Positions 1-64,000 of a stretch of 64,000 nt of DNA are shown here, piece after piece; positions within the stretch are counted from its first letter, which is position 1, and the number at the start of each line of letters is the position of its first letter. The notes under the pieces were generated by a model that worked only from the letters and a program-made list of their open reading frames with translations, did no database searches and had not been told where the DNA came from. The position numbers and the translations under genes were made by a program. The DNA comes from Candidatus Fervidifonticultor secundus (GTDB lineage Bacteria > Sysuimicrobiota > Sysuimicrobiia > Sysuimicrobiales > Humicultoraceae). The stretch is taken from positions 320,001 to 384,000 of the forward strand of contig JAVKIP010000001.1 in the NCBI GenBank assembly GCA_031459385.1, given 5' to 3'.

Positions 1-131
1 TCCCCATGGGCCGCTTCGGGCGGCCTGACGATATCGTCGCGCTGGCGCTCTACCTGGCCAGCGACGAGTCGGCCTGGACCAACGGCGCCGTGCTGGTGGT
101 GGACGGCGGGATCACGTCGAACTACTTCTGA
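1..131 (+). CDS. SDR family oxidoreductase, C-terminal fragment (truncated by window start)
   Basis: Frame from nt 3 reads [42 protein letters not shown], a typical SDR C-terminus; TGA at 129-131. Confidence 0.85.
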
Positions 132-162
132 TCGGACAAGGTGCGCGCGGCCAGGTTCACGG

Positions 163-1020
163 CTACGGGCGGATGTCGCTATCCAGCGGCTCCATGGTCC
201 ACGCCCCACCCCGCACCACGGCCACCTCGGTGCAGCCTGCCTCCCGCAGGAGCGCCTCGGCGTCGGCGTGGTGGTCGGTGACCTGGGCCGGGATGTGGGC
301 GTCGGTGGTCACCAGCAGCCGGAGGCCGCGCGCGCGGCACCGGCGCAGGATCCACGGGCTGGGATACGGGCTGCGCACCGCGTCGCGCCAGCCTGCCGTG
401 TTGAGCTCGACGATGAGGTCGGCACGCGCGCAGGCCTGGAGCGTCGCCTCCACCTCGCGGACGTACCACGGCTCGTCCTCGCGGAAGTACCGGTTGCCGT
501 CGTTCCACTTCTTCACACGGTCGAGGTGCCCGACGATCGCCACCCGACCCCACGCCGCCAGGCCCCGCACGCGCTCGTAGTAGGCACCCACCAGCCGGCG
601 GATCTCGCCGCCGAACCAGCGGCGCAGGCCGGCTTCGAAACCGCGCCGGGTGAGGTCGTAAGCCCACGGCACGCCGGCGGCGCTGGTGCCGATGAAGTGC
701 ACCGACCCGATGAGGTACTCGAAGGGGGAGCCGGCCACCAGCGCCCACAGCGCGTCGTGGCGCTCGGGGATGTAGTCGAACTCCAGCGCCAGGTGCACGT
801 CCAGGCGCCCGCGCCAGGCCTCGCGCACCCGCGCGACGTCGGCGCAGTACGCGGGCAGGTCGGCCGCGCGCATCGCCGCCTCATCCGGGAAGTCCAGCGG
901 CGCGTGGCTGGAGATCCCCAGGGCGGCCAGCCCCGCGGCGGCCGCCGCCTGCGCGTAGGCGTCGATCTCGCCCTCGCCGTCGCAGTAGCGGTTGTGGGTG
1001 TGGTAGGCGGTGCGGATCAG
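163..1020 (-). CDS. Histidinol-phosphatase HisJ-like PHP family phosphatase
   Basis: YHTHNRYCDG, SSHAP, GSVH, GHLD, ELNT and TTDAH PHP motifs in the 3' part of ORF 163..1998; start placed at CTG 1018-1020 (overlaps upstream stop, SD GGAAGGAG 10 nt upstream). Confidence 0.8.
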   Translation of the reverse strand: MIRTAYHTHNRYCDGEGEIDAYAQAAAAAGLAALGISSHAPLDFPDEAAMRAADLPAYCADVARVREAWRGRLDVHLALEFDYIPERHDALWALVAGSPFEYLIGSVHFIGTSAAGVPWAYDLTRRGFEAGLRRWFGGEIRRLVGAYYERVRGLAAWGRVAIVGHLDRVKKWNDGNRYFREDEPWYVREVEATLQACARADLIVELNTAGWRDAVRSPYPSPWILRRCRARGLRLLVTTDAHIPAQVTDHHADAEALLREAGCTEVAVVRGGAWTMEPLDSDIRP

Positions 1021-1916
1021 AGTGACGCGGCTCCTTCCGTGTGGAACGGGCCCGCCGGCGCCCGCAGGAGCTCCGCCAGGATCTCCAGGCCGCGGACGAT
1101 GCGCGGGCCCGGCCGGTTGAAGTAGGCGCTGGCGTCGGTGAGGTAGACACGCCCGGCCCGCACCGCCGGCAGGCCGTCCCAGCCGGGGCGGCCGGTCAGC
1201 AGGTGCTGTTCGCTGCGCGTGCGCGCCATGTCGAAGCCGCAGGGCATGATGACCACCACGTCGGGTGCGGCCTCCCGCACCTGCTCCCAGTCGACGACGC
1301 ACGAGTCCCGGCGCGCGTGTCCGAGTACGTCGACCCCGCCGGCGATCTCCACCATCTCGGGCACCCAGTGTCCGGCGACGAAGAGCGGGTCGAGCCACTC
1401 CAGGCAGACGACCCGCGGCTGCGGGACCGGCGGCGGCAGGCGTCGCACGCGGTCGATGCGCCCGCGGAGTGCCGCCACCAGCGCGCCGGCGGCGTCGTCG
1501 GCGCCCGCCCGCCGCCCCACCTCCAGGATCGTCTCCAGGATGTCGTCGAGCCCGTGGGGCTCCAGCGACACGATCTGCGGCGCGCCGGCCAGCACCCGCG
1601 CGGCCTGACGCACCTCGGGGAACGAGGGCGCGCACACCTGGCAGAGCTCCTGGGTGAGGATCAGGTCGGGCGCCAGGGCCGCGAGCTGGGCCGCGTCCAG
1701 ATGGTAGACACTGGTCCCGGCATGGAGCGTGCGGCGGATGGCTGCGTCGATCTCGGCGCTCGGCCAGGCGGCGGTGACCACCGCCTGGGCGAGCACCGGG
1801 AGCCCGCGGACGTCCGGCGGCCAGTCGCAGTCGTGCGAGACACCCACGAGTCGGTCGCGCAACCCCAACGCGCAGGCGATCTCGGTGGCGCTGGGCAGGA
1901 GCGAGACGATCCTCAT
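1017..1916 (-). CDS. Cobalamin/iron-siderophore-type periplasmic binding protein family (BtuF-like)
   Basis: MRIVSLLPSATEI, LVGVSHDCDWP, PDLILTQELC, GHWVPEMVEIAGG, FNRPGPR; no clear signal peptide. Confidence 0.8.
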   Translation of the reverse strand: MRIVSLLPSATEIACALGLRDRLVGVSHDCDWPPDVRGLPVLAQAVVTAAWPSAEIDAAIRRTLHAGTSVYHLDAAQLAALAPDLILTQELCQVCAPSFPEVRQAARVLAGAPQIVSLEPHGLDDILETILEVGRRAGADDAAGALVAALRGRIDRVRRLPPPVPQPRVVCLEWLDPLFVAGHWVPEMVEIAGGVDVLGHARRDSCVVDWEQVREAAPDVVVIMPCGFDMARTRSEQHLLTGRPGWDGLPAVRAGRVYLTDASAYFNRPGPRIVRGLEILAELLRAPAGPFHTEGAASL

Positions 1917-3286
1917 CGTGCCTTCCATCGCAGGCCGCGGCGGAAAGGTCCCGCCGCCCGCGGCGGCGCGGCCCCCGGCGTGCCGCCAGGCAACACACCC
2001 ACAGGCGGGACCGCCTCGGGGGCGACCGCCGGCCCTGCGGGGGACCCGCGCGCCCGTGCGACCTCCTCGGGCGGCCGGACGTGGCGGAAGCACGCGAACA
2101 GCAGCAGGTCGTAGGCGATCTTCAGAGCGCCGGCGATGACGAAGGGCGCTTCCAGCCCGACGACCTGCATCGAGGCCCCCGCCACCAGCGGGGTCGTGGC
2201 CTGCGCCACGTTGCGCACGATGTTGGTGAGGCCGGCAGCCGCGATGCGCTCCTCGGGATCGACGACGGCCACGACGTAGGACTGCCGCACCGGCACGTCC
2301 ATCTGTGACAGCGCAAACCGCGCCAGCAGCAGGCCTACCGCCCACGCCAGCGACGGCGCCAGCGGGATGGCTACGAGCAGCACGTTGGACGGCAGGTGGG
2401 TGGCGACCATGGTGGTGATGAGCCCGATCCGCTCGCCCAGCCGCCCGGCGGCGTAGAACGAGGCCGCCTGGAGGAGCCCGGCGACCAGGAAGACGGGGCC
2501 CAGCACCTCGGGGCCGGCGCCCCACCGCGCGCTGAAGTAAAACGCGATCATGCTCTGCACGACGAACCCGCCCGCCAGCGAGTCCACGACGAACAGCGCG
2601 GCCAGCCGCAGGACGGTGACCCGCGAGCGCTGGAGACCGCCGCGCGCGGCGGCTGGCGCCGCCTCGACCTGGGGGCTCAGCCGGCTGAACAACCCCAGCG
2701 TCACCAGCCCGAGCGCAGCATATGCCAGGAACATCACGCGGAACGCCCCGTCGGCCGTCATCCCAGCCCGCTGCAGCAGCGCCGGCGCACCGGCCGCCAG
2801 CGCGCCGAGCGAGCCGGCCAGGGCACCCAGCAGGTTATAGAGTGAGAAGGCGCGGGTGCGGCGCTCGGGGGAGGTCGCCAGCGGCAGTATCGCCTGCTCC
2901 AGGGAGAGAAACGGGCCGACCTCGCCCGTGGTCACGCCGACCGTGCCGGTGAGGGAGGCCAGGATCAGCACCGGGTACGACGTGGTCGCGGCGAAGGCCC
3001 CGCCACTGCCAGCCATGCACAGCGCGGCCAGCTGGAGGATGCGGCGCCGACCGTAGCGATCCGCGGTGGCAGTGAAGACCGCCGTGAGGACGGCAGACCC
3101 CAGCAGGGTCGCCGTGAGGATGGCGCCGACCTGCCACGGCGCCCAGCCCGCCCGGTCCAGGTAGATCCCCAGGAGCACCGACTGGAAGCCGTAGGCGAAC
3201 GTGCGCACGGCCCGCGCGGCCAGAATGCGCCGGCCGTCGGGGGCGAGCCAGGCGCGGGCGGGGGTGGACAGGCGACCCGCGTTCAC
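1913..3286 (-). CDS. MFS transporter
   Basis: About 12 hydrophobic segments, ADRYGRRR and GRLGERIG motif A; GTG start at 3286 inferred. Confidence 0.85.
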   Translation of the reverse strand: MNAGRLSTPARAWLAPDGRRILAARAVRTFAYGFQSVLLGIYLDRAGWAPWQVGAILTATLLGSAVLTAVFTATADRYGRRRILQLAALCMAGSGGAFAATTSYPVLILASLTGTVGVTTGEVGPFLSLEQAILPLATSPERRTRAFSLYNLLGALAGSLGALAAGAPALLQRAGMTADGAFRVMFLAYAALGLVTLGLFSRLSPQVEAAPAAARGGLQRSRVTVLRLAALFVVDSLAGGFVVQSMIAFYFSARWGAGPEVLGPVFLVAGLLQAASFYAAGRLGERIGLITTMVATHLPSNVLLVAIPLAPSLAWAVGLLLARFALSQMDVPVRQSYVVAVVDPEERIAAAGLTNIVRNVAQATTPLVAGASMQVVGLEAPFVIAGALKIAYDLLLFACFRHVRPPEEVARARGSPAGPAVAPEAVPPVGVLPGGTPGAAPPRAAGPFRRGLRWKAR

Positions 3287-3428
3287 ACCGGGGCTTTCGG
3301 CGCGCCCCCGGCTTCGATCCTGGCTCCGGCGGGAAGTGCGGCCGCCGGCCGCGAAGAAGACCATATCCCCGGGGGGCGCGATGCAGCCGGCCCGGTCCCG
3401 TGCCCGCTGCAACCGGAGGTGGGACGAG

Positions 3429-5033
3429 GTGGTCATCGAGGAAGGCATCCGGAGCCGTCACGGGCTGGAGATGCAGGGAATCCAGCCGGGCGCGGTGGCC
3501 TGGAACCTGCCCCCGGCCGCGCTGTACGAGCATGCGATCCGGCGACGGGAGGGGCACATCGCCGCGCACGGCCAGCTGGTGGTGGTGACCGTGCCGCACA
3601 CCGGACGGTCGCCGCAGGACAAGTTCGTCGTCCAGGAGCCGTCCAGCGACGCCCACATCTGGTGGGGGAAGTACAACCGCCCGATCGCGCCGGAGAACTT
3701 CGAGCGGTTGTACCGGCGCCTGCAGGCCTACCTCGGCGGCCGGGAGTTGTTCGTCCAGGATCTGCTGGTCTGCGCCGACCCGCGCTACCGCCGGTACGTC
3801 CGGGTCATCACGGAATACGCCTGGCACAGCCTGTTCGCCCGGACGATGTTCATCGTGCCCGACGCCGGCGCCCGGGCCCAGCACACTCCCGAGATCACCG
3901 TCATCGACGCGCCCGGCTTCCTGGCCCACCCCGCTGAGGACGGCACGCGCTCCGAGGTCTTCATTTTGCTGCACCCGGCCCGCAAGCTGATCCTGATTGG
4001 CGGGACCACGTACGGCGGCGAGATCAAGAAGTCGGTGTTCACCCTGTTGAACTACCTGCTGCCGCTGGAGGGCGTGCTCTCCATGCACTGCTCGGCTAAC
4101 CGGGGGCCCGCGGGCGACGTGGCGCTGTTCTTCGGGCTCTCGGGCACGGGGAAGACCACGCTGTCGGTGGAGCCCGACCGCGCCCTGATCGGCGACGACG
4201 AGCACGGGTGGTCGGAGGAGGGGATCTTCAACTTCGAGGGCGGCAGCTACGCCAAGACGATCCGGCTCTCGCGAGAGCGCGAGCCCCAGATCTACCAGGC
4301 CTCGCACATGTTTGGGACCGTGCTGGAGAACGTGGTGATGGACCCGACGACCCGCGAGCTGGACCTGGACGACGACTCGCTGACGGAGAACACCCGCGCC
4401 GCGTTCCCCATCACCTACATGCCCAACGTCTGGCCGAGCGGCGTGGCCGGGCACCCGCGGGCAGTGGTGTTCCTCACCTGCGACGCCTTCGGCGTCATGC
4501 CGCCCATCGCCCGCCTGACCACGGAACAGGCGATGTACCACTTCCTGGCCGGGTACACCGCCATCGTGGCCGGGACCGAGAAGGGCATCACCGAGCCGAC
4601 CGCCACGTTCTCTGCCTGCTTCGGCGCGCCGTTCATGGCGCAGCGCCCCACGGTCTACGCGCGCATGTTCGGCGAGCGCATCACGCGCCACGGGACTGCG
4701 GTCTGGCTGGTGAACACTGGATGGAGCGGCGGCGCCCAGGGGGCGGGCGGTGACCGCATCAACCTGGCGTACACGCGGGCCATGGTGCGCGCGGCGGTGA
4801 CGGGTGCGCTGGATGATGTGCCGGTCGCGCCCGATCCCGTCTTCGGCGTGCTGGTGCCCGAGCGTGTGCCGGGCGTGCCGGCCGAGATCCTGCAGCCGCG
4901 GGCGACGTGGGCCGACCCCGCAGCGTACGACGCCAAGGCCCGCGACCTCGCGGCGATGTTCCACCGCGCGTTCGAGGAGTTCGCGCCGCACACCTCCGAG
5001 GCCGTCCGGGCCGCCGGGCCGCGGGTGTCGTAG
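3429..5033 (+). CDS. pckA: Phosphoenolpyruvate carboxykinase (ATP)
   Basis: HTGRSPQDKF, YGGEIKKS, MHCSAN, GLSGTGKTT, LIGDDEHGW, NFEGGSYAK, TENTRA; SD GGAGGT before GTG 3429. Confidence 0.97.
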   Translation: MVIEEGIRSRHGLEMQGIQPGAVAWNLPPAALYEHAIRRREGHIAAHGQLVVVTVPHTGRSPQDKFVVQEPSSDAHIWWGKYNRPIAPENFERLYRRLQAYLGGRELFVQDLLVCADPRYRRYVRVITEYAWHSLFARTMFIVPDAGARAQHTPEITVIDAPGFLAHPAEDGTRSEVFILLHPARKLILIGGTTYGGEIKKSVFTLLNYLLPLEGVLSMHCSANRGPAGDVALFFGLSGTGKTTLSVEPDRALIGDDEHGWSEEGIFNFEGGSYAKTIRLSREREPQIYQASHMFGTVLENVVMDPTTRELDLDDDSLTENTRAAFPITYMPNVWPSGVAGHPRAVVFLTCDAFGVMPPIARLTTEQAMYHFLAGYTAIVAGTEKGITEPTATFSACFGAPFMAQRPTVYARMFGERITRHGTAVWLVNTGWSGGAQGAGGDRINLAYTRAMVRAAVTGALDDVPVAPDPVFGVLVPERVPGVPAEILQPRATWADPAAYDAKARDLAAMFHRAFEEFAPHTSEAVRAAGPRVS

Positions 5034-5061
5034 GCCCGCAGGGTGCAGGAGCACACCGGCC

Positions 5062-6150
5062 GTGAGCGCGCACCGGCGCATCGGCGTCCTGACCGGCGGC
5101 GGCGACTGTCCCGGGCTGAATGCCGTCATCCGGGCGGTGGTGCTGGCGGCCGTGCGGGGATTCGGATGGGAGGTCGTCGGCATCCTCGACGGGTTCGACG
5201 GCCTGTTGCACGACCGCACCCGCCTGCTCGGGATCGAGGAGGTCCGGGGCATCCTCGCCCAGGGCGGCACCATCCTGGGCACGTCGAACCGGGGTAACCC
5301 CTTCGCGTGGCCGGTGGTCCGCGACGGGCGCACCGAGATCATCGATGCGTCGTCGCTGGTCCTGGAGCGGCTGCGGGCACTGGACCTGCACGCCCTGGTG
5401 GTGATCGGCGGCGACGGCACGCTCCACATCGCCCAGAGCCTCTACGAGATGGGCGCGCCCGTGGTGGGGATTCCCAAGACCATCGACAACGACATCGCGG
5501 CGACCGACGTCACGTTCGGCTTCGACACCGCGCGCCTGACGGCCACCGAGGCGATCGACAAGCTGCACTCCACCGCCGAGAGCCACCACCGCGTCATGGT
5601 GGTGGAGACGATGGGCCGCAACGCCGGGTGGATCGCTCTCGAGTCGGGCATCGCCGGCGGGGCCAACGTGGTGCTGATCCCCGAGATCCCCTTCCGCCTG
5701 GAGGCGGTGGCCGCCGCCATCGAGGACCGCGCGCAGCGCGGCCGGCCGTGGTCGATCGTGGTCGCCGCCGAGGGCGCGCACCCCGAGGGCGGGGTGCAGG
5801 TCTACCAGGACACCGGCGGCCCCGGCCGCCTGCCGCGCCTGGGGGGGATCGCCCAACAGGTCGCCTCACGCCTGGGCGAGTACACGGGGCGCGAGACGCG
5901 CTCGCTGGTGCTGGGCCACCTGCAGCGGGGCGGCAGCCCCACGCCCTTCGACCGGCTGCTGGCCACGCGCTTCGGCGTGCGGGCCACCGAGTGCGTGGCC
6001 GCCGGACGCCTGGGCGTCATGGTGGCGCTGCGCGGCACCGACCTCATCGATGTGCCCATCGCCGAGGCGATCGCCACGCCCAAGCGCGTGCCGCCCGACG
6101 GCCAGCTGGTGCGGACGGCGAAGGCGCTAGGGATGTCGGTGGGTGTATAG
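5062..6150 (+). CDS. pfkA: 6-phosphofructokinase (group III / mixed-substrate type)
   Basis: TGGGDCPGLNAVIR, GGTILGTS, GGDGT, PKTIDND, ETMGRNAGW, LGHLQRGG. Confidence 0.93.
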   Translation: MSAHRRIGVLTGGGDCPGLNAVIRAVVLAAVRGFGWEVVGILDGFDGLLHDRTRLLGIEEVRGILAQGGTILGTSNRGNPFAWPVVRDGRTEIIDASSLVLERLRALDLHALVVIGGDGTLHIAQSLYEMGAPVVGIPKTIDNDIAATDVTFGFDTARLTATEAIDKLHSTAESHHRVMVVETMGRNAGWIALESGIAGGANVVLIPEIPFRLEAVAAAIEDRAQRGRPWSIVVAAEGAHPEGGVQVYQDTGGPGRLPRLGGIAQQVASRLGEYTGRETRSLVLGHLQRGGSPTPFDRLLATRFGVRATECVAAGRLGVMVALRGTDLIDVPIAEAIATPKRVPPDGQLVRTAKALGMSVGV

Positions 6151-6179
6151 ACGCTGGCGGGGCAGTCCCGGCAGGAAAC

Positions 6180-6228
6180 TGGCGCGTCACAAAGAAATTG
6201 TCGAAATAATCGATTACTAATCGCGCCA
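6180..6228. promoter_or_regulatory. AT-rich upstream region of GntR gene with palindrome TAATCGATTA (putative operator)
   Basis: AAAGAAATTGTCGAAATAATCGATTACTAAT in a GC-rich context; perfect 10-bp palindrome at 6207-6216. Confidence 0.45.
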
Positions 6229-6974
6229 TGGATCCAGCAGTAGTCGAGCTGAAGCTGCCCTTCAACACCGTCGGTGAGGCGGTGACGGGTGATCTACGGG
6301 AAGCGATCCTGTCCGGCCGCCTGCGCCAGGGTGAGTTCCTGCGGCAGCGTGCGCTGGCAGGACGGTACGGCGTCAGCGAGGTTGTCGTTCGGGAAGCCTT
6401 GCGCAGGCTCGAGGTCGAGGGACTCGTGGAGATCCTGCCGCGCCGGGGTGCCCGTGTCAGCCAGCTGGCGGTGGCCGATCTGCACGAGCTGTACGACCTC
6501 CGTATCTTCCTCGAAGAGCTGCTGACGCGATCCGCGGTACCCAACTGCACTCCCGACGACCTGACGCGGGCCGAGTCGCTGCTGGGGCAGATGGCGCTGG
6601 AGCGGGATCCCGTACGGTGGCTGCGGCTGAACCGCGATTTCCATACCGTCCTGTGCCGGCCCAGCGGCCGACCTCGTCTGTTGCGCCTGCACGAAGAGCT
6701 GCGCATTGCGTCCGAACGCTACCTGCGTGTGAGCCTGGCGCTGCTCAGTCGTTTCGATGTCGCGCAACGCGAGCACGAACAGATCCTGGAGGCCTATCGC
6801 CGACGTGAGCCGGCAGCCGCGGCGGCGTTGGCCGGTGCCCACCTGCGGCAGGTGCGGGACATGATCGCCGCGTTCCTGCAGGGCGTCGGAGCGAGGCCGT
6901 CGCAGGATGCGGAGGATGATGCAGGCAGTGCAGGGAGGTCTGCGTCCCCTGCGGGGACCGGAACGCCGACCTGA
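6228..6974 (+). CDS. GntR family regulator (FCD domain)
   Basis: LREAILSGRL..G..L, GVS..VVREALRRLE.EGLV HTH; NRDFH and EHEQILEA FCD motifs. Confidence 0.92.
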   Translation: MDPAVVELKLPFNTVGEAVTGDLREAILSGRLRQGEFLRQRALAGRYGVSEVVVREALRRLEVEGLVEILPRRGARVSQLAVADLHELYDLRIFLEELLTRSAVPNCTPDDLTRAESLLGQMALERDPVRWLRLNRDFHTVLCRPSGRPRLLRLHEELRIASERYLRVSLALLSRFDVAQREHEQILEAYRRREPAAAAALAGAHLRQVRDMIAAFLQGVGARPSQDAEDDAGSAGRSASPAGTGTPT

Positions 6975-7014
6975 CGGGCAACAGTCACCCGATTACTCCA
7001 CGGGAGGTGGCACC

Positions 7015-8034
7015 ATGTACGATCGAGGGCATTGTCGATGGCGGGTACTGGTGGCGGTGGCGGCGCTGGTGGCCATCGTGCCGTGGGTGGATATCGGGCT
7101 CGGCAGCGCCCAGGCACCGCTGACGCTGAAGTGGGCGCTCATCACGCCCGAAACGTTTCCGTATATGGACGGTGCCCGCAAGTTCAAAGAGTTGATCGAG
7201 CAGCGGTCGGGCAGCCGGATTCGCGTCGAGATCTTCCCCGGCGGCCAGCTCGGCGCCGAACGGGACATCAACGAGGCGATTCTGGAGGGCGCGATTCACA
7301 TCGGCGTCGGCGCCGGGGCTATGGCCAACCTGGCGCCGATCTACAACCTGGTGCAGGTGCCGTTCCTGATCCAGGGGCAGGACCACATGGAGCGGATCGC
7401 GCTGGGGCCCACGGGAGCCAAAGTGGCGCGCCGCATCGAAGAGCAGGCGCGGTTCCGGGTCCTGGCGTGGTTCAGCACGGGCGACAGCGCCATCGAGACC
7501 GTGAAGAAACCCGTGCGGCACCCCAACGACTTGCGCGGCGTGAAGATTCGCATTATCGAGAACCCCATTTTGCGGGTGACGTTCCTGGCGTTTGCGGCCA
7601 ACCCCACACCCATGCCCTACACCGAAATCTACACCGGCCTGCGGCAGGGGGTGATCGAGGGAGCACACCTGGACGTGGTCTCGGTGGACGCGCTGAAGAT
7701 CTACGAGATCGCCAAGTACATCACCGACTGGGAGCAGATCGCATTCCTGGCGGAGCCGCGGCCGGTGATCATGAACGCCAGGTTCGTCGACGGCCTGCCC
7801 GAGGCCGACCGGAAGCTGATCCAGGACGCGATGCTGGAGGCGGCGGCGCACGAACGGCGCGTGTTTCGCGAGCGCATGAAGACCATCCGCCGGACGCTGG
7901 TGGAGAAAGGGATGCAGATCACCCCGGTCGACGCCGAAGCGTTCGTGACCCGCGTGCGTCCCATCTGGCGGCAGTGGGCGACAGATCTCAAGGCGGAGGA
8001 CATCCTGGACGAGATCGTCAGGCTCCGGCGGTAG
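7015..8034 (+). CDS. dctP: TRAP transporter substrate-binding protein
   Basis: Signal peptide, FPGGQLG, DLRGVKIR, PTPMPYTEIYTGLRQGVIEG; SD GGGAGG before ATG 7015. Confidence 0.92.
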   Translation: MYDRGHCRWRVLVAVAALVAIVPWVDIGLGSAQAPLTLKWALITPETFPYMDGARKFKELIEQRSGSRIRVEIFPGGQLGAERDINEAILEGAIHIGVGAGAMANLAPIYNLVQVPFLIQGQDHMERIALGPTGAKVARRIEEQARFRVLAWFSTGDSAIETVKKPVRHPNDLRGVKIRIIENPILRVTFLAFAANPTPMPYTEIYTGLRQGVIEGAHLDVVSVDALKIYEIAKYITDWEQIAFLAEPRPVIMNARFVDGLPEADRKLIQDAMLEAAAHERRVFRERMKTIRRTLVEKGMQITPVDAEAFVTRVRPIWRQWATDLKAEDILDEIVRLRR

Positions 8035-8139
8035 GGCGCATGGCGCTGGTGGGGTCAGAGGCACGTTCCTGCCGTTGCGGGTGAGCCAGGGCGCTGAGGT
8101 CGCCGGGAGGGTCCGGCCAGGGAGCCGGCCGGCGCGGGT

Positions 8140-8685
8140 GTGCCAGCCGTGATGGCGTGGATCGACCGGGTCGTGCGGTTCCTGATCGGGCTGCTGATGG
8201 CGGGGATCTTGATCGTGGTCCTCCTGGCTGTGTTCTTCCGGTACGTGCTGAACGCGGCACTGTTCTGGGGTGAGGAAGTCGCTCGATACCTCACGGTGTG
8301 GGTGATCTTCCTCTCCATGAGCGTCGCCTACGGCAGCGGTGCGCACGTTCGCGTCACGGCGCTGCTCGACCGGGTGCACCCGAGGGCCCGCCGGCGCGCC
8401 GACCTCGTCGCCGCCGTCCTGGAGGTTGCGCTGTTGGGGCTCTTGACCTGGTACGGGGTGGTGCTCGCAGCGAACAACCTGCAGCGGGGGCAGCGCTCGC
8501 CGGCCCTGCAGATACCCATCGGCTGGGTGTATCTGGCCGTGCCTGCGGGCGCGGGGCTCAGTCTGCTCCACGCGGTGGCGCGGGTGGGGGCCTTGCTGGG
8601 GAGGTGGTCCCAGCCCATGACAGCAGAGCAGGGGTCGGCCGCGGGCCTCGGCGACCCCCTGCGCGCACCTGGCCGGAGCCGATGA
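8140..8685 (+). CDS. dctQ: TRAP transporter small permease
   Basis: VFFRYVLN, WGEEVARYL, HVRV, SPALQIP; 4 TM segments. Confidence 0.9.
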   Translation: MPAVMAWIDRVVRFLIGLLMAGILIVVLLAVFFRYVLNAALFWGEEVARYLTVWVIFLSMSVAYGSGAHVRVTALLDRVHPRARRRADLVAAVLEVALLGLLTWYGVVLAANNLQRGQRSPALQIPIGWVYLAVPAGAGLSLLHAVARVGALLGRWSQPMTAEQGSAAGLGDPLRAPGRSR

Positions 8686-9968
8686 TCGCCCTTACGCTGG
8701 CGTTCTTCGGCCTGCTCCTGCTGGGCCTGCCGGTGGCGTTGGCCCTGGCAGGCGCCGGGATCCTGTACCTGCTGCTGCATGGCACGCCTCTGACGGTGGC
8801 GCCGCAGCGAATGTTTGTCGCCGCCGACGATTTCACCCTCATGGCGATTCCGCTGTTCATCCTCGCGGGCTACCTGATGAACGAGACCGGGATCACCCGG
8901 CGGCTGGTGCGGTTCGCGGTGCTGCTCCTGGGGCGCATCAACGGCGGACTGTCCTACGCCAACATCGGGGTCTGCATGGTGTTTGGCGGCATCACGGGCG
9001 TGGCGGCGGCAGAAGTGGCCGCGGTCGGCACGGTCTTGATCCCGGCCATGGAGGAGGACGGCCACGACCGGGAGTACGCCACGGCCCTGACGCTGGCCGG
9101 GTCGCTCATGGGGCCCATCATCCCCCCCAGCGTCCCGCTCCTCATCTACGGCATTCAGGCGGAGGTGTCGATAGGCAAACTGTTCCTCGCAGGCGTGGTG
9201 CCGGGTGCGTTGATCGCCGTGGCGCTGGCGGTCCTCAACTTTGTCCTGCTCAGGCGCACGGGGTTTCGGAGCCGGTTGCCTCAGGCACGGCGCCCGCGGG
9301 GTGTGGAGTTCTGGCGGGCATGCGGCGAGGCGGCGCTGGCCTTGGTGATGCCCCTGGTGGTTGTCGGGGGTATCGTCGCGGGGGTGTTCACGCCCACGGA
9401 GTCGGCGGGCATTGCGGTGGCCTACGCGCTGTTCGTGGGGCTAATGGTTTTTCGCACGCTTCACCTGCGCGCGCTCCCCCGCATCTTCGTCCAGGCCGGA
9501 ATTACCAGCGGGGTTGTCATGGTGATCGTGGCGGCCTCGGCAGTGTTGAACTGGGTGCTGGCGTACGGCCAGATCCCCACCCTCGTGGCCCAGTCGCTGC
9601 TGCGGTGGACTGATGACCCCCATGTCTTCATGCTGCTGGTGATCGTGGTGCTGCTCATCGTGGGTATGCCGCTGGATCCCGTGCCGGCCCTGATCGTGCT
9701 GACGCCGGTCCTGCTCCCCGCCGCCAGAAGCTACGGAGTCGACCTGGTGCACTTCGGGACCGTGATGGTGTTCACGCTGGTGATCGGGCTCCTGACGCCG
9801 CCTGTGGGCGCTAGCCTGTTTGTAGGCAGTGCGGTGTCCGGCATCTCCCTGGAGCGGCTGAGTGTGGTGGTGCTGCCGTTTGTCGCGGTGCTGCTGGCCG
9901 TGGCCCTGGTGCTGGCGTTCATACCCGGGCTGTCGGTGTGGTTGCCGGTGGCGCTACTGGGGCGATGA
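8682..9968 (+). CDS. dctM: TRAP transporter large permease
   Basis: LMAIPLFILAGYLM, GPIIPPS, FTPTES, GLLTPPVG; ATGA overlap with dctQ stop. Confidence 0.93.
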   Translation: MIALTLAFFGLLLLGLPVALALAGAGILYLLLHGTPLTVAPQRMFVAADDFTLMAIPLFILAGYLMNETGITRRLVRFAVLLLGRINGGLSYANIGVCMVFGGITGVAAAEVAAVGTVLIPAMEEDGHDREYATALTLAGSLMGPIIPPSVPLLIYGIQAEVSIGKLFLAGVVPGALIAVALAVLNFVLLRRTGFRSRLPQARRPRGVEFWRACGEAALALVMPLVVVGGIVAGVFTPTESAGIAVAYALFVGLMVFRTLHLRALPRIFVQAGITSGVVMVIVAASAVLNWVLAYGQIPTLVAQSLLRWTDDPHVFMLLVIVVLLIVGMPLDPVPALIVLTPVLLPAARSYGVDLVHFGTVMVFTLVIGLLTPPVGASLFVGSAVSGISLERLSVVVLPFVAVLLAVALVLAFIPGLSVWLPVALLGR

Positions 9969-9995
9969 GAGGCGAACGCTCTGCGCGGGAGGAGG

Positions 9996-10958
9996 GTGGA
10001 CATGCCGAAGCCGTTGTGGTTGCGTGGTGTGATTCCGGCCATTGTGACGCCGTTTCGCGACGACTACAGCGTCGATGAGGACGGACTGCGGCGGTATGTG
10101 CGCGCGGTGCTGGCCGTGCCCGGGGTGAGCGGCGTGCTGTGCAACGGGTATACGGGCGAAGGTGGGGCGCTGACGCCGGAGGAACGGCGGCGGTGCATCG
10201 AGATCTGTGCCGGCGAGATCGGCGGACGGGTGCCGCTCATCGCCGGGATAGATGCGCGGTCGACGGCAGAGGCGGTGGAGGCGGCGCGGGACGCTGTCCG
10301 GGCCGGTGCAACGGTGATTCAGGTGAACTCTCCCTTTGAGCACCTGCTGCGGCGAGGATTCCCGCGTACCATGGAGGCACCGCTGCGCTACTTCGGCACC
10401 CTGAACGATGAGGTCGGCGTGCCGATGCTGGTGTTTCAGTACCCTGCGTGGAGCGGTCTGACCTATCCCCCGGAAGTCCTGGCCAGGCTGGCGGAGCTCC
10501 CCTATGTGGTGGCGGTCAAAGAAGCCGTGGACCTCGAGACGTACGTGGCGGACTTCGATGCGTTGCATGGCACCGTAGCCCTCTTTGCCGATCACAACGG
10601 CTACACCCTGCTGCCCATGTTGCTGCTGGGCGCCGATGGCACCATGGTCGGCATCTCCAACGTGGGGTTGGAACTGTACGTCGAGCTGTTCGAGGCGGTG
10701 CAGCACCGGGAGTTCCAGCGCGCAGTGGACCTGACCAACACCCGCCTGCGACCGCTGATGCGAGTGCTGGCCACCGACCTGGGCCGCACGCCCACGTCGT
10801 TCGTCAGCAAGGTCAAGGAAGCCCTGGTGATGCTCGGACGGCTGGACCGGGCGGTGGTACGGCCGCCAGAGGTTCCCGTCACCGCGGCGGAGCGGCGGGA
10901 GATCCGACAGGCCCTGACTGCGGCCGGCCTCCTGTCCGCGGCAGCGCCCGTGGTCTGA
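9996..10958 (+). CDS. DapA/NanA (class I aldolase) family protein
   Basis: GVIPAIVTPF, NGYTGEG, Schiff-base Lys in VVAVKEA, GADGTMVG. Confidence 0.88.
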   Translation: MDMPKPLWLRGVIPAIVTPFRDDYSVDEDGLRRYVRAVLAVPGVSGVLCNGYTGEGGALTPEERRRCIEICAGEIGGRVPLIAGIDARSTAEAVEAARDAVRAGATVIQVNSPFEHLLRRGFPRTMEAPLRYFGTLNDEVGVPMLVFQYPAWSGLTYPPEVLARLAELPYVVAVKEAVDLETYVADFDALHGTVALFADHNGYTLLPMLLLGADGTMVGISNVGLELYVELFEAVQHREFQRAVDLTNTRLRPLMRVLATDLGRTPTSFVSKVKEALVMLGRLDRAVVRPPEVPVTAAERREIRQALTAAGLLSAAAPVV

Positions 10959-13051
10959 TGTTCGTCGTGGGCGTGGACGTCGGCGGCACGTTCACCGACG
11001 TGGCCGTGCTGGACGTGCAGGGTGGTCACACCGTCACGGCCAAGGCGCTCAGCCGCCCTGACGATCTCACCACGAGCGTGGTGGAGGCCCTGGAGATGGC
11101 GGCCGCCACCCTGGGGGTGTCGCTGGAGCGGTTGCTGGCGCGCACCGTGCGTTTTTCCCACGCCACGACCCGGACGTCCAACGCGTTGCTGACGTTCTCT
11201 GGGAGCCGGGTGGGACTGCTGACGACACGAGGGTTTGAGGATACGCTGCTCATCATGCGTGGCATCGGACGCGTGGCCGGTCTCAGCCTGGCGGAGCGGC
11301 GGCATCCTCGGGCAACCGCCAAGCCGCCCCTGCTGGTGGACGAGACGCGCATTCGGGGCGTCAGGGAACGGGTTGATGCCCGTGGGCGGATCGTGACGCC
11401 GCTGGACGTCGACCACGCCCGAGCACAGATCGTCGATCTCCTGCAGGAGGGTGTCGAGGCGTTTGCCGTCTGCCTCCTGTGGGCGTTCGCCAACCCCTGC
11501 CACGAGCAGGCCATCGCCGCGCTCATCGGAGAGCTAGCGCCGCAGGCCCACATCAGTCTGTCACACCAGGTGGCGCCGCTGCGGGGCGAGTACGAGCGGA
11601 CGGCCACCACGGTGGTCAATGCGTACGTGGCGTCCGCCCTGGAGCACTACCTGCGGCGATTGACCCGGCGCCTGCGGGATGCGGGGTTGCAGGCGCCGCT
11701 GCTGGTGATTCAGGCCAACGGCGGCGCCACGTCCGTCGACCGGGTCGTTCCCGTGCAGACCATCGAATCGGGCCCGGCAGCCGGGGTGGCCGCGGCGCAG
11801 GCGGTGGCGCGGGCGACGGGTCACCAGCGCGTCATTGCCACCGACGTGGGCGGGACGACGTTCAAGGTTGGCGTGCTCACGGGCGGGAAGTGGGCCACCA
11901 CGCGCGAGACGGTCATCGGCCAGTACAGCCTGTGGTTGCCCATGGTGGACGTGGTGTCGATCGGCGCGGGCGGCGGTTCGGTGGCCTGGGTGGATGATAC
12001 GCGCCTGCGCGTGGGGCCCCGCAGCGCCGGGGCGGTGCCCGGACCGGCTTGCTACGGCCGTGGTGGCACCGAGCCGACCGTCACCGACGCGGACGTGGTA
12101 CTGGGGTATATCGGCCCCGATACCTTCTGGGGTGGCCGCATGCGGCTGGATACGGCGGCCGCCAGGCGCGCCCTTGCAGAACACGTCGCCGTCAGCCTGT
12201 TCGACGGCGACGTGGTGCGGGCTGCCGCGGGCATTCGTGAGGTCATAGACCACCAGATGGCCGACCTGATTCGCAAGGTCACCATCGAGCGGGGGTACGA
12301 TCCGCGGGAGTTCGTTCTGTTCGCCTATGGCGGTATGGGGCCGGTGCACGGGAATGCCTACGCGCGCGCGGCCGGCATCGCGCGGGTGGTGGTTCCCGGC
12401 GGGGCGTCAGTGCTCTCCGCGGTGGGCGGCGCGCGGTCGGATATCCTGCACACGCAGGCCACTTCGGATCTGCTGTTGGTGCCTGCGGATCCCAGCCGGC
12501 TGAAGAGCCACTTCCGTCGCATGGAGGCCGAAGCCGCGGCGATGTTCGAGGCCGAGGGGATCCCCCCCGAGCGGCGGACGTTCTCCCGATGGCTGGAGAT
12601 GCGGTACCGCCGCCAGCTGCACGCCATCCGCGTGGACATTTCGACGCGGGCGCTGGACGACGGGCAGACGGATGCCGTGGTCGCGGAGTTCGAGCGTCGG
12701 TACGCCGCGCTGTACGGTGCCGCGGCGGCCTTCAGGGAGGCGGGGATCGAGGTGGTCACGGCGGGATTGGACGCCTGGGGTCACGTCGAGTCCCTGCCGC
12801 TGCCGGTCGTCCCGACGGGCGGGTCCGATCCGTCGGCGGCGCTGAAGGGGCACCGTTCCGTGTACTGCCTGCGGCGGCGTCGATGGGTGGAGGCACCCGT
12901 GTACGACGGGGAGCGGGTCAGTGCCGGGAACCGAGTGCTCGGGCTCGCGTTGGTGGAGTACCCGCATACGACAGTGGTGGTGGAGGACGGGACGGAGGCG
13001 GTGGTCGACGCGTTCGGGAACATGGTGCTGACGTGCGAGGTGGAGGCGTGA
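10958..13051 (+). CDS. Hydantoinase A / oxoprolinase / acetone carboxylase beta-like ATP-binding subunit
   Basis: DVGGTFTD, EYERTATTVVNAYV, ESGPAAG, DVGGTT, IGAGGGS, GPRSAGAVPGPACYGRGG; TGATG overlap. Confidence 0.93.
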   Translation: MFVVGVDVGGTFTDVAVLDVQGGHTVTAKALSRPDDLTTSVVEALEMAAATLGVSLERLLARTVRFSHATTRTSNALLTFSGSRVGLLTTRGFEDTLLIMRGIGRVAGLSLAERRHPRATAKPPLLVDETRIRGVRERVDARGRIVTPLDVDHARAQIVDLLQEGVEAFAVCLLWAFANPCHEQAIAALIGELAPQAHISLSHQVAPLRGEYERTATTVVNAYVASALEHYLRRLTRRLRDAGLQAPLLVIQANGGATSVDRVVPVQTIESGPAAGVAAAQAVARATGHQRVIATDVGGTTFKVGVLTGGKWATTRETVIGQYSLWLPMVDVVSIGAGGGSVAWVDDTRLRVGPRSAGAVPGPACYGRGGTEPTVTDADVVLGYIGPDTFWGGRMRLDTAAARRALAEHVAVSLFDGDVVRAAAGIREVIDHQMADLIRKVTIERGYDPREFVLFAYGGMGPVHGNAYARAAGIARVVVPGGASVLSAVGGARSDILHTQATSDLLLVPADPSRLKSHFRRMEAEAAAMFEAEGIPPERRTFSRWLEMRYRRQLHAIRVDISTRALDDGQTDAVVAEFERRYAALYGAAAAFREAGIEVVTAGLDAWGHVESLPLPVVPTGGSDPSAALKGHRSVYCLRRRRWVEAPVYDGERVSAGNRVLGLALVEYPHTTVVVEDGTEAVVDAFGNMVLTCEVEA

Positions 13052-13059
13052 GGACCGGC

Positions 13060-15270
13060 ATGCCGGGTGTGGAGCCCGTGACCTTCGAGGTCATTGCCCA
13101 CCGGCTGGGGCTGATCGCCGAAGAGATGGGCATCGTCTACATGCGTACCTCGGGCTCGCACGTCCTCGTCACCGGCAACGACGCTGCCACGGGCATCACG
13201 CTGCCTGACGGCGCCCTGGTCATCGCTGGCCCGTACATCACCACCCAGGCCAACGTGCTGCCGCTGGTTATCCACAGCACGCAGGAGTTATGCGGTCAGC
13301 GCCCGGGGATCGTCGACGGCGATGTGTTCATCTGCAACGACCCGTACCTGGGGGCGATCCATCAGCCGGACATCGCCACGGTGGCACCCGTCTTCCACGG
13401 GGGGCGGCTGGTGGCCTGGGTCGGCGCCTCGGGACACCAGTTGGACACCGGGGGCATGGATCCCGGCGGGTTCTCCGTGGGCGTGGTCGACGTCCACCAG
13501 GAAGGCCTGCGCATGCCGCCGGTGAAGCTGGTGGAGCGGGGCGTGCTCCGCGACGATCTCTTTCGGTGGATTTGCAACAGCGTGCGTGACCCGCTGGTCG
13601 GCCTCGACATCAAAGCACAACTGGCGGCGCTGACCGTGGGCCGGCGGCGCCTCCTGGAGACCATCGACCGATACGGGGCCGAGACCGTGACGGCGGTCAT
13701 GCAGGGCATGCTGGCGTACGCCGAGCGGCGGCTGCGAGGACGGTTACGGGAGCTGCCCGACGCGGTGGTGCGCGAGGTACAGTACCTCGACCACGATGGA
13801 CATGCGCCGAACGTCTACCAGGTGATCTGTACCGTTGCCAAGCGTGGCGACCGGCTGTCCGTGGACTTCTCGGGCACGGACTCGGCACCGGCGAGCCTGA
13901 TCAACTGCACAGCGTCCGGCCTCCTGGCGGGGGTGCTGACCGCCGTCTACGTGCAGCTGGCCTACGACCTGCCGTGGAACTGGGGGATTCGTCGGTGCCT
14001 TGAGATCACCGCTCCCGAGAGGTGCATCGTCAACGCTCGGTACCCCAGGCCGTGCTCCATGGCCACCATCTCGGCGGTGATCATCGTCATTGACTGCGTG
14101 TTCGGGGCCCTGGCAAAGATCCTGTCATGCAGCCCGCGGTACGCCATGGAGGCCACCGGTCTGTGGACGGGCACGTCGATGGGCCCCGTGGTGGCCGGGA
14201 CCAGTCAGCACGGGTTCCCCTTTGCGACAACGGAGATGAGCCACTTCGCCGGGGGCACCGGCGCGCGGACCTACGCCGACGGCGTGGATACCGGCGGGAT
14301 TATCTTCAATACCACACCAAACATCTCCAACGTGGAAGACATCGAAGCCGACTTCCCGCTGCTGTACCTGTTCCGGCGGCACCTGCGCGACTCGGGCGGA
14401 CCGGGACGCTGGCGCGGCGGGGCGTCAGGCGAGCTGGCATACGTGCCGCATGGTGCGCCCCATGATGACCTGGAGTGCGTCATGGCGGCCACGGGCGCCG
14501 AGCAGCCCAACGCCGTGGGCCTCTGGGGAGGTCTGCCCGGCGCCGCAGTCCGGGTGGCCCGCGTGCGCGGCACCGACATCCCCCAGCGCAAGGGGACGTC
14601 GGCGCCACTGCCGGCGACGCTGGAGGAGTGTGGGGGGGTGCTGGAGTTCTTGCCTCCCAAGCACCGCCGTACCGCATTCCGGCACGACGAGGTCTGGTAC
14701 CACAACTGGCAGGGTGCCGGAGGATACGGCGATCCGATTCAGCGAGAGCCGCACCGGGTCGCCGAAGACGTGCGCCGCGGACTGGTCTCCCGCGACGTGG
14801 CGTGGGCGGTGTACGGCGTAGCCCTCGACGGGACCGGTGGTGTTGACGAAGCCGCCACGGAGGCCCGCCGCCGGTCCATCGTCGCCGAGCGCCGACAACA
14901 CGCCCGGCGTCCGCTCCCGCACGCGTCCGCTCCGATTCCGGAAGCGGATGCCGCAGCGCTGGTACCGGTGGGTCCGTACCTGGGCATCGACTGGACGCGC
15001 CGGGTGTACGCGTGCCGTGTCTGCCGCCGGACGCTGGGCCCGGCGGAGGCCAATCTCTATGACCTGCTGGCCGAGGCCGAGCTTCCCCTGGTGGCCGCCG
15101 GCCCGGTGCGGGGGGAGCACTACGATCGCGGGCGGTTCTTCCTGCGGGCGCTGTACTGCCCTGGCTGCGGGACGCAGGTCGACGTCCACGTGCAGCTGCG
15201 GGGAGGCACGCCGCGGGCATTCCGCCTCGTACCGGCCGCGGTACAGGTGGGGGGCGGCATGCCGCCGTAA
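13060..15270 (+). CDS. Hydantoinase B / oxoprolinase subunit with C-terminal acetone carboxylase gamma-like Zn-binding domain
   Basis: NDPYLGAIHQPD, HQLDTGG, QEGL, DSGGPGRWRGG, GAGGYGDP; C-terminal CRVC...YCPGCG. Confidence 0.88.
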   Translation: MPGVEPVTFEVIAHRLGLIAEEMGIVYMRTSGSHVLVTGNDAATGITLPDGALVIAGPYITTQANVLPLVIHSTQELCGQRPGIVDGDVFICNDPYLGAIHQPDIATVAPVFHGGRLVAWVGASGHQLDTGGMDPGGFSVGVVDVHQEGLRMPPVKLVERGVLRDDLFRWICNSVRDPLVGLDIKAQLAALTVGRRRLLETIDRYGAETVTAVMQGMLAYAERRLRGRLRELPDAVVREVQYLDHDGHAPNVYQVICTVAKRGDRLSVDFSGTDSAPASLINCTASGLLAGVLTAVYVQLAYDLPWNWGIRRCLEITAPERCIVNARYPRPCSMATISAVIIVIDCVFGALAKILSCSPRYAMEATGLWTGTSMGPVVAGTSQHGFPFATTEMSHFAGGTGARTYADGVDTGGIIFNTTPNISNVEDIEADFPLLYLFRRHLRDSGGPGRWRGGASGELAYVPHGAPHDDLECVMAATGAEQPNAVGLWGGLPGAAVRVARVRGTDIPQRKGTSAPLPATLEECGGVLEFLPPKHRRTAFRHDEVWYHNWQGAGGYGDPIQREPHRVAEDVRRGLVSRDVAWAVYGVALDGTGGVDEAATEARRRSIVAERRQHARRPLPHASAPIPEADAAALVPVGPYLGIDWTRRVYACRVCRRTLGPAEANLYDLLAEAELPLVAAGPVRGEHYDRGRFFLRALYCPGCGTQVDVHVQLRGGTPRAFRLVPAAVQVGGGMPP

Positions 15271-15288
15271 GATGGAGGCAGACGGCGT

Positions 15289-16149
15289 ATGCGGTTGGTT
15301 CTGTTCGACGACGGCCGGGGACCCCGTCCCGGCGTGTTGGACGGCGACGATGTCATCCGGGACGTGGGCGATCGTTTCGGCACGCTCTCCGCGGCCCTGG
15401 CGGCGCTCCATGACGCACCCGACGACTTTCAGACTGCGTTGGCCCGCGGCACCGTGGTGCCGCGGGCACGGGCCAGGCTTCTGGCCCCGGTGGACCGCAT
15501 GGCGCAGGTGCTGTGCGTGGCGGCCAACTACCGCGAGCACGCCGAGGAAGCGGGGCTCGGGGGCGTGCCGCCGCAGCCGGTGCTGTTCGTAAAGCTGTGG
15601 ACAGCACTGACAGGCCCGGAGGATCCCATTCGGCTCAGTCCGCTCACGCGGCAGCTGGACTACGAAGCTGAGCTGGTGGCGGTCGTGGGACGGGTTGCGC
15701 GGGCGGTCGCGGCGGCCGAGGCTCTACGCCATGTCGGCGGCTACACTGTCATGAACGACATCAGCGCACGGGACCTCCAGTGGACGCAGCTCGGTCAGCA
15801 CCGCATCGTGGACTGGTACTCGGCCAAGTGTCTGGAGGCATCGACGCCGGTGGGACCGTGGATCGTGACCTCGGACGAGGTTCCGGACCCCCAGCGCCTG
15901 CGCATCCGCTCGTGGGTCAACGGCGTCCTCCGGCAGGACGAGACGACGGCGCTCATGGTGCACCCGATCGGTGCCCTGGTGGCCTACGCATCGCTGCGGA
16001 CGACCCTCTACCCGGGTGACCTCATCGCAACGGGCACACCCCGCGGCGTGGGCGGGTTCGCCGGCCGATTCCTCCAGGAGGGCGATGTGGTGGAAGTGGA
16101 CGTGGACGGGATAGGGCGTCTGGCCAACCGGGTGCAACGCGCCGGTTGA
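15289..16149 (+). CDS. Fumarylacetoacetate hydrolase family protein
   Basis: ANYREHAEE, LDYEAEL, NDISARD, GPWIVT, GDLIATGTP. Confidence 0.93.
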   Translation: MRLVLFDDGRGPRPGVLDGDDVIRDVGDRFGTLSAALAALHDAPDDFQTALARGTVVPRARARLLAPVDRMAQVLCVAANYREHAEEAGLGGVPPQPVLFVKLWTALTGPEDPIRLSPLTRQLDYEAELVAVVGRVARAVAAAEALRHVGGYTVMNDISARDLQWTQLGQHRIVDWYSAKCLEASTPVGPWIVTSDEVPDPQRLRIRSWVNGVLRQDETTALMVHPIGALVAYASLRTTLYPGDLIATGTPRGVGGFAGRFLQEGDVVEVDVDGIGRLANRVQRAG

Positions 16150-16151
16150 CC

Positions 16152-16922
16152 ATGGATGCCAGTGCTACCGTCCCCGGGCGGCGCCGGGTGGTGCTGATCA
16201 CGGGGGCCAGCCGCGGGATCGGCCGCGCGACCGCCCTGGCAGCAGCGTCCGAAGGCATGGATGTCGCGCTCGTGGCGCGACGGGATCTCCAGGCGCTGGC
16301 AGCCGTCGCAGACGCGGCGCGGGCCCGGGGGGTGCGAGCCACCTGGTTGCTGGCCGACGTCGGCCAGCTGGTGGACATCGAAAAGATCGCTACGCACGTG
16401 GCACAGGCATACGGTCGGCTGGACGCGTTGGTGAACAACGCAGGGGTGGCCACACGGCGCAGCGTGACTGACGTCTCGGTAGCAGAGTGGCAGGACACGC
16501 TGGCGGTGAATCTCACCGGTCCGTTCTTCCTGGTGCGGGCGTGCCTGCCGCTGCTGCGGAAGGGGGACGATCCCGCCGTCGTCAATGTGGCCTCCATCGC
16601 GGGACGCATCGGCGGTCGGGTGGGACCACATTACGCTGCCTCCAAAGGTGGGCTGATCGCACTCACGAGGTACCTGGCCCTGCACCTGCGGGCCGATGGC
16701 ATCCGGGTCAACTGTGTGGCGCCCGACCTGACGGCCACCGAGATGCCCCGCCAGTTGGGGCTGGTGCCGCCGGCGGATTCTGCGGGCACGCCGGTCTGCC
16801 TGGGTCGCCCGGAAGACGTGGCGCAGGTAATCGTATTTCTCTGCCGTCCGGGCAACAGGTTCCTGAACGGCGAGTGCATTCACCTGACCGGGGGCCGCCA
16901 GTACTACGGCGAGGTGCCCTGA
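16152..16922 (+). CDS. SDR family NAD(P)-dependent oxidoreductase (FabG-like)
   Basis: TGASRGIG, NNAG, YAASK, IRVNCVAP. Confidence 0.92.
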   Translation: MDASATVPGRRRVVLITGASRGIGRATALAAASEGMDVALVARRDLQALAAVADAARARGVRATWLLADVGQLVDIEKIATHVAQAYGRLDALVNNAGVATRRSVTDVSVAEWQDTLAVNLTGPFFLVRACLPLLRKGDDPAVVNVASIAGRIGGRVGPHYAASKGGLIALTRYLALHLRADGIRVNCVAPDLTATEMPRQLGLVPPADSAGTPVCLGRPEDVAQVIVFLCRPGNRFLNGECIHLTGGRQYYGEVP

Positions 16923-16962
16923 CGCGGCTACCGCGGGGTCGCGTCCTCACCGGGTTGCGGTC

Positions 16963-17730
16963 TCAGCGGATCAACCGGCGCCGCATCAGCCGCAGCGGAG
17001 CCGGGAACAGCACTGCGGTCACCGCCAGCATCCAGGCCACGTCGGCGAGATGCCCGGGGCCCGCCGTGCCCAGGGCCAGCGCCCGCGCCACGCTCACGAC
17101 GTGCGAGAGCGGCGTCAGCCAGGCCGCCGCGCGCACCCAGGCCGGCAGGGCGTCTAGGGGGAAGAAGACGCCGCTGAACATGAACATGGGCGTGATGAAC
17201 AGGGCGAAGTAGAACGTGAAGTAGTCGATGTTGGGGTTGACGGCGGTGAATGTCATGGCGATGACCGAGAACATGAGGCCCGACAGGAAGAACAGCGGCG
17301 GCAGCAGCAGCGCCAGGGGCGAGCGCACCACCCCGAACAGCGCGATGACCACCAGGAAGACGCTGCCGTAGAGCACGCTGCGGGTCGCCCCCCAGGCGAT
17401 CTCGCCGACGACCACGTCCTCGACGTTCAGCGGCGTGGTGATCACGGCGTCGTAGGCTTTCTCATAGTACATCTGCACGTAGGCGTTGTACGTGCACTCG
17501 AACGTCGCCCCGAACATGGCTGCGGTGGCCACCAGCCCCGTGGCCACGAAGGTCAGGTACGGCAGGCCGCCGACCGTGCTCAGGTACGCGCCGAGCCCGA
17601 AGCCCATGGCCAGCAGGTAGATGACCGGCTCCAGGAAGTTGATGGCCACCGACTCGGGGAAGATGCGCCGGAAGACGTAGACGTTGCGCTGCCAGAACCG
17701 CAGGGCGCCCTTCGGCCAGAAGAGCCTCAT
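16963..17730 (-). CDS. ABC-2 type exporter permease (NodJ-like)
   Basis: EPVIYLLAMGFGLG, PMFMFSGVFFP, PLSHVV; 6 TM segments. Confidence 0.88.
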   Translation of the reverse strand: MRLFWPKGALRFWQRNVYVFRRIFPESVAINFLEPVIYLLAMGFGLGAYLSTVGGLPYLTFVATGLVATAAMFGATFECTYNAYVQMYYEKAYDAVITTPLNVEDVVVGEIAWGATRSVLYGSVFLVVIALFGVVRSPLALLLPPLFFLSGLMFSVIAMTFTAVNPNIDYFTFYFALFITPMFMFSGVFFPLDALPAWVRAAAWLTPLSHVVSVARALALGTAGPGHLADVAWMLAVTAVLFPAPLRLMRRRLIR

Positions 17731-18683
17731 CAGTCGCGCAGCATCCTCCCGGTGAGCTTCAGGAAGACGTCCTCCAGCGTGGCGCGGCGCAGCGTCGCCG
17801 CCTCGACGTCCACACCCGCCGCGCGGATGCGGTGCAGCAGCGCCTCGCCGTCGGCCGTGTAGAACAGGACCAGGTCGCCGGCAACCTCGTGGGCGTCGGC
17901 CAGGCCGGCGGCGGCGGCCAGCGCCCGGTCCAGTCCCGGGGCCGCCTCGCCGTCGCGGGCCAGCCCGTGGAGCTCCACCACCTCGCGGCCCACGTGGGCC
18001 CGGATCAGGTCAGCGGGCGCGCCCTCGGCGACGATCCGGCTGCGGTCCATGATGACGAGCCGGTCGCACAGCGCCGCGGCCTCCTCCATGTAGTGCGTGG
18101 TCAGGATCTGCGTGACGCCCCGGCGCTTGAGCTCGCGGAGCTTCTCCCAGGTGAGCTGGCGGGCCTGGGGATCGAGGCCCGTGGTGGGCTCGTCGAGAAT
18201 CAGCAGCTCCGGGTCGGCGATCAGCGCCCGCGCCACCATCAGGCGCCGGCGCATGCCGCCGCTCAGGGTCTCCACCCGGTCGTTGGCGCGGTCTGCCAGC
18301 GCCACGAACGCCAGCAGCTCGTCGGCTCGCCGTCGTGCCACAGCCCACGGGAGGTCGAAATAGCGCCCGAAGACCACCAGGTTCTCGCGGACGGTGAGCG
18401 CCGAGTCCAGGGTGTTCTCCTGGGCGACGACCCCCAGGCGCGCTTTGATGGCCCGGGCGTCGGCGCGGACGTCGCGGCCCAGGACGTGCAGGGCACCGGC
18501 GGTGGGCGGCAGGACGCAGTAGATCATCTTCATGGTCGTGGTCTTGCCGGCGCCGTTGGGGCCCAGGAAGCCGAAGCACTCGCCGCGGCGGACCGCGAAC
18601 GTGATGCCGTCCACCGCCAGCAGCGTGCCGTAGCGCTTGGTCAGCGCCTCCGCCTGAACGACGGCGTCGGGCGCATCACGCAT
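17730..18683 (-). CDS. ABC-2 type exporter ATP-binding protein (NodI-like)
   Basis: GPNGAGKTT, LSGGMRRR, LILDEPTTGLD, TTHYMEEA. Confidence 0.92.
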   Translation of the reverse strand: MRDAPDAVVQAEALTKRYGTLLAVDGITFAVRRGECFGFLGPNGAGKTTTMKMIYCVLPPTAGALHVLGRDVRADARAIKARLGVVAQENTLDSALTVRENLVVFGRYFDLPWAVARRRADELLAFVALADRANDRVETLSGGMRRRLMVARALIADPELLILDEPTTGLDPQARQLTWEKLRELKRRGVTQILTTHYMEEAAALCDRLVIMDRSRIVAEGAPADLIRAHVGREVVELHGLARDGEAAPGLDRALAAAAGLADAHEVAGDLVLFYTADGEALLHRIRAAGVDVEAATLRRATLEDVFLKLTGRMLRD

Positions 18684-20055
18684 CGGCGTCCGCGGCCCCG
18701 CTTCCCGCGGGCGTGGTGGGCTCCGGCCCCGCGTCCCCGGCCGGCTGGGCCCCCGGTGGCGGCTGCATCGGCGCGGCCAGCACCTTGTCGACGCGGTGGC
18801 CGTCCATGTCCACCACCTCGACCCGCCAGCCCGGGAGCGCCACGTGGTCGCCGGGGCTCGGGATCCGGTCCAGGACCGTCATGACCATGCCGCCGACGGT
18901 CTCGTAGCCCTCGCCCTCCGCCGGGAGGGCGTCGAGCCCGAGCAGCATCTTGAACTCGTCCGCCGGCAGCATGCCATCGACCAGCCACGAGCCGTCGGCG
19001 CGCCGGACGACGGACGGCATGGCGGCTTCGCCTGCCTGGGGGATCTCGCCCACGATGGCTTCCAGGATGTCGTCGCTCGTCACCAGCCCCTGGAGTCCGC
19101 CGTACTCGTCGATCAGCAGCGCTGTGTGGGTGCGGGCCTGGCGGAACTGGTCCAGCGCCGACAGCGCGGGCGCGGTCTCGGGGATGAACAACGGCCGCTG
19201 CGCCAGTGCCCGCAGGTCGATCGGCCTGCCGCCCATGAGGTGCACCAGCAGGTCACGGGCCTGCACGATCCCCACGACCCGGTCCAGCGTTCCCTCGGCC
19301 ACCGGGTAGGCCGAGTAGCGGCTCGAGGTCACCTTCCGGCGGATCTCCTCGGGAGGATCGTCCACGTCGAGCCAGGTGATCTCGGTGCGCGGCGTCATGA
19401 TGGCGCTGACCCTGCGGTCGGCCAGACGGAAGACCCGTTCCACGAGCTTCTGCTCGCCCGGCTTGAACACCCCGGTCTCGGCGCCCCGGGCGATCAGCAG
19501 CCGCACTTCCTCCTCGGTGACCGGCGGTTCGCTCACGGGGGGCACCCGCAGGGCGCGCACGACCAGCTCGGTGAACGCGCTGAGCACGTGCACCACCGGG
19601 GCCGCCACCACCGCCAGGCTCCGCATCGCCGGCGCGAGCGCCGCCGCCAGGCCCTCCGGCGCGGCGAGCGCCACGCGTTTGGGGACCAGCTCGCCCAGCA
19701 CCAGCGACAGGACCGTGATCGGCAGCACGACCAGGCCCAGCGCCGTCGCCTGGGCATACGGCGCCAGGGCCGGGATCGTCGCGAGCCACGCCGCCAGCGG
19801 CCGCGCCAGGGTCGCACCGCCAAAGGCACCGGCGAGGACGCCGACCAGCGTGATGCCGACCTGCACGGTGGAGATGAACCGGCTCGGCGTGCGCAGCAAC
19901 TCCAGCGCCACACGGGCGCCGCGGTCGCCGGCGGCAGCCCGCTGCTCCAGGCGGCTGCGGCGCGCGGCGAGCACGGCGATCTCGGCCATGGCGAAGACGC
20001 CGTTGACCAGGACCAGCAGCAGGATGATCAGGACCTCAACGGACAGCTCGCGCAT
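18676..20055 (-). CDS. HlyC/CorC (CNNM, hemolysin family) membrane protein with CBS domains
   Basis: NGVFAMAEIA, STVQVGIT, GELVPK, IMTPR, DEYGG, CorC C-terminal VDMDGHRVDKV. Confidence 0.93.
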   Translation of the reverse strand: MRELSVEVLIILLLVLVNGVFAMAEIAVLAARRSRLEQRAAAGDRGARVALELLRTPSRFISTVQVGITLVGVLAGAFGGATLARPLAAWLATIPALAPYAQATALGLVVLPITVLSLVLGELVPKRVALAAPEGLAAALAPAMRSLAVVAAPVVHVLSAFTELVVRALRVPPVSEPPVTEEEVRLLIARGAETGVFKPGEQKLVERVFRLADRRVSAIMTPRTEITWLDVDDPPEEIRRKVTSSRYSAYPVAEGTLDRVVGIVQARDLLVHLMGGRPIDLRALAQRPLFIPETAPALSALDQFRQARTHTALLIDEYGGLQGLVTSDDILEAIVGEIPQAGEAAMPSVVRRADGSWLVDGMLPADEFKMLLGLDALPAEGEGYETVGGMVMTVLDRIPSPGDHVALPGWRVEVVDMDGHRVDKVLAAPMQPPPGAQPAGDAGPEPTTPAGSGAADADA

Positions 20056-21090
20056 CTACCGGGTGACCGTGACCTTGCGCAGGCCGCGGGGGGCGTCGGG
20101 ATTGAGGCCGCGGGCCACCGCGACGTGGTACGCGAAGAGGTGCGCGGCCGGCGCGGCTGCCACCGGGGTCAAGGTCTCGGGGAGCCGCGCGTCCACGGCC
20201 AGATCGCCGGGGTCGTCGCCGAAGGCGAAGGTGAGGGTGGGTACCGACCGCTGGCGCAGCGCCACCCGGACCTCGATGAGACCGGCGCGCGTGCGTCCCG
20301 GCGGCAACAGCAGGAGCACGGTGCGGGTGCGGTCCAGCGCGGCGATGGGGCCGTGCAGCAACTCGGCCGCCGACAGCGACTCGGCGAACGCGTAGGCGGT
20401 CTCCTTGAGCTTCAATGCCGCCTCGTCGGCGACACCCAGCATGTACCCGCGTGTGGTGACGATCCACGGGTCGCGTTTGGCGTGGCGCCGGGCCAGCGCC
20501 TTCACCGTGTTCTCGCGGTCCACCACCGCCGCGACGGCGTCGGGCAGGCGGGCCAGCGCCCGGCCCAGGTCGCGGTGCTGCGCCCACCCGGCGACCAGCG
20601 CCGCCAGCGCGGCCAGCGAGGCCGTGAAGGTCTTGGTGGCCGCCACGGCCTGCTCGGGCCCGGCCACCAGCGGCAGCACGTGCCCGCTGTGCTGGGCCAG
20701 CGGCGAGACGGGGTCGTTGGTGATCGCGACGGTCAGCGCTCCCTGCCGCCGGGCCGCGGCCACCACCTCCGCCACGTCTACCGATCGGCCCGACTGCGAG
20801 ATGCCGATCACGACCCCTGCCGACCAGTCCGGCGTGCGGTCGTAGAGGGTGGTGACCGAGGGCATGGCCGTCGCGGTGGGAAGGCGCAGCAGCGTTTCGA
20901 CCAGGTACTGCCCGTAGATGGCCGCGTTGTGCGACGTGCCCCGGGCGACGAACACCACCAGCGACGGCTTGCGGCGGCGCAGCGCCTCGCCGATCTCGCC
21001 GATACCGGCGGCCTGTTCGGTGAGCAGGCGCGCCAGCACCGCGGGCTGCTCGCGGATCTCGGAGAGCATGGCATGGGGCGTTGTGGGCAC
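20056..21090 (-). CDS. SIS-domain sugar-phosphate isomerase/deaminase (GlmS isomerase-like, NagB-II type)
   Basis: MLSEIREQP, ARGTSHNA, ISQSGRS, AVAATKTF, EAALKLKE, ELLHGP, NPDAPRGLRKVTVTR; no glutaminase domain; start GTG 21090 or ATG 21069. Confidence 0.87.
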   Translation of the reverse strand: MPTTPHAMLSEIREQPAVLARLLTEQAAGIGEIGEALRRRKPSLVVFVARGTSHNAAIYGQYLVETLLRLPTATAMPSVTTLYDRTPDWSAGVVIGISQSGRSVDVAEVVAAARRQGALTVAITNDPVSPLAQHSGHVLPLVAGPEQAVAATKTFTASLAALAALVAGWAQHRDLGRALARLPDAVAAVVDRENTVKALARRHAKRDPWIVTTRGYMLGVADEAALKLKETAYAFAESLSAAELLHGPIAALDRTRTVLLLLPPGRTRAGLIEVRVALRQRSVPTLTFAFGDDPGDLAVDARLPETLTPVAAAPAAHLFAYHVAVARGLNPDAPRGLRKVTVTR

Positions 21091-21215
21091 GGGGCAGGCT
21101 CCGCTGGACGATCTGGCCGGGCCAACGAGACCCCTTCGTCGGCGTCCGGCCGGTCCCTGCCAGGACGCGCCGGGATCCGGCGTCAGGGAGGAGACCTGCA
21201 CCGGGGCGACGAATA

Positions 21216-21231
21216 GTCATAACGTTATGAC
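21216..21231. promoter_or_regulatory. Perfect 16-bp palindrome GTCATAACGTTATGAC, putative GntR/HutC operator overlapping the regulator start codon
   Basis: GTCATAAC/GTTATGAC exact inverted repeat in the only AT-rich patch between divergent genes. Confidence 0.7.
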
Positions 21232-22066
21232 AAATGGCATCACCCGCCGATCCCCGGTGCCCCTCTACTACCAGGTCGAGTCCTGGCTGCGGCAGCAGGT
21301 GGCCGGCGGGCGCCTGCAGGGCGCGTGCCTGCCGACCGAAGCAGCACTGGTCCGGCAGCTGGGCGTGAGCCGCATCACGATCCGCCGGGCGATGGAGCGT
21401 CTGGTGCAGGAAGGCCTGATCTACCGCGTGCCGGGTCGGGGGACCTTCGCCAACCCGCGGCGCGCCCGGGAGTTCCGCATCGAGCGCAATCCCGTCGACC
21501 TGCTGGGCTTCGAGGACGACATCCGGCGCGCCGGCCTCGCCGCGGAGACCGTCGTGCTGCGCCGCGACTGGGTGGATGCGCCCGCCGACGTCGCGGCCGC
21601 GCTGGGGCTGGCGTCAGGCGAGGAGGTGCTGTGGCTGTACCGCCGGGGCACCGCCGGCGGCCGGCCGCTGTGGGTGGAGGACCGCTACCTGGTCCGCCGC
21701 CTGGGAGCCCGGCTGCGGCCGCGCGAAGCGGCCACGCCCAGCCTGCTGGCGACGCTGGCCCGCGAGCGCGGGCTCACGGTGAACCGGGCGCAGGTGCGGA
21801 TCTCGGCGTGCGAAGCCCGCCGCGAGGAGGCGCGCCACCTGGGGCTGCGCCGGGGCGCGCCGGTCCTGGCGGCCGAGTTCGTCGTGCATGCCGACGGCAG
21901 CCCCGTGCAGCTGGTGCGGGCACGCTTTCGCCCCGACCGGTACGCGTTCGCGTTCACGATCGCGCCCGAGGCGACGGGTGAACCGGACGGGCTGCTCCGG
22001 CCCGTCGCCCGCGCGGCTGACGTCGCCCCGCCTGCGCCGACGATGACGCCACGAGGAGACGCATGA
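21227..22066 (+). CDS. GntR family regulator (HutC/UTRA type)
   Basis: PLYYQV, LPTEAAL, GVSRITIRRAM..LV.EGLI.R.PGRGTF; UTRA-like C-terminus. Confidence 0.92.
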   Translation: MTNGITRRSPVPLYYQVESWLRQQVAGGRLQGACLPTEAALVRQLGVSRITIRRAMERLVQEGLIYRVPGRGTFANPRRAREFRIERNPVDLLGFEDDIRRAGLAAETVVLRRDWVDAPADVAAALGLASGEEVLWLYRRGTAGGRPLWVEDRYLVRRLGARLRPREAATPSLLATLARERGLTVNRAQVRISACEARREEARHLGLRRGAPVLAAEFVVHADGSPVQLVRARFRPDRYAFAFTIAPEATGEPDGLLRPVARAADVAPPAPTMTPRGDA

Positions 22067-23115
22067 CGCCCATCCAGCTCGACGATCGGCACCTCAAGGT
22101 CGGCGAGGCGATCGACCGGCTCTGTACCATCGAGATCACCGGCCGCGGCGTCGTCGGCGACCTCTACGCCGCGGCGCGCGCCGCGCAGGCGGGACCGCTG
22201 TGCCTGTCAGCCGCCCGTGTGCTGGTCGACGGCGTGGCGCCCGGCGACGTGGTGGTCATCGCCACCGGCCTGCCCACCTACCCGTGGTTCTTGGGCGAGC
22301 AGGACGGGCCCGTGGGCGCGGCGACGCTGGCGCGGGCCATGGTGCTGGGTCTGGCCGCGCGGCCGGTGATCGTGACCGAGCCGAACCACGTGGAGATGTG
22401 CGCGGCGGCGGTGCGCGGCGCCGGGCTGTACGCGCGGGGCGTCGACGAGGCGTTGCGACTGCCCACCACCGCTGCCGTGGTTGGCTTCCCCCTCGAATGG
22501 GCTGCGGCCGAGCGCGAGGCCGACGCCCTGCTGGCGCGGGTAGGGCCGCGTGCGCTGGTGGCGATCGAGCGGCCGGGCGCCAACGAGCACGGCCACTACC
22601 ATAGCGCGGGCGGCCAGCGGCTCACCGAGCACTGCGCCAAGGTCGACGTGCTCTTCGCCCGGGCGCGCGCGGCCGGCATTCCCACGGTGGGTATCGGCGA
22701 CGGCGGGAACGAGCTGGGCTGCGCCATGATCCGCGAGGCGGTGTTCGCCACGGTGCCGCGCGGCCGCCGCTGCCGGTGCCCCTGCGGCGGCTCGGTGGTG
22801 CCCGCGACGCCCACCGACCACCTGGTGCTGACGGCGATCTCCAACTGGGGGGCCTACGGCGTGGCCGCGGCCATGGCGCTGCTGTTGGACCGGCCCGAGG
22901 TGTTGCACACGCGGGAGATCGACCGGCGCGTGCACGAACTGTGCGCCGCCGCAGGCGCCAACAACAACGGTCCCGGCCTCCTCGACGTGGGCACCGACGC
23001 CGTGCCGGCTGAGCTCCACGGCGACTTCCTGGCGTTGCTGGGGTTCATGGTCGCCAGCGGCATCGACTTCGGCCGGCTCTACCGCGAGCCGCGCTACCCG
23101 TGGCTGGCGACATGA
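22063..23115 (+). CDS. D-glutamate cyclase-like protein (DUF4392 family)
   Basis: EQDGPVGA, AIERPG, GIGDGGNELG, SNWGAYG motifs. Confidence 0.8.
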   Translation: MTPIQLDDRHLKVGEAIDRLCTIEITGRGVVGDLYAAARAAQAGPLCLSAARVLVDGVAPGDVVVIATGLPTYPWFLGEQDGPVGAATLARAMVLGLAARPVIVTEPNHVEMCAAAVRGAGLYARGVDEALRLPTTAAVVGFPLEWAAAEREADALLARVGPRALVAIERPGANEHGHYHSAGGQRLTEHCAKVDVLFARARAAGIPTVGIGDGGNELGCAMIREAVFATVPRGRRCRCPCGGSVVPATPTDHLVLTAISNWGAYGVAAAMALLLDRPEVLHTREIDRRVHELCAAAGANNNGPGLLDVGTDAVPAELHGDFLALLGFMVASGIDFGRLYREPRYPWLAT

Positions 23116-23140
23116 CCCCACCGGCAGGGAGGACAGAGCC

Positions 23141-24196
23141 ATGACCCGCGCGCTTGAGCCCGCCGACCTCCGCGCGCGCATCGCGCTGCTGCCGCGCGTG
23201 CGTCTGGCCCACCTGCCCACGCCGATCCAGCACTGTTCGAACCTCTCCCGCGACCTGGGCGTCGACCTGTGGGTGAAGCGTGACGACCTCACCGGCCCGG
23301 CGTTCGGCGGCAACAAGGTCCGCAACCTGGAGTGGCGCATGGCCGAGGCGCTGGCCGCGGGCGCCGACGCGCTGGTCTTCGGGGTCGAGGCCACGTCGAA
23401 CTCGGCCCGGCAGACCGCGGCGGCCGCCAACATCCTGGGACTGCCGCTGGTGCTGGTCCTGCGCGGGGCTCCGGACGAACCCTGGCAGGGCAACCTGCTG
23501 TGCGACCTGATCCTGGGCGCTGACGTGCGCTTGCGGGCGCTGCCTGGCTACCACGACCTGCCCCGCGCCGTGCAGGAGGTTGTAGACGAGCTGCGGGCCG
23601 CCGGCCGGCGCCCGTTCAGCCTCAACCACGGCCGGATGTTCCACGTGGCGGCGGCGCTGGCGACCATCGAGAACTTCCTGGAGATCCTCGAGCTGCTGGC
23701 GCCGCACGGCCGCACGCCCCAGCACATCTACATCTCGTCGGGCGGCAAGGGCCTGGCCGGCCTGGCCCTGGCGCGCACGGCCCTGGGGCTGCCGGTACGG
23801 GTGGTGGGCATCGCGTCCACCACCAACGAGGATCCGTGGACGTACGCGGCGCAGACCGCCACCGAGACCGCGCAGCTGCTGGGGCTGCCCCTGGAGGTGA
23901 CGCCCGGCGAGATCGAAGCGTCGTACGACTACATCGGCCCCGGCTACGGCGTCCCTACCCCCGACGGGCTGGATGCGATCCTGACTTTCGCGCGGCGCGA
24001 GGGCCTCATGCTCGATCCTGTCTACACGGGGAAGGCCGCGGCCGGGCTGCTGGACCACATCCGCCGCGGGATCGTGGCGCCGGGCGCCACCGTGGTGTTC
24101 GTGCACACGGGCGGGCAGCCCGCCCTGTTCGCCCACAGCGAGGCGATCGTCGCCCACATCCGGCGCGCGCAGGTGCACGCCCGCGCCCGCCCATGA
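23141..24196 (+). CDS. D-cysteine desulfhydrase / ACC deaminase family PLP enzyme
   Basis: LAHLPTP, VKRDDLTG..FGGNKVR (PLP Lys), GNLL, GPGYG, LDPVYTGKA, FVHTGG. Confidence 0.88.
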   Translation: MTRALEPADLRARIALLPRVRLAHLPTPIQHCSNLSRDLGVDLWVKRDDLTGPAFGGNKVRNLEWRMAEALAAGADALVFGVEATSNSARQTAAAANILGLPLVLVLRGAPDEPWQGNLLCDLILGADVRLRALPGYHDLPRAVQEVVDELRAAGRRPFSLNHGRMFHVAAALATIENFLEILELLAPHGRTPQHIYISSGGKGLAGLALARTALGLPVRVVGIASTTNEDPWTYAAQTATETAQLLGLPLEVTPGEIEASYDYIGPGYGVPTPDGLDAILTFARREGLMLDPVYTGKAAAGLLDHIRRGIVAPGATVVFVHTGGQPALFAHSEAIVAHIRRAQVHARARP

Positions 24197-24239
24197 TGTC
24201 GCCGGCAGCGTCGGGCCGCCGGCCAAGGAGGGAGCGCGC

Positions 24240-25823
24240 ATGAGGACGCGAGGGATCCTGATCCTGATGGTGGGGGCAGCGCTGCTGCTGCCGCTGGCGG
24301 CCGGCGCCCAGGTGGACCGGCCGCTGGTGTACGCGCAGAACGTGCCGGTCACGGCCATGGACACCGCCGGCACGTCCATCGGCACCGTCTACCCCGCCGG
24401 GTACGAGGCGATGTTCCTCGTTTACGACAACCTGGTGGGCTTCAACGACCGGATGCAGATCGTCCCGCAGCTCGCCACCGAGTGGTCCACGGCGCGTGAC
24501 GGACTGACCTGGACGTTCCGGCTGCGGCGTGGGGTCGTGTTCCACGACGGGACGCCCTTTGACGCCGATGCGGCCGTCTTCCACCTGCAGCGGCAGATCG
24601 ACCCCCAGGTGAACCGCTCGAACCGGCCGCTGTGGGACCCCATCGCCAGCGTGCGCAAGGTGGACGACTTCACCGTGGCCATCACGACCCACAAGCCCTA
24701 CGGCGCGCTGCTCAACACCCTGGCCCACGGCTCGGGCGGCGTGGTCAGCCCCACGGCCGTGCGGCGGTTGGGCGCCGCTTTCGCGCGGCAGCCGGTGGGT
24801 ACCGGGCCCTACGCGGTCGAGCGTCTCGAGACCGGCACCGAGCTGGTGCTGCGCCGCAACGACAGCTACTGGGGCGGCCGGCCGGGCTACAGCCGCATCG
24901 TGCTGCGGCACGTCCCAGACCCCACGACCCGCATCGCGCTGCTGCAGTCCGGGCAGGCCGACGTCATCAACGCGATCCCGCCGGAGAACGTGGCGCAGCT
25001 CCAGGGGAACCCGGCCATCGAGGTGATCGCCCGGCCGGCCCTGCGGACGTTCGGCTTCGCCTTCAACCTGAACCGGCGGTTCTTCCAGGACGTCAAGGTG
25101 CGCCACGCGTTCAACTACGCCGTGAACCGGGGGCCGGTCATCACGGCGATCTTCAAGGGCTACGCCACGCCCATCGACTCGCCGCTGTCGCCGTTCACCT
25201 CCGGGTACGTGCCGATCGCGCCCTGGCCGTACGACGTCGAGCGGGCGAAGCAGCTGCTGGCCGAGGCCGGGTGGCGGCCGGGCCCCGACGGGGTGGTGCG
25301 CAAGGATGGGCAGCCCTTCGAGATCACCATCCTCACGCCCATCGGGATGCTACCCAAGGACATCGAGGTCACGCAGGCATTCCAGGACTTCCTGCGCGTC
25401 ATCGGCGTGCGCGCGACGATCAACCGGGTCGAGCCGGCGGCGTTCTGGGACTTCCTGCGCGTGCCGCCTGACCGGCTGGCGTGGGACATGGTGCTGTTCG
25501 GCTTCAACCCGTCCAACGGCGACGGCGGCTACCACCTGACGTCGCTCTTCGAGAGCAACCCGTCGCGCGGCGGTCCGCCCAAGGTGTGGAACTTCACCTG
25601 GTATGCCAACCCCAGGGTGGACGAGCTGCTGAACCAGGCCGACCAGACCGTGGACCAGGCCAAGCGGCGGGAGCTGCTGGGGCAGGCGGCGCGCCTGGTG
25701 TGGCAGGACGCGCCCTACGTCTGGCTCTACGCCGAGAACGTCATCGTCGCCAGGCGGCGGGACGTGAAGAACGTCGAGGTCTGGCCCGTGGTCTTCACCA
25801 TCCTGCGCAACGCGCGGCCCTAG
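24240..25823 (+). CDS. Peptide/nickel (family 5) ABC substrate-binding protein
   Basis: Signal peptide, PQLATEW, FRLRRGVVFHDGTPF, PVGTGPY. Confidence 0.92.
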   Translation: MRTRGILILMVGAALLLPLAAGAQVDRPLVYAQNVPVTAMDTAGTSIGTVYPAGYEAMFLVYDNLVGFNDRMQIVPQLATEWSTARDGLTWTFRLRRGVVFHDGTPFDADAAVFHLQRQIDPQVNRSNRPLWDPIASVRKVDDFTVAITTHKPYGALLNTLAHGSGGVVSPTAVRRLGAAFARQPVGTGPYAVERLETGTELVLRRNDSYWGGRPGYSRIVLRHVPDPTTRIALLQSGQADVINAIPPENVAQLQGNPAIEVIARPALRTFGFAFNLNRRFFQDVKVRHAFNYAVNRGPVITAIFKGYATPIDSPLSPFTSGYVPIAPWPYDVERAKQLLAEAGWRPGPDGVVRKDGQPFEITILTPIGMLPKDIEVTQAFQDFLRVIGVRATINRVEPAAFWDFLRVPPDRLAWDMVLFGFNPSNGDGGYHLTSLFESNPSRGGPPKVWNFTWYANPRVDELLNQADQTVDQAKRRELLGQAARLVWQDAPYVWLYAENVIVARRRDVKNVEVWPVVFTILRNARP

Positions 25824-25900
25824 CGCCCCTGCGGGCCGCGGACGTGGGGCCGGGCGCGGGCAGCCGCCCCGGCCCCGCGCCGGTCCGTCCGTCGCACGCG

Positions 25901-26821
25901 GTGGTCCTGTACACCCTCCGCCGCCTGGCGCTGCTGGCACCGCAGGCGCTGGGCATCGTGACGCTGGTCTTCATCGTGTTCCGTCTGGTGCCGGGCGACC
26001 CGGCACTGCTCGTGGCCGGTCCCCACGCGACGGCCGAGCAAGTCGAGGCGATCCGCCGCGACCTGGGCCTGCACCGTCCGCTCTGGCAGCAGTACCTGGG
26101 CTTTCTCGCCGATCTCCTCCGCGGGGACCTGGGCACCTCGGTGAGCCTGCACCAGCCGGTGACCGAGGTGGTCGCCGCGCGCGCGGGGCCCACCCTGGCG
26201 CTGATGCTGGCCAGCCTGCTCCTTACCGTGATCCTGGCGGTTCCGGCAGGCCTGGCTGCGGCCGTGCGCCCGCACGGGACGCTCGCCCAGGTCCTCATGG
26301 GGGCGTCGATCCTGGCGCTCTCCATCCCCAACTTCCTGATCGGCATGCTCCTGATGCAGGTGCTGGCGGTCTCCTGGCGACTGCTGCCGGCGGCCGGCAC
26401 CGGCGGTGGCGCGTTCCTGGTGATGCCGACGCTGGCCGTGGCCGCGCGTCTGGTGGCGCTGGTGAGCCGCACCACCCAGGCCAGCGTCCTCGAGATCCTG
26501 GGCGAGGAGTTCGTGCGCACGGCGCGCGCCAAGGGGCTCGCAGCCCGCGCCGTACTCTACCGGCACGCCCTGCGGCCCGCGCTGGTGCCTATCCTCACCA
26601 TGATCGGCCTGCAGGCCGGCTACCTGCTCGGCGGCTCCGTCGTGGTCGAGACCCTCTTCGCCTACCAGGGGCTCGGGCAGGCGATGATCACGGCGGTCGG
26701 GCTGCGCGACTACTTCCTGGTGCAAGGTGTGACGCTCGTCTACGTCGTCGGCTTCCTGCTGGTGAACCTGGTCGTGGACCTGTCGTATGCGGCCGTCGAC
26801 CCGCGAATCAGATACGCTTAG
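25901..26821 (+). CDS. Peptide ABC transporter permease (DppB-like)
   Basis: PGDPA, GDLGTS, EFVRTARAKGL, LLGGSVVVETLF, DPRIRY; GTG start inferred. Confidence 0.9.
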   Translation: MVLYTLRRLALLAPQALGIVTLVFIVFRLVPGDPALLVAGPHATAEQVEAIRRDLGLHRPLWQQYLGFLADLLRGDLGTSVSLHQPVTEVVAARAGPTLALMLASLLLTVILAVPAGLAAAVRPHGTLAQVLMGASILALSIPNFLIGMLLMQVLAVSWRLLPAAGTGGGAFLVMPTLAVAARLVALVSRTTQASVLEILGEEFVRTARAKGLAARAVLYRHALRPALVPILTMIGLQAGYLLGGSVVVETLFAYQGLGQAMITAVGLRDYFLVQGVTLVYVVGFLLVNLVVDLSYAAVDPRIRYA

Positions 26822-27695
26822 CCCGGCGCCTGGGGCCGGGGCCCGCCCGGCCTCGGCGCTGGCGCGGCGCGCGCGGCGCCTGGTGCGCGTACCCGGCGTG
26901 GCCCTGGGCCTGCTGCTCGTCGCCGCCTACGTGGTGATGGGGCTCTGCGCGCCCTGGCTGGCGCCCCGCGATCCCAACGCGCAGGACCTCCTGGCCGCGC
27001 TGCAGCCGCCGTCGCCCGCGCACTGGTTCGGCACCGACGACCTGGGCCGCGACCTGGCCAGCCGCGTCGTCGTGGCGTCGCGCACCGACCTGACCATCGT
27101 GCTGCTGGGGTTGGCCCTGTCGCTCGTCATCGCCCTGCCCGTCGGCCTGGTGGCCGGCGCCGTGGGCGGCCGCACCGACCGCGTGCTGCTGGCGGTGTTC
27201 GACGCCGCGCTCACGGTGCCGTCGCTGGTGCTGGCAGTGGTGCTGGTGAGCCTGCTGGGCGTGGGGCTGCAGAGCGTGATCCTGGCCGTGGGCGTCACCA
27301 CGGCGCCGGCCCTGGCGCGCCTGGTGCGCGGTCTCGTGCTGACCATCGTGAGCAGCGAGTACGTCGAGGCCGCCCGGGCCCTGGGCGCCACCACGGCGCG
27401 CCTGATCGTGCGGCACGTGCTGCCGAACATCGCCGGCCGCGTCGCCGTCTACGCCACGCTCACCGGCAGCCATGCCATGCTCACGGTGACGGCGCTGGGT
27501 TTCCTGGGGCTCGGCGTGCAGCCGCCCGCGCCCGAGTGGGGGAACATGCTGGCCACGACGCGCACCTACCTGGCCACCGCGCCCTGGCTGCTGGCCGCTC
27601 CGGGCGCCGCCATCGTGCTCTTCATCCTGGGGCTGAACCTGCTAGGCGACGGGTTGCGGGATCTGCTGGACCCGAAGCTGCTGTGGCGGCCGTGA
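26787..27695 (+). CDS. Peptide ABC transporter permease (DppC-like); start uncertain
   Basis: HWFGTDDLGRD, EYVEAARALGA, RHVLPN, LGLGVQPPAPEWG, NLLGDGLRD. Confidence 0.88.
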   Translation: MRPSTRESDTLSPAPGAGARPASALARRARRLVRVPGVALGLLLVAAYVVMGLCAPWLAPRDPNAQDLLAALQPPSPAHWFGTDDLGRDLASRVVVASRTDLTIVLLGLALSLVIALPVGLVAGAVGGRTDRVLLAVFDAALTVPSLVLAVVLVSLLGVGLQSVILAVGVTTAPALARLVRGLVLTIVSSEYVEAARALGATTARLIVRHVLPNIAGRVAVYATLTGSHAMLTVTALGFLGLGVQPPAPEWGNMLATTRTYLATAPWLLAAPGAAIVLFILGLNLLGDGLRDLLDPKLLWRP

Positions 27696-27719
27696 GGCAG
27701 CCCGGGGGGTCGTAGCCCC

Positions 27720-28892
27720 TCAGAGATACTCGGCCAAGAACGGCGTCTTCGTCAGGACCTCGGGCGCACCGTCGGTGACCACGGCCACGTCCTCCAGGTG
27801 CCCGCCGCCCACGCCGGGGAGCAGAATGCCCGGTTCCAGCGCCACGACCATCCCCGCCTCGAGACGCTGGGGCGGACGGTGCCCGGTGACCTTCTCGCCG
27901 ATGGTGGGCGCTTCGTGGAGGTCGGTGCCCAGACCGTGCCCCAGGATGCCGAAGTAGGTGTGGTCTTCGTATCCCCACCGCCTGGCGACCTGGGCTGCGG
28001 CCTCCACCACCTCGGTCGTCAGCACGCCCGCCCGCAGCCTGTCCACGCCGGCCTGCAGCATCTGGTAGACCGCCCGGTAGACCTGACGCTGCTCGGGGGT
28101 CGGGGTGCCGGCGAACGCGATGCGTGCGATGTCCCCGTTGTACCCGTTGACGATGGCAGCGCCGCAGTCGATACGCACCATCTCCCCGTAGCGGATCCGT
28201 TTGGTGGTCGGGAAGCGGTACCCGTAGACGGCGTGGTCGCCCGAGGCGACCAGCGGGTAGTACGGAATGTCTTCGGAACCGGCCAGCATCATGGCGGTGG
28301 CGGCCGCGGCCGATACCTCCAGCTCGGTCACCCCTGGGCGCACGGCTGCCAGCGCGGCCTGCATGCCCAGGTCGGCGACCTCGGCAGCCTCCCGCAGCAT
28401 CGCGATCTCCAGCGGATGCTTGATCTTCCTGGCGTCGTCGATGGCGTCGAGGCCGTCGACGAACTGCACGTCGGGGAGGGCACGCTCGAGGTGCCTGAGG
28501 GCACCCACGGGCAGGAGGTCGACGCCGATGCGCCCGCGCACCCGGCAGCGCCGGACGGCGTCAGCGATCAACGGCACGCCGTCGGCGAAGACGAAGGGGA
28601 ACGGCACGGGCTCGGCAATCCACGGCATCGTCCGCCTCACGCGCTCCATATCCCCGCTGGCGACGAAAAACGTCACCTGGCCGTCGGCGGTCAGCAGCAC
28701 GGCATAGCGCGTGCCGTGGAACCACATGCTGTAGATAGGGCGAAAGCTGGTGACGTAGCGAATGGCATCCAGCTTGGTGTACAGGACCGCAGCCAGGTCA
28801 TGGGCGCCCATGGCCGCCGTCAACCGCGCGGTGCGGTAGGCGCGGAGGGCGTCCCACGCGGGGCCAGCGTACCAGTCAGCGGTCACTGCCAT
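27720..28892 (-). CDS. M24 family (Xaa-Pro) peptidase with intact metal ligands
   Basis: RIDCG..NGDI, GHGLG, LEPG, HLED give the canonical D,D,H,E,E set; SD GAGGAG before ATG 28892. Confidence 0.88.
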   Translation of the reverse strand: MAVTADWYAGPAWDALRAYRTARLTAAMGAHDLAAVLYTKLDAIRYVTSFRPIYSMWFHGTRYAVLLTADGQVTFFVASGDMERVRRTMPWIAEPVPFPFVFADGVPLIADAVRRCRVRGRIGVDLLPVGALRHLERALPDVQFVDGLDAIDDARKIKHPLEIAMLREAAEVADLGMQAALAAVRPGVTELEVSAAAATAMMLAGSEDIPYYPLVASGDHAVYGYRFPTTKRIRYGEMVRIDCGAAIVNGYNGDIARIAFAGTPTPEQRQVYRAVYQMLQAGVDRLRAGVLTTEVVEAAAQVARRWGYEDHTYFGILGHGLGTDLHEAPTIGEKVTGHRPPQRLEAGMVVALEPGILLPGVGGGHLEDVAVVTDGAPEVLTKTPFLAEYL

Positions 28893-29745
28893 GGGCGTCT
28901 CCTCGGGCCACCGGGGCCGCGTCTCGTGCGCGGTAGAAGTACCCGGGGAACCGTCGCACCGCGTCCACGTCGATTTCGGCATACAGGATGCCCTCGTCCT
29001 CGTCGAGGGTTTGGACGAACCCGTCGGTGGTGTTGATGCCGCCAGGTTTGGTGCGGAACCAGTGGGCCAGGTCGGTCAGGGTCTCCACAGGAGGCGGGAC
29101 GCAGACGGTCGTGTATCCGCCGGCGCGCGGGAATCGCTGGCCGATGGAGCCATCAGGGCCGCGCAGCAGCAGCGAACAGGCAGCGATGTCGACACCCACG
29201 ACCGGTTTCCCGTATTCGAGGTGGCGGCCGATGACGGTGGCGGGATAGGCGGCCCCAAGTGCAAACCACCAGGACGGGTTGAAGATGATATCCACCCGGT
29301 CCGCGACCAGCGCGCGGATGCCCTCGGTGAAGAACGCGAAGTCCGAGCAGATGACGGCGCCCAGGCGGCCGATGGGGGTGGCGAAGACGTGGAAGCCGCG
29401 ACCCGGAACCACGCCCCCGTCGATCTCCCCCTGCGTGGGGAAGTTCTTGCGCTGGCGGCCGATGAGGTGCCCGTCGGGGCCGATGAAGGTGGCGGTGTTG
29501 TGCCACCGCTCGCGCGTCCCCTCGATGAGCCCTGCCACGACGTAGACGCCCAGCCGCCGGGCGGCGCGCCGGAGCTCGTCCTCGCCGACGCGGGGGTAGA
29601 GTTCGGGGAAACAGGCGCACTGGGCCCCGGCCCGCGCCGCGTCCTCCAGGAGCGCCACGGCGTGGGCCACATCCGCGCCGCTCCACAGGTCGTCGAACTC
29701 CACGGACACCGGCCGGGCCTGAATGGCAGCAACGACAACCTTCAC
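28876..29745 (-). CDS. Carbon-nitrogen hydrolase (nitrilase superfamily)
   Basis: Glu-Lys-Cys triad in CFPELY, QRKNFP, VICSDF; EGILYAEID. Confidence 0.85.
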   Translation of the reverse strand: MKVVVAAIQARPVSVEFDDLWSGADVAHAVALLEDAARAGAQCACFPELYPRVGEDELRRAARRLGVYVVAGLIEGTRERWHNTATFIGPDGHLIGRQRKNFPTQGEIDGGVVPGRGFHVFATPIGRLGAVICSDFAFFTEGIRALVADRVDIIFNPSWWFALGAAYPATVIGRHLEYGKPVVGVDIAACSLLLRGPDGSIGQRFPRAGGYTTVCVPPPVETLTDLAHWFRTKPGGINTTDGFVQTLDEDEGILYAEIDVDAVRRFPGYFYRARDAAPVARGDAHGSDR

Positions 29746-30647
29746 GGGTGGCCACCTCCCCGGAGTCTCGGATCCATGGCTTCCCGGAGCCCGTCACCCA
29801 GCAGGTTGAACCCCAGCACGCTCAGCATGATGGCCAGGCCGGGAAACAGGACGAGCCACGGTGCAATGGTCATGTACTGCCTGCCCCTGCTGATCATGCC
29901 ACCCCACGACGGGGCGGGCGGCTGGGGGCCCAGGCCGAGGAACGAGAGGCCGGCCTCGACCAGGATGACGATGGACAGGTTCAGAGTCGCGGCGATGACC
30001 ACGGGCGGCAGGATGTTGGGCAGGATGTGCACCGCAACGATGCGCCGCGCCGCCGCACCCAGCGCCGCAGCGGCCTGGACGTATTCCAGCGTCTTCGTAG
30101 TCAGGGTGACGCTCCGCGCCAGCACCGCGAACTGTGGCATCGTCAGGAGGGCGATAGTGAGCACCAGATTGGTGAGGCTGGGCCCCAGGGCGGCCACGAC
30201 GGCCACTGCCAGGAGGAGTGGTGGAAAGGCGAACAGGACGTCGAACAGACGCATGGCGATCAGGTCCACCGTGCCGCCGGCAAATCCAATTGCCGTGCCC
30301 AGCGGCACTCCCACGGCGACGGCCAAGGAAACAGCACCCAGCGCCGCGGCCAGCGAGGTGCGGGCGCCGTGGATCACGCGACTTGCGATGTCGCGCCCCA
30401 GTTCGTCGGTGCCGAATGGGAATCTCGTGGACGGTGGGCGGATCTCGAAGCCGGGGTGCAACGCTGTGGGGCCGTAGGGGGCCAGCGCGGGCGCCAGCAG
30501 CGCGACGAGCATCACGCTCAGGACGACGGCCGCGCCTGCCAGCGCCGACCAGTTGCGTCTCAGCCGCCGCCACGCCGAGGCGCGGTACGATGGTGCGCCG
30601 GTGGAGGGCGATGGGAGTGGCCGGGCGGCGGCCCCACGGCTAGCCAT
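29742..30647 (-). CDS. Peptide ABC transporter permease (DppC-like)
   Basis: FGTDELGRD, EYVQAAAALGA, HILPN, LSFLGLG, NLLGDGLRE. Confidence 0.92.
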   Translation of the reverse strand: MASRGAAARPLPSPSTGAPSYRASAWRRLRRNWSALAGAAVVLSVMLVALLAPALAPYGPTALHPGFEIRPPSTRFPFGTDELGRDIASRVIHGARTSLAAALGAVSLAVAVGVPLGTAIGFAGGTVDLIAMRLFDVLFAFPPLLLAVAVVAALGPSLTNLVLTIALLTMPQFAVLARSVTLTTKTLEYVQAAAALGAAARRIVAVHILPNILPPVVIAATLNLSIVILVEAGLSFLGLGPQPPAPSWGGMISRGRQYMTIAPWLVLFPGLAIMLSVLGFNLLGDGLREAMDPRLRGGGHP

Positions 30648-31590
30648 AGACGATGCGGGGATCCACCAGACGGTACAGCAGGTCGATGGCCAGGTTGAGG
30701 AGCACGGCGTTGACCGTGAGGAATAGCACGGTTCCCTGAATCATGGTGTAGTCACGCTGGTAGATGGCGTTGACCACCAGCCGCCCCACGCCGGGCAGGG
30801 CGAACACCTCTTCGATGATCACTGCGCCGCCGATGAGGGCCACGAACTGGAGGCCGGTGACGGCAATCACCGGGATCAGGGCGTTGGTCAGGGCGTGGCG
30901 GAACAGCACACGATGTTCCGTCACGCCTTTGGCGCGGGCTGTACGGACGTAGTCCTGCGCCAGCGCTTCCAGCATGCTGGCACGCGTGTGTCGCAGCAGG
31001 ATGGCTGAAACGGCAATCCCCAGGGCCAGCGCCGGTGGAAGCATGTGGCCCACGCTGGCCAGGGGTGCTTCGTGGAAGGGAATGTAGCCAAGGGTCGATA
31101 CGGCGGGCAGGTACCGTGCGCCGAGGACGATGAGGACCGTCCCCATGAAGAACGCCGGTGTCGAAATGAACAGCAGGGACGTCAGCCGGACGACGTGCGC
31201 CCACAGCCCGACCACGGGTGTGGCGGACAGGACGCCCAGGGGCACGCCCACCACGACGGCAATGGTCATGGCCATCACCGTCAGCTGGATGGTGACGGGG
31301 TACGCGCGGCGGATCTCTGCGGCCACGGAGCCCCCGTGGACGAGAGAGCGACCCAGATCGCCCTGGAGGACGGCCGCCACCCAGTGCAGGTACTGCACGG
31401 CCAGCGGCCTGTCGAGGTGCAGGGCCTGGATCAGCGCTTGCCGGTTCTGCTCGTTCTGGCTGGCCGTGATGCCCAGCAGGACCGTCACCAGATCGCCGGG
31501 GATCAGGTGGACGACCGAGAACGAGACCACCGAAACTCCCAGGAGCGTGGGGAGGAGCAGGGCGACGCGCTTGGCGACATAGGCCTGCAT
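30640..31590 (-). CDS. Peptide ABC transporter permease (DppB-like)
   Basis: GDLGRS, DYVRTARAKG, RHALTNALIP, DPRI. Confidence 0.92.
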   Translation of the reverse strand: MQAYVAKRVALLLPTLLGVSVVSFSVVHLIPGDLVTVLLGITASQNEQNRQALIQALHLDRPLAVQYLHWVAAVLQGDLGRSLVHGGSVAAEIRRAYPVTIQLTVMAMTIAVVVGVPLGVLSATPVVGLWAHVVRLTSLLFISTPAFFMGTVLIVLGARYLPAVSTLGYIPFHEAPLASVGHMLPPALALGIAVSAILLRHTRASMLEALAQDYVRTARAKGVTEHRVLFRHALTNALIPVIAVTGLQFVALIGGAVIIEEVFALPGVGRLVVNAIYQRDYTMIQGTVLFLTVNAVLLNLAIDLLYRLVDPRIVYG

Positions 31591-31602
31591 GGAGACCGGG
31601 CG

Positions 31603-33213
31603 CTACCTGTCCAGCCACACCGTCTTGAAGAACTGTCGGCTGCGACTGCCCGGTTGCGCCCCGGGGAGGGACACATACCCCTTGACGAAGTCGCGCACCA
31701 GTTCCACCGCCCCCGAGGCGTAGATGTAGAGCATGTAGGCCTGGTCGGCGACGTAGCGCTGCAACTGCTGGTAGATGGCGACGCGCCTGTCGCGGTCGAG
31801 GGTGGTGCGGCCCTGCTCGAGCAGCTGGTCGACGTAGGGATCGCGGAACTTGCCGAGGTTGATGGCCGAGTCGCTGTGGTAGATGTCGTACACGTGGGCG
31901 TCGGGGTCGGGTTGCCAGACCGTGGGGATCATGCTCATGCCGTCGTAGGTGGTGCGCACGAACGCGGTGAGCAGCGCCCCCCACTCGCCCTGCCGGAGGG
32001 TGACCCGAATGCCGGCCTGGGCCCACTGTTCGCGGAGCACTTCGCCGGTGCGGACGGTCAGGGGGAACCGCGGTGGTACCTCCAGGGTGGTGTCGATGCC
32101 GTTGGGGTAGCCGGCTTCGGCCAGGAGCTGACGGGCCAGCTGAGGGTTGTGCTCGTAGTAGGGCAGGCCCTTTTCGTCGCCGCTGTAGCCAAAGGGCGCG
32201 TCGCACGGCGGAATCTTGGTGGAGATGGCCCCCTTGCCGCGCAGGACAGCGCGGATCACCTCGCGGCGATTCATCCCGACGCTGACGGCACGACGGACCC
32301 GCACGTCATTGAACGGTGGTTTGGTCTGGTTGAGGGCCAGGGTATGTTGCGCGCAGTACCCCCGGGGGAGCAGCACGGCGACTCCCGGCATGGTGCGGAC
32401 CTGCTCGTCCACCAGGGGGTCGACCGACCACGTGTAGTGGATGGTTCCCGTGCGCAGGGCAGCCAGCCGCGCGGCCTCGTCGGGGATGATGCGGTACTCG
32501 ATCGTGTCGAGGTACGGCAGGCCGTCTTCGTAATAGTGGGGGTTTCGACGAAGGACGACGATGTTCTCGGAGACGAAGCGTTCCACCCGGAACGGCCCCG
32601 TGCCCGAGGCCGTCTGTTGCAGGTCGCCGGCGCGCTCCACCACGTCCCGGGGGACGATGGCGGAGTAATGGGGGGTCCCGAGGTAGGAGAGGAACGGCGC
32701 GAAGGGCCGGCGCGTGGTGAAGCGGACCGTGTACTTGTCCGGCGTGTCGATGCGTTCGATGATGAGCCAGATGGAACGCCAGGGTGAGCCGGTCCTGGGG
32801 TCCATCATGCGTTCGAAGGTGTACCTGACATCGTCGGCGACGAGCTCCCGGCCGTGGTGGAACTGCACGCCGCGGCGCAGCTTGAAGACGAATGTGGTGG
32901 GATTGACCACGTCGTAGGATTCGGCCAGGTCGGGGACGAGCTTGTTGGTGGGGCTCCGGCGCAACAGGTTGGAGTACACGTGTTCGGAGATCATCCACGT
33001 GTGCGCCGCCGCGGACTTGGCGGGGTCCAGCCCGGGCGGGGAGACGTCCGCTCCGACAACGAACGTTCCGCCGCGCCTGGGCGGGCCGCCTGGAGCCGCC
33101 TGGGCCAGCCGGTCGAAGCGGGAGAGGGCGAGCAGGGTGCCACCGGCGCCCTTGAGGAAGGTCCGACGGTCGATGTGTCCATGCACGAGCCTATCCGTCC
33201 GCTCATCCTCCAT
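31603..33213 (-). CDS. Peptide ABC substrate-binding protein with Tat signal
   Basis: DRRTFLK twin-arginine motif, PDLAESY, FKLRRGVQFHHG, SGTGPF. Confidence 0.92.
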   Translation of the reverse strand: MEDERTDRLVHGHIDRRTFLKGAGGTLLALSRFDRLAQAAPGGPPRRGGTFVVGADVSPPGLDPAKSAAAHTWMISEHVYSNLLRRSPTNKLVPDLAESYDVVNPTTFVFKLRRGVQFHHGRELVADDVRYTFERMMDPRTGSPWRSIWLIIERIDTPDKYTVRFTTRRPFAPFLSYLGTPHYSAIVPRDVVERAGDLQQTASGTGPFRVERFVSENIVVLRRNPHYYEDGLPYLDTIEYRIIPDEAARLAALRTGTIHYTWSVDPLVDEQVRTMPGVAVLLPRGYCAQHTLALNQTKPPFNDVRVRRAVSVGMNRREVIRAVLRGKGAISTKIPPCDAPFGYSGDEKGLPYYEHNPQLARQLLAEAGYPNGIDTTLEVPPRFPLTVRTGEVLREQWAQAGIRVTLRQGEWGALLTAFVRTTYDGMSMIPTVWQPDPDAHVYDIYHSDSAINLGKFRDPYVDQLLEQGRTTLDRDRRVAIYQQLQRYVADQAYMLYIYASGAVELVRDFVKGYVSLPGAQPGSRSRQFFKTVWLDR

Positions 33214-33230
33214 AGGTCGTCTCCCCCCTG

Positions 33231-34265
33231 TCAGGTCTTGCCGAAGAGTTCCGATGCGCCATCTGCGGCTCCTGCTCCAGCCTCACGGCGAGTGGTGCTG
33301 TACACTTCGGGGTTCGCCACGTGCGCCGGGCGCTCGCCGCGCAGCACCGCCAGGACCGCCTCGGCGCACGCCCGTTCCATGCGCGCGAGGGTCTCGCGGG
33401 TGTGCGAGGCGACGTGGGGTGTGGCCACGACCTGATCGAGCCCGACGAGGGTCCAGTCTACGGGCGGCTCGTCCGCGAAGACGTCGAGGCCGGCGCCGGC
33501 CAGCCGGCCGGACTGCAGCGCGCGCAGCAGGGCGGCCTCGTCCACCACGAGGCCGCGGCTGGTATTGATCAAAATCGCGCCTGGTTTCATGCGACCCAGC
33601 GTCGCCTCGTCGATCAGCCCGCGGGTCGACGGCAGCAGCGGTACGTGGACCGAGATGAAGTCGCTGCGGGCCAGGAGCTCGTCGCGCGTGCACAGCTGCA
33701 CGCCCAGCGCCCGGGCCGCGGCCTCGTCAGGCGCGACGTCGTGGGCGAGGATCTCCATCCCGAAGCCGGCCGCACGCTTCGCCACGGCGCGGCCGATGGT
33801 ACCGAAGCCGATCAGGCCCAGGGTCTTGCCCCAGACATCGGTGCTGACCGCGCGGTCCCACTCGCCGGCCTTCATCCGGCGGTCGAGCCACGCGATCCGT
33901 CGTGCCACGGCCAGCAGCAGCGCCATAGTATGGTCGGCCACCGCGTCCGCCACGACCCCCGCCGTGACGGTGACCACGACGCCGCGAGCCGTGGCGGCCT
34001 CCAGGTCCACCGAGTCGAGCCCCACGCCGCGGCGGGCGACGATCCGCAGCCGGGGCGCGGCGTCGAGCACCCGGGCGGTGATCGGCTCGGTGCCGGCGAT
34101 GATCGCGTCGACGTCGCTCACCAGCGGGAGCAGGTCGGCCTCGGTGAGCCGCCCCGCCTTCGGATAGACCACGAGCTCGACGCCGGCCTCCCGCAGCATG
34201 CGCAGGGGCTCGTCGCTGGCGCGGCCGACCTCGGGGCCGAGCAGGCAGCGCGGCCGGCGGGTCAT
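33231..34265 (-). CDS. D-2-hydroxyacid dehydrogenase (phosphoglycerate dehydrogenase-like)
   Basis: GVGLDSVD, GLIGFGTIG, INTSRG, GLDVFADEP, TPHVAS. Confidence 0.92.
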   Translation of the reverse strand: MTRRPRCLLGPEVGRASDEPLRMLREAGVELVVYPKAGRLTEADLLPLVSDVDAIIAGTEPITARVLDAAPRLRIVARRGVGLDSVDLEAATARGVVVTVTAGVVADAVADHTMALLLAVARRIAWLDRRMKAGEWDRAVSTDVWGKTLGLIGFGTIGRAVAKRAAGFGMEILAHDVAPDEAAARALGVQLCTRDELLARSDFISVHVPLLPSTRGLIDEATLGRMKPGAILINTSRGLVVDEAALLRALQSGRLAGAGLDVFADEPPVDWTLVGLDQVVATPHVASHTRETLARMERACAEAVLAVLRGERPAHVANPEVYSTTRREAGAGAADGASELFGKT

Positions 34266-35197
34266 GGCGGGGCCGCCACGGCGCGCACGGGCACAGGCCT
34301 GACGCCTGCCCCCGCCAGGCCGAGCGCGTCCAGCAGTTCGTCCAGCTCGGCGCGGCTTCCGGGGTCGAGCGCCGGGCCAGGGTGGCGGACCGCCGCCGAG
34401 GCGATCACGCCGCGGCGACGCAGGATCTCCTTGCGCAGGGCCAGGCCGATGCCCGGCTGCCCCTCGTAGCGGATTAGGGGGAGGTACCGGTAGAAGACCT
34501 CGCGGGCTCCGGCGCGGTCGCCGGCCGCGAAGGCGGTGTAGACGGCCACCAGGATCTCGGGGAACGCGAACCCGGTCATGGTGCCGACGGTGCCGCGCAG
34601 CAACTCTTCATAAAAGTACATGCCGCCCATTCCACCGTAGACCGCGACCGGCTGCTGCGCGGCGGCCAGCACTTGGGCGGCCTTCAGCGGCGAGGGCAGT
34701 TCTTCCAGCTTGATGGCACGCGCACGGGGCAGCGCATCGGTCAACGACGCCAGGAACGCGGCCGGCATCACCACGCCCGAGAAGACCGGTTCGTCCTGCA
34801 CCACGAGCGGCTGCCGTGTGGCATCGTGGACGCGGCGGTAGTACTCGCGCACGGCGTCCAGGCTGGTCAGGTTGACGGGCGGCGCCACCATCAGCGCCGC
34901 AGCCCCCAGGCCCTCGGCCAGGCGACCGTAGCGGATCGCCAGGTCGGTCGCCGGGGCTGAGGCGCCCGCCACCACCGGCACGCGCGCCGCCGCCCGGCGC
35001 ACCACTGTCTCGATGACCTGCCGCCGCTCGTCTTCTGTGAGTTTGTGGGCCTCGCCGAGGATGCCCAGGATCGTCAGGCCGTGCACACCGGCGGCGAGCT
35101 CGAACTCCACCACCCGCTCGAGACTCGCGACGTCGAGGCCGCCGTCGTCCGCAAACGGCGTCGGCAGGATGGCGTAGACGCCCGGAGGCAAGGTCAT
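34262..35197 (-). CDS. DapA family protein, L-2-keto-3-deoxyarabonate dehydratase-like subgroup
   Basis: GVYAILPTPF, GILGEA, VVQDEP in place of the usual YN.P, IKLEE Schiff-base Lys. Confidence 0.8.
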   Translation of the reverse strand: MTLPPGVYAILPTPFADDGGLDVASLERVVEFELAAGVHGLTILGILGEAHKLTEDERRQVIETVVRRAAARVPVVAGASAPATDLAIRYGRLAEGLGAAALMVAPPVNLTSLDAVREYYRRVHDATRQPLVVQDEPVFSGVVMPAAFLASLTDALPRARAIKLEELPSPLKAAQVLAAAQQPVAVYGGMGGMYFYEELLRGTVGTMTGFAFPEILVAVYTAFAAGDRAGAREVFYRYLPLIRYEGQPGIGLALRKEILRRRGVIASAAVRHPGPALDPGSRAELDELLDALGLAGAGVRPVPVRAVAAPP

Positions 35198-35345
35198 CGG
35201 AAGGCTCCTCTACCGCATCTTGGGCCGGAGGAAAACGCTGACTCCTTCCGGTATTACCCACGGAGTCCGACGCCCCCTGCCGGGCCGCGCCGCAGGCGAG
35301 TGTGCGGCGGTGACCGCGTGCGGGGACGCGACTGCGCGCCCGGCG

Positions 35346-36638
35346 ATGCCGACGATGACGATCCGTCCCGACCGCCTCCGTGCCCGCCTCGAGGCCCTGG
35401 CCCGTGTGGGCGCCGACCCAGGCGGCGGGGTCAGCCGGTTCCCCTACAGCGCGGCGCACGCCGAGGCCGTGCGCCTGGTGGCCGGCTGGATGCGCGAAGC
35501 CGGGCTGGAGGCCGGGTGCGACGCCCACGGCAACGTGGTGGGGACTTGCCCGGGCCGCACCGGCTGGCCCGCGATCCTGCTGGCCTCGCACCTGGACAGC
35601 GTGCCCCAGGGCGGCATCTTCGACGGCGCGCTGGGCGTCGTGGCCGGTGTGGAGGTCGCGCAGGCGCTGCGCGAGGCAGGCCACGCCCCGGGCCACGCCC
35701 TGACCGTCGTCGGCTTCGCCGACGAGGAGGGGTACTGGTTCGGCGTGGGCACCCTGGCCTCGCGCTGCCTGATTGGTGACGTGCCGCCCGATCGTTTCGA
35801 GACGCTGCGCGGCCGCGACGGCCGGACGCTGGCCGCCGCCCGCGCCGCGTTCGCGCACGGCCTGCCGCCGGCCCGCGTGCCCGCCGCGGCCGGCGCGTAC
35901 CTCGAGCTGCACGTCGAACAGGGCCCGGTGCTGGCGTCGAGCGGCCGCCGGGTGGCTGCGGTGACGGCCATCACCGGCATCGCGCGCACCCAGGTCACCC
36001 TCGAGGGCGAGGCCAACCACGCGGGCACCACCCCGATGGCCGGCCGGCGCGACGCGCTGGTTGGCGCCGCCGGGGTCGTGCTGGCCGTGCGCGCTCTGGC
36101 TGAGGCCGAGGGCGCGCCCACGGTGGGGACCGTCGGCGCCCTGCGCGTGCACCCCGGGGCCAGCAACATCGTGCCGGGCCGCGCGGAGTTCACCGTCGAG
36201 TTCCGCACGCCCGACGGCGCGCGCCTGCGGCGACTGTGCGAGACCATCGAGGAAGAGGTCCGCGCCGCGGCCAGCCGCGGCGGGCTGGCGATGCAGATGG
36301 GCCCCTGGGACCTGCGCGACCCGGTGCCGATGGCCGAGTCGGTGCGCCAGGCGATCGAGGCGGCGATCGCGGCCTGCGGGGAGGACCCCTACGCGATGCC
36401 GAGCGGCGCGGGTCACGACGCCATGGTCCTGGCGCCTTTTGTCCCCGCCGGAATGATCTTCGTGGCCAGCCAGGGCGGGGTGAGCCACTCGCCCCGTGAG
36501 CGGACGACCTGGGAGGACGCTGCGCTGGGCGCCGAGGTCCTCCTGCGCACCGTGCTGGCGCTCGACGGTGGCGGGCCGCTGCCGGCACACGCGCTGCCCG
36601 TGGCGGAGGGATCCACCGGGCCGGCGACGCCCGCGTGA
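35346..36638 (+). CDS. Zn-dependent M20 amidohydrolase (allantoate amidohydrolase / N-carbamoyl-amino-acid hydrolase family)
   Basis: SHLDSV..GG.FDGALGV, DEEG, YLELHVEQGP, NHAGTTPM, SGAGHDA, SHSPRE. Confidence 0.92.
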   Translation: MPTMTIRPDRLRARLEALARVGADPGGGVSRFPYSAAHAEAVRLVAGWMREAGLEAGCDAHGNVVGTCPGRTGWPAILLASHLDSVPQGGIFDGALGVVAGVEVAQALREAGHAPGHALTVVGFADEEGYWFGVGTLASRCLIGDVPPDRFETLRGRDGRTLAAARAAFAHGLPPARVPAAAGAYLELHVEQGPVLASSGRRVAAVTAITGIARTQVTLEGEANHAGTTPMAGRRDALVGAAGVVLAVRALAEAEGAPTVGTVGALRVHPGASNIVPGRAEFTVEFRTPDGARLRRLCETIEEEVRAAASRGGLAMQMGPWDLRDPVPMAESVRQAIEAAIAACGEDPYAMPSGAGHDAMVLAPFVPAGMIFVASQGGVSHSPRERTTWEDAALGAEVLLRTVLALDGGGPLPAHALPVAEGSTGPATPA

Positions 36639-36691
36639 AATAACGTGGCCTGCCGGGCAGCATCGCGCCACCGCCCGAGATCCGTCGGCGT

Positions 36692-37804
36692 TCAGCTGCT
36701 GCGCTGAGCCGACGCCGGCTGCCCCGCCAGCTCGGCGCAGGCCAGTGCCGTGCGCAGGCTGCCCGCGGTGGTGGCCAGCGCGGTGAGCGGTGCGCGGCCA
36801 GCGGCCACGGCTGCCAGCACGTCGGCGACCAGGTCGGCCACGGCCCGCCGGAACGTCTCCTCCTTGGTGCCGGGCAACACGCGCGCTATCTCTACCAGCC
36901 AGGGGCGGAACAGCGTGCGGCCCTTGCCCATCAGGTTGCGGTCGTATTGCTCTACCGCCCGCACCGCGTCGGCCCCCACGGCGGCGGCCAGGGCCGGGAT
37001 CTCCTCCTCTTCCAGCAGCGCGTGCCCCGCCAGCCGTAGCGGCACCCACCCGTGGAGTTCCACTACGCCCCGATCGAAGACCAGGCGCACCGTGGTGCGC
37101 TCGATCTGGTACGGGCGGTCGAACGCATGCCAGAACGTGGCCAGGATCCCGTCCGGGTATTCTACCGCGCAGTAGGCGCGGTCTGCGGGGCCGCCGTCCC
37201 GCCGGTAGGTCCGGGCCAGGAGTACTGCGGGGTGCCCCAGCACCTGCTCGAGGATGTCGAAGAAGTGCACGCCGTGCTCCACGAAGACGCCGCCCGAGCG
37301 GGCCGGGTCCCAGAACCAGTGGCTCGGCGCCAGCGGTTCGTCGCTGGCCAGGTTGTCGACAGCGACCCGCGTGAGCGCGCCCAGGACCCCCGCTGTACGC
37401 AGCCTGTGCACGGCGCGGTAGAGCGGATTGAATCGCATGTGGTAGTCCACGGCCACTACCCGCCCGGCGCGGTCGGCCAGTGCCTGCAGCCGCTCCAGAT
37501 CCGCCAGCGACAGGGCTGGCGGCTTCTCCAGCAGCACGTGGCGCCCGGCGGCCAGGGCGGCCTCCGCCATCTCGACGTGGAGGTAGGGCGGCGAGGCCAC
37601 GACCACCAGGTCGACCGGTGCCGCCTCCAGCATCTGCCGGTAGTCGGCGGTCCACATGGGGATGCCGTACTGCTCGGCGGTCGCCCGCGCCGTGGCCTCC
37701 ACCGAGCCGACCACGGCGGTGACCGCCGCGCCCTCCACCCCGCGGAGGGTCTCGATGAGAAACCGGCCGTATCGGCCGGCACCGATGACGCCGATCTGCA
37801 CCAT
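36692..37804 (-). CDS. Gfo/Idh/MocA family oxidoreductase
   Basis: IGVIGAG, HVLLEKP, RFNP, SGGVFVEHGVHFFD. Confidence 0.9.
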   Translation of the reverse strand: MVQIGVIGAGRYGRFLIETLRGVEGAAVTAVVGSVEATARATAEQYGIPMWTADYRQMLEAAPVDLVVVASPPYLHVEMAEAALAAGRHVLLEKPPALSLADLERLQALADRAGRVVAVDYHMRFNPLYRAVHRLRTAGVLGALTRVAVDNLASDEPLAPSHWFWDPARSGGVFVEHGVHFFDILEQVLGHPAVLLARTYRRDGGPADRAYCAVEYPDGILATFWHAFDRPYQIERTTVRLVFDRGVVELHGWVPLRLAGHALLEEEEIPALAAAVGADAVRAVEQYDRNLMGKGRTLFRPWLVEIARVLPGTKEETFRRAVADLVADVLAAVAAGRAPLTALATTAGSLRTALACAELAGQPASAQRSS

Positions 37805-37897
37805 GGCGAAGCCTCCCTGTTCCCGCACCCTGGCCGGCGGAGCCGGCGTCTGCGCGGCCGCCGTGGGCCCTCCGCGGCCGCCGCGGCCCCGCACCTG

Positions 37898-37926
37898 TTG
37901 ACGGCCCCGGCAGGGCCTGCTATTCT
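37898..37926 (+). promoter_or_regulatory. sigma70-type promoter of glnA
   Basis: TTGACG (37898-37903), 17-nt spacer, TATTCT (37921-37926) with extended -10 TG. Confidence 0.75.
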
Positions 37927-37960
37927 TCCTCCTAGTTTCATAGTACCGTCGTGGGCCACG

Positions 37961-37992
37961 GCGCCCCCCAGATGCGGGGGCGCTTTGTGTTT
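37961..37992 (+). terminator. Intrinsic terminator-like hairpin in the glnA 5' leader (putative attenuator)
   Basis: GCGCCCCC-7 nt loop-GGGGGCGC followed by TTTGTGTTT, between promoter and SD. Confidence 0.65.
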
Positions 37993-38023
37993 ATCCGGCC
38001 CGGCGAGGAGGAGGGGACGACGT

Positions 38024-39478
38024 ATGGCGATCGTGGGCGACCGCCAGAGCACCGAGGTCGCGGCGAGCCCGGAGCAGGTCCTGGCGCTGGCGAGGGAGCG
38101 GGGGGTCCAGATCGTGGACCTGCGGTTCTCCGACCTGTTCGGGATGTGGCAGCACTTCTCCATCCCGGTCACCGAGCTGTCGGCGGACCTGTTCAGCGAG
38201 GGAATCGGCTTCGACGGCAGCAGCATCCGCGGCTTCCAGCACATTCACGAGTCGGACATGATCCTGATCGGCGATCCCGCCAGTGCCGTCGTCGATCCGC
38301 TGAGCCGCATCCCCACCATGCTGCTGATCTGCGACGTCTACGACCCGGTGACCCGCGGCCGCTACACCCGCGACCCCCGGTTCATCGCGCAGAAGGCCGA
38401 GGAGTACGTGAGGAAGACCGGCATCGCCACCGCCGTCTACTTCGGGCCGGAAGCCGAGTTCTTCGTCTTTGATGAGGTCCGCTACGACCAGAGCGCCCAC
38501 CAGGCCTTCTACATGGTAGACAGCAGCGAGGGCATCTGGAACAGCGGGCGCGACGAGAAGCCCAACCTGGGCTACAAGCCGCGGCACAAGGAAGGCTACT
38601 TCCCGGTGCCGCCGTCGGACAGCCTGCAGGAGTTCCGCAGCGAGCTGGTGCTCAAGATGCAGGAGGCCGGCATCGAGGTCGAGGTGCACCACCACGAGGT
38701 GGCCACCGCCGGGCAGTGCGAGATCGACATGCGGTTCAAGAACTTGACTCGCATGGGCGATCAGATGCAGCTCTACAAGTACCTGGTGAAGATGCTGGCC
38801 CGGGCTCACTTCAAGACCGCCACGTTCATGCCCAAGCCCCTCTTCGGCGACAACGGCTCGGGCATGCACTGCCACCAGAGCCTGTGGAAGGACGGGGTCA
38901 ACCTGTTCTACGATCCCCGCGGGTACGCCAACCTGAGCCAGATCGGCCGGTGGTACATCGGCGGCCTGCTCCGCCACTCGCCGGCGCTGCTGGCCTTCGT
39001 CGCGCCCACGACCAACTCGTACCGGCGACTCGTGCCGGGCTTCGAGGCGCCCGTGAACCTGGTCTACTCCAAGCGCAACCGGAGCGCGGCCGTGCGCATC
39101 CCCGTCTACTCCAGCAACCCCAGGGCGGTGCGCATCGAGTACCGGCCGCCCGACCCGCTGGCCAACCCCTACCTGGCGTTCGCGGCCATGACCATGGCGG
39201 GGCTCGACGGCATCAAGCACAAGATCGATCCTGGCGAGCCCATGGACGTGGATCTCTACGAGCTGCCACCCGAGGAGGCAGCCCGGGTCAAGCAGGTCCC
39301 GGGCTCGCTCGATGCGGCCCTGGCGGCCCTGGAGGCGGATCACGCGTTCCTCCTGGAGGGCGATGTGTTCACCAAAGATGTCATCGAGACCTGGATCGAA
39401 ACGAAGCGGCGGAAGGAAGTCGACTACATCCGGCTGCGGCCCCATCCGTCAGAGTTCTATCTCTACTACGACGCCTAG
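38024..39478 (+). CDS. glnA: Type I glutamine synthetase
   Basis: FDGSSIRG, GPEAEFF, HHEVATAGQCEI, ATFMPKP..DNGSGMH, NSYRRLVPGFEAP, NRSAAVRIP, DLYEL adenylylation-type Tyr; SD GAGGAGG. Confidence 0.97.
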   Translation: MAIVGDRQSTEVAASPEQVLALARERGVQIVDLRFSDLFGMWQHFSIPVTELSADLFSEGIGFDGSSIRGFQHIHESDMILIGDPASAVVDPLSRIPTMLLICDVYDPVTRGRYTRDPRFIAQKAEEYVRKTGIATAVYFGPEAEFFVFDEVRYDQSAHQAFYMVDSSEGIWNSGRDEKPNLGYKPRHKEGYFPVPPSDSLQEFRSELVLKMQEAGIEVEVHHHEVATAGQCEIDMRFKNLTRMGDQMQLYKYLVKMLARAHFKTATFMPKPLFGDNGSGMHCHQSLWKDGVNLFYDPRGYANLSQIGRWYIGGLLRHSPALLAFVAPTTNSYRRLVPGFEAPVNLVYSKRNRSAAVRIPVYSSNPRAVRIEYRPPDPLANPYLAFAAMTMAGLDGIKHKIDPGEPMDVDLYELPPEEAARVKQVPGSLDAALAALEADHAFLLEGDVFTKDVIETWIETKRRKEVDYIRLRPHPSEFYLYYDA

Positions 39479-39514
39479 AGACGCCGGGCTGTCAGCGCAC
39501 GGTGAGTCGGGCAG

Positions 39515-39540
39515 AGGGGGCGGGAGCGATCCCGCCCCTT
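39515..39540 (+). terminator. Stable hairpin downstream of glnA
   Basis: GGGGCGGGA-GCGA-TCCCGCCCC stem with GNRA loop; U-tract weak. Confidence 0.55.
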
Positions 39541-39756
39541 GTGCTCTCCCCCAGCGTCTGCGGTGCGGCCGGGCGGGCCCGGTGAGGAGGTGCCCGGGGC
39601 GGGGTCCGTGCCCGCTCATCCGTGACCACGACCAGCGGCTTTGGTCATGTCGCCCATGAGCGCGCACATCGGGCCCGTCAACGGACTGACGCAATTGGGC
39701 GTGGAGATCGATGCCGCAGGAGCAGGTCCTCGCAGCCTGATCGTGAGGAGACCAGC

Positions 39757-40137
39757 ATGGCGCAGACATCCTTTGCCGGCGCCCTCCGCGGGCGCGAGGA
39801 GATCACGATCACCGTTCGAGGCCGGCGCACCGGCCGGGCCATCACGCTACCGGTCTGGTTCGTATTGGACCGTACGACGCTCTGGCTGCTCCCCGTGCGC
39901 GGATCCCGCAGCCAGTGGTTCAAGAACGTCGTGGCCGAGCCCACGATCACCGTGCGGGCCGGACGGCAGCGACAGACCCTGCCCGCCCGGCCGGTGAGGG
40001 ACCCCAAGGCGGTGAAAGCCGTCGTGCGGAAGTTCGAGGCCAAGTACACGCGGGCCCAGGTCGCCCGGTACTACGACGTCTTCGACGCGGCGGTGCGCGT
40101 CTCGCTGGGGGCGGGGACGCGCAGGCGGCGCGCCTAG
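39757..40137 (+). CDS. Deazaflavin (F420)-dependent nitroreductase/split-barrel family protein
   Basis: TVRGRRTG..ITLPVWF, SQWFKNVVAEP.ITV; SD GAGGAG. Confidence 0.7.
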   Translation: MAQTSFAGALRGREEITITVRGRRTGRAITLPVWFVLDRTTLWLLPVRGSRSQWFKNVVAEPTITVRAGRQRQTLPARPVRDPKAVKAVVRKFEAKYTRAQVARYYDVFDAAVRVSLGAGTRRRRA

Positions 40138-40154
40138 CCCGTGCTCCTGACAAC

Positions 40155-41042
40155 CTACGGGCGCACGGCGCTCAGGAACCGCCGTACCGCGTCGATGTGC
40201 GCCCCGGGCGTGGCCAGGCCTGCGCGCATCGTGACCACGGTAACGTGCGTGGCGCCCAGGCTGCGCCAGCGCTCCACCTCCTGGCGCCACTGGTCGGGCG
40301 TCGCCCTGCCGATGGCGATGCGGCCTTCCAGGCCGATGCGGGCGGGGTCGCGGCCGGCCGCGCGCGCGTACCGGCGCAGGCGGTCGACCTGTTCCGCGCG
40401 ATCCTGCTGCGGCAGGCGCTCGCGCTCGTTGCGCAGCGTGCCGCCCGGGAACCAGCCGTCAGCCAGGCGGGCGGTGCGGCGGATCGCCGCCTCCGACTCG
40501 CCGCCCATCCAGATGGGGATCGGCCGTTGCACCGGGAGCGGGTTGATCCCGGCGCGGGTGATCCGGTGGCGGCGGCCGTGGAAGGTCACCACCGGCTGGG
40601 TCCAGAGCAGACGCAGGACGTGGATCTGCTCTTCCACCGTGGCGCCGCGCCGGCGGAAGTCCATGCCCAGCGCCTCGTACTCCACCGAGTTCCACCCCAG
40701 GCCCACGCCCAGCCGCAGCCGGCCGCCGCTCAAGACGTCTACCTCCGCCGCCTGCTTGGCCACCAGGGCGGTCTGCCGCTGGGGCAGGATCAGGATGCCC
40801 GTCACCAGCTCGAGCCGGCGCGTGACGGCGGCCAGGTAGCCGAACAGGACGAACACCTCGTGGAACATGTCATCGCTGGTATAGCCCAGCCACCCGGGAC
40901 GGTCGGTCACATCCGCACCCAGCACATGGTCGTAGGCCAGCAGGTGGTCGTACCCCATCTCCTCCACGGCCTGGGCGAAGTCGCGGATCGCCCCCGGGTC
41001 GGTGCCGATCTCAGTTTGGGGAAAGACGACGCCGAATCGCAT
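40155..41042 (-). CDS. LLM class (probably F420-dependent) oxidoreductase
   Basis: MRFGVVFPQ, AYDHV, AKQAAEVDVLSGGRLRLGVGLGW, PIWMGG, LADGW. Confidence 0.88.
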   Translation of the reverse strand: MRFGVVFPQTEIGTDPGAIRDFAQAVEEMGYDHLLAYDHVLGADVTDRPGWLGYTSDDMFHEVFVLFGYLAAVTRRLELVTGILILPQRQTALVAKQAAEVDVLSGGRLRLGVGLGWNSVEYEALGMDFRRRGATVEEQIHVLRLLWTQPVVTFHGRRHRITRAGINPLPVQRPIPIWMGGESEAAIRRTARLADGWFPGGTLRNERERLPQQDRAEQVDRLRRYARAAGRDPARIGLEGRIAIGRATPDQWRQEVERWRSLGATHVTVVTMRAGLATPGAHIDAVRRFLSAVRP

Positions 41043-41130
41043 GAGCCCTCCGGTGCTGCTGGCAAGACCACGGCCGGGACCACTTCAGTATAGCAGGACG
41101 CGTCAGGTGGCGCCGGGAAGGTTTCCGGTG

Positions 41131-41730
41131 ATGCTCGAGGGAGCGCCCGACGAGGTGCGCACCGTCCCGCGCGTCGAGGAGGTCTTCGGCGACCTGCCCG
41201 TGCTCGAGACGCCGCGGTTGCTGCTTCGCCCGCTCACCCTGGAGGACGCCGCAGACATCTACGCGTACGCCTCGGATCCGGAGGTCAGCCGCTACGTCAC
41301 CTGGCACGCGCACCGCAGCATCGAGGACACGCGGACGTTCCTCCACGGTGCGCTGGCCCTGTACGCAGCCGGTCAGGTCGCGCCCTGGGGCATGGTCCAC
41401 CGCGCCGACGGGAAGGTCATCGGCACCTGCGGCTTCGTCTCCTGGTATCCCGACCACGGCCGGGCCGAGATCGGCTACTCGCTGGCCCGCGCCTACTGGC
41501 GTCAGGGCTACACCACCGAAGCCGTGCGGCGCATCATGCGCTTCGGCTTCGAGGTCATGGCCCTCAATCGGATCGAGGCGCGGTGCGAGATTCCCAACGT
41601 GGCGTCCGCGCGGCTGCTGGAGAAGGTCGGCATGACGTTCGAAGGCATCCTGCGCGAGCACGTGTACGGCAAGGGCCGCTACCGCGACATGCAGATGTAC
41701 TCGATCCTGCGCCGGGAGTGGCACCCGTAG
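41131..41730 (+). CDS. GNAT N-acetyltransferase, RimJ/RimL family
   Basis: LETPRLLLRPL, AEIGYSL, YWRQGYTTEA, NVASARLLEKVGM.FEG.LR. Confidence 0.92.
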   Translation: MLEGAPDEVRTVPRVEEVFGDLPVLETPRLLLRPLTLEDAADIYAYASDPEVSRYVTWHAHRSIEDTRTFLHGALALYAAGQVAPWGMVHRADGKVIGTCGFVSWYPDHGRAEIGYSLARAYWRQGYTTEAVRRIMRFGFEVMALNRIEARCEIPNVASARLLEKVGMTFEGILREHVYGKGRYRDMQMYSILRREWHP

Positions 41731-41750
41731 GCTGGGGTGTCGCGTGGGCC

Positions 41751-42956
41751 TCACGTGTCCCGGACGGGCTGCGGGCGCGCCCCGGGCTGCGCGGTCAGCG
41801 CGCCGGCGGCCAGCGCCGTGGCCAGGAGGAAGCCTGAGGCGACCACGAAGGCGGCCTGGAAGCCGACGTCGTCGATGACGAAGCCGATGACGACCGGCGC
41901 CGCCATGGCGCCGAAGTCGCCCAGCGTGCGGTTGACGCCCAGCGCCGTGCCCCAGCGGGCCTCGGGCACCCGGTCGGTGATCATGGCGATGACGAAGCTG
42001 CCGCCCAGGTTGGCCCACGAGACCAGCGAGACCGCCAGCACCAGGGTGCCCAGCGAGCCGACGGCGAGAAAGCTCAGCACCGACAGCGCCAGCGCCACGA
42101 GCCCGCCGATCACGACCGGGCGCGTGCCGTAGCGGCGCACCAGCCAGCCGCCCAGCAGCGCGCTGACGAACCGCTGCAGCGTCCCCACCATGAGCAGGGT
42201 GCCGATCGCTGCAGCACCCAGGTGCACCTCGCGCGCGGCGTACAGCGGGATCAGCGTGGTGAGTACCCCGCCGTGGAAGAACAGGAACGCCAGCATGCAC
42301 AGGCCGGGCCCCACGACGTCGCCGGGCCGCGCACGCTCGGCCGCGGCCGCCGCGCGCTCCGGGGCGTCAGGCGACGGACCAGGCCCAGGCAGCCTGCGGC
42401 CGACCGCCGCGGCCACCGCGCCCGCGGCGACCGCGAGCCCGAAGGAGGCGCGCCAGCTCAGCCAGTCGGCCAGCACGCCGCCGGCGGCGGGGCCGAGCGC
42501 GCTGCCCGTGAGGCCCGCGAGCTGATGGTAGCTGAACAGCTGCGCCTTCGTGTCCGGCGTGGCGAGCCGGGCCAGCCAGAACTGCACCGACAGGAAGAAC
42601 AGGGCCGAACCCAGCCCCATGATCGCCCGGCCGGCGATCACCACCCAGAAGACCGGGGCTGCAGCCGCCACCACCGCACCGGCTGCCAGGATCGCGCCGC
42701 CGGTCGCAACGGTGTGCGGGAGCCGCGACCGCGCCACGTACCGGCTCATGGGCAAGTTGAACAACAGCCGCACACCGTTGTAGACGCCCAGCGCCAGAGC
42801 CACCGCGCCGGCCGAGACCCGGAAGTCGCGCTGGATCTGCGGGATCAATGGGCCCATGACGGAGACGCCGAGGTCGATGACCAGGAGGAGCGTCAGCAGC
42901 CGCACCGCTCCGGCGGCCGCCGACCAGCCCGCGGACGTGGTGCGCAGTCGGCTCAA
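41751..42956 (-). CDS. MFS transporter
   Basis: About 12 hydrophobic segments, GRAIMGLG, ALGPAAGG; start approximate. Confidence 0.85.
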   Translation of the reverse strand: MSRLRTTSAGWSAAAGAVRLLTLLLVIDLGVSVMGPLIPQIQRDFRVSAGAVALALGVYNGVRLLFNLPMSRYVARSRLPHTVATGGAILAAGAVVAAAAPVFWVVIAGRAIMGLGSALFFLSVQFWLARLATPDTKAQLFSYHQLAGLTGSALGPAAGGVLADWLSWRASFGLAVAAGAVAAAVGRRLPGPGPSPDAPERAAAAAERARPGDVVGPGLCMLAFLFFHGGVLTTLIPLYAAREVHLGAAAIGTLLMVGTLQRFVSALLGGWLVRRYGTRPVVIGGLVALALSVLSFLAVGSLGTLVLAVSLVSWANLGGSFVIAMITDRVPEARWGTALGVNRTLGDFGAMAAPVVIGFVIDDVGFQAAFVVASGFLLATALAAGALTAQPGARPQPVRDT

Positions 42957-43019
42957 GGCGACGCAGAAAAGCAGGTGCAGGCGGGCGGATGGATGCCGCC
43001 GGGCACGCCTGCTGCGAGA

Positions 43020-43538
43020 CTACGACCGCGGGTTGACCGGTGAGAACCCCGGGCCGCGGTCCGGCTGCGGGAACGGCAACCCCGGAATCGCCGGGCCCTG
43101 GTAGGGATCGAGTCGGAAGTACTCGGGCGGCGACGTGGGGCGGCCGGGACCGTCCTGCGGACCCGGACCGGGTCGCAGCTGGTAGAGCTGGCCGTTGTGG
43201 TAGAAGAGGATGATCGGCTCGCACTCACCCTGCTGGGTGCCTGGCAGCTGTCCTGGTGTCTGCTGGCCCGGGAAAGGCAGCGGGACGAACTCGCGCAGGT
43301 TCGGGGCCCGCCCCGGCGCACCCGGCGTCCCCGGGGTGATCTGGTTGGGGAACGGCTGCGGCACCTGACCCGGGGCCGGCACGATGGGCTCGAGGATCTG
43401 GGCCGGCTGGACGAGCGGGCGGGCGCCACCAGCCGCGGCCGCGGCCGTGCGGCCTGCCGCGAGCCCGGCCGTGTACGCGAGCACCCCCACGACACCTGCG
43501 ACCACGGTGACCAGCAGAAGTACGCGCGTCCTGGCCAT
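43020..43538 (-). CDS. Hypothetical Pro/Gly/Gln-rich protein with N-terminal signal/TM segment
   Basis: SD GGGAGG before ATG 43538; MARTRVLLLVTVVAGVVGVLAYTAG; extended -10 TGCTATTCT upstream. Confidence 0.65.
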   Translation of the reverse strand: MARTRVLLLVTVVAGVVGVLAYTAGLAAGRTAAAAAGGARPLVQPAQILEPIVPAPGQVPQPFPNQITPGTPGAPGRAPNLREFVPLPFPGQQTPGQLPGTQQGECEPIILFYHNGQLYQLRPGPGPQDGPGRPTSPPEYFRLDPYQGPAIPGLPFPQPDRGPGFSPVNPRS

Positions 43539-43566
43539 GGCGTCCCCTCCCACCTCGGATACGCAT

Positions 43567-43575
43567 AGAATAGCA
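43567..43575 (-). promoter_or_regulatory. Extended -10 element TGCTATTCT
   Basis: Identical to the extended -10 seen at glnA; about 30 nt upstream of ATG 43538. Confidence 0.45.
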
Positions 43576-43727
43576 CAAAGGGGGCGCGGTTCAGCCCACA
43601 CCTGCCCCCGAGGTTCTCCCACCCACTGGACCTGCGCGCGGCCGCGTAGCATATCATGGAGGTGCTCGAGGCGGAGTGTGGCAGCGCCGATGGCGCTGCG
43701 GATCTTGCACGGCAGGAGGAAGGAGCC

Positions 43728-44185
43728 ATGGGTACCAGGCGATGGGTGAGCTGACTGCTGGCCGTGTCGCTGGCGGTGGCGCTGGTCGGGCTCCGGGGGT
43801 GGGCAGGTCCCACCGAGCCGGTCGTGCTGGGTGCCGGTCGGCGGATCTCATCAAGCACCGGGGCTACCGCGTCGCCGCAGCCCGTGTCGAGGCGGTCCTG
43901 CAGGAGCACCCTGCGGTCGTGGCGGCATGCGTGGTGGGAGTTCCCGATGCCGACGCCGGCGAGGGCGTGAAGGCCTTTGTAGTCATGAAGGAGGGGACGC
44001 GGGGGGTCTCGGCCCACGACCTGCTGCAGTGGTGCCGTCGGCGGCTGGCGCCGTATGAAGTCCCCCACTACGTCGAGTTCCGTGACATGCTGCCCGAGTC
44101 GCGGGTGGGGAAGCTGCTGCGGCGGGAGCTGCGCGAGCAGGAACGCCGCAAGGTTGACGCGGGCGGAGGCCGCTCTCTAAGATGA
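43728..44185 (+). pseudogene. Chimeric remnant: interrupted signal-peptide N-terminus joined to the C-terminal domain of an acyl-CoA synthetase
   Basis: MGTRRWVS*LLAVSLAVALVG..EPVVLG after a strong SD, then in another frame RSADLIKHRGYRV..VEAVLQEHPAV..VVGVPD..GE.VKAFVV..LAPYEVP..LP..VGKLLRR; no AMP-binding N-terminal domain. Confidence 0.7.
44154..44183 (+). promoter_or_regulatory. Putative sigma70 promoter for a near-leaderless gene
   Basis: TTGACG (44154-44159), 18-nt spacer, TAAGAT (44178-44183), ATG 9 nt later with no SD. Confidence 0.5.
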
Positions 44186-44192
44186 ACCCACT

Positions 44193-44561
44193 ATGGCCCT
44201 GATCTTCACCTTCCCCTGTGGCGGCTGCGGGCGGCGGTACACGGTCTACTACCCCAAGGCCCTCATGTACGAACTCTCCGGCAGCGGTACCCGGGAGATG
44301 GGCGTGAAGGAAGACGAGGCGGAGCGGGCCGCGGGCAACGTCGAGGCCGCGCGCCGGCGTGCTGAAGGGCAGGGGAACATCTGGGTCGACGCCTCCGAGC
44401 GGCTGGAACTGGTCTGCGTCTGCGGGAAGAAGCTGAACTTCAACATCGCCCAGCACCCGCGCGTGCCGCAGTCCAAGCAGGCGGCGCAGAAGCGGCAGAC
44501 GGGGCTGATCCCGTTTCCCGAGATGGCCAGACCCCGACACGGTCCCAAGAGCGCCCCGTAG
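44193..44561 (+). CDS. Hypothetical protein with CxxC...CxC (possible Zn ribbon)
   Basis: FPCGGCGRRY and LVCVCGKK; coding-like codon use. Confidence 0.7.
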   Translation: MALIFTFPCGGCGRRYTVYYPKALMYELSGSGTREMGVKEDEAERAAGNVEAARRRAEGQGNIWVDASERLELVCVCGKKLNFNIAQHPRVPQSKQAAQKRQTGLIPFPEMARPRHGPKSAP

Positions 44562-44635
44562 CTCCCGGAGGCGACCGGCGCCGTCCTCCCACGCGTCGGT
44601 GCGCCGGGAGCAGACGTGCGCCGGCCTGACGCACG

Positions 44636-45364
44636 TTACGCGCCGGCCACCACGCGGTTCCGCAGCACCCCCACCCCGCCGACTTCGACCTCGACCACGT
44701 CGCCTGGCTGCAGGGGTCCCACCCCCTTCGGCGTGCCGGTGGCGATGACATCGCCGCGCTCGAGGGTCATGATGGACGAGACGACCTCGATGAGCGTCGG
44801 CACATCGAAGATCATGGAGCGCGTGTTCGACGACTGCTTCGTCTCGCCGTTGACCCGCGCCGCCAGGTCGAGGGCGCCCGGATCGACGCCGGTGACGATC
44901 CACGGGCCGAGTGGTGCCGAGGCGTCGAAGGCCTTGGCGCGCACCCACTGCTGCTCTGTCCGCTGGACGTCACGCGCGGTGATGTCGTTGAACGCGGTGT
45001 AGCCCCAGACGACGTCCAGGGCCCGGGCGCGGGGCACCCGCCGGCACCGCTGGCCGATGACCACCGCCAGTTCCGCCTCGTACTCCAGCTGGCGCGTGTG
45101 TGGGGGGTAGGGGATCGGCGCGTCGTGTCCGACCAGGGCGCTGGGCGGTTTGAGGAACAGCAGCGGCTCCGCCGGCGGTTCCCATGCCAGCTCGGCGGCG
45201 TGGTCTTGGTAGTTGAAGCCCACGCAGATGATCTTGGTGGGCACGCACGGCGGGGCGAAGGTCGCCCCGGTGACGGGCAGGCGCACGTCGCCGGCGACGA
45301 CGACCTCGCCCTCGACACGGGCGTCGAGCACTGCGTGGTTGTGGACGATGCGTGCGTGGATCAT
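44636..45364 (-). CDS. Fumarylacetoacetate hydrolase family protein
   Basis: KIICVGFNY.DHA.E, LFLKPP, EYEAEL, NDITARD, AKAFD, GDVIATGTP; SD AGGAGG. Confidence 0.92.
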   Translation of the reverse strand: MIHARIVHNHAVLDARVEGEVVVAGDVRLPVTGATFAPPCVPTKIICVGFNYQDHAAELAWEPPAEPLLFLKPPSALVGHDAPIPYPPHTRQLEYEAELAVVIGQRCRRVPRARALDVVWGYTAFNDITARDVQRTEQQWVRAKAFDASAPLGPWIVTGVDPGALDLAARVNGETKQSSNTRSMIFDVPTLIEVVSSIMTLERGDVIATGTPKGVGPLQPGDVVEVEVGGVGVLRNRVVAGA

Positions 45365-45401
45365 GCGCGCGTACCCTCCTGATCTGTGGCCGGCCGCGCG
45401 C

Positions 45402-47390
45402 TCAACGCAGCAGGACCCCGGCCGGCCAGCGCAGATCGAACCCCAGACCCAGCAGGTGGACGAAGCCGAGTGCCGCCAGCGCGTAGGCTGCGGCAGCCAG
45501 CGCGCGCAGCCCGGCCACCCGCCAGAGGAACAGCAGGACGAACACGAACGACGCCGCGTGGAACCCCAGCAGCCAGACCAGCGCCAGGTAGGCGGCGATG
45601 ACGCCGAACCGGCGCGCCTCCCGACCGGCGTCGGCGCCCGCGTCCGCCGGCGCACCGTCCTCCGCGGCATCGTCGGGGGGCCCGGGTACCTCGCCCCGCA
45701 CCGCCCGGACGGTCTGCAGCGCGGCCAGCGCGAGTCCCGGGACGCCGGCGAGCAACGGCATCAGCCGGGCGTCGAACTGGAAGCCTGCGCCCTGGCCGAC
45801 GCCGACGGCGAAGACGGCCAGCGCGGCCAGCGCCATGGCCACCGGGACCGCGGACGCCGGGCCGCGCGCCGGCACGGCCATGGACGGTGGCGCGCCCGCC
45901 GGCGACTGTGCGGCGTCCGGGACGACGCGGGCTCCCCAAAGGCGCCTCACCGCGCCCAGCACGAACGGCGCGGCCACCAGCGCGCCGATCGCCAGCACCC
46001 CCGGATAGCCCAGCCACCGCCAGCCGTGCAGCTTGACCGTGAGCCAGAAGTACCGCTCCATCGGCTTGGCCAGCACGAAGCCGATGAGCAGCGGGGCCCG
46101 CGGCCACCCCGAGCGTTTCATCGCCCAGCCGAGCAGGCCGAGCAGCAGCAGGGCGAGCAAGTCGCCGGCGTGGCGCGTCGACTGATAGGCGCCCAGCACC
46201 ATGGTCACCAGCAGCGGCGGGGCCACGAGCGCGAAGGGCACGTGCGTGACCCGCGCCAGTCCGGGGCTCAGCAGGAAACACAGCGCGGCGCCCAGGATGT
46301 TGGCCAGCGCGAAGGACCAGACGATGACGTAGACCACGTCCAGGTGTTCCTGGACGAGCCGCGGGCCGGGGTAGATGCCGTAGGCGTACAACGCGCCCAG
46401 GATGACCGCGGCGGCCGGACCGCCCGGCACGCTGAAGAGCAGCGTCGGGATCAGGTCGCCGGCGGCGGCGGCGTTGTTGGCGCTCTCGGGCGCGATGATC
46501 CCGCGCACGTCGCCCCTGCCGAAGCGGCCGCGGTCGCGGCTGGCGGCCACGGTGTGCCCGTACGACATCCACGCGGCCGCGGTGGCGCCGATGGCGGGCA
46601 GCACCCCGGCCCAGATGCCGATCAACGCACCGCGCAGCACCAGCCACCGGTGCGCGACGACATCCCGGACGCCGTCGCGCCAGCCGCCGCCCAGCCCGAC
46701 CTCCCGCGCAATGGCGCCGCCGCGCGCCAGCAGCGTGACGATCTCCGCGATCCCGAAGACGCCCAGCGCCAGCACCACCAGCGAGAGGCCGTCCAGCAGG
46801 TAGAGCTGGCCGAACGTGTACCGGAACTCGGCCGCGGCCGGCGCCGGGCCGACCAGGCCGAGCAATACACCCAGCAGCCCGGCCAGCAGCCCCTTCACCG
46901 CCGACCGGCCCAGCAGGCTGCCGGCGTACGCCACGCCCAGCGCCGTGAACATGAACAACTCGGGCGAGCCGAGCAGCATCACCAGCGGCCGGGCGATGGG
47001 GATGGCCAGCGTGAGCCCCACGACCCCCAGGAAGCCGCCGATCAGCGACGAGAGGAACGCGGCCGCCAGGGCCCGCGCGGCCTGCCCCTGCCGGGCCAGG
47101 GCGTGGCCCTCGATGGCGGTGGGTGCCGCGGCGGGCGAGCCAGGCGTGCCCACCAGCACCGAGGTGATCACGTCGCCGGTGTAGACGACCGCCAGCGCGC
47201 CCGTCAGCATCGCCAGCGCGGTGGTGACGTCGAGGCGAACGATCAGGGGGAGGAGGACCGAGACCGCCACGATGCCGCCCAGCCCGGGCAGCAGGCCGAC
47301 GGCGAGCCCGGCGAGCACGCCCACCGCCAGCAGCCCCAGCCGGGCAGGGCTGGCGAACGTCTGGAGCGCTGCGAGCGCCGCGTCAAGCAC
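45402..47390 (-). CDS. tctA: Tripartite tricarboxylate transporter permease, TctA with fused TctB-like C-terminus (copy 1)
   Basis: GLLPGLGG, GTPGS, APESANNA, LIPTLLFSVPG, PRAPLLIGFVL; about 150 extra aa with 4-5 TM. Confidence 0.85.
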   Translation of the reverse strand: MLDAALAALQTFASPARLGLLAVGVLAGLAVGLLPGLGGIVAVSVLLPLIVRLDVTTALAMLTGALAVVYTGDVITSVLVGTPGSPAAAPTAIEGHALARQGQAARALAAAFLSSLIGGFLGVVGLTLAIPIARPLVMLLGSPELFMFTALGVAYAGSLLGRSAVKGLLAGLLGVLLGLVGPAPAAAEFRYTFGQLYLLDGLSLVVLALGVFGIAEIVTLLARGGAIAREVGLGGGWRDGVRDVVAHRWLVLRGALIGIWAGVLPAIGATAAAWMSYGHTVAASRDRGRFGRGDVRGIIAPESANNAAAAGDLIPTLLFSVPGGPAAAVILGALYAYGIYPGPRLVQEHLDVVYVIVWSFALANILGAALCFLLSPGLARVTHVPFALVAPPLLVTMVLGAYQSTRHAGDLLALLLLGLLGWAMKRSGWPRAPLLIGFVLAKPMERYFWLTVKLHGWRWLGYPGVLAIGALVAAPFVLGAVRRLWGARVVPDAAQSPAGAPPSMAVPARGPASAVPVAMALAALAVFAVGVGQGAGFQFDARLMPLLAGVPGLALAALQTVRAVRGEVPGPPDDAAEDGAPADAGADAGREARRFGVIAAYLALVWLLGFHAASFVFVLLFLWRVAGLRALAAAAYALAALGFVHLLGLGFDLRWPAGVLLR

Positions 47391-47470
47391 GGCGCGCTGT
47401 CGACGCGCCCGGCGTAGCGGTGGAAGCCACGCGCCCGGGCACTGTCACTGCGCGCGGCCAGGGCCGCACG

Positions 47471-48595
47471 CTAGAACCGCACGTTGTACTTCTCCCGCAG
47501 CAGGTCGGCGATCCACTTCTGCACGTCCAGCGTCGGCCGCATCGCCTTGCGCACGCCGGCTTCCACCTGGTCGCCGCGCCGCAGCAGGTAGCCGCCGGTG
47601 ACGCTCTTCGCCCGCTCCTTGAACTCGGGATCGGCCACGATGCGGTCGATGGCCTCGTTGATGGCGCGCAGCGCCGCGTCGGGCGTCCCCTCCGGCGCCC
47701 ACCAGGTGAGTCCGTAGGTGAACGTCAGGGACGACGCGGCCTCGTAGGCCCGCCAGCGCGGCCCTGCCGGCCGGCTTTTGTAAAGGTCGCGGTAGACCTC
47801 GAACGTCGAGGGGAGATCGGCGACGACCGGATCGCGCAGGACCAGTTCGCCGCGCTCGTTGGGGAAGCCGCCGGTGAAGAGGGGCACGGCCTTGCCGTCC
47901 TTGACCAGCGGCACCACCTGGGTCAGGTAGACCGGCGTGAACTGGAAGTCCAGGTTGGTCTCGCCGCGCTCGAACGCGAGCCGGATCGGTCCCCGCCCCT
48001 CGAACCCCAGCACCACCTTGACGGGCAGGCGCAGCAGCTCGAACGCGATCAGCACGGGCAGGTCGCTCCCGGTCGCTGCGATGCCGCCGTAGACCAGCGG
48101 CTCCGCGGGCTTCAGCAGGTCGGCGGCTTTGCGGACGCCGGTCTTCGGCGCGACGTAGACCACGGGCCCGAACGCCAGCGTCATCGCCACGCGCATCTTC
48201 GCCAGGTCGTAGCGGGCCGAGGGGTGGCCGAACATCCAGGGGAAGACCGTGGACGAGGTGGTGCACATCAACATCAGCCCGTCGGGCTTGGCGTTGGCCG
48301 CGAAGAACGACGCGCCGAGCATCGAGCCGCCGCCTGGCACGTTGCGCACGGTCACGCGCGGCCCCCCGGCCAGGTGCTTCTCGAGGAACGGTGCAACGAA
48401 GCGCGCCCCCACGTCGGCCGCGCCGCCTGGCGCGAACGGCACGATGACCTCGATGGTCTTGCCGGCGTAATAGGGCGCCTGGCCGCGGGCGGGTCCGACG
48501 ACCGCGGCGAGCAGACCGGCGAGCGCGATGAGGAAGCCGGCGCGGGCGCTCCGGCCCCGCCGTGCGGCGGGTGTGGGCGCTGTCAGGGTCTGCAT
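47471..48595 (-). CDS. tctC: Tripartite tricarboxylate transporter substrate-binding protein (Bug/TctC, copy 1)
   Basis: Signal peptide, GKTIEVIVPFAPGGAAD, NVPGGGS, KPDGL, LAFERGE. Confidence 0.85.
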   Translation of the reverse strand: MQTLTAPTPAARRGRSARAGFLIALAGLLAAVVGPARGQAPYYAGKTIEVIVPFAPGGAADVGARFVAPFLEKHLAGGPRVTVRNVPGGGSMLGASFFAANAKPDGLMLMCTTSSTVFPWMFGHPSARYDLAKMRVAMTLAFGPVVYVAPKTGVRKAADLLKPAEPLVYGGIAATGSDLPVLIAFELLRLPVKVVLGFEGRGPIRLAFERGETNLDFQFTPVYLTQVVPLVKDGKAVPLFTGGFPNERGELVLRDPVVADLPSTFEVYRDLYKSRPAGPRWRAYEAASSLTFTYGLTWWAPEGTPDAALRAINEAIDRIVADPEFKERAKSVTGGYLLRRGDQVEAGVRKAMRPTLDVQKWIADLLREKYNVRF

Positions 48596-48694
48596 GGATC
48601 CGTCACCTCCGCCAGATCTCCCGGGCGCGGGCCCGGGACCGTCACACAGCAGATCTCCCGGGCCAGGGCCCGGAGCCGTGACGCTGCCCCGGGG

Positions 48695-49834
48695 TCACCC
48701 TTCCTCCAGGATGTCCAGCGTGCCCTCGAACCGGTCGACCAGGTAGATCCGCCCGCCGGCGTCCACGTAGACGTCGTTGGACTGCGGCCGGCCCGTGGCC
48801 ACCGCGGGCACGTACCACGCGACCTCCTGCGGCCGGAACGGGTCCCGGATGTCCACCACCCGCAGCCCGCCCGCGAAGTACGTCAGGTAGATGCGCTCCT
48901 CGCTCTGGAAGCCGCCGGGCCGGTTCTCGTGGATGTTGTGCGGGCCGAAGCGGAAGGCGGGGTCCGCCAGGCCCTCGGGGTCGACGCGGAACGCTGCGAC
49001 GGGGATGGGGTTGCGCTCCTCGCGGACGTCGACGATCCACATGTACTTCTCGCGGTCGGTGCCCTCGCGCCAGGGCCGCAGCCCTTCCTGCGTGCAGATC
49101 ACCAGCCGGCGGCCTGGCAGCGGCAGCGCCGTGTGCAGCATGTCGCCAAACGGCGGGTGGAACGTGTGGCGGGTCACCAGGCGCGGCTGCGCCCAGGACG
49201 TCATGTCGAGAATCGCCCACCCCCAGTCCACGCAGCCCACGTAGCACCGGCTGCCCACCACGAAGGGCGCGCCGTGGACACGCACGCGCCAGTGCCGTGG
49301 CCAGTCGGGCACCTCGCCGCCCGCGGCGTGCTGGCCGGGGATCCACCACCGGCCGACTTCCTCGGGCCGGTCGGGCCGGGCCAGGTCCACGATCCGGTAG
49401 ATCTGGTCCGTGTAGCCGTCGGCACCGGCCGACAGGTGCGCGTATCGGCCGTCGGTGAACCAGAAGCGGTGCACGCCAGGCCCGCCGGTGCGGAAGACCG
49501 CCAGCTCGCGGGGCCGCGCGGGATCCTGCACGTCGTAGATCCCGATCCCGGCGGTGAACTCCGTCCCGGTGTAGCCGGGCAAGCGTTCGTAGTTCACGAC
49601 CATCAGGCCGCCGGCCACCTGGACCTTGTGCATGTGCGTGTTGGGCGGGCACGGGAGCTGCGCGACGACCCGCGGCCTGCGAGGATCGCGCACGTCCACG
49701 ATAGTCGTGCCCACCTGGGCCATGGGCGCGATGTAGGCGAACCCGCCGTCGACCAGCACCTGCCCGGCGCCCACCGGGCCGTAAGGCGTCCGGCTGATGA
49801 GCCGGAGGTTGTGCAGACGACCGTCCTGCGTCAC
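48695..49834 (-). CDS. LVIVD-repeat beta-propeller protein
   Basis: Repeats TIVDVRDP, IYDVQDP, RIVDLARP, ILDMTS, WIVDVREE, LRVVDIRDP; no signal peptide. Confidence 0.82.
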   Translation of the reverse strand: MTQDGRLHNLRLISRTPYGPVGAGQVLVDGGFAYIAPMAQVGTTIVDVRDPRRPRVVAQLPCPPNTHMHKVQVAGGLMVVNYERLPGYTGTEFTAGIGIYDVQDPARPRELAVFRTGGPGVHRFWFTDGRYAHLSAGADGYTDQIYRIVDLARPDRPEEVGRWWIPGQHAAGGEVPDWPRHWRVRVHGAPFVVGSRCYVGCVDWGWAILDMTSWAQPRLVTRHTFHPPFGDMLHTALPLPGRRLVICTQEGLRPWREGTDREKYMWIVDVREERNPIPVAAFRVDPEGLADPAFRFGPHNIHENRPGGFQSEERIYLTYFAGGLRVVDIRDPFRPQEVAWYVPAVATGRPQSNDVYVDAGGRIYLVDRFEGTLDILEEG

Positions 49835-49907
49835 GACTGTGCCTCCTCTGTTCGGGGGGTGGTATCGACGCGGCGGCTGCGGTGCCGGCGCGCCGTCCCG
49901 TCAGGGC

Positions 49908-51836
49908 TCATGGCGCCTTCAGCACGCCTTCTGGCCAGTGTACCCCCAGCAGCGATCCGAAGCCGGCCAGCGCCCCGACCGTGAGGGCGGTGTAGGCCAC
50001 GGCCGCCAGCGGCCGCATGCGGGCCTCGCGCAGTGTCACCGCCAGCATGAAGCCACCGGCCGCCAGGTGGAAGCCCCCAAGCCAGATCAGGGTGAAGAAG
50101 CCTCCCACCGTCACGAAGCCCGCCAGCCCGCGCCGCAGGATCGCCGGCGCCGGAGGGCCCTCGTCGCCGGCACCGGAGCGGCCCTGCAGGGCCCGGAGCA
50201 CCTGGAGCGCCGCGAGCGCCAGCCCCGGGACCGTCACCATGAGCGGCATCACCGCCGCCCCCGGGACGAAGCTCCGGATCTGCGCGAGCGCCACGACGAA
50301 GATGCCGGCGACCGCGACGCTGAGCAGCACGTCGGCAGGCACCCGGCCAGGGGCGCCCTCGGCCGGCGCCTGACGGCGGCGCACCCATCCCACCAGAGCC
50401 CAGACGAAGGGGGCGACCAGCACCGCGCCGATGACGAGCACGCCCGGGCGGGCAAGCCACGTCCAGCCGTAGAGGTTGTGGGTGACGACGAAGTAGCGCT
50501 CCATGGGGCCGGCCAGCACGAAGCCGATGAGCAGCGGCGCCCGCGGCCAGCCTGTGTGGCTCATCGCCCAGCCCAGCAGACCCAGCAGGAAGAGCGCGAC
50601 CAGGTCGCCCATGTCCTGCGTGGTCTGGTACGCGCCCAGCGCAATGGTGATCAGCACCGGCGCCGCCAGCCGGGCGAAGGGTACCTGCGTGAGCCGGGCC
50701 ATGGCCGGGCTGGCCGCGAAGCACAGCCCGGCGCCGAGCACGTTGGCCAGCGCGTACGACCAGATGATCACGTAGATCAACGACAGGTGCTCGGTGACGA
50801 TGCGCGGGCCAGGCAGGATGCCGTAGCGCAGCAGTGCGCCCACCAGCAGCGCCGCCGAGGCGCTGCCGGGCACCATGAACAGCAGGGTGGGGATGAGGTC
50901 CCCGGCGGCCACCGCGTTGTTGGCCGCCTCGGGCGCGATCACGCCGCGGATGTCCCCTTTGCCGAAGCGGCTGCGGTCGCGGCTGGTGGCCACGACGTGG
51001 CCGTACGCCATCCAGGTGCCGGCCGTGGCGCCCAGCGCTGGCAGGATACCTGCCCAGACGCCGATGAGCGCCCCGCGCAGGACGAGCCACCGGTGCGCCA
51101 GCACGTCCCGCAGGCCCTGCAGCCACCCGACGCCCAGGCTGGTCGTCGCCTCGGCGATGGCGCCGCCGCGCGAGAGCAGCGTGATCACCTCGGCGAGGCC
51201 GAAGATGCCGAGCGCCACCACGACCAGCGGGATGCCGTCCATCAGGTAGAGGCGGCCGAAGTCGAAGCGCACCTGCGCCGCGGCCGGGGAGGGCCCGATC
51301 ATGCCCAGCAGCAGGCCCACCAGCCCGGCCAGCAGGCCCTTGCGCGCCTCTCTGCCCAGCAGGCTGCCGGCGTAGGAGACGCCCAGCGCCGTGAGCATGA
51401 ACAGCTCGGGCGAGCCCAGGGCCAGCACCAGCGGGCGCGCCACCGGGATGGCGAGCGTGAGCCCGAGCGCGCCGATCAGGCCGCCGGTCAGCGACGACAG
51501 GAACGCCGCCGACAGAGCGCGCGCGGCCTGGCCCTGGCGCGCCAGCTGGTGTCCCTCGATGACCGAGGTCGCCGACGCCGCCGAGCCCGGCGCGCCGATC
51601 AGCACCGACGTGATCGTGTCAGAGGTATGGACGACGGCCAGGGCGCCGGTCATCACCGCCGCGGCCGCGATGGCGTCGAGCTTGTAGATGTACGGCAGGA
51701 TCAGCGAGACCGCCACGATGCCGCCCATCCCGGGCATGACGCCGACCACCAGCCCCGCCAGCACGCCGGCGAAGAGCAGCCCTACCCGCGCGGGGTCGGC
51801 GAAGATCGCCAGCGCCGCGAGCGCCGCCTCACGCAT
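49908..51836 (-). CDS. tctA: Tripartite tricarboxylate transporter permease, TctA with fused TctB-like C-terminus (copy 2)
   Basis: GVMPGMGG, GAPGS, APEAANNA, LIPTLLFMVPG, PRAPLLIGFVL; paralog of 45402-47390. Confidence 0.85.
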   Translation of the reverse strand: MREAALAALAIFADPARVGLLFAGVLAGLVVGVMPGMGGIVAVSLILPYIYKLDAIAAAAVMTGALAVVHTSDTITSVLIGAPGSAASATSVIEGHQLARQGQAARALSAAFLSSLTGGLIGALGLTLAIPVARPLVLALGSPELFMLTALGVSYAGSLLGREARKGLLAGLVGLLLGMIGPSPAAAQVRFDFGRLYLMDGIPLVVVALGIFGLAEVITLLSRGGAIAEATTSLGVGWLQGLRDVLAHRWLVLRGALIGVWAGILPALGATAGTWMAYGHVVATSRDRSRFGKGDIRGVIAPEAANNAVAAGDLIPTLLFMVPGSASAALLVGALLRYGILPGPRIVTEHLSLIYVIIWSYALANVLGAGLCFAASPAMARLTQVPFARLAAPVLITIALGAYQTTQDMGDLVALFLLGLLGWAMSHTGWPRAPLLIGFVLAGPMERYFVVTHNLYGWTWLARPGVLVIGAVLVAPFVWALVGWVRRRQAPAEGAPGRVPADVLLSVAVAGIFVVALAQIRSFVPGAAVMPLMVTVPGLALAALQVLRALQGRSGAGDEGPPAPAILRRGLAGFVTVGGFFTLIWLGGFHLAAGGFMLAVTLREARMRPLAAVAYTALTVGALAGFGSLLGVHWPEGVLKAP

Positions 51837-51884
51837 GGCGGCACCGCGCGCCCGCGCGCGGCGACGGGCCGGGGGCGGGGCACA

Positions 51885-53027
51885 TCAGATCGCCTGTCCG
51901 TACTTCGTCTGCATCAGGTCGCGGATGAATTTCACGACGTCGAGGGTGACCCGCAGGCCGCGGTGGACCGTGGCCTCGACCTGATCGCCGCGCAGCAGCG
52001 CGTAACCCTCCAGCAGCCGCCGTGCCTGCTCCTGGAACTCGCGGTCACGGTTCATCCGGTCGATGGCCTGGTGCAGCTCGCGCATCACCTCGGGCGGCGT
52101 GCCCTCCTGCGCCCACAGGCCCCGGCCGTAGACCCAGGCGGCCGCGAACGTGGCCCGGAACGCCTTCCATCGCAGCAGCCCGTCGGGCCTCTTCCCGTGG
52201 AGCTGCTGGTAGACCTCGTAGACCGTGGGCAGGTCAGGTAGCGCGGGGTCGCGCACGACCTCGCCCTTCTCGTTGATGTAGCCCAGCGACATGAGCGGGA
52301 TGGCCTTGCCCTCGCGCACGAGCGGCGCGACCTGCGTGACGTAGACGATCGTGGACTGGAAGTCCAGGTTGAGTTCGCCGCGCTCGAAGGCCAGCCGCGC
52401 CGGGCCCACGCCCTCGAACCCGAAGACGACGCGGGGATGGAGCCCCAGCAGTTCGTAGGCCAGCAGGGCCGTGACCACGTTGCCCGGCGGCGACGGGCTG
52501 CCCGCGACCAGGTCGCGCGCCCTGGCCAGGTCGGCGGCCGCGCGGATGCCGGTGCGGGGCGAGACATAGAAGACGCCGCCCGAACCGCTGATCGCCACCA
52601 GCTTGAACCGCCGGAAGTCGTAGCGCACCGCGGGGTTCTGGATGATGTAGGCGATCTTGGAGCCCACGGGACTTGCCAGCAGCGTCAGCCCGTCGGGTCG
52701 GGCGTTGGCGGCGAACCAGTTGCTGCCGAGAATGGTGCCCCCGCCGGGGATGTTGCGGATGCGCACCGCGGGGTTGCCGGCGATGTGCTTCTCGAGAAAC
52801 GGCGCAAACGCCCGGTTCAAGATGTCGGTGGGACCGCCCACGGCCGTGGGAACCACGATCTCGATGGTCTTCCCCGCGAAGTAGGGGGCCTGGCCCAGGG
52901 CGGGCACGCCCGCGAGCAGGGCCGCAGCCACTGTCACGGCCACGGGCACGGCCGGGCGCACGCCCCGCGCCACGGTCAGGGTCACGCCCCGCGCCAGGGC
53001 CAGGGCCACGGTGGTCAGGGACCGCAT
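51885..53027 (-). CDS. tctC: Tripartite tricarboxylate transporter substrate-binding protein (Bug/TctC, copy 2)
   Basis: QAPYFAGKTIEIVVP..GGPTD, NIPGGG, RPDGL, LAFERGE; SD GGAGG before ATG 53027. Confidence 0.85.
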   Translation of the reverse strand: MRSLTTVALALARGVTLTVARGVRPAVPVAVTVAAALLAGVPALGQAPYFAGKTIEIVVPTAVGGPTDILNRAFAPFLEKHIAGNPAVRIRNIPGGGTILGSNWFAANARPDGLTLLASPVGSKIAYIIQNPAVRYDFRRFKLVAISGSGGVFYVSPRTGIRAAADLARARDLVAGSPSPPGNVVTALLAYELLGLHPRVVFGFEGVGPARLAFERGELNLDFQSTIVYVTQVAPLVREGKAIPLMSLGYINEKGEVVRDPALPDLPTVYEVYQQLHGKRPDGLLRWKAFRATFAAAWVYGRGLWAQEGTPPEVMRELHQAIDRMNRDREFQEQARRLLEGYALLRGDQVEATVHRGLRVTLDVVKFIRDLMQTKYGQAI

Positions 53028-53032
53028 GGTCG

Positions 53033-55354
53033 TCACCTCCCGGAGATGAGCTTCCACAGGCGCGGCGGGGTGAAGGGCACGTCCACGTGCCGGATGCCAA
53101 GCGGGCGCAGCGCGTCGGCCACGGCGTTGGCCACCGCGGGCAGCGTGCCGATCGTGCCCGACTCGCCGATCCCCTTGGCGCCCAGCGGGTTGAGCGGCGA
53201 GGGGGTCTCGAGGAACGCGCTGATGATTGCGGGCACGTGCGTCGCGCGGGGCATGGCATAGTCGGCGAAGGTGCTGGTCTGCAACTGCCCGGCCTGATCG
53301 TAGACGACTTCTTCCAGCAGCGTCTGGCCCAGGCCCTGCACCGTGGAGCCGATGACCTGGCCCTCGGCCAGCAGCGGGTTGACCAGGCGCCCGGCGTCGT
53401 CCACGGCGACGAAGCGCAGGATGCGCACCTCGCCGGTCTCGCGGTCGATCTCTACCACCGCGGCGTAGACACCGTAGGGAAACACCGGCCCCTGCAGGGC
53501 GAAGTACGTCACCGCGTGCAGGCCCGGCTCGAGGCCCGCCGGCAGCTTCGTGGGGTCGTAGGCCGCGGCCGCCACGTGCGTCCACGGCACGGTGCGGGAC
53601 GGGATGCCCCGGACGTGCAGCGCGCCGTCGGACCACTCGATGTCCTCCGCGGCCGCCTCCAGCAGGTGCGCCGCGATCACCGAGGCCTTCTCGCGGATCT
53701 TGCGCGCGCTCAACAGCACCGCCGAGCCGCCGGTGGTGGTCGACCGGCTGCCGAACGTGCCGATGCCGCGGGGCACTGCGGCCGAGTCGCCCTGCCGCAC
53801 CGCAACCTGTCCCGGCTCGAGTCCCAGCGCTTCGGCCGCGATCTGGGCGAAGACCGTCTCGTGGCCCTGCCCATGGGCCGCCGAGCCGGTGCGCACGACG
53901 ACGCGGCCGCCCGGGTCGACCGACACCTCGGCGCTCTCCCAGAACTGCGGGGCGGCACGCTCGACGTAGATCGCGAGCCCGATCCCCAGCAGCCGGCCCT
54001 CTGCCCGCGTCCTGCGCTGTTCCTCGCGCCAGCGGTCGTGCTCCAGGACCTCCAGGGCGCGGTCGAGCGCCTGCGCATAGTTGCCCGAGTCGTAGGTCAG
54101 GCCCAGCGGTGTCCTGTGGGGGAAGGCCTCCGGCGGGATGAAGTTGCGCCGGCGGATCTCCACGGGATCCAGACCGATCTCGTGCGCCAGCAGGTCCATC
54201 ATGCGCTCGACGATCAACGCCGCCTCGGGCCGGCCGGCGCCGCGGTAGGGGCCCAGGGGCACTTTGTTGGTCGCCACACCGAGCACCTCGACCTCGGCGG
54301 CCGGCACCGCGTAGGCACCGGTCAGCAGTGTCGCGGTGGTCACGGGCATGTTGGCCGTCGGCGGGAAGAGGTAGGCGCCGCTGTCGGCCACGATGCGGGC
54401 GCGCACGGCCAGCACACGGCCGTCGGCGTCGGCGGCCACCGCCACCTCGGCGTCGAGCCCGCGGCCCTGGTAGGTGGCCTGCAGGTTCTCACGGCGGTCT
54501 TCCAGCCAGCGGACCGGCCGGCCCAGGTCCATGGCCGCGACGGCCGCGGCTGCCGCCTCGGGCGGGAGCCCTCCCTTGACGCCGAAGCCGCCGCCCACGT
54601 CGGGGACGATGACGCGGATGCGGTCTTCGGGCCGGTCGAGCACGCGGCCGAGCTGCGCCCGCGGGCGATGGGGATCCTGCGCGGAGATCCAGAGCGTCAG
54701 CAGGTCGGTACCCGGATCGTACGCCGCCAGCGCGCCGCGGGGCTCGATGGGCGCGCCGGCGAGCCGCGGGATGTGGAAGGCCTGGCGCACGACGTGGGCG
54801 GCCCGCGCGAACGCGCCCTCGACGTCGCCGGCGGCACGCCGCCAGCGGGCCAGCACGTTGTCGGCGATGCCGTCGTGCAGCTGCACCTCGCCTCGCAGCG
54901 CCTGGTGTGGGTCGACCACCGCCGGAAGCGGCTCGTACGCGATCTCCAGCAGGTCCAGGGCGTCTTCGGCCGCGGCGCGGCTCAGGGCCACGATGGCAGC
55001 CACCGGCTGCCCGACGTAGCGGACGCGATCGGTGGCCAGGATGGGGTGGGCGGCTTCGCGCGCGACCGCTGTGCCCTCCTGGGCGGCTACGGGCAGCGGC
55101 CGGACGCGCCCGGCCAGCGTCTGTCCGGTCAGAACCGCCACGACGCCCGGCGCGGCCAGCGCGCGGCGCGTTTCGACGGCGCCCAGGTGGGCGTGCCCGT
55201 GCGGGCTGCGCACGACGACCAGGTGCAGCATGCTGGGAAGGGCCAGGTCCCCGATGTAGCGGGCCTGCCCCCGCAGGAACCGCTGGTCTTCCAGCCGGCG
55301 CAGGGGCCGGCCGATCCACCGGCCTGCGCCGGGCCGCGTGGCTGGCGCGCTCAT
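53033..55354 (-). CDS. Xanthine dehydrogenase family molybdopterin-binding (large) subunit, CoxL/CutL-like
   Basis: RRLEDQRFLRG, DVGGGFG, PYRGAGRPEA, HGQGHET, GTFGSRS, GAKGIGESG catalytic Glu; ATGA overlap. Confidence 0.92.
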   Translation of the reverse strand: MSAPATRPGAGRWIGRPLRRLEDQRFLRGQARYIGDLALPSMLHLVVVRSPHGHAHLGAVETRRALAAPGVVAVLTGQTLAGRVRPLPVAAQEGTAVAREAAHPILATDRVRYVGQPVAAIVALSRAAAEDALDLLEIAYEPLPAVVDPHQALRGEVQLHDGIADNVLARWRRAAGDVEGAFARAAHVVRQAFHIPRLAGAPIEPRGALAAYDPGTDLLTLWISAQDPHRPRAQLGRVLDRPEDRIRVIVPDVGGGFGVKGGLPPEAAAAAVAAMDLGRPVRWLEDRRENLQATYQGRGLDAEVAVAADADGRVLAVRARIVADSGAYLFPPTANMPVTTATLLTGAYAVPAAEVEVLGVATNKVPLGPYRGAGRPEAALIVERMMDLLAHEIGLDPVEIRRRNFIPPEAFPHRTPLGLTYDSGNYAQALDRALEVLEHDRWREEQRRTRAEGRLLGIGLAIYVERAAPQFWESAEVSVDPGGRVVVRTGSAAHGQGHETVFAQIAAEALGLEPGQVAVRQGDSAAVPRGIGTFGSRSTTTGGSAVLLSARKIREKASVIAAHLLEAAAEDIEWSDGALHVRGIPSRTVPWTHVAAAAYDPTKLPAGLEPGLHAVTYFALQGPVFPYGVYAAVVEIDRETGEVRILRFVAVDDAGRLVNPLLAEGQVIGSTVQGLGQTLLEEVVYDQAGQLQTSTFADYAMPRATHVPAIISAFLETPSPLNPLGAKGIGESGTIGTLPAVANAVADALRPLGIRHVDVPFTPPRLWKLISGR

Positions 55355-56631
55355 ACGCCGGCCACGAGCAGGTCGAGCGGCACCTGGCTGCCGAGCCGCT
55401 CGGCGCCCGTTTCGGTGATGATGAACGTGTGGCCGAAGAACAGCCCCAGCAGCCCGTCGGGGGTGATGAGGTTCGGCTCCAGCATCACCGTCATGCCCGG
55501 TTTCATCACCATGTCGTTGGGGTCGCCGTGCGCCCCGTCCACCCGCACGTCGGGCGCGTGCGTGACCAGATCCAGGCTGTGCAGGATGATCGGCCGCGAC
55601 TGGTAGCCGCGCGCGCGGAAGAAGCCGGCGTGCCGGGCCATGGCCTGGAACGTGTTGCCCGGCCGCAGCTCGGCCGCCAGCGTCTGAAACCCCGGCAGCA
55701 CCACCTCGTCGAAGATCCGGCGGACGTGGCCGGTGGGGGGCCCGACGCAGATCGGCACGCCCATCTGGGCCGTGTAGCCCTCGTAGCCCGCAGCCACCTC
55801 GTTGAGGACGATGTCGCCCCGCTGCAGGCGCCGGCCCGAGGGCCGCGGGTTCCCGAAGACCATGCGCGGGTCGTCCATGGGCGTGGCGCCGACGATGACG
55901 AAGTCCAGCTCGCCGCCGCCCTGGAGCATGGCGGCGGCAGCCGCGGCCTTCAGCTCCCACTCGGCGGCCCCGGGCCGCGCGGCGTCGGCCATGGCCAGCA
56001 GAGCCCGCGCGCAGAGCTCGCCGGCCTTGCGCACGCGGGCCAGCTCCTCGGCGCTCTTCACCACCAGGAACTCGTGGAAGAAGTCGCCCACGAACTCCAG
56101 CGTGGCATCCGGCAGGGCCCGCGCCAGCGTCACGTACTGGTTCACCGGCAGATAGTCGTTGTAGCGCGGGTCGGCCACGGTGATACCGATGCGTCCGCGC
56201 TCGATGCCCGCCTCCTTGATGCACGTGGCCAGCACCTCGCCGAACTGCCCCCGGGGGGCCGGGCGTACGTCGCGCACGGCCACGGCCCGGCGCGTGGCCT
56301 CGATGTGGGTGCCGCCCATGCCGTAGAGCAGCGTGGGCTCGCCCTCGCGAGGGACGAAGAGGTAGGTGCACATCGCATGCCACTCCCGGTGGTTCGCAAG
56401 CCACAAGACGCCGCCCCCGTACGACCAGTGGCTGGGCCCGCCGCAGACGATCAGACCATCGAGGCCCAGGCGCCCCATCTTGGCGCGCGTCAGGTCGAAG
56501 CGCCGCCGGTGCTCGGCGTCGGAGAAGCGATCGTAGACCGCATCGGTGTAGTACGGTGAATTGATGAAGTCAGCGAAGTGCCTGGGGTCGTCCAGCGACG
56601 TCCGCACGGCCTCGAACTCAAACGGTGCCAC
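55351..56631 (-). CDS. M24 (pita-bread)-fold protein with non-canonical metal site
   Basis: RFSDAEHRRR N-terminus, VKSAEEL..VRKA, LNEV..YEGYTAQ, LHSLDL, MLEPN, FFGHTFIITETGAERL. Confidence 0.82.
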   Translation of the reverse strand: MAPFEFEAVRTSLDDPRHFADFINSPYYTDAVYDRFSDAEHRRRFDLTRAKMGRLGLDGLIVCGGPSHWSYGGGVLWLANHREWHAMCTYLFVPREGEPTLLYGMGGTHIEATRRAVAVRDVRPAPRGQFGEVLATCIKEAGIERGRIGITVADPRYNDYLPVNQYVTLARALPDATLEFVGDFFHEFLVVKSAEELARVRKAGELCARALLAMADAARPGAAEWELKAAAAAAMLQGGGELDFVIVGATPMDDPRMVFGNPRPSGRRLQRGDIVLNEVAAGYEGYTAQMGVPICVGPPTGHVRRIFDEVVLPGFQTLAAELRPGNTFQAMARHAGFFRARGYQSRPIILHSLDLVTHAPDVRVDGAHGDPNDMVMKPGMTVMLEPNLITPDGLLGLFFGHTFIITETGAERLGSQVPLDLLVAGV

Positions 56632-56682
56632 TGCTCACCTCCGCGCCATGGGGCGGGGCTCGCCGCCCGGGTCCGGGCTAGG

Positions 56683-57513
56683 TCAATCGTCGCGGCCCTG
56701 GTACTGCCAGGGGGCGACCTTGCCTTCCAGCCACCGCAGCCCCTGCACCAGCGTCACGCCCAGCAGCGACAGGGGCAGGATACCCACGAACATCTGGTCG
56801 ATGCGTACGTGCTGTTGCGCCCGCATGATCAGATAGCCGATCCCCGAGACGGCCACGTAGAGATCGGAGATCAGCATACCGACCAACCCACGCCCGATGG
56901 CCAGCCGCAGCCCGGCCACGATGAACGGCAGGGACGAGGGGATGATGACGTCTCCCCACAGGGCCCGCTCGGAGCTGCGGAACGACCGGGCGACCTCCAG
57001 CAGCCGCGCTTCGACGCTCTTCACGCCCTGGTAGGTGTTGAGCAGAATGGGAAACAGCGCGAAGAGGAAGATGACGGCGGCCTTGGCCCGCAGCCCCAGC
57101 CCGAACCACACGATCACCAGCGGCATCAGGGCCACCGTCGGCGTGGAGTAGAGGGCGATCATCATCGGCTCCAGCGAGAGGTCCAGGACGCGGAAACGCG
57201 CCATGGCCACGCCCACGGCGACGCCGGCGGCGGCGCCCAGGCTGAGGCCGACGACGAAGACCTTCAGGCTCTCGCCGAGATAGCGCCCGAGCTCGCCCGA
57301 GCCGATCATCTGCACCGCCGCCCCGGCGATGCGCGAGGGTGGCGCGAACAGGAACGGGCTCATCCGCTGGCCCACGAGCTCCCAGAGCACGAGCACCACC
57401 GCCACGGCCGCCACGCGCACGCCGCTGTCGCGCAGTGCCTGCCGCTGTTGCAGCCGCGCCGCCGCGGCACGAGCCGTCGCCCGGCGTTCCAGTTCGAGGG
57501 CCACGTTGGACAC
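56683..57513 (-). CDS. ABC transporter permease (NitT/TauT family)
   Basis: APPSRI, P.VALMPLVIVWFG, LLEVARSF, PSSLPFIVAGLRL; GTG start after GGGAGG. Confidence 0.9.
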   Translation of the reverse strand: MSNVALELERRATARAAAARLQQRQALRDSGVRVAAVAVVLVLWELVGQRMSPFLFAPPSRIAGAAVQMIGSGELGRYLGESLKVFVVGLSLGAAAGVAVGVAMARFRVLDLSLEPMMIALYSTPTVALMPLVIVWFGLGLRAKAAVIFLFALFPILLNTYQGVKSVEARLLEVARSFRSSERALWGDVIIPSSLPFIVAGLRLAIGRGLVGMLISDLYVAVSGIGYLIMRAQQHVRIDQMFVGILPLSLLGVTLVQGLRWLEGKVAPWQYQGRDD

Positions 57514-57532
57514 GGGTCTCACCCTCCCTGGC

Positions 57533-58300
57533 TCACTGGATCTCCTGACGCAGCAGCTCCCACAGGCGGGTCCGCAGCTCGCCAAACGCGGGGTCGGCCC
57601 GCGTCGCCGAGAGCCGCCGTGGGCGGGGGAACGGGACCGGCACGATCTGCTTCACCCGTCCCGGTCGTGCCGTCAGCACAATCACCCGGTCGCCGAGCAG
57701 GATGGCCTCGTCGATACTGTGGGTGACAAAGACGATCGTCTTCTGCTCTTCTTCCAGGATGCGCAGCGTCTCCTCCTGGAGGAGCTCGCGCGTCTGCGCG
57801 TCCAGCGCCGCGAAGGGTTCGTCCATCAGCAGGACCTCCGGGTCCATCGCCAGCGCTCGCGCCAGCCCCACGCGCTGCTGCATGCCACCCGAGAGCTGAT
57901 ACGGGTAGACGTGCTCGAATCCCTCGAGCCCCACCAGCTTCAACACCCGCTGCACCCGGGCCTCGATCAGGTCCCGGGGCGCGCCGGTGAGCTTGAGGCC
58001 GTAGGCGGTGTTGGCTCGCACGGTCTTCCACGGGAAGAGCCCGAAGTGCTGGAAGACCATGGCGACGTTGGGCGGCGGCGCCGTGACCACGGCGCCGTCG
58101 ATGGTGATCCTGCCCTCCGTCAGGGGCACCAGGCCGTCGAGGGCCCGCAGCAGCGTCGTCTTGCCGCAGCCGCTGGGGCCCACGATGCACGCGATCTCGT
58201 TCTCGTAGACCTCCAGGGTGACGCGATCCAGCGCGAGCACCGCGCCGCCCAGAAAGGTGCGCGTCGCGTTCTCGACCCGGATCTTCACCCGTCCCGCCAC
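57533..58300 (-). CDS. ABC transporter ATP-binding protein (NitT/TauT family)
   Basis: GPSGCGKTT, LFPWKTV, LSGGMQQR, LLMDEPFAALD, VTHSIDEA. Confidence 0.95.
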   Translation of the reverse strand: MAGRVKIRVENATRTFLGGAVLALDRVTLEVYENEIACIVGPSGCGKTTLLRALDGLVPLTEGRITIDGAVVTAPPPNVAMVFQHFGLFPWKTVRANTAYGLKLTGAPRDLIEARVQRVLKLVGLEGFEHVYPYQLSGGMQQRVGLARALAMDPEVLLMDEPFAALDAQTRELLQEETLRILEEEQKTIVFVTHSIDEAILLGDRVIVLTARPGRVKQIVPVPFPRPRRLSATRADPAFGELRTRLWELLRQEIQ

Positions 58301-58301
58301 G

Positions 58302-59357
58302 CTACTGGCACCCCTGCGAGGTCGGCACCGGCCCGCCCGCCCGGCGCAGCGCCTCGTTGGCGATGGACATGTCGAGGAGCTGGGGGGCCTGGTAGCGCTG
58401 CTTCATCTCGCCGCCCTCGTAGCTGTAGTCGATCGTCCACTGGATGCGCCTGGCGTCCAGGCCCAGGTTGCGCGACCAGACGCAGCGCGCGATCATCTGC
58501 GCGTAGGCGTATCCGGCGTCCATCTCCTCGGCGCCGGTGAGCTTCACCAACGCCCGCACCGCCTCGGCGCGGTTGTTCACGGCGTGCCGCACGGCCAGGA
58601 TCGACGCGGCAACCAGGTCGATGATGGCCTCGCGGTTGCGCTCCACGACGCTGCGCATGGCGCAGTAGACGTGATACTGGTAGTGGGGCAGCGCATTCTG
58701 CAGGTCGAAGATCACCCGGGTGCCGGGCACCTGGCGCAGCAGCCGGCTGGCCTGCTCGTAGTGGAAGATGGCGGTGTCGGTCTGCCCCGAGATCAGCGAC
58801 GGCACCCGCCCGGCCGTGGTGGTCTGGACGATGGTGACCTCCTCCGGCCGGAGGTTGGCCGCGGCCAGCACGGCCCGGTTCATGCGGTCGATGAACCCGC
58901 CGGGGGCACTGGACATGCCGATCTTCTTGCCCCGCAGGTCCTTGATGTCCTTGATGGGGTCGCGTGCGACCATGACCACCGGCAGCTTGGGTGCTCCGCC
59001 CCAGAAGCCCACCAGCGGCACGCCGTTGCCGAAGGCGTTTACGCAGTCCAGCGTGCCCACCTGCACGTCACCGGCAATGGCCGCCGTCAGCGCCCGCGTC
59101 GAGCCCTCGAAGTTCTTGATCTCCAGGTCGATGTTGAACCTGTCGGCGAAGCCGAACTCTTTGGCCAGCGCCATGGGCGTGTGCACCACGTTGGGCGGCG
59201 CCACCGGCATGCCCAGCACGATCTTCCGCTTGGGCCCAGGCGCCGGGTAGGTCGGCTGTCCGGATCCAGCCGGGGCCGCGTGCGCGGCCGGCAGCACCGG
59301 GGCGACCGCCGCCGCCACCACCAGCAGGGCCACGAGCCGTCGCAGGCGTTCTCGCAT
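58302..59357 (-). CDS. ABC transporter substrate-binding protein (NMT1/SsuA/TauA-like)
   Basis: Signal peptide, IKDIKDLRGKKIG, RVPSLISGQTD; adjacent to TauT-type ATPase/permease. Confidence 0.85.
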   Translation of the reverse strand: MRERLRRLVALLVVAAAVAPVLPAAHAAPAGSGQPTYPAPGPKRKIVLGMPVAPPNVVHTPMALAKEFGFADRFNIDLEIKNFEGSTRALTAAIAGDVQVGTLDCVNAFGNGVPLVGFWGGAPKLPVVMVARDPIKDIKDLRGKKIGMSSAPGGFIDRMNRAVLAAANLRPEEVTIVQTTTAGRVPSLISGQTDTAIFHYEQASRLLRQVPGTRVIFDLQNALPHYQYHVYCAMRSVVERNREAIIDLVAASILAVRHAVNNRAEAVRALVKLTGAEEMDAGYAYAQMIARCVWSRNLGLDARRIQWTIDYSYEGGEMKQRYQAPQLLDMSIANEALRRAGGPVPTSQGCQ

Positions 59358-59377
59358 CGTCCTCCTCCCTTCCCGCA

Positions 59378-60616
59378 TCAGCGGGTGACGTAGTACTGCA
59401 CCGGCAGCCGGTGCAGGCACTCGGCGCCGGTGGCCGTGATCAGGAACAGGTTCCCCACCTGGACTCCCGCGCGCTCGTCGGGCGTGACCACGTTGGGCTG
59501 GACGACCACGCACATGCCTGCTTCGAACGTGAACGGATCGTGCGGCCCATCGGCGGTGCGTCGGGTGCGTACCGACGGCGGCAGCAGCCCCACCACGAAG
59601 CCGTGCAGGACGCTGTCGTTGATGGTGAAGCCGGCCTCGTGGATCACCTCTGCGGCGTTCAGGACCTCTTCGACGGTCGCGCCGGGGCGCAGCACGGCCA
59701 CGCAGCGCGTGTACGCCTCGAGCGCCACGTCCCAGAGCCGCCGGTGGAGGGCGTTGGGTTCGGCCTGCACGAAGATCGGCCGGTGCATCTGCCCGGAGTA
59801 GCCCCAGTACGAGATGCTGACCTCGCAGTTCACCACGTCGCCACGGGTCACCACCCGGTCGGAAAGGTTCTGCCGGGGCACACAGACAGTGGAGGCGTCC
59901 TGCGGTGTCGACGACAGGTAGACCAGGTGCACCAGGCCGCCGGCTGCCCGCCCGGCGGCTTCCACCAGGGCGCCGAGCTCCATCTCGCGCAGCCCCGGGC
60001 GCACCCCGTCGATCAGTGCCTGCACGGCACGGTCGGTCAGCGCAGCGCCCCGACGGACCCAGGCGATCTCTTCATCGCTCTTCACCAGGCGCAGGCGCCG
60101 GACCGCCCGCGAGATGTCACGGAACGCCCACCCGGGCAGCAGGCGCTGCCAGGTCAGGTACGCCTGCACGGGCACCGGGCCCGCGTAGCCCAGGATGCCG
60201 GGGCCGGTGTGCAGCGTGCGCACGTACTGCGCCACGGCCGCCGTCGAGTCGGGCCCGCCCCAGCGGGCCTCGATGACAGCCGCCTCCCGGGCGTTGGGCA
60301 CGTGGTTGTGGGTCTGGACGAAGGCCACCGGCGGGTCGGCGTGGCCTACCACCACGTAGCAGTACCGGTTGGGGAGGAAGCCCGACAGCCACAGCACGTC
60401 GGCCTGACCGTGCCGGTTCAGCGACGAGTCACCGTAGACCACCAGGACGTCGGCACCTTCCTGCACCATCGCCGCGCGGGCTGCGGCGTGCCGGCGGGCG
60501 AACTCCTCCGGTGAGAAGCGTGGGTAGAGCTCGCGTCCTTCCGTGGCGGCGTGGGCGCGCCCGGATCTCTTCCGAGTGGTGGGGGGCGTGGCGCCTCCCG
60601 CGCGACGGGAGCGCAT
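59378..60616 (-). CDS. M24 (pita-bread)-fold protein with non-canonical metal site (second paralog)
   Basis: YPRFSPEEFARR, LVKSDEEI..VRRG, NCEV..YWGYSGQ, LHGF, VVQPN, VQVGNLFLITATGAECL; TGATG overlap. Confidence 0.82.
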   Translation of the reverse strand: MRSRRAGGATPPTTRKRSGRAHAATEGRELYPRFSPEEFARRHAAARAAMVQEGADVLVVYGDSSLNRHGQADVLWLSGFLPNRYCYVVVGHADPPVAFVQTHNHVPNAREAAVIEARWGGPDSTAAVAQYVRTLHTGPGILGYAGPVPVQAYLTWQRLLPGWAFRDISRAVRRLRLVKSDEEIAWVRRGAALTDRAVQALIDGVRPGLREMELGALVEAAGRAAGGLVHLVYLSSTPQDASTVCVPRQNLSDRVVTRGDVVNCEVSISYWGYSGQMHRPIFVQAEPNALHRRLWDVALEAYTRCVAVLRPGATVEEVLNAAEVIHEAGFTINDSVLHGFVVGLLPPSVRTRRTADGPHDPFTFEAGMCVVVQPNVVTPDERAGVQVGNLFLITATGAECLHRLPVQYYVTR

Positions 60617-62502
60617 CAGCTCTGGGGCGCCGGGTGGTCCACAGCAGGCGCCAGGGTGGGGTGGGCGACCCTGCGGCGCTGACGCAGCGTGACGGCGCCG
60701 ACCAGCACGGCGGCGGCTGCCCACGCCTCGGGCCGCGGGATGTACCCCAGGACGCCCGCGACAGCCAGCACCACCCATTCCAGCAGCGTGGTGCCGGTGA
60801 CCAGGTAGGCCGTCGCCACGGCGGCAAAGACGATCGTACCCAGCGTGGCGGCGGTGATCGCTGCAGCGTTCTCCCACACCGACCCCGTCAGCAGCAGGTG
60901 GGTGTAGGCGAAGAGCACCGGCATGATGTAGATGATCTTGGCGAAGCGGAAACAGTTCCACCCGGCGCGCATGGGATCGGCCCGGGCGATAGCCGCAGCG
61001 GCGAAGGGGCCCAGGGCCACCGGCGGGGTGATGTTGGAGTCCAGGCTCAGCCAGAAGACGATCATGTGGGCCACCAGCAGCGGCACGCCTAGCTCGCGCA
61101 GGACCGGCACTGCGATCACCGCCACGATGAGGTAGGTGGCGGTGATGGGCAGGGCCAGCCCCAGCACCAGGGTCGACACCGCTACCAGCAGCAGCGTCAG
61201 CCAGAGCTTGCCTTCCGCCAGGGCGACCACGATGTACGAGAACCGAATGCCGATGCCGGTCAGGGCCAGCACGCCGATGACAATGCCCACCGCCCCGGTG
61301 AGCGCCGCCACGAAGAGAGACGACCGCGCCCCCTCCACCAGGGCGTCCCAGATTGCCCGCACCCCCATGCGGGTCTCGCGTCGCACCCAGCTCACGGCCA
61401 CCGTGGCTAGAATGGCGTACACGGCCGCACGTTCGGTGGAGACGTGCGCCATCAGCAGCGCGATCAGCACCGCCACCGGGAGAAAGAGATACCACCCGCG
61501 GCGCAGCGTAGGGCCCAGTGGCGGGAGCTCGTGGGCGGGCAGGCCGCGCAGCCCCAGCTTGCGCGACTCGAAGTACACCATGAGGCCCACCGAGAAGAAG
61601 TAGAGCAGCCCCGGAATAGCGGCGATCTTGACGATCTGCGGGTAGGCGCTGTTCGTCATCTCCGCCATGATGAACGCGCCGGCACCCATCACCGGCGGCA
61701 GGACCATCGCCCCGGTGGACGCGGCGCCTTCCACCGCGGCGGCGATGTGAGGCGGGAAGCCGGCCTGCTTCATCAGCGGAATGGTGATGGTGCCGGTGGT
61801 GACGGTGTTGGCTACCGGACTGCCCTGGATCGTGCCCAGCAGGGCACTGGAGACCACCGCGGCGTGGGCCGGACCGCCGGCGAAACGGCCGAACAGGGCC
61901 AGGGAGAGGTCGATGAACACCCGGGCGGCCCCGGCCCGCTGCAGGAACGCGCCGAACACCACGAACGGAATGATGAACTGAGCCAGGACCTCGGCCATCA
62001 CACCGAAGATGCCGTCGGAGGTCAGGTAGAGGTACTCGATCACCCGCCGGAGCGTGAACCCCCGGTGACCGACGATAGGCGGCAGGGCGTGGCCGAACAG
62101 GGCGTAGGCGATGGGCACCAGGGCTGTCAGGGCCATGCTCCATCCCAGCACCCGACGCGCCGCCTCCACGGCGATCGCGGTGACCACTACCCCCAGGGCG
62201 ACGTCGACGGTCGTGTAGGCACCCGCGCGGTACGCCATCGCCTCGTGCTCGACGATCCAGTAGGCCACGCCCGCCACCGCCACGGCGGCCAGGATCAGGT
62301 CCACGACCGACGGCGCGTCCTCCCGGTCGCGCTGCCACCCGCGGTAAAGCAACAGGGGTACGACCAGGCTGTAGAGCACGGCGATGCCGCGGTAGTACTG
62401 TAGCGACGCCGTGCCGTACCAGGCCAGCCAGAGGTAGTAGAGCGAGGTGGCGCCCAGGAGGATCTGGACGACAGCGTCCCACCGTCTGGCCAGGGTCCGC
62501 AC
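60616..62502 (-). CDS. TRAP transporter fused 4TM/12TM permease (TAXI-associated)
   Basis: DGIFG, GGPAHAAVVSS, GSPVANTVTTG, ASTGAMVLPPVMGAGAF, ITPPVAL. Confidence 0.92.
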   Translation of the reverse strand: MRTLARRWDAVVQILLGATSLYYLWLAWYGTASLQYYRGIAVLYSLVVPLLLYRGWQRDREDAPSVVDLILAAVAVAGVAYWIVEHEAMAYRAGAYTTVDVALGVVVTAIAVEAARRVLGWSMALTALVPIAYALFGHALPPIVGHRGFTLRRVIEYLYLTSDGIFGVMAEVLAQFIIPFVVFGAFLQRAGAARVFIDLSLALFGRFAGGPAHAAVVSSALLGTIQGSPVANTVTTGTITIPLMKQAGFPPHIAAAVEGAASTGAMVLPPVMGAGAFIMAEMTNSAYPQIVKIAAIPGLLYFFSVGLMVYFESRKLGLRGLPAHELPPLGPTLRRGWYLFLPVAVLIALLMAHVSTERAAVYAILATVAVSWVRRETRMGVRAIWDALVEGARSSLFVAALTGAVGIVIGVLALTGIGIRFSYIVVALAEGKLWLTLLLVAVSTLVLGLALPITATYLIVAVIAVPVLRELGVPLLVAHMIVFWLSLDSNITPPVALGPFAAAAIARADPMRAGWNCFRFAKIIYIMPVLFAYTHLLLTGSVWENAAAITAATLGTIVFAAVATAYLVTGTTLLEWVVLAVAGVLGYIPRPEAWAAAAVLVGAVTLRQRRRVAHPTLAPAVDHPAPQS

Positions 62503-62622
62503 CGGCGTGTCCGCTCCCGGCCTAGCCCACGCCGAAGGTCGTGCGGCGGTCCGCTGGGACCCCGCAGGTTACCGCACGAGGCTGCCCGTCTCCCACGTGG
62601 GGTGCCACCTCGCCCGTCTCAG

Positions 62623-63618
62623 TCAGCGCGCCCGGATCGCGTCGGGGATCTCCAACCCCACCGTCCGCCAGTGGGCCTCCGCGCCGCGGTGCAGCGGGAT
62701 CGTGATGCCCTGCAACGCCTGGCGGGGCCGCATGTCAGCCGATGCCGAGTGGACCCGCAGCATGTGCTCGTGGCCCCTGGTGCTGTAGGCCGCCGCGACG
62801 ATGGTCTGCACGAGCGGCGCCGGTACGTCTGCGTGGGCCAGCCACAGCAGCGGGACGCCCAGCGCCGGCACGGGCTCGGTCACCCCGGGATACCCACCAG
62901 GGGGGAAGACGTACCGGGAGTAGTAGGGAAACTGGCGCAGGAAGCCGGCGGCCACCGCCGGCGTGTACACGTCGATCATCCGGATCGGCTTGACCGAGGC
63001 CGCTTCGATAGTGCCGCGGTCGGGGTAGGGACCCGTGAAGAAGAACGCGTCGACGCGGCCGTCCTGGAGCGCCTGGCTGGCCGCCGCGCCCAGGAGCGGC
63101 ACACGCGTCAGGCGATCCCAGATGCCGATGGCGCGGAAGGCGCGCTCGGCCGTGGCAAACGTCCCCGAGCCGGGCGTGCCTACGGCGATGCGCTTGCCGG
63201 CCAGGTCGGTGGCCGTGCGGATGCCGCTGTCCTGATACGTGACCACGTGCGAGGCACCGATGAAGATCAGACCCAGGGCTCGCAGGTTGGTGTGGGGATT
63301 GCCGCGGAAGATCTCCAGGCCGTGGTAGGCTTCGTGGGCGTCGGACGCGAAGGCCAGCCCCATCTCGGCGTTCTTCGCCTGGAGCCGCCGGACGTTCTCG
63401 GTGGAGCCGCCGGTCGCCGCCACGGACACGTCGACCTCGGCTACGGCGCCGTTGAGGAACGTGGCGATGCCGGTGGCGAAGATGCCGAAGACGCCGGCGG
63501 GGGGACCGCCGAGCATGGTTATGCGGACCTTGGGCGCGGCCAGCACTGGCCCGGGCGCCGGCGCTGTCAGGAGCGCGACCAGGGCGAGGAGCGCAGCGCC
63601 TTTCCACAGCGTGCTCAT
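62623..63618 (-). CDS. TAXI family TRAP substrate-binding protein
   Basis: Signal peptide, GGPPAGVF, ATGGSTENV, DLAGKRIAVG.PGSG, IPLHRGA; SD AGGAGG. Confidence 0.9.
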   Translation of the reverse strand: MSTLWKGAALLALVALLTAPAPGPVLAAPKVRITMLGGPPAGVFGIFATGIATFLNGAVAEVDVSVAATGGSTENVRRLQAKNAEMGLAFASDAHEAYHGLEIFRGNPHTNLRALGLIFIGASHVVTYQDSGIRTATDLAGKRIAVGTPGSGTFATAERAFRAIGIWDRLTRVPLLGAAASQALQDGRVDAFFFTGPYPDRGTIEAASVKPIRMIDVYTPAVAAGFLRQFPYYSRYVFPPGGYPGVTEPVPALGVPLLWLAHADVPAPLVQTIVAAAYSTRGHEHMLRVHSASADMRPRQALQGITIPLHRGAEAHWRTVGLEIPDAIRAR

Positions 63619-63632
63619 CCATGCACCTCCTG

Positions 63633-64000
63633 TCATGATGCCTTTACGCCGCCACCACGATCGGCTCGAAAGGCACCCGGTGCAGGCGCTCGAACCTCTG
63701 GTGCGGCCAGCGTCTCCTTCATCCAGTCGGCCACGAGCGGCCGGTACTTGTACGGGATGTTGTTGCAGACGTGGTTCCCCTCGGGGTACATCACCAGCCG
63801 CGCGCACGGCGCTTCGGCCGCCACGCGCTCGGCATGCTGCCAGGGGATGAGGCGGTCCTGCCGGCCGAAGACGACCAGCAGCGGCTGGCGCAGGCGCGGC
63901 AGCACCGGGCCCAGGTCGAGCTGCAGCGCGCGCTGGCGGGCCTCGACCTCGCTTGTAGCCCCGCTGTGGTGGCGGAACGTCTCGCGCGAGTGCGGCGGCA
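63633..64000 (-). CDS. alpha/beta hydrolase, 2,6-dihydroxypseudooxynicotine hydrolase-like (C-terminal part; truncated by window end)
   Basis: PLLVVFGRQDRLIP (acid) and EGNHVCNNIPYKYRPLVADWM (His), matching the recalled C-terminal pattern of DHPON hydrolase. Confidence 0.7.
   Translation of the reverse strand, partial: PPHSRETFRHHSGATSEVEARQRALQLDLGPVLPRLRQPLLVVFGRQDRLIPWQHAERVAAEAPCARLVMYPEGNHVCNNIPYKYRPLVADWMKETLAAPEVRAPAPGAFRADRGGGVKAS

Follow-up and report, generated by a model that had tools for sequence, protein, structure and literature searches.

The clusters for picolinate (pic) and nicotinate (nic) degradation pair Mo-dependent hydroxylation beside the ring nitrogen with an Amidohydro_2-type decarboxylase (PicC) and an alpha/beta hydrolase, and in the nic cluster a peptidase-fold enzyme, NicX, performs non-peptide chemistry; both NicX and PicD depend on a metal and have a peptidase fold different from that of the M24 proteins. 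In the nicotine 'pyridine pathway' of pAO1 from Paenarthrobacter nicotinovorans, dhponh adjoins kdhL (PMC6122326). Among the cad genes for chloranilic-acid degradation, the published list includes an LVIVD protein beside an FAD oxidoreductase and a TAXI binding protein (PMC13191619).

The locus described here follows the logic of the pic and nic clusters and resembles pAO1 in linking a Mo-hydroxylase large-subunit gene to a gene for a DHPON-type C-C hydrolase, although in the conserved operon an M24 gene lies between the two. The hydrolase gene g15, cut by the window end, reaches window-equivalent position 64829, and its product matches 2JBW over the full length (E 1.6e-49, residues 12-383) with the triad Ser (that of GxSxG), Asp and His aligned, which bears out the DHPON-type assignment of the first-pass annotation. 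The large subunit g07 matches 8UEM (608 bits), 1T3Q (553 bits) and the 6-hydroxypseudooxynicotine dehydrogenase large subunit 7DQX (541 bits), but it scores no nearer KdhL than CODH or quinoline oxidoreductase. Other differences from pAO1 are a flavoprotein that is CrtI-like rather than MAO-like and the inclusion of an ACMSD-type decarboxylase and an EamA permease in the operon; neither a nicotine dehydrogenase nor a 2,6-dihydroxypyridine hydroxylase was seen here. Unlike the pic and nic clusters, this locus has M24 proteins with no dinuclear site and a hydrolase that is DHPON-type and not a deformylase, and neither an amidase nor a maleate isomerase was seen in it.

The window (the whole stretch of 64,000 nucleotides that was analysed) comes from a hot-spring bacterium, and many of its other genes are for peptide and amino-acid uptake and for hydrolases. 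Codon-position GC plots and Pfam placed 15 consecutive minus-strand genes in 44636-64000 (Table 1), in agreement with the claim of at least 15, and the gene families named earlier were recovered by Pfam. At the junctions, g08 and g07 overlap by 4 nt (ATGA) and g13 and g12 by 1 nt; all others, with starts as chosen, are gaps of 1-120 nt, which matches the figure of up to about 120 nt reported before. The starts of g01 (ATG 45364, AGGAGG upstream), g06 (ATG 53027, GGAGG upstream), g12 (ATG 60616) and g14 (ATG 63618, GGAGG upstream) were assigned, and a convergent plus-strand ORF (44181-44561) lies beyond g01, the last gene of the run. According to the codon-position GC plots, minus-strand coding occupies the whole interval and continues for about 22 kb beyond the window to the contig end (window-equivalent 85785); since all of the roughly 36 genes between 44636 and that end share one strand, co-orientation is weak evidence alone.

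Table 1. Genes of the run in 44636-64000, with coordinates in the window.
Gene	Position	Strand	Assignment	Basis
g01	44636..45364	-	FAH-family enzyme, 242 aa	Pfam FAA_hydrolase E 4e-74
g02	45402..47390	-	Fused TctA-TctB membrane component, TTT system 1	TctA E 1.4e-113
g03	47471..48595	-	Divergent TctC-like binding protein, TTT system 1	TctC sub-threshold; position beside TctA
g04	48695..49834	-	LVIVD seven-bladed beta-propeller	Pfam LVIVD 25.6 bits vs 20.2
g05	49908..51836	-	TctA(-B) membrane component, TTT system 2, 642 aa	TctA E 1.2e-111
g06	51885..53027	-	Divergent TctC-like binding protein, TTT system 2	TctC sub-threshold
g07	53033..55354	-	Lone molybdenum-hydroxylase large subunit, CoxL/KdhL type, 773 aa	Pfam
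g08	55351..56631	-	M24a, M24-fold protein	Pfam Peptidase_M24 E 2.6e-26
g09	56683..57513	-	ABC permease, NitT/TauT type	BPD_transp_1
g10	57533..58300	-	ABC ATPase	ABC_tran E 5e-34
g11	58302..59357	-	NMT1/SsuA-type binding protein	NMT1 E 5.8e-21
g12	59378..60616	-	M24b, creatinase-fold M24	Pfam Creatinase_N + Peptidase_M24
g13	60616..62502	-	Fused TRAP DctQ/M permease	Pfam DctM + TIGR02123
g14	62623..63618	-	TAXI-type TRAP binding protein	Pfam NMT1_3/TAXI + TIGR02122
g15	63633..64000	-	DHPON-hydrolase-type alpha/beta hydrolase, C-terminal 121 aa	

Reading beyond base 64000, as the first-pass annotation had suggested, revealed the flavoprotein, the ACMSD-type decarboxylase and EamA, the conserved heart of the locus. 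The backbone is a widespread conserved operon, transcribed in the order EamA permease, ACMSD/LigW-type decarboxylase, CrtI-type flavoprotein, DHPON-hydrolase-type C-C hydrolase, M24 and CoxL/KdhL-type subunit. The decarboxylase has ACMSD (E 5e-42), LigW (E 3e-36) and gamma-resorcylate decarboxylases as its nearest relatives; some members of the ACMSD family have non-aromatic substrates. The flavoprotein has one clear solved relative, the phytoene desaturase CrtI (4DGK, E 2.5e-19), and is not a nicotine-type amine oxidase. Across 20 loci with a g07 orthologue in 19 related Armatimonadota genomes, an M24a/b-type gene lay near that orthologue in 12 of the 19 and a DHPONH-type hydrolase in 13, typically in the order CoxL-M24-abH-AmOx-Amidohydro_2-EamA, these genomes being kin and the counts therefore not independent. 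The congener G002 has neither hydrolase nor flavoprotein at the syntenic site. A paralogous set on contig C12 shows the same gene associations again, with Amidohydro_2 beside an E-Q-H-E-G M24 and E1 alpha/beta beside a CoxL paralogue. Among 80 metagenome loci with an M24 alignment, 71 carry an M24 less than 55% identical to g12, and within those 71 the hydrolase gene immediately precedes the M24 gene in 41 of 55 loci with room, while a CoxL-type gene follows within 5 kb downstream in 27 of 46, at 50% identity to g07 or more in 21 of these 27. The GC content of the metagenome operon loci ranges from 51 to 76%. The co-conservation of Mo subunit, M24 and hydrolase that had been proposed thus extends far outside this genome, and no account of the gene set turned up in literature searches, as the first reading had surmised.

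With a rough probability of 0.55, the interval 44636-64000 is best explained as the downstream half of a modular catabolic island that spans at least 30 kb, not as one linear 15-gene pathway: the TAXI-TRAP cassette and the NMT1-ABC plus M24a cassette would be insertions into the backbone in this lineage, and the two TTT importers, the LVIVD propeller and the FAH enzyme a tail appended to it. An LVIVD orthologue occurs in 16 related genomes, seven of which also have an M24a orthologue, and M24a orthologues occur in 13, seven of them with LVIVD. Two genomes (G009 and G006) show NMT1-ABC-M24a-CoxL-LVIVD-FAH without TTT genes, two others (G001 and G002) are without TctAB1 and either TctC gene, and family f5 carries the tail apart from the g07 orthologue (FAH-GntR / TctC-like-LVIVD-TctC-TctAB-TctC-TctAB), with GntR as its own regulator. 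The earlier claim of a catabolic cluster stands for the gene families and their co-occurrence and is not supported for the single 15-gene pathway, the tail and the M24a/NMT1-ABC cassette being separable modules.

Modularity could also mean that transporter-plus-enzyme modules without a common substrate have gathered in a nutrient-scavenging region, their co-orientation reflecting local strand bias. Coding keeps to one strand over all 41 kb between 44636 and the contig end, four different uptake systems are present, module content varies within the genus (G001 and G002 against G000), and peptide and amino-acid uptake and hydrolase genes abound in the remaining window. This explanation is nevertheless unlikely, given that the backbone is kept together across families and across metagenome contigs of widely differing GC, that the overlaps at g08/g07 and g13/g12 are of the translational-coupling kind, that M24 and the DHPONH-type hydrolase were duplicated jointly, a 44-49% hydrolase paralogue lying within the NMT1-ABC/M24a cassette in three loci (L073, L076 and L077), and that the same CoxL clade repeatedly gains different modules as neighbours.

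For the modular island, a putative catabolic role towards a hydroxylated (N-hetero)aromatic compound or phenolic acid is plausible. The importers would take up carboxylated, hydroxylated (N-hetero)aromatic or aryl-ketone compounds, the Mo enzyme, with Fe-S and FAD partners encoded elsewhere, would hydroxylate the ring, the C-C hydrolase would remove an acyl side chain, and the non-oxidative ACMSD/LigW-type decarboxylase would take off the carboxyl group. The M24 protein, without a dinuclear metal site, might cleave a C-N bond (amidine, amide or imide), and the aliphatic products may pass to the LVIVD/FAH tail and to the PDH-like E1/E2 complex and tartronate-semialdehyde-reductase-like enzyme encoded upstream. 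Among the importers, g14 and g13 exceed their model cut-offs (TIGR02122, 195.1 vs 84.35 bits; TIGR02123, 585.8 vs 320.65 bits), g11 falls below that of SsuA_fam (71.9 vs 163.5 bits), and the models nearest to g09 (SaoP, SsuC and TauC) are each below cut-off.

The domains of g07 (Ald_Xan_dh_C+MoCoBD_1+MoCoBD_2) include an active-site loop PYRGAGR and retain the Glu in GAKGIGES. No Fer2_2 or FAD_binding_5 gene lies near it on the same contig, and genome-wide there are 13 large-subunit, seven Fe-S and five FAD genes; since CoxM and CoxS adjoin a g07-type CoxL in three metagenome loci (L122, L131 and L141), g07 belongs to an ordinary three-subunit enzyme with partner genes elsewhere in the genome. 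Its orthologues, which 48 of 61 related genomes carry with an identity of 59% or above, form one clade separate from the 12 paralogues of this genome. The best NCBIfam model of g07 is glyceraldehyde dehydrogenase alpha, an aldehyde oxidoreductase (699 bits, below the 790 cut-off), so that aldehyde oxidation instead of ring hydroxylation is a possibility.

At the five metal-ligand positions, M24a reads E-Q-H-E-G, identical in all eight rows of its type, and M24b E-Q-H-Q-G, kept in 13 of 13 rows, both departing, as do creatinase and the ectoine hydrolase DoeA, from the canonical D-D-H-E-E. By alignment, neither protein has the two ligands that bridge the metals of a dinuclear site, which makes it unlikely that they act like dioxygenases at the canonical site. 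The nine closest metagenome relatives of this M24b (59-71% identity) have the hydrolase adjacent in none of six loci with room and CoxL following in none of five, and this genome's M24b may therefore be a replacement paralogue and not the M24 that the operon had originally.

M24b shares with creatinase and DoeA the pita-bread fold, a Creatinase_N domain and sequence matches (1CHM, E 9e-12; 6TWJ, E 1.4e-10), and the M24s are as close to these enzymes as to peptidases. They might accordingly be amidinohydrolases in the degradation of a non-aromatic nitrogen compound (for instance a modified amino acid, or a solute of the guanidino, amidino or cyclic-amidine kind such as creatine or ectoine), with the Mo enzyme as the aldehyde oxidoreductase of its best model; Liv-type ABC importers at the operon head in 15 of 80 metagenome loci, the upstream PDH-like complex and tartronate-semialdehyde-reductase-like gene, and a haloarchaeal plasmid M24 homologue accompanied by aldehyde dehydrogenase, cysteine hydrolase, asparaginase and amidohydrolases would fit. 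This is distinctly unlikely, because the hydrolase most tightly linked to M24 is DHPON-type, with solved relatives (2JBW, AntI and Ayg1-type) that all act on aryl or polyketide ketones, because the decarboxylase is nearest to ACMSD, LigW and gamma-resorcylate decarboxylases, and because all matches to the creatinase and DoeA models are far below cut-offs (63-73 bits vs 575-613 in NCBIfam for DoeA); the gene context shares nothing with creatine or ectoine operons.

In the tail, the TctC matches of g03 (21.8 bits) and g06 (24.0 bits) are below the Pfam cut-off of 27, the TctB part of g02 is below its own (27.0 vs 29.1 bits), and these assignments rest on position beside TctA; the C-terminal 200 aa of g05 gave no Pfam match, and the g03 orthologues in L017 and L019 are 84-88% identical to it. 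The product of g01 has a full FAA_hydrolase domain, like the FAH enzymes of aromatic lower pathways (HpaG and fumarylpyruvate hydrolase), but it is a single-domain protein whose best NCBIfam model, HpaG C-terminal, reaches 225 bits against a 276 cut-off. The FAH family also includes oxaloacetate decarboxylases and sugar-acid hydrolases. For g04, the AlphaFold model (pLDDT 90.4) has the Sphingobium sp. TCM1 phosphotriesterase 5HRM as best fold match (E 8e-15, TMq 0.70), also its best sequence match (E 6e-10; profile 8e-16), although identity is 19%, 5HRM is about 120 residues longer and the metal ligands could not be mapped. With 45 invariant columns, seven of them His, among 29 homologues, g04 is probably a metal-dependent hydrolase; CadB1 of the chloranilic-acid cluster is likewise an LVIVD protein (PMC13191619).

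Also distinctly unlikely is the single pathway of the first-pass annotation, in which all 15 genes would serve one heteroaromatic or phenolic acid with the M24 pair and the LVIVD protein opening the ring in place of a dioxygenase: by Pfam, 44636-64000 holds no cupin or VOC gene, G009 and G006 have CoxL-LVIVD-FAH without interruption and L037 has CoxL-LVIVD, M24a adjoins a g12-type M24b in L088, L103 and L105, distant LVIVD homologues occur in aromatic-type clusters (cupin-LVIVD-RidA-GST in Alphaproteobacteria; CoxL-amidase-UbiD-cupin-RidA-HpaB-RidA-GST-LVIVD in Binataceae-type MAGs), and an LVIVD protein, cadB1, is listed among the genes for chloranilic-acid degradation (PMC13191619), but genomes with LVIVD and genomes with M24a overlap only in part (7/16; 7/13), family f5 has the tail as a separate unit with a GntR of its own, the CoxL beside the distant LVIVD homologues is of a different clade (nearest paralogue C45), both bridging metal ligands are missing from the M24s, small cupins adjoin CoxL in related loci (L134 and L097), and this genome has a bicupin gene 17 kb upstream (window-equivalent 81158-82147).

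The minus-strand run from 44636 onwards is a continuous block of genes. Pfam and NCBIfam matched the gene list that the first-pass annotation had drawn up for 44636-64000 as one catabolic cluster, with junctions between g01 and g15 ranging from overlaps of 4 nt (g08/g07) and 1 nt (g13/g12) to a gap of up to 120 nt, and the interpretation placed on this list was supported in part. In this genome of 3.3 Mb (59 contigs, about 72% GC), codon-position GC traced minus-strand coding without a break from 44636 up to the window end and onwards as far as the end of the contig, at 85785 (window coordinates continued past base 64000), and a convergent plus-strand ORF terminates the run below 44636. A promoter and terminator scan found no promoter-like sites on the minus strand and terminator-like sites on this strand only inside g02, with counts at shuffle level, and at a genomic GC of 72% a scan of this kind is not informative. 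The search for runs covering 52000-58000 found no RNA runs and returned DNA runs only, four of which contain the stretch and are possibly where it came from. Towards the contig end, the split Amidohydro_1-type ORFs could be the result of a frameshift, an assembly error or an ORF-calling artefact.

Genes of the minus-strand run and other loci read. Positions are window coordinates, continued past 64000 along the contig, unless a contig or plasmid is named.
Feature	Position	Strand	Content
g01	first from 44636	minus	FAH
g02	second from 44636	minus	fused TctA/B
g03	third from 44636	minus	TctC-like
g04	fourth from 44636	minus	LVIVD
g05	fifth from 44636	minus	TctA(-B)
g06	sixth from 44636	minus	TctC-like
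g07	seventh from 44636	minus	CoxL-type Mo subunit
g08	eighth from 44636	minus	M24a
g09-g11		minus	NitT/TauT-type ABC permease, ATPase, NMT1 binding protein
g12		minus	M24b
g13		minus	fused TRAP permease
g14		minus	TAXI binding protein
g15	up to window end 64000	minus	3' part of alpha/beta hydrolase
g15-g18	past 64000, same run		rest of g15, then g16 CrtI-type flavoprotein, g17 Amidohydro_2, g18 EamA
Block after g18	after g18		PDH-like E2, M24c (third M24), E1 beta, E1 alpha
M24c	69687-71000 (L003:6687-8000)		wedged between PDH-like E2 and E1 beta genes
Next genes	after E1 alpha		tartronate-semialdehyde-reductase-like dehydrogenase, then GntR/FCD regulator
Remainder of run			DUF6282, RidA, Liv-type ABC system, bicupin, SDR, amidohydrolase, TctC-like protein
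Amidohydro_1-type gene	82953-84346 (L067:953-2346)		two adjoining ORFs, 156 aa N-terminal and 289 aa C-terminal
Canonical M24	27720-29793		PepQ-like (D-D-H-E-E), with carbon-nitrogen hydrolase; end of Opp/Dpp-type peptide ABC operon
D-glutamate-cyclase-like gene	22021-24196		with PLP enzyme, behind GntR/UTRA regulator
Mo large subunits	contig C1, 44524-48671		two further large-subunit genes
Paralogous mini-set	contig C12, ~95648-112523		Amidohydro_2 paralogue (43% to g17) adjoins M24 with E-Q-H-E-G; 10 kb on, E1 alpha and E1 beta directly beside CoxL paralogue (47% to g07)
M24b homologue (L168)	Haladaptatus halobius plasmid NZ_CP085340.1, 112936-132090		36% identity, annotated CDS spans part of tblastn match only; neighbours: aldehyde dehydrogenase, cysteine hydrolase, Lrp regulator, ABC importer, asparaginase, two amidohydrolases

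Comparison with related genomes and metagenomes showed a real and modular island, built on a backbone operon of wide conservation. An orthologue of g07, the CoxL/KdhL-type molybdenum large subunit, was present at 59% identity or more in 48 of the 61 related genomes (the source genome counted, as in the two single-gene counts below), and these orthologues formed one clade separate from the 12 paralogues of the source genome. Among the 20 neighbourhoods of g07 orthologues, from 19 genomes, the non-metal M24 was found nearby in 12 genomes and the DHPON-type hydrolase in 13, three of the latter being a 44-49% paralogue within a cassette of NMT1-ABC and M24a genes. The recurrent order was CoxL-M24-abH-(AmOx)-Amidohydro_2-EamA, and a block of E2, M24c, E1 and dehydrogenase genes often adjoins this operon. 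Orthologues of the LVIVD protein (at least 74% identity) and of M24a (at least 68%) occurred in 16/61 and 13/61 related genomes, respectively, and together in only seven of the 61. The arrangement of the source genome recurred in G007; G009 and G006 carried NMT1-ABC-M24a-CoxL-LVIVD-FAH without the TTT transporter (TctA/B/C) genes, G001 and G002 carried CoxL-TctAB2-LVIVD-FAH, and in family f5 the sets FAH-GntR and TctC-like-LVIVD-TctC-TctAB-TctC-TctAB lay on another contig than the g07 orthologue. At the syntenic site (L014/L015), the genome G002, from the same genus, has neither g15 nor g16, and it also lacks both TctC genes and TctAB1, and therefore island content varies within one genus. The window offers an example of a conserved operon that has taken in transporter cassettes and gained enzyme modules by addition at its end.

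The backbone operon is not peculiar to one hot-spring MAG. A metagenome scan with the M24 alignment gave at least 603 pattern matches, with at least 497 stretches encoding relatives, from which 80 loci were kept, and among the matches listed the gene order was kept across loci of 0.51-0.76 GC. In the 71 listed loci whose M24 was less than 55% identical to g12, the hydrolase lay directly upstream of the M24 gene, on the same strand and within less than 400 nt, in 41 of 55 loci that had room for it. A CoxL-type gene followed no more than 5 kb downstream in 27 of 46 loci with sufficient room, and in 21 of these 27 it was at least 50% identical to g07. Across all 80 listed loci, many of them on short contigs, the counts were 22 for AmOx, 20 for Amidohydro_2, 16 for EamA and 15 for LivF, and the accessory genes varied (Zn-ADH, small cupins, a creatininase-family protein). 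The nine listed loci with an M24 closest to g12 (59-71%) do not fit a simple scheme: the hydrolase was directly upstream in 0/6 and CoxL downstream in 0/5 with room, and in some g12-like M24 loci the partner is instead M24a or an NMT1 binding protein (L088 and L095; also L103 and L105, at 51-53%). Because of this absence and pairing, g12, NMT1-ABC and M24a look like one cassette, which sits at the position expected for the operon's original M24.

The designation of g15 as a DHPON-type hydrolase in the first-pass annotation proved correct. The protein matched 2,6-dihydroxypseudooxynicotine hydrolase (2JBW) over nearly the whole length (E 1.6e-49, residues 12-383 against 24-373), with its GVSLGG aligned with GRSLGG of 2JBW and the Asp and His of the catalytic triad also aligned; in DHPON hydrolase the nucleophile is Ser217 (PMC6122326). 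Judged by this alignment, g15 is one of the DHPON-hydrolase-type C-C hydrolases, with cleavage of a C-C bond in a dihydroxypyridyl ketone as its putative reaction. The nearest solved relatives of g17 were ACMSD (E 5e-42) and LigW (E 3e-36), with gamma-resorcylate decarboxylases, and phytoene desaturase CrtI was the only clear solved relative of g16 (E 2.5e-19).

All three Pfam domains of g07 (PF01315, PF02738 and PF20256; hammerhead and two molybdopterin-binding domains) were far over their cut-offs, and end-to-end alignments were obtained with the large subunits of CO dehydrogenase (608 bits, 8UEM), quinoline 2-oxidoreductase (553 bits) and 6-hydroxypseudooxynicotine dehydrogenase (541 bits). 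The Glu in GAKGIGES near the C-terminus, which we take to be catalytic, aligns with the same residue of 8UEM. The loop AYxCSFR, with its Cu-binding cysteine, marks form I CO dehydrogenases; g07 has PYRGAGR where 8UEM has AYACSFR, and its 644 bits against TIGR02416 are under the cut-off of 991, on which grounds a form I aerobic CO dehydrogenase was rejected. These features make g07 a Mo hydroxylase or oxidoreductase and not a CO dehydrogenase. By analogy, we infer the likely substrate class from the combination of DHPON-type hydrolase, ACMSD/LigW-type decarboxylase and Mo hydroxylase and from the precedent of pAO1, where dhponh adjoins kdhL (PMC6122326).

Genes for Fe-S (Fer2_2) or FAD (FAD_binding_5) subunits were not found near g07, nor were CoxS/CoxM genes in the 20 related loci around g07 orthologues. 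Among the metagenome matches listed, CoxM and CoxS stood beside a g07-type CoxL in 3 of 80 loci (L122, L131 and L141), and five lower-GC loci had a different CoxM-L-S set after the M24 gene. The whole source genome encodes 13 Mo large subunits against seven Fer2_2 and five FAD_binding_5 genes, and therefore about half of its large subunits are orphans.

The pita-bread domain PF00557 was evident in both g08 (M24a, E 2.6e-26) and g12 (M24b, E 1.3e-24). The five metal-ligand positions of the dinuclear centre (D, D, H, E, E) were read against prolidase 1PV9, with ligand residue numbers that we assumed for it. The signature was E-Q-H-E-G in M24a (constant in 8/8 rows) and E-Q-H-Q-G in M24b (13/13 rows, 12 distinct genes), the canonical M24 elsewhere in the window retains D-D-H-E-E, M24c reads D-C-H-E-E, and E, Q, H and G were invariant in a 19-sequence alignment. 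Because both bridging metal ligands are absent from M24a and M24b, a dinuclear metal centre in these proteins is unlikely. Loss of the His ligand was ruled out, given that H351 of g08 aligns with the GHG histidine in the multiple alignment, and by manual count on the alignments the next His follows at the same distance of 7 residues. The M24 proteins did not score as ectoine hydrolases, with DoeA models at 48-73 bits, far under the curated cut-offs of 575-613, and no creatinase model was listed among their NCBIfam matches. For M24c, the best NCBIfam model was DMSP lyase DddP (125 bits, cut-off 600) and the best PDB matches, 4S00 and 4B28, are titled only 'Peptidase M24' and are presumably DddP as well; its identity of 79-85% across several families exceeds the conservation of its CoxL-operon neighbours. 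A plasmid search with M24b gave three haloarchaeal matches at 33-36% identity, and CoxL and a g15-type hydrolase were absent from the one haloarchaeal M24b context read.

The metal-ligand-poor M24 proteins might form a new enzyme class that would hydrolytically open the C-N bond of a dihydroxy-N-heterocycle, as a cyclic imide or lactam tautomer, released by the DHPON-type hydrolase, a proposal that is improbable as it stands (roughly one chance in eight). If it were true, the M24 route would amount to an oxygen-independent ring fission in place of the usual dioxygenase, and the tight, repeated M24-hydrolase pairing and joint duplication would mirror a two-step handover. Searches of the openly accessible literature found no description of the backbone operon and no work combining DHPON hydrolase, molybdopterin and M24, and returned nothing relevant on clusters of creatinase, xanthine dehydrogenase family and amidohydrolase genes with pyridine or on dihydroxypyridine ring opening. 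The operon joins three poorly understood groups, namely the lone CoxL-type large subunits found in abundance across many genomes, a conserved M24-fold branch without the dinuclear metal site, and DHPON-type C-C hydrolases outside nicotine degraders. Identification of the substrate would give functions to large groups now named 'M24 family metallopeptidase' or 'xanthine dehydrogenase family protein', and could expose a common natural compound with a turnover now unaccounted for.

The transporters and the tail enzymes were recognized with varying clarity. Both TRAP proteins exceeded curated cut-offs (g13, TIGR02123, 585.8 bits against 320.65; g14, TIGR02122, 195.1 against 84.35), and TctA was clear in both TTT systems (g02 and g05). 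The TctB part of g02 reached 27.0 bits against a Pfam cut-off of 29.1, none was detected by Pfam in g05, and the TctC-like proteins g03 and g06 scored 21.8 and 24.0 bits against a Pfam cut-off of 27. The FAA_hydrolase domain of g01 was found at E 4e-74, with every equivalog model under its cut-off.

The LVIVD protein g04 scored 25.6 bits with PF08309 (cut-off 20.2) and was modelled as a seven-bladed propeller with pLDDT 90.4. Its best match in sequence and in fold was the Sphingobium phosphotriesterase 5HRM (first in fold rank, E 8e-15), the profile alignment with 5HRM covers two short stretches only, and the dinuclear metal ligands of Sb-PTE could not be placed on g04. Across 29 LVIVD homologues at 43-89% identity, 45 columns were invariant, among them seven His and further polar residues. 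The ESM Atlas placed the LVIVD and M24 proteins in generic clusters only. A cross-phylum link between LVIVD and CoxL was rejected, as the CoxL genes concerned group with the source-genome paralogue C45 and not with g07. In the openly accessible literature on LVIVD proteins, the only relevant item was a data note on chloranilic-acid (cad) degradation, which lists an LVIVD protein, cadB1, among the degradation genes (PMC13191619). The distant LVIVD homologues are at 41-46% identity. Those from Alphaproteobacteria belong to a conserved module of the order GMC oxidoreductase-cupin-LVIVD-RidA-GST (L053, L055, L057, L059 and L047; cupin protein of about 400 aa), to which NMT1-ABC, TRAP or TctC genes are joined and which resembles a gentisate-type lower pathway plus an extra propeller enzyme. 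The contexts of the distant homologues and of the cad genes suggest that this propeller family works in some capacity in aromatic catabolism. Around the homologues from Binataceae-type and proteobacterial MAGs (L045, L046 and L052) the order was CoxL-amidase-UbiD-cupin-RidA-HpaB-RidA-GST-LVIVD, with a small cupin, an HpaB-type monooxygenase and a CoxL from outside the g07 clade, and this conserved cluster has the appearance of an amino- or N-heteroaromatic pathway not yet described.
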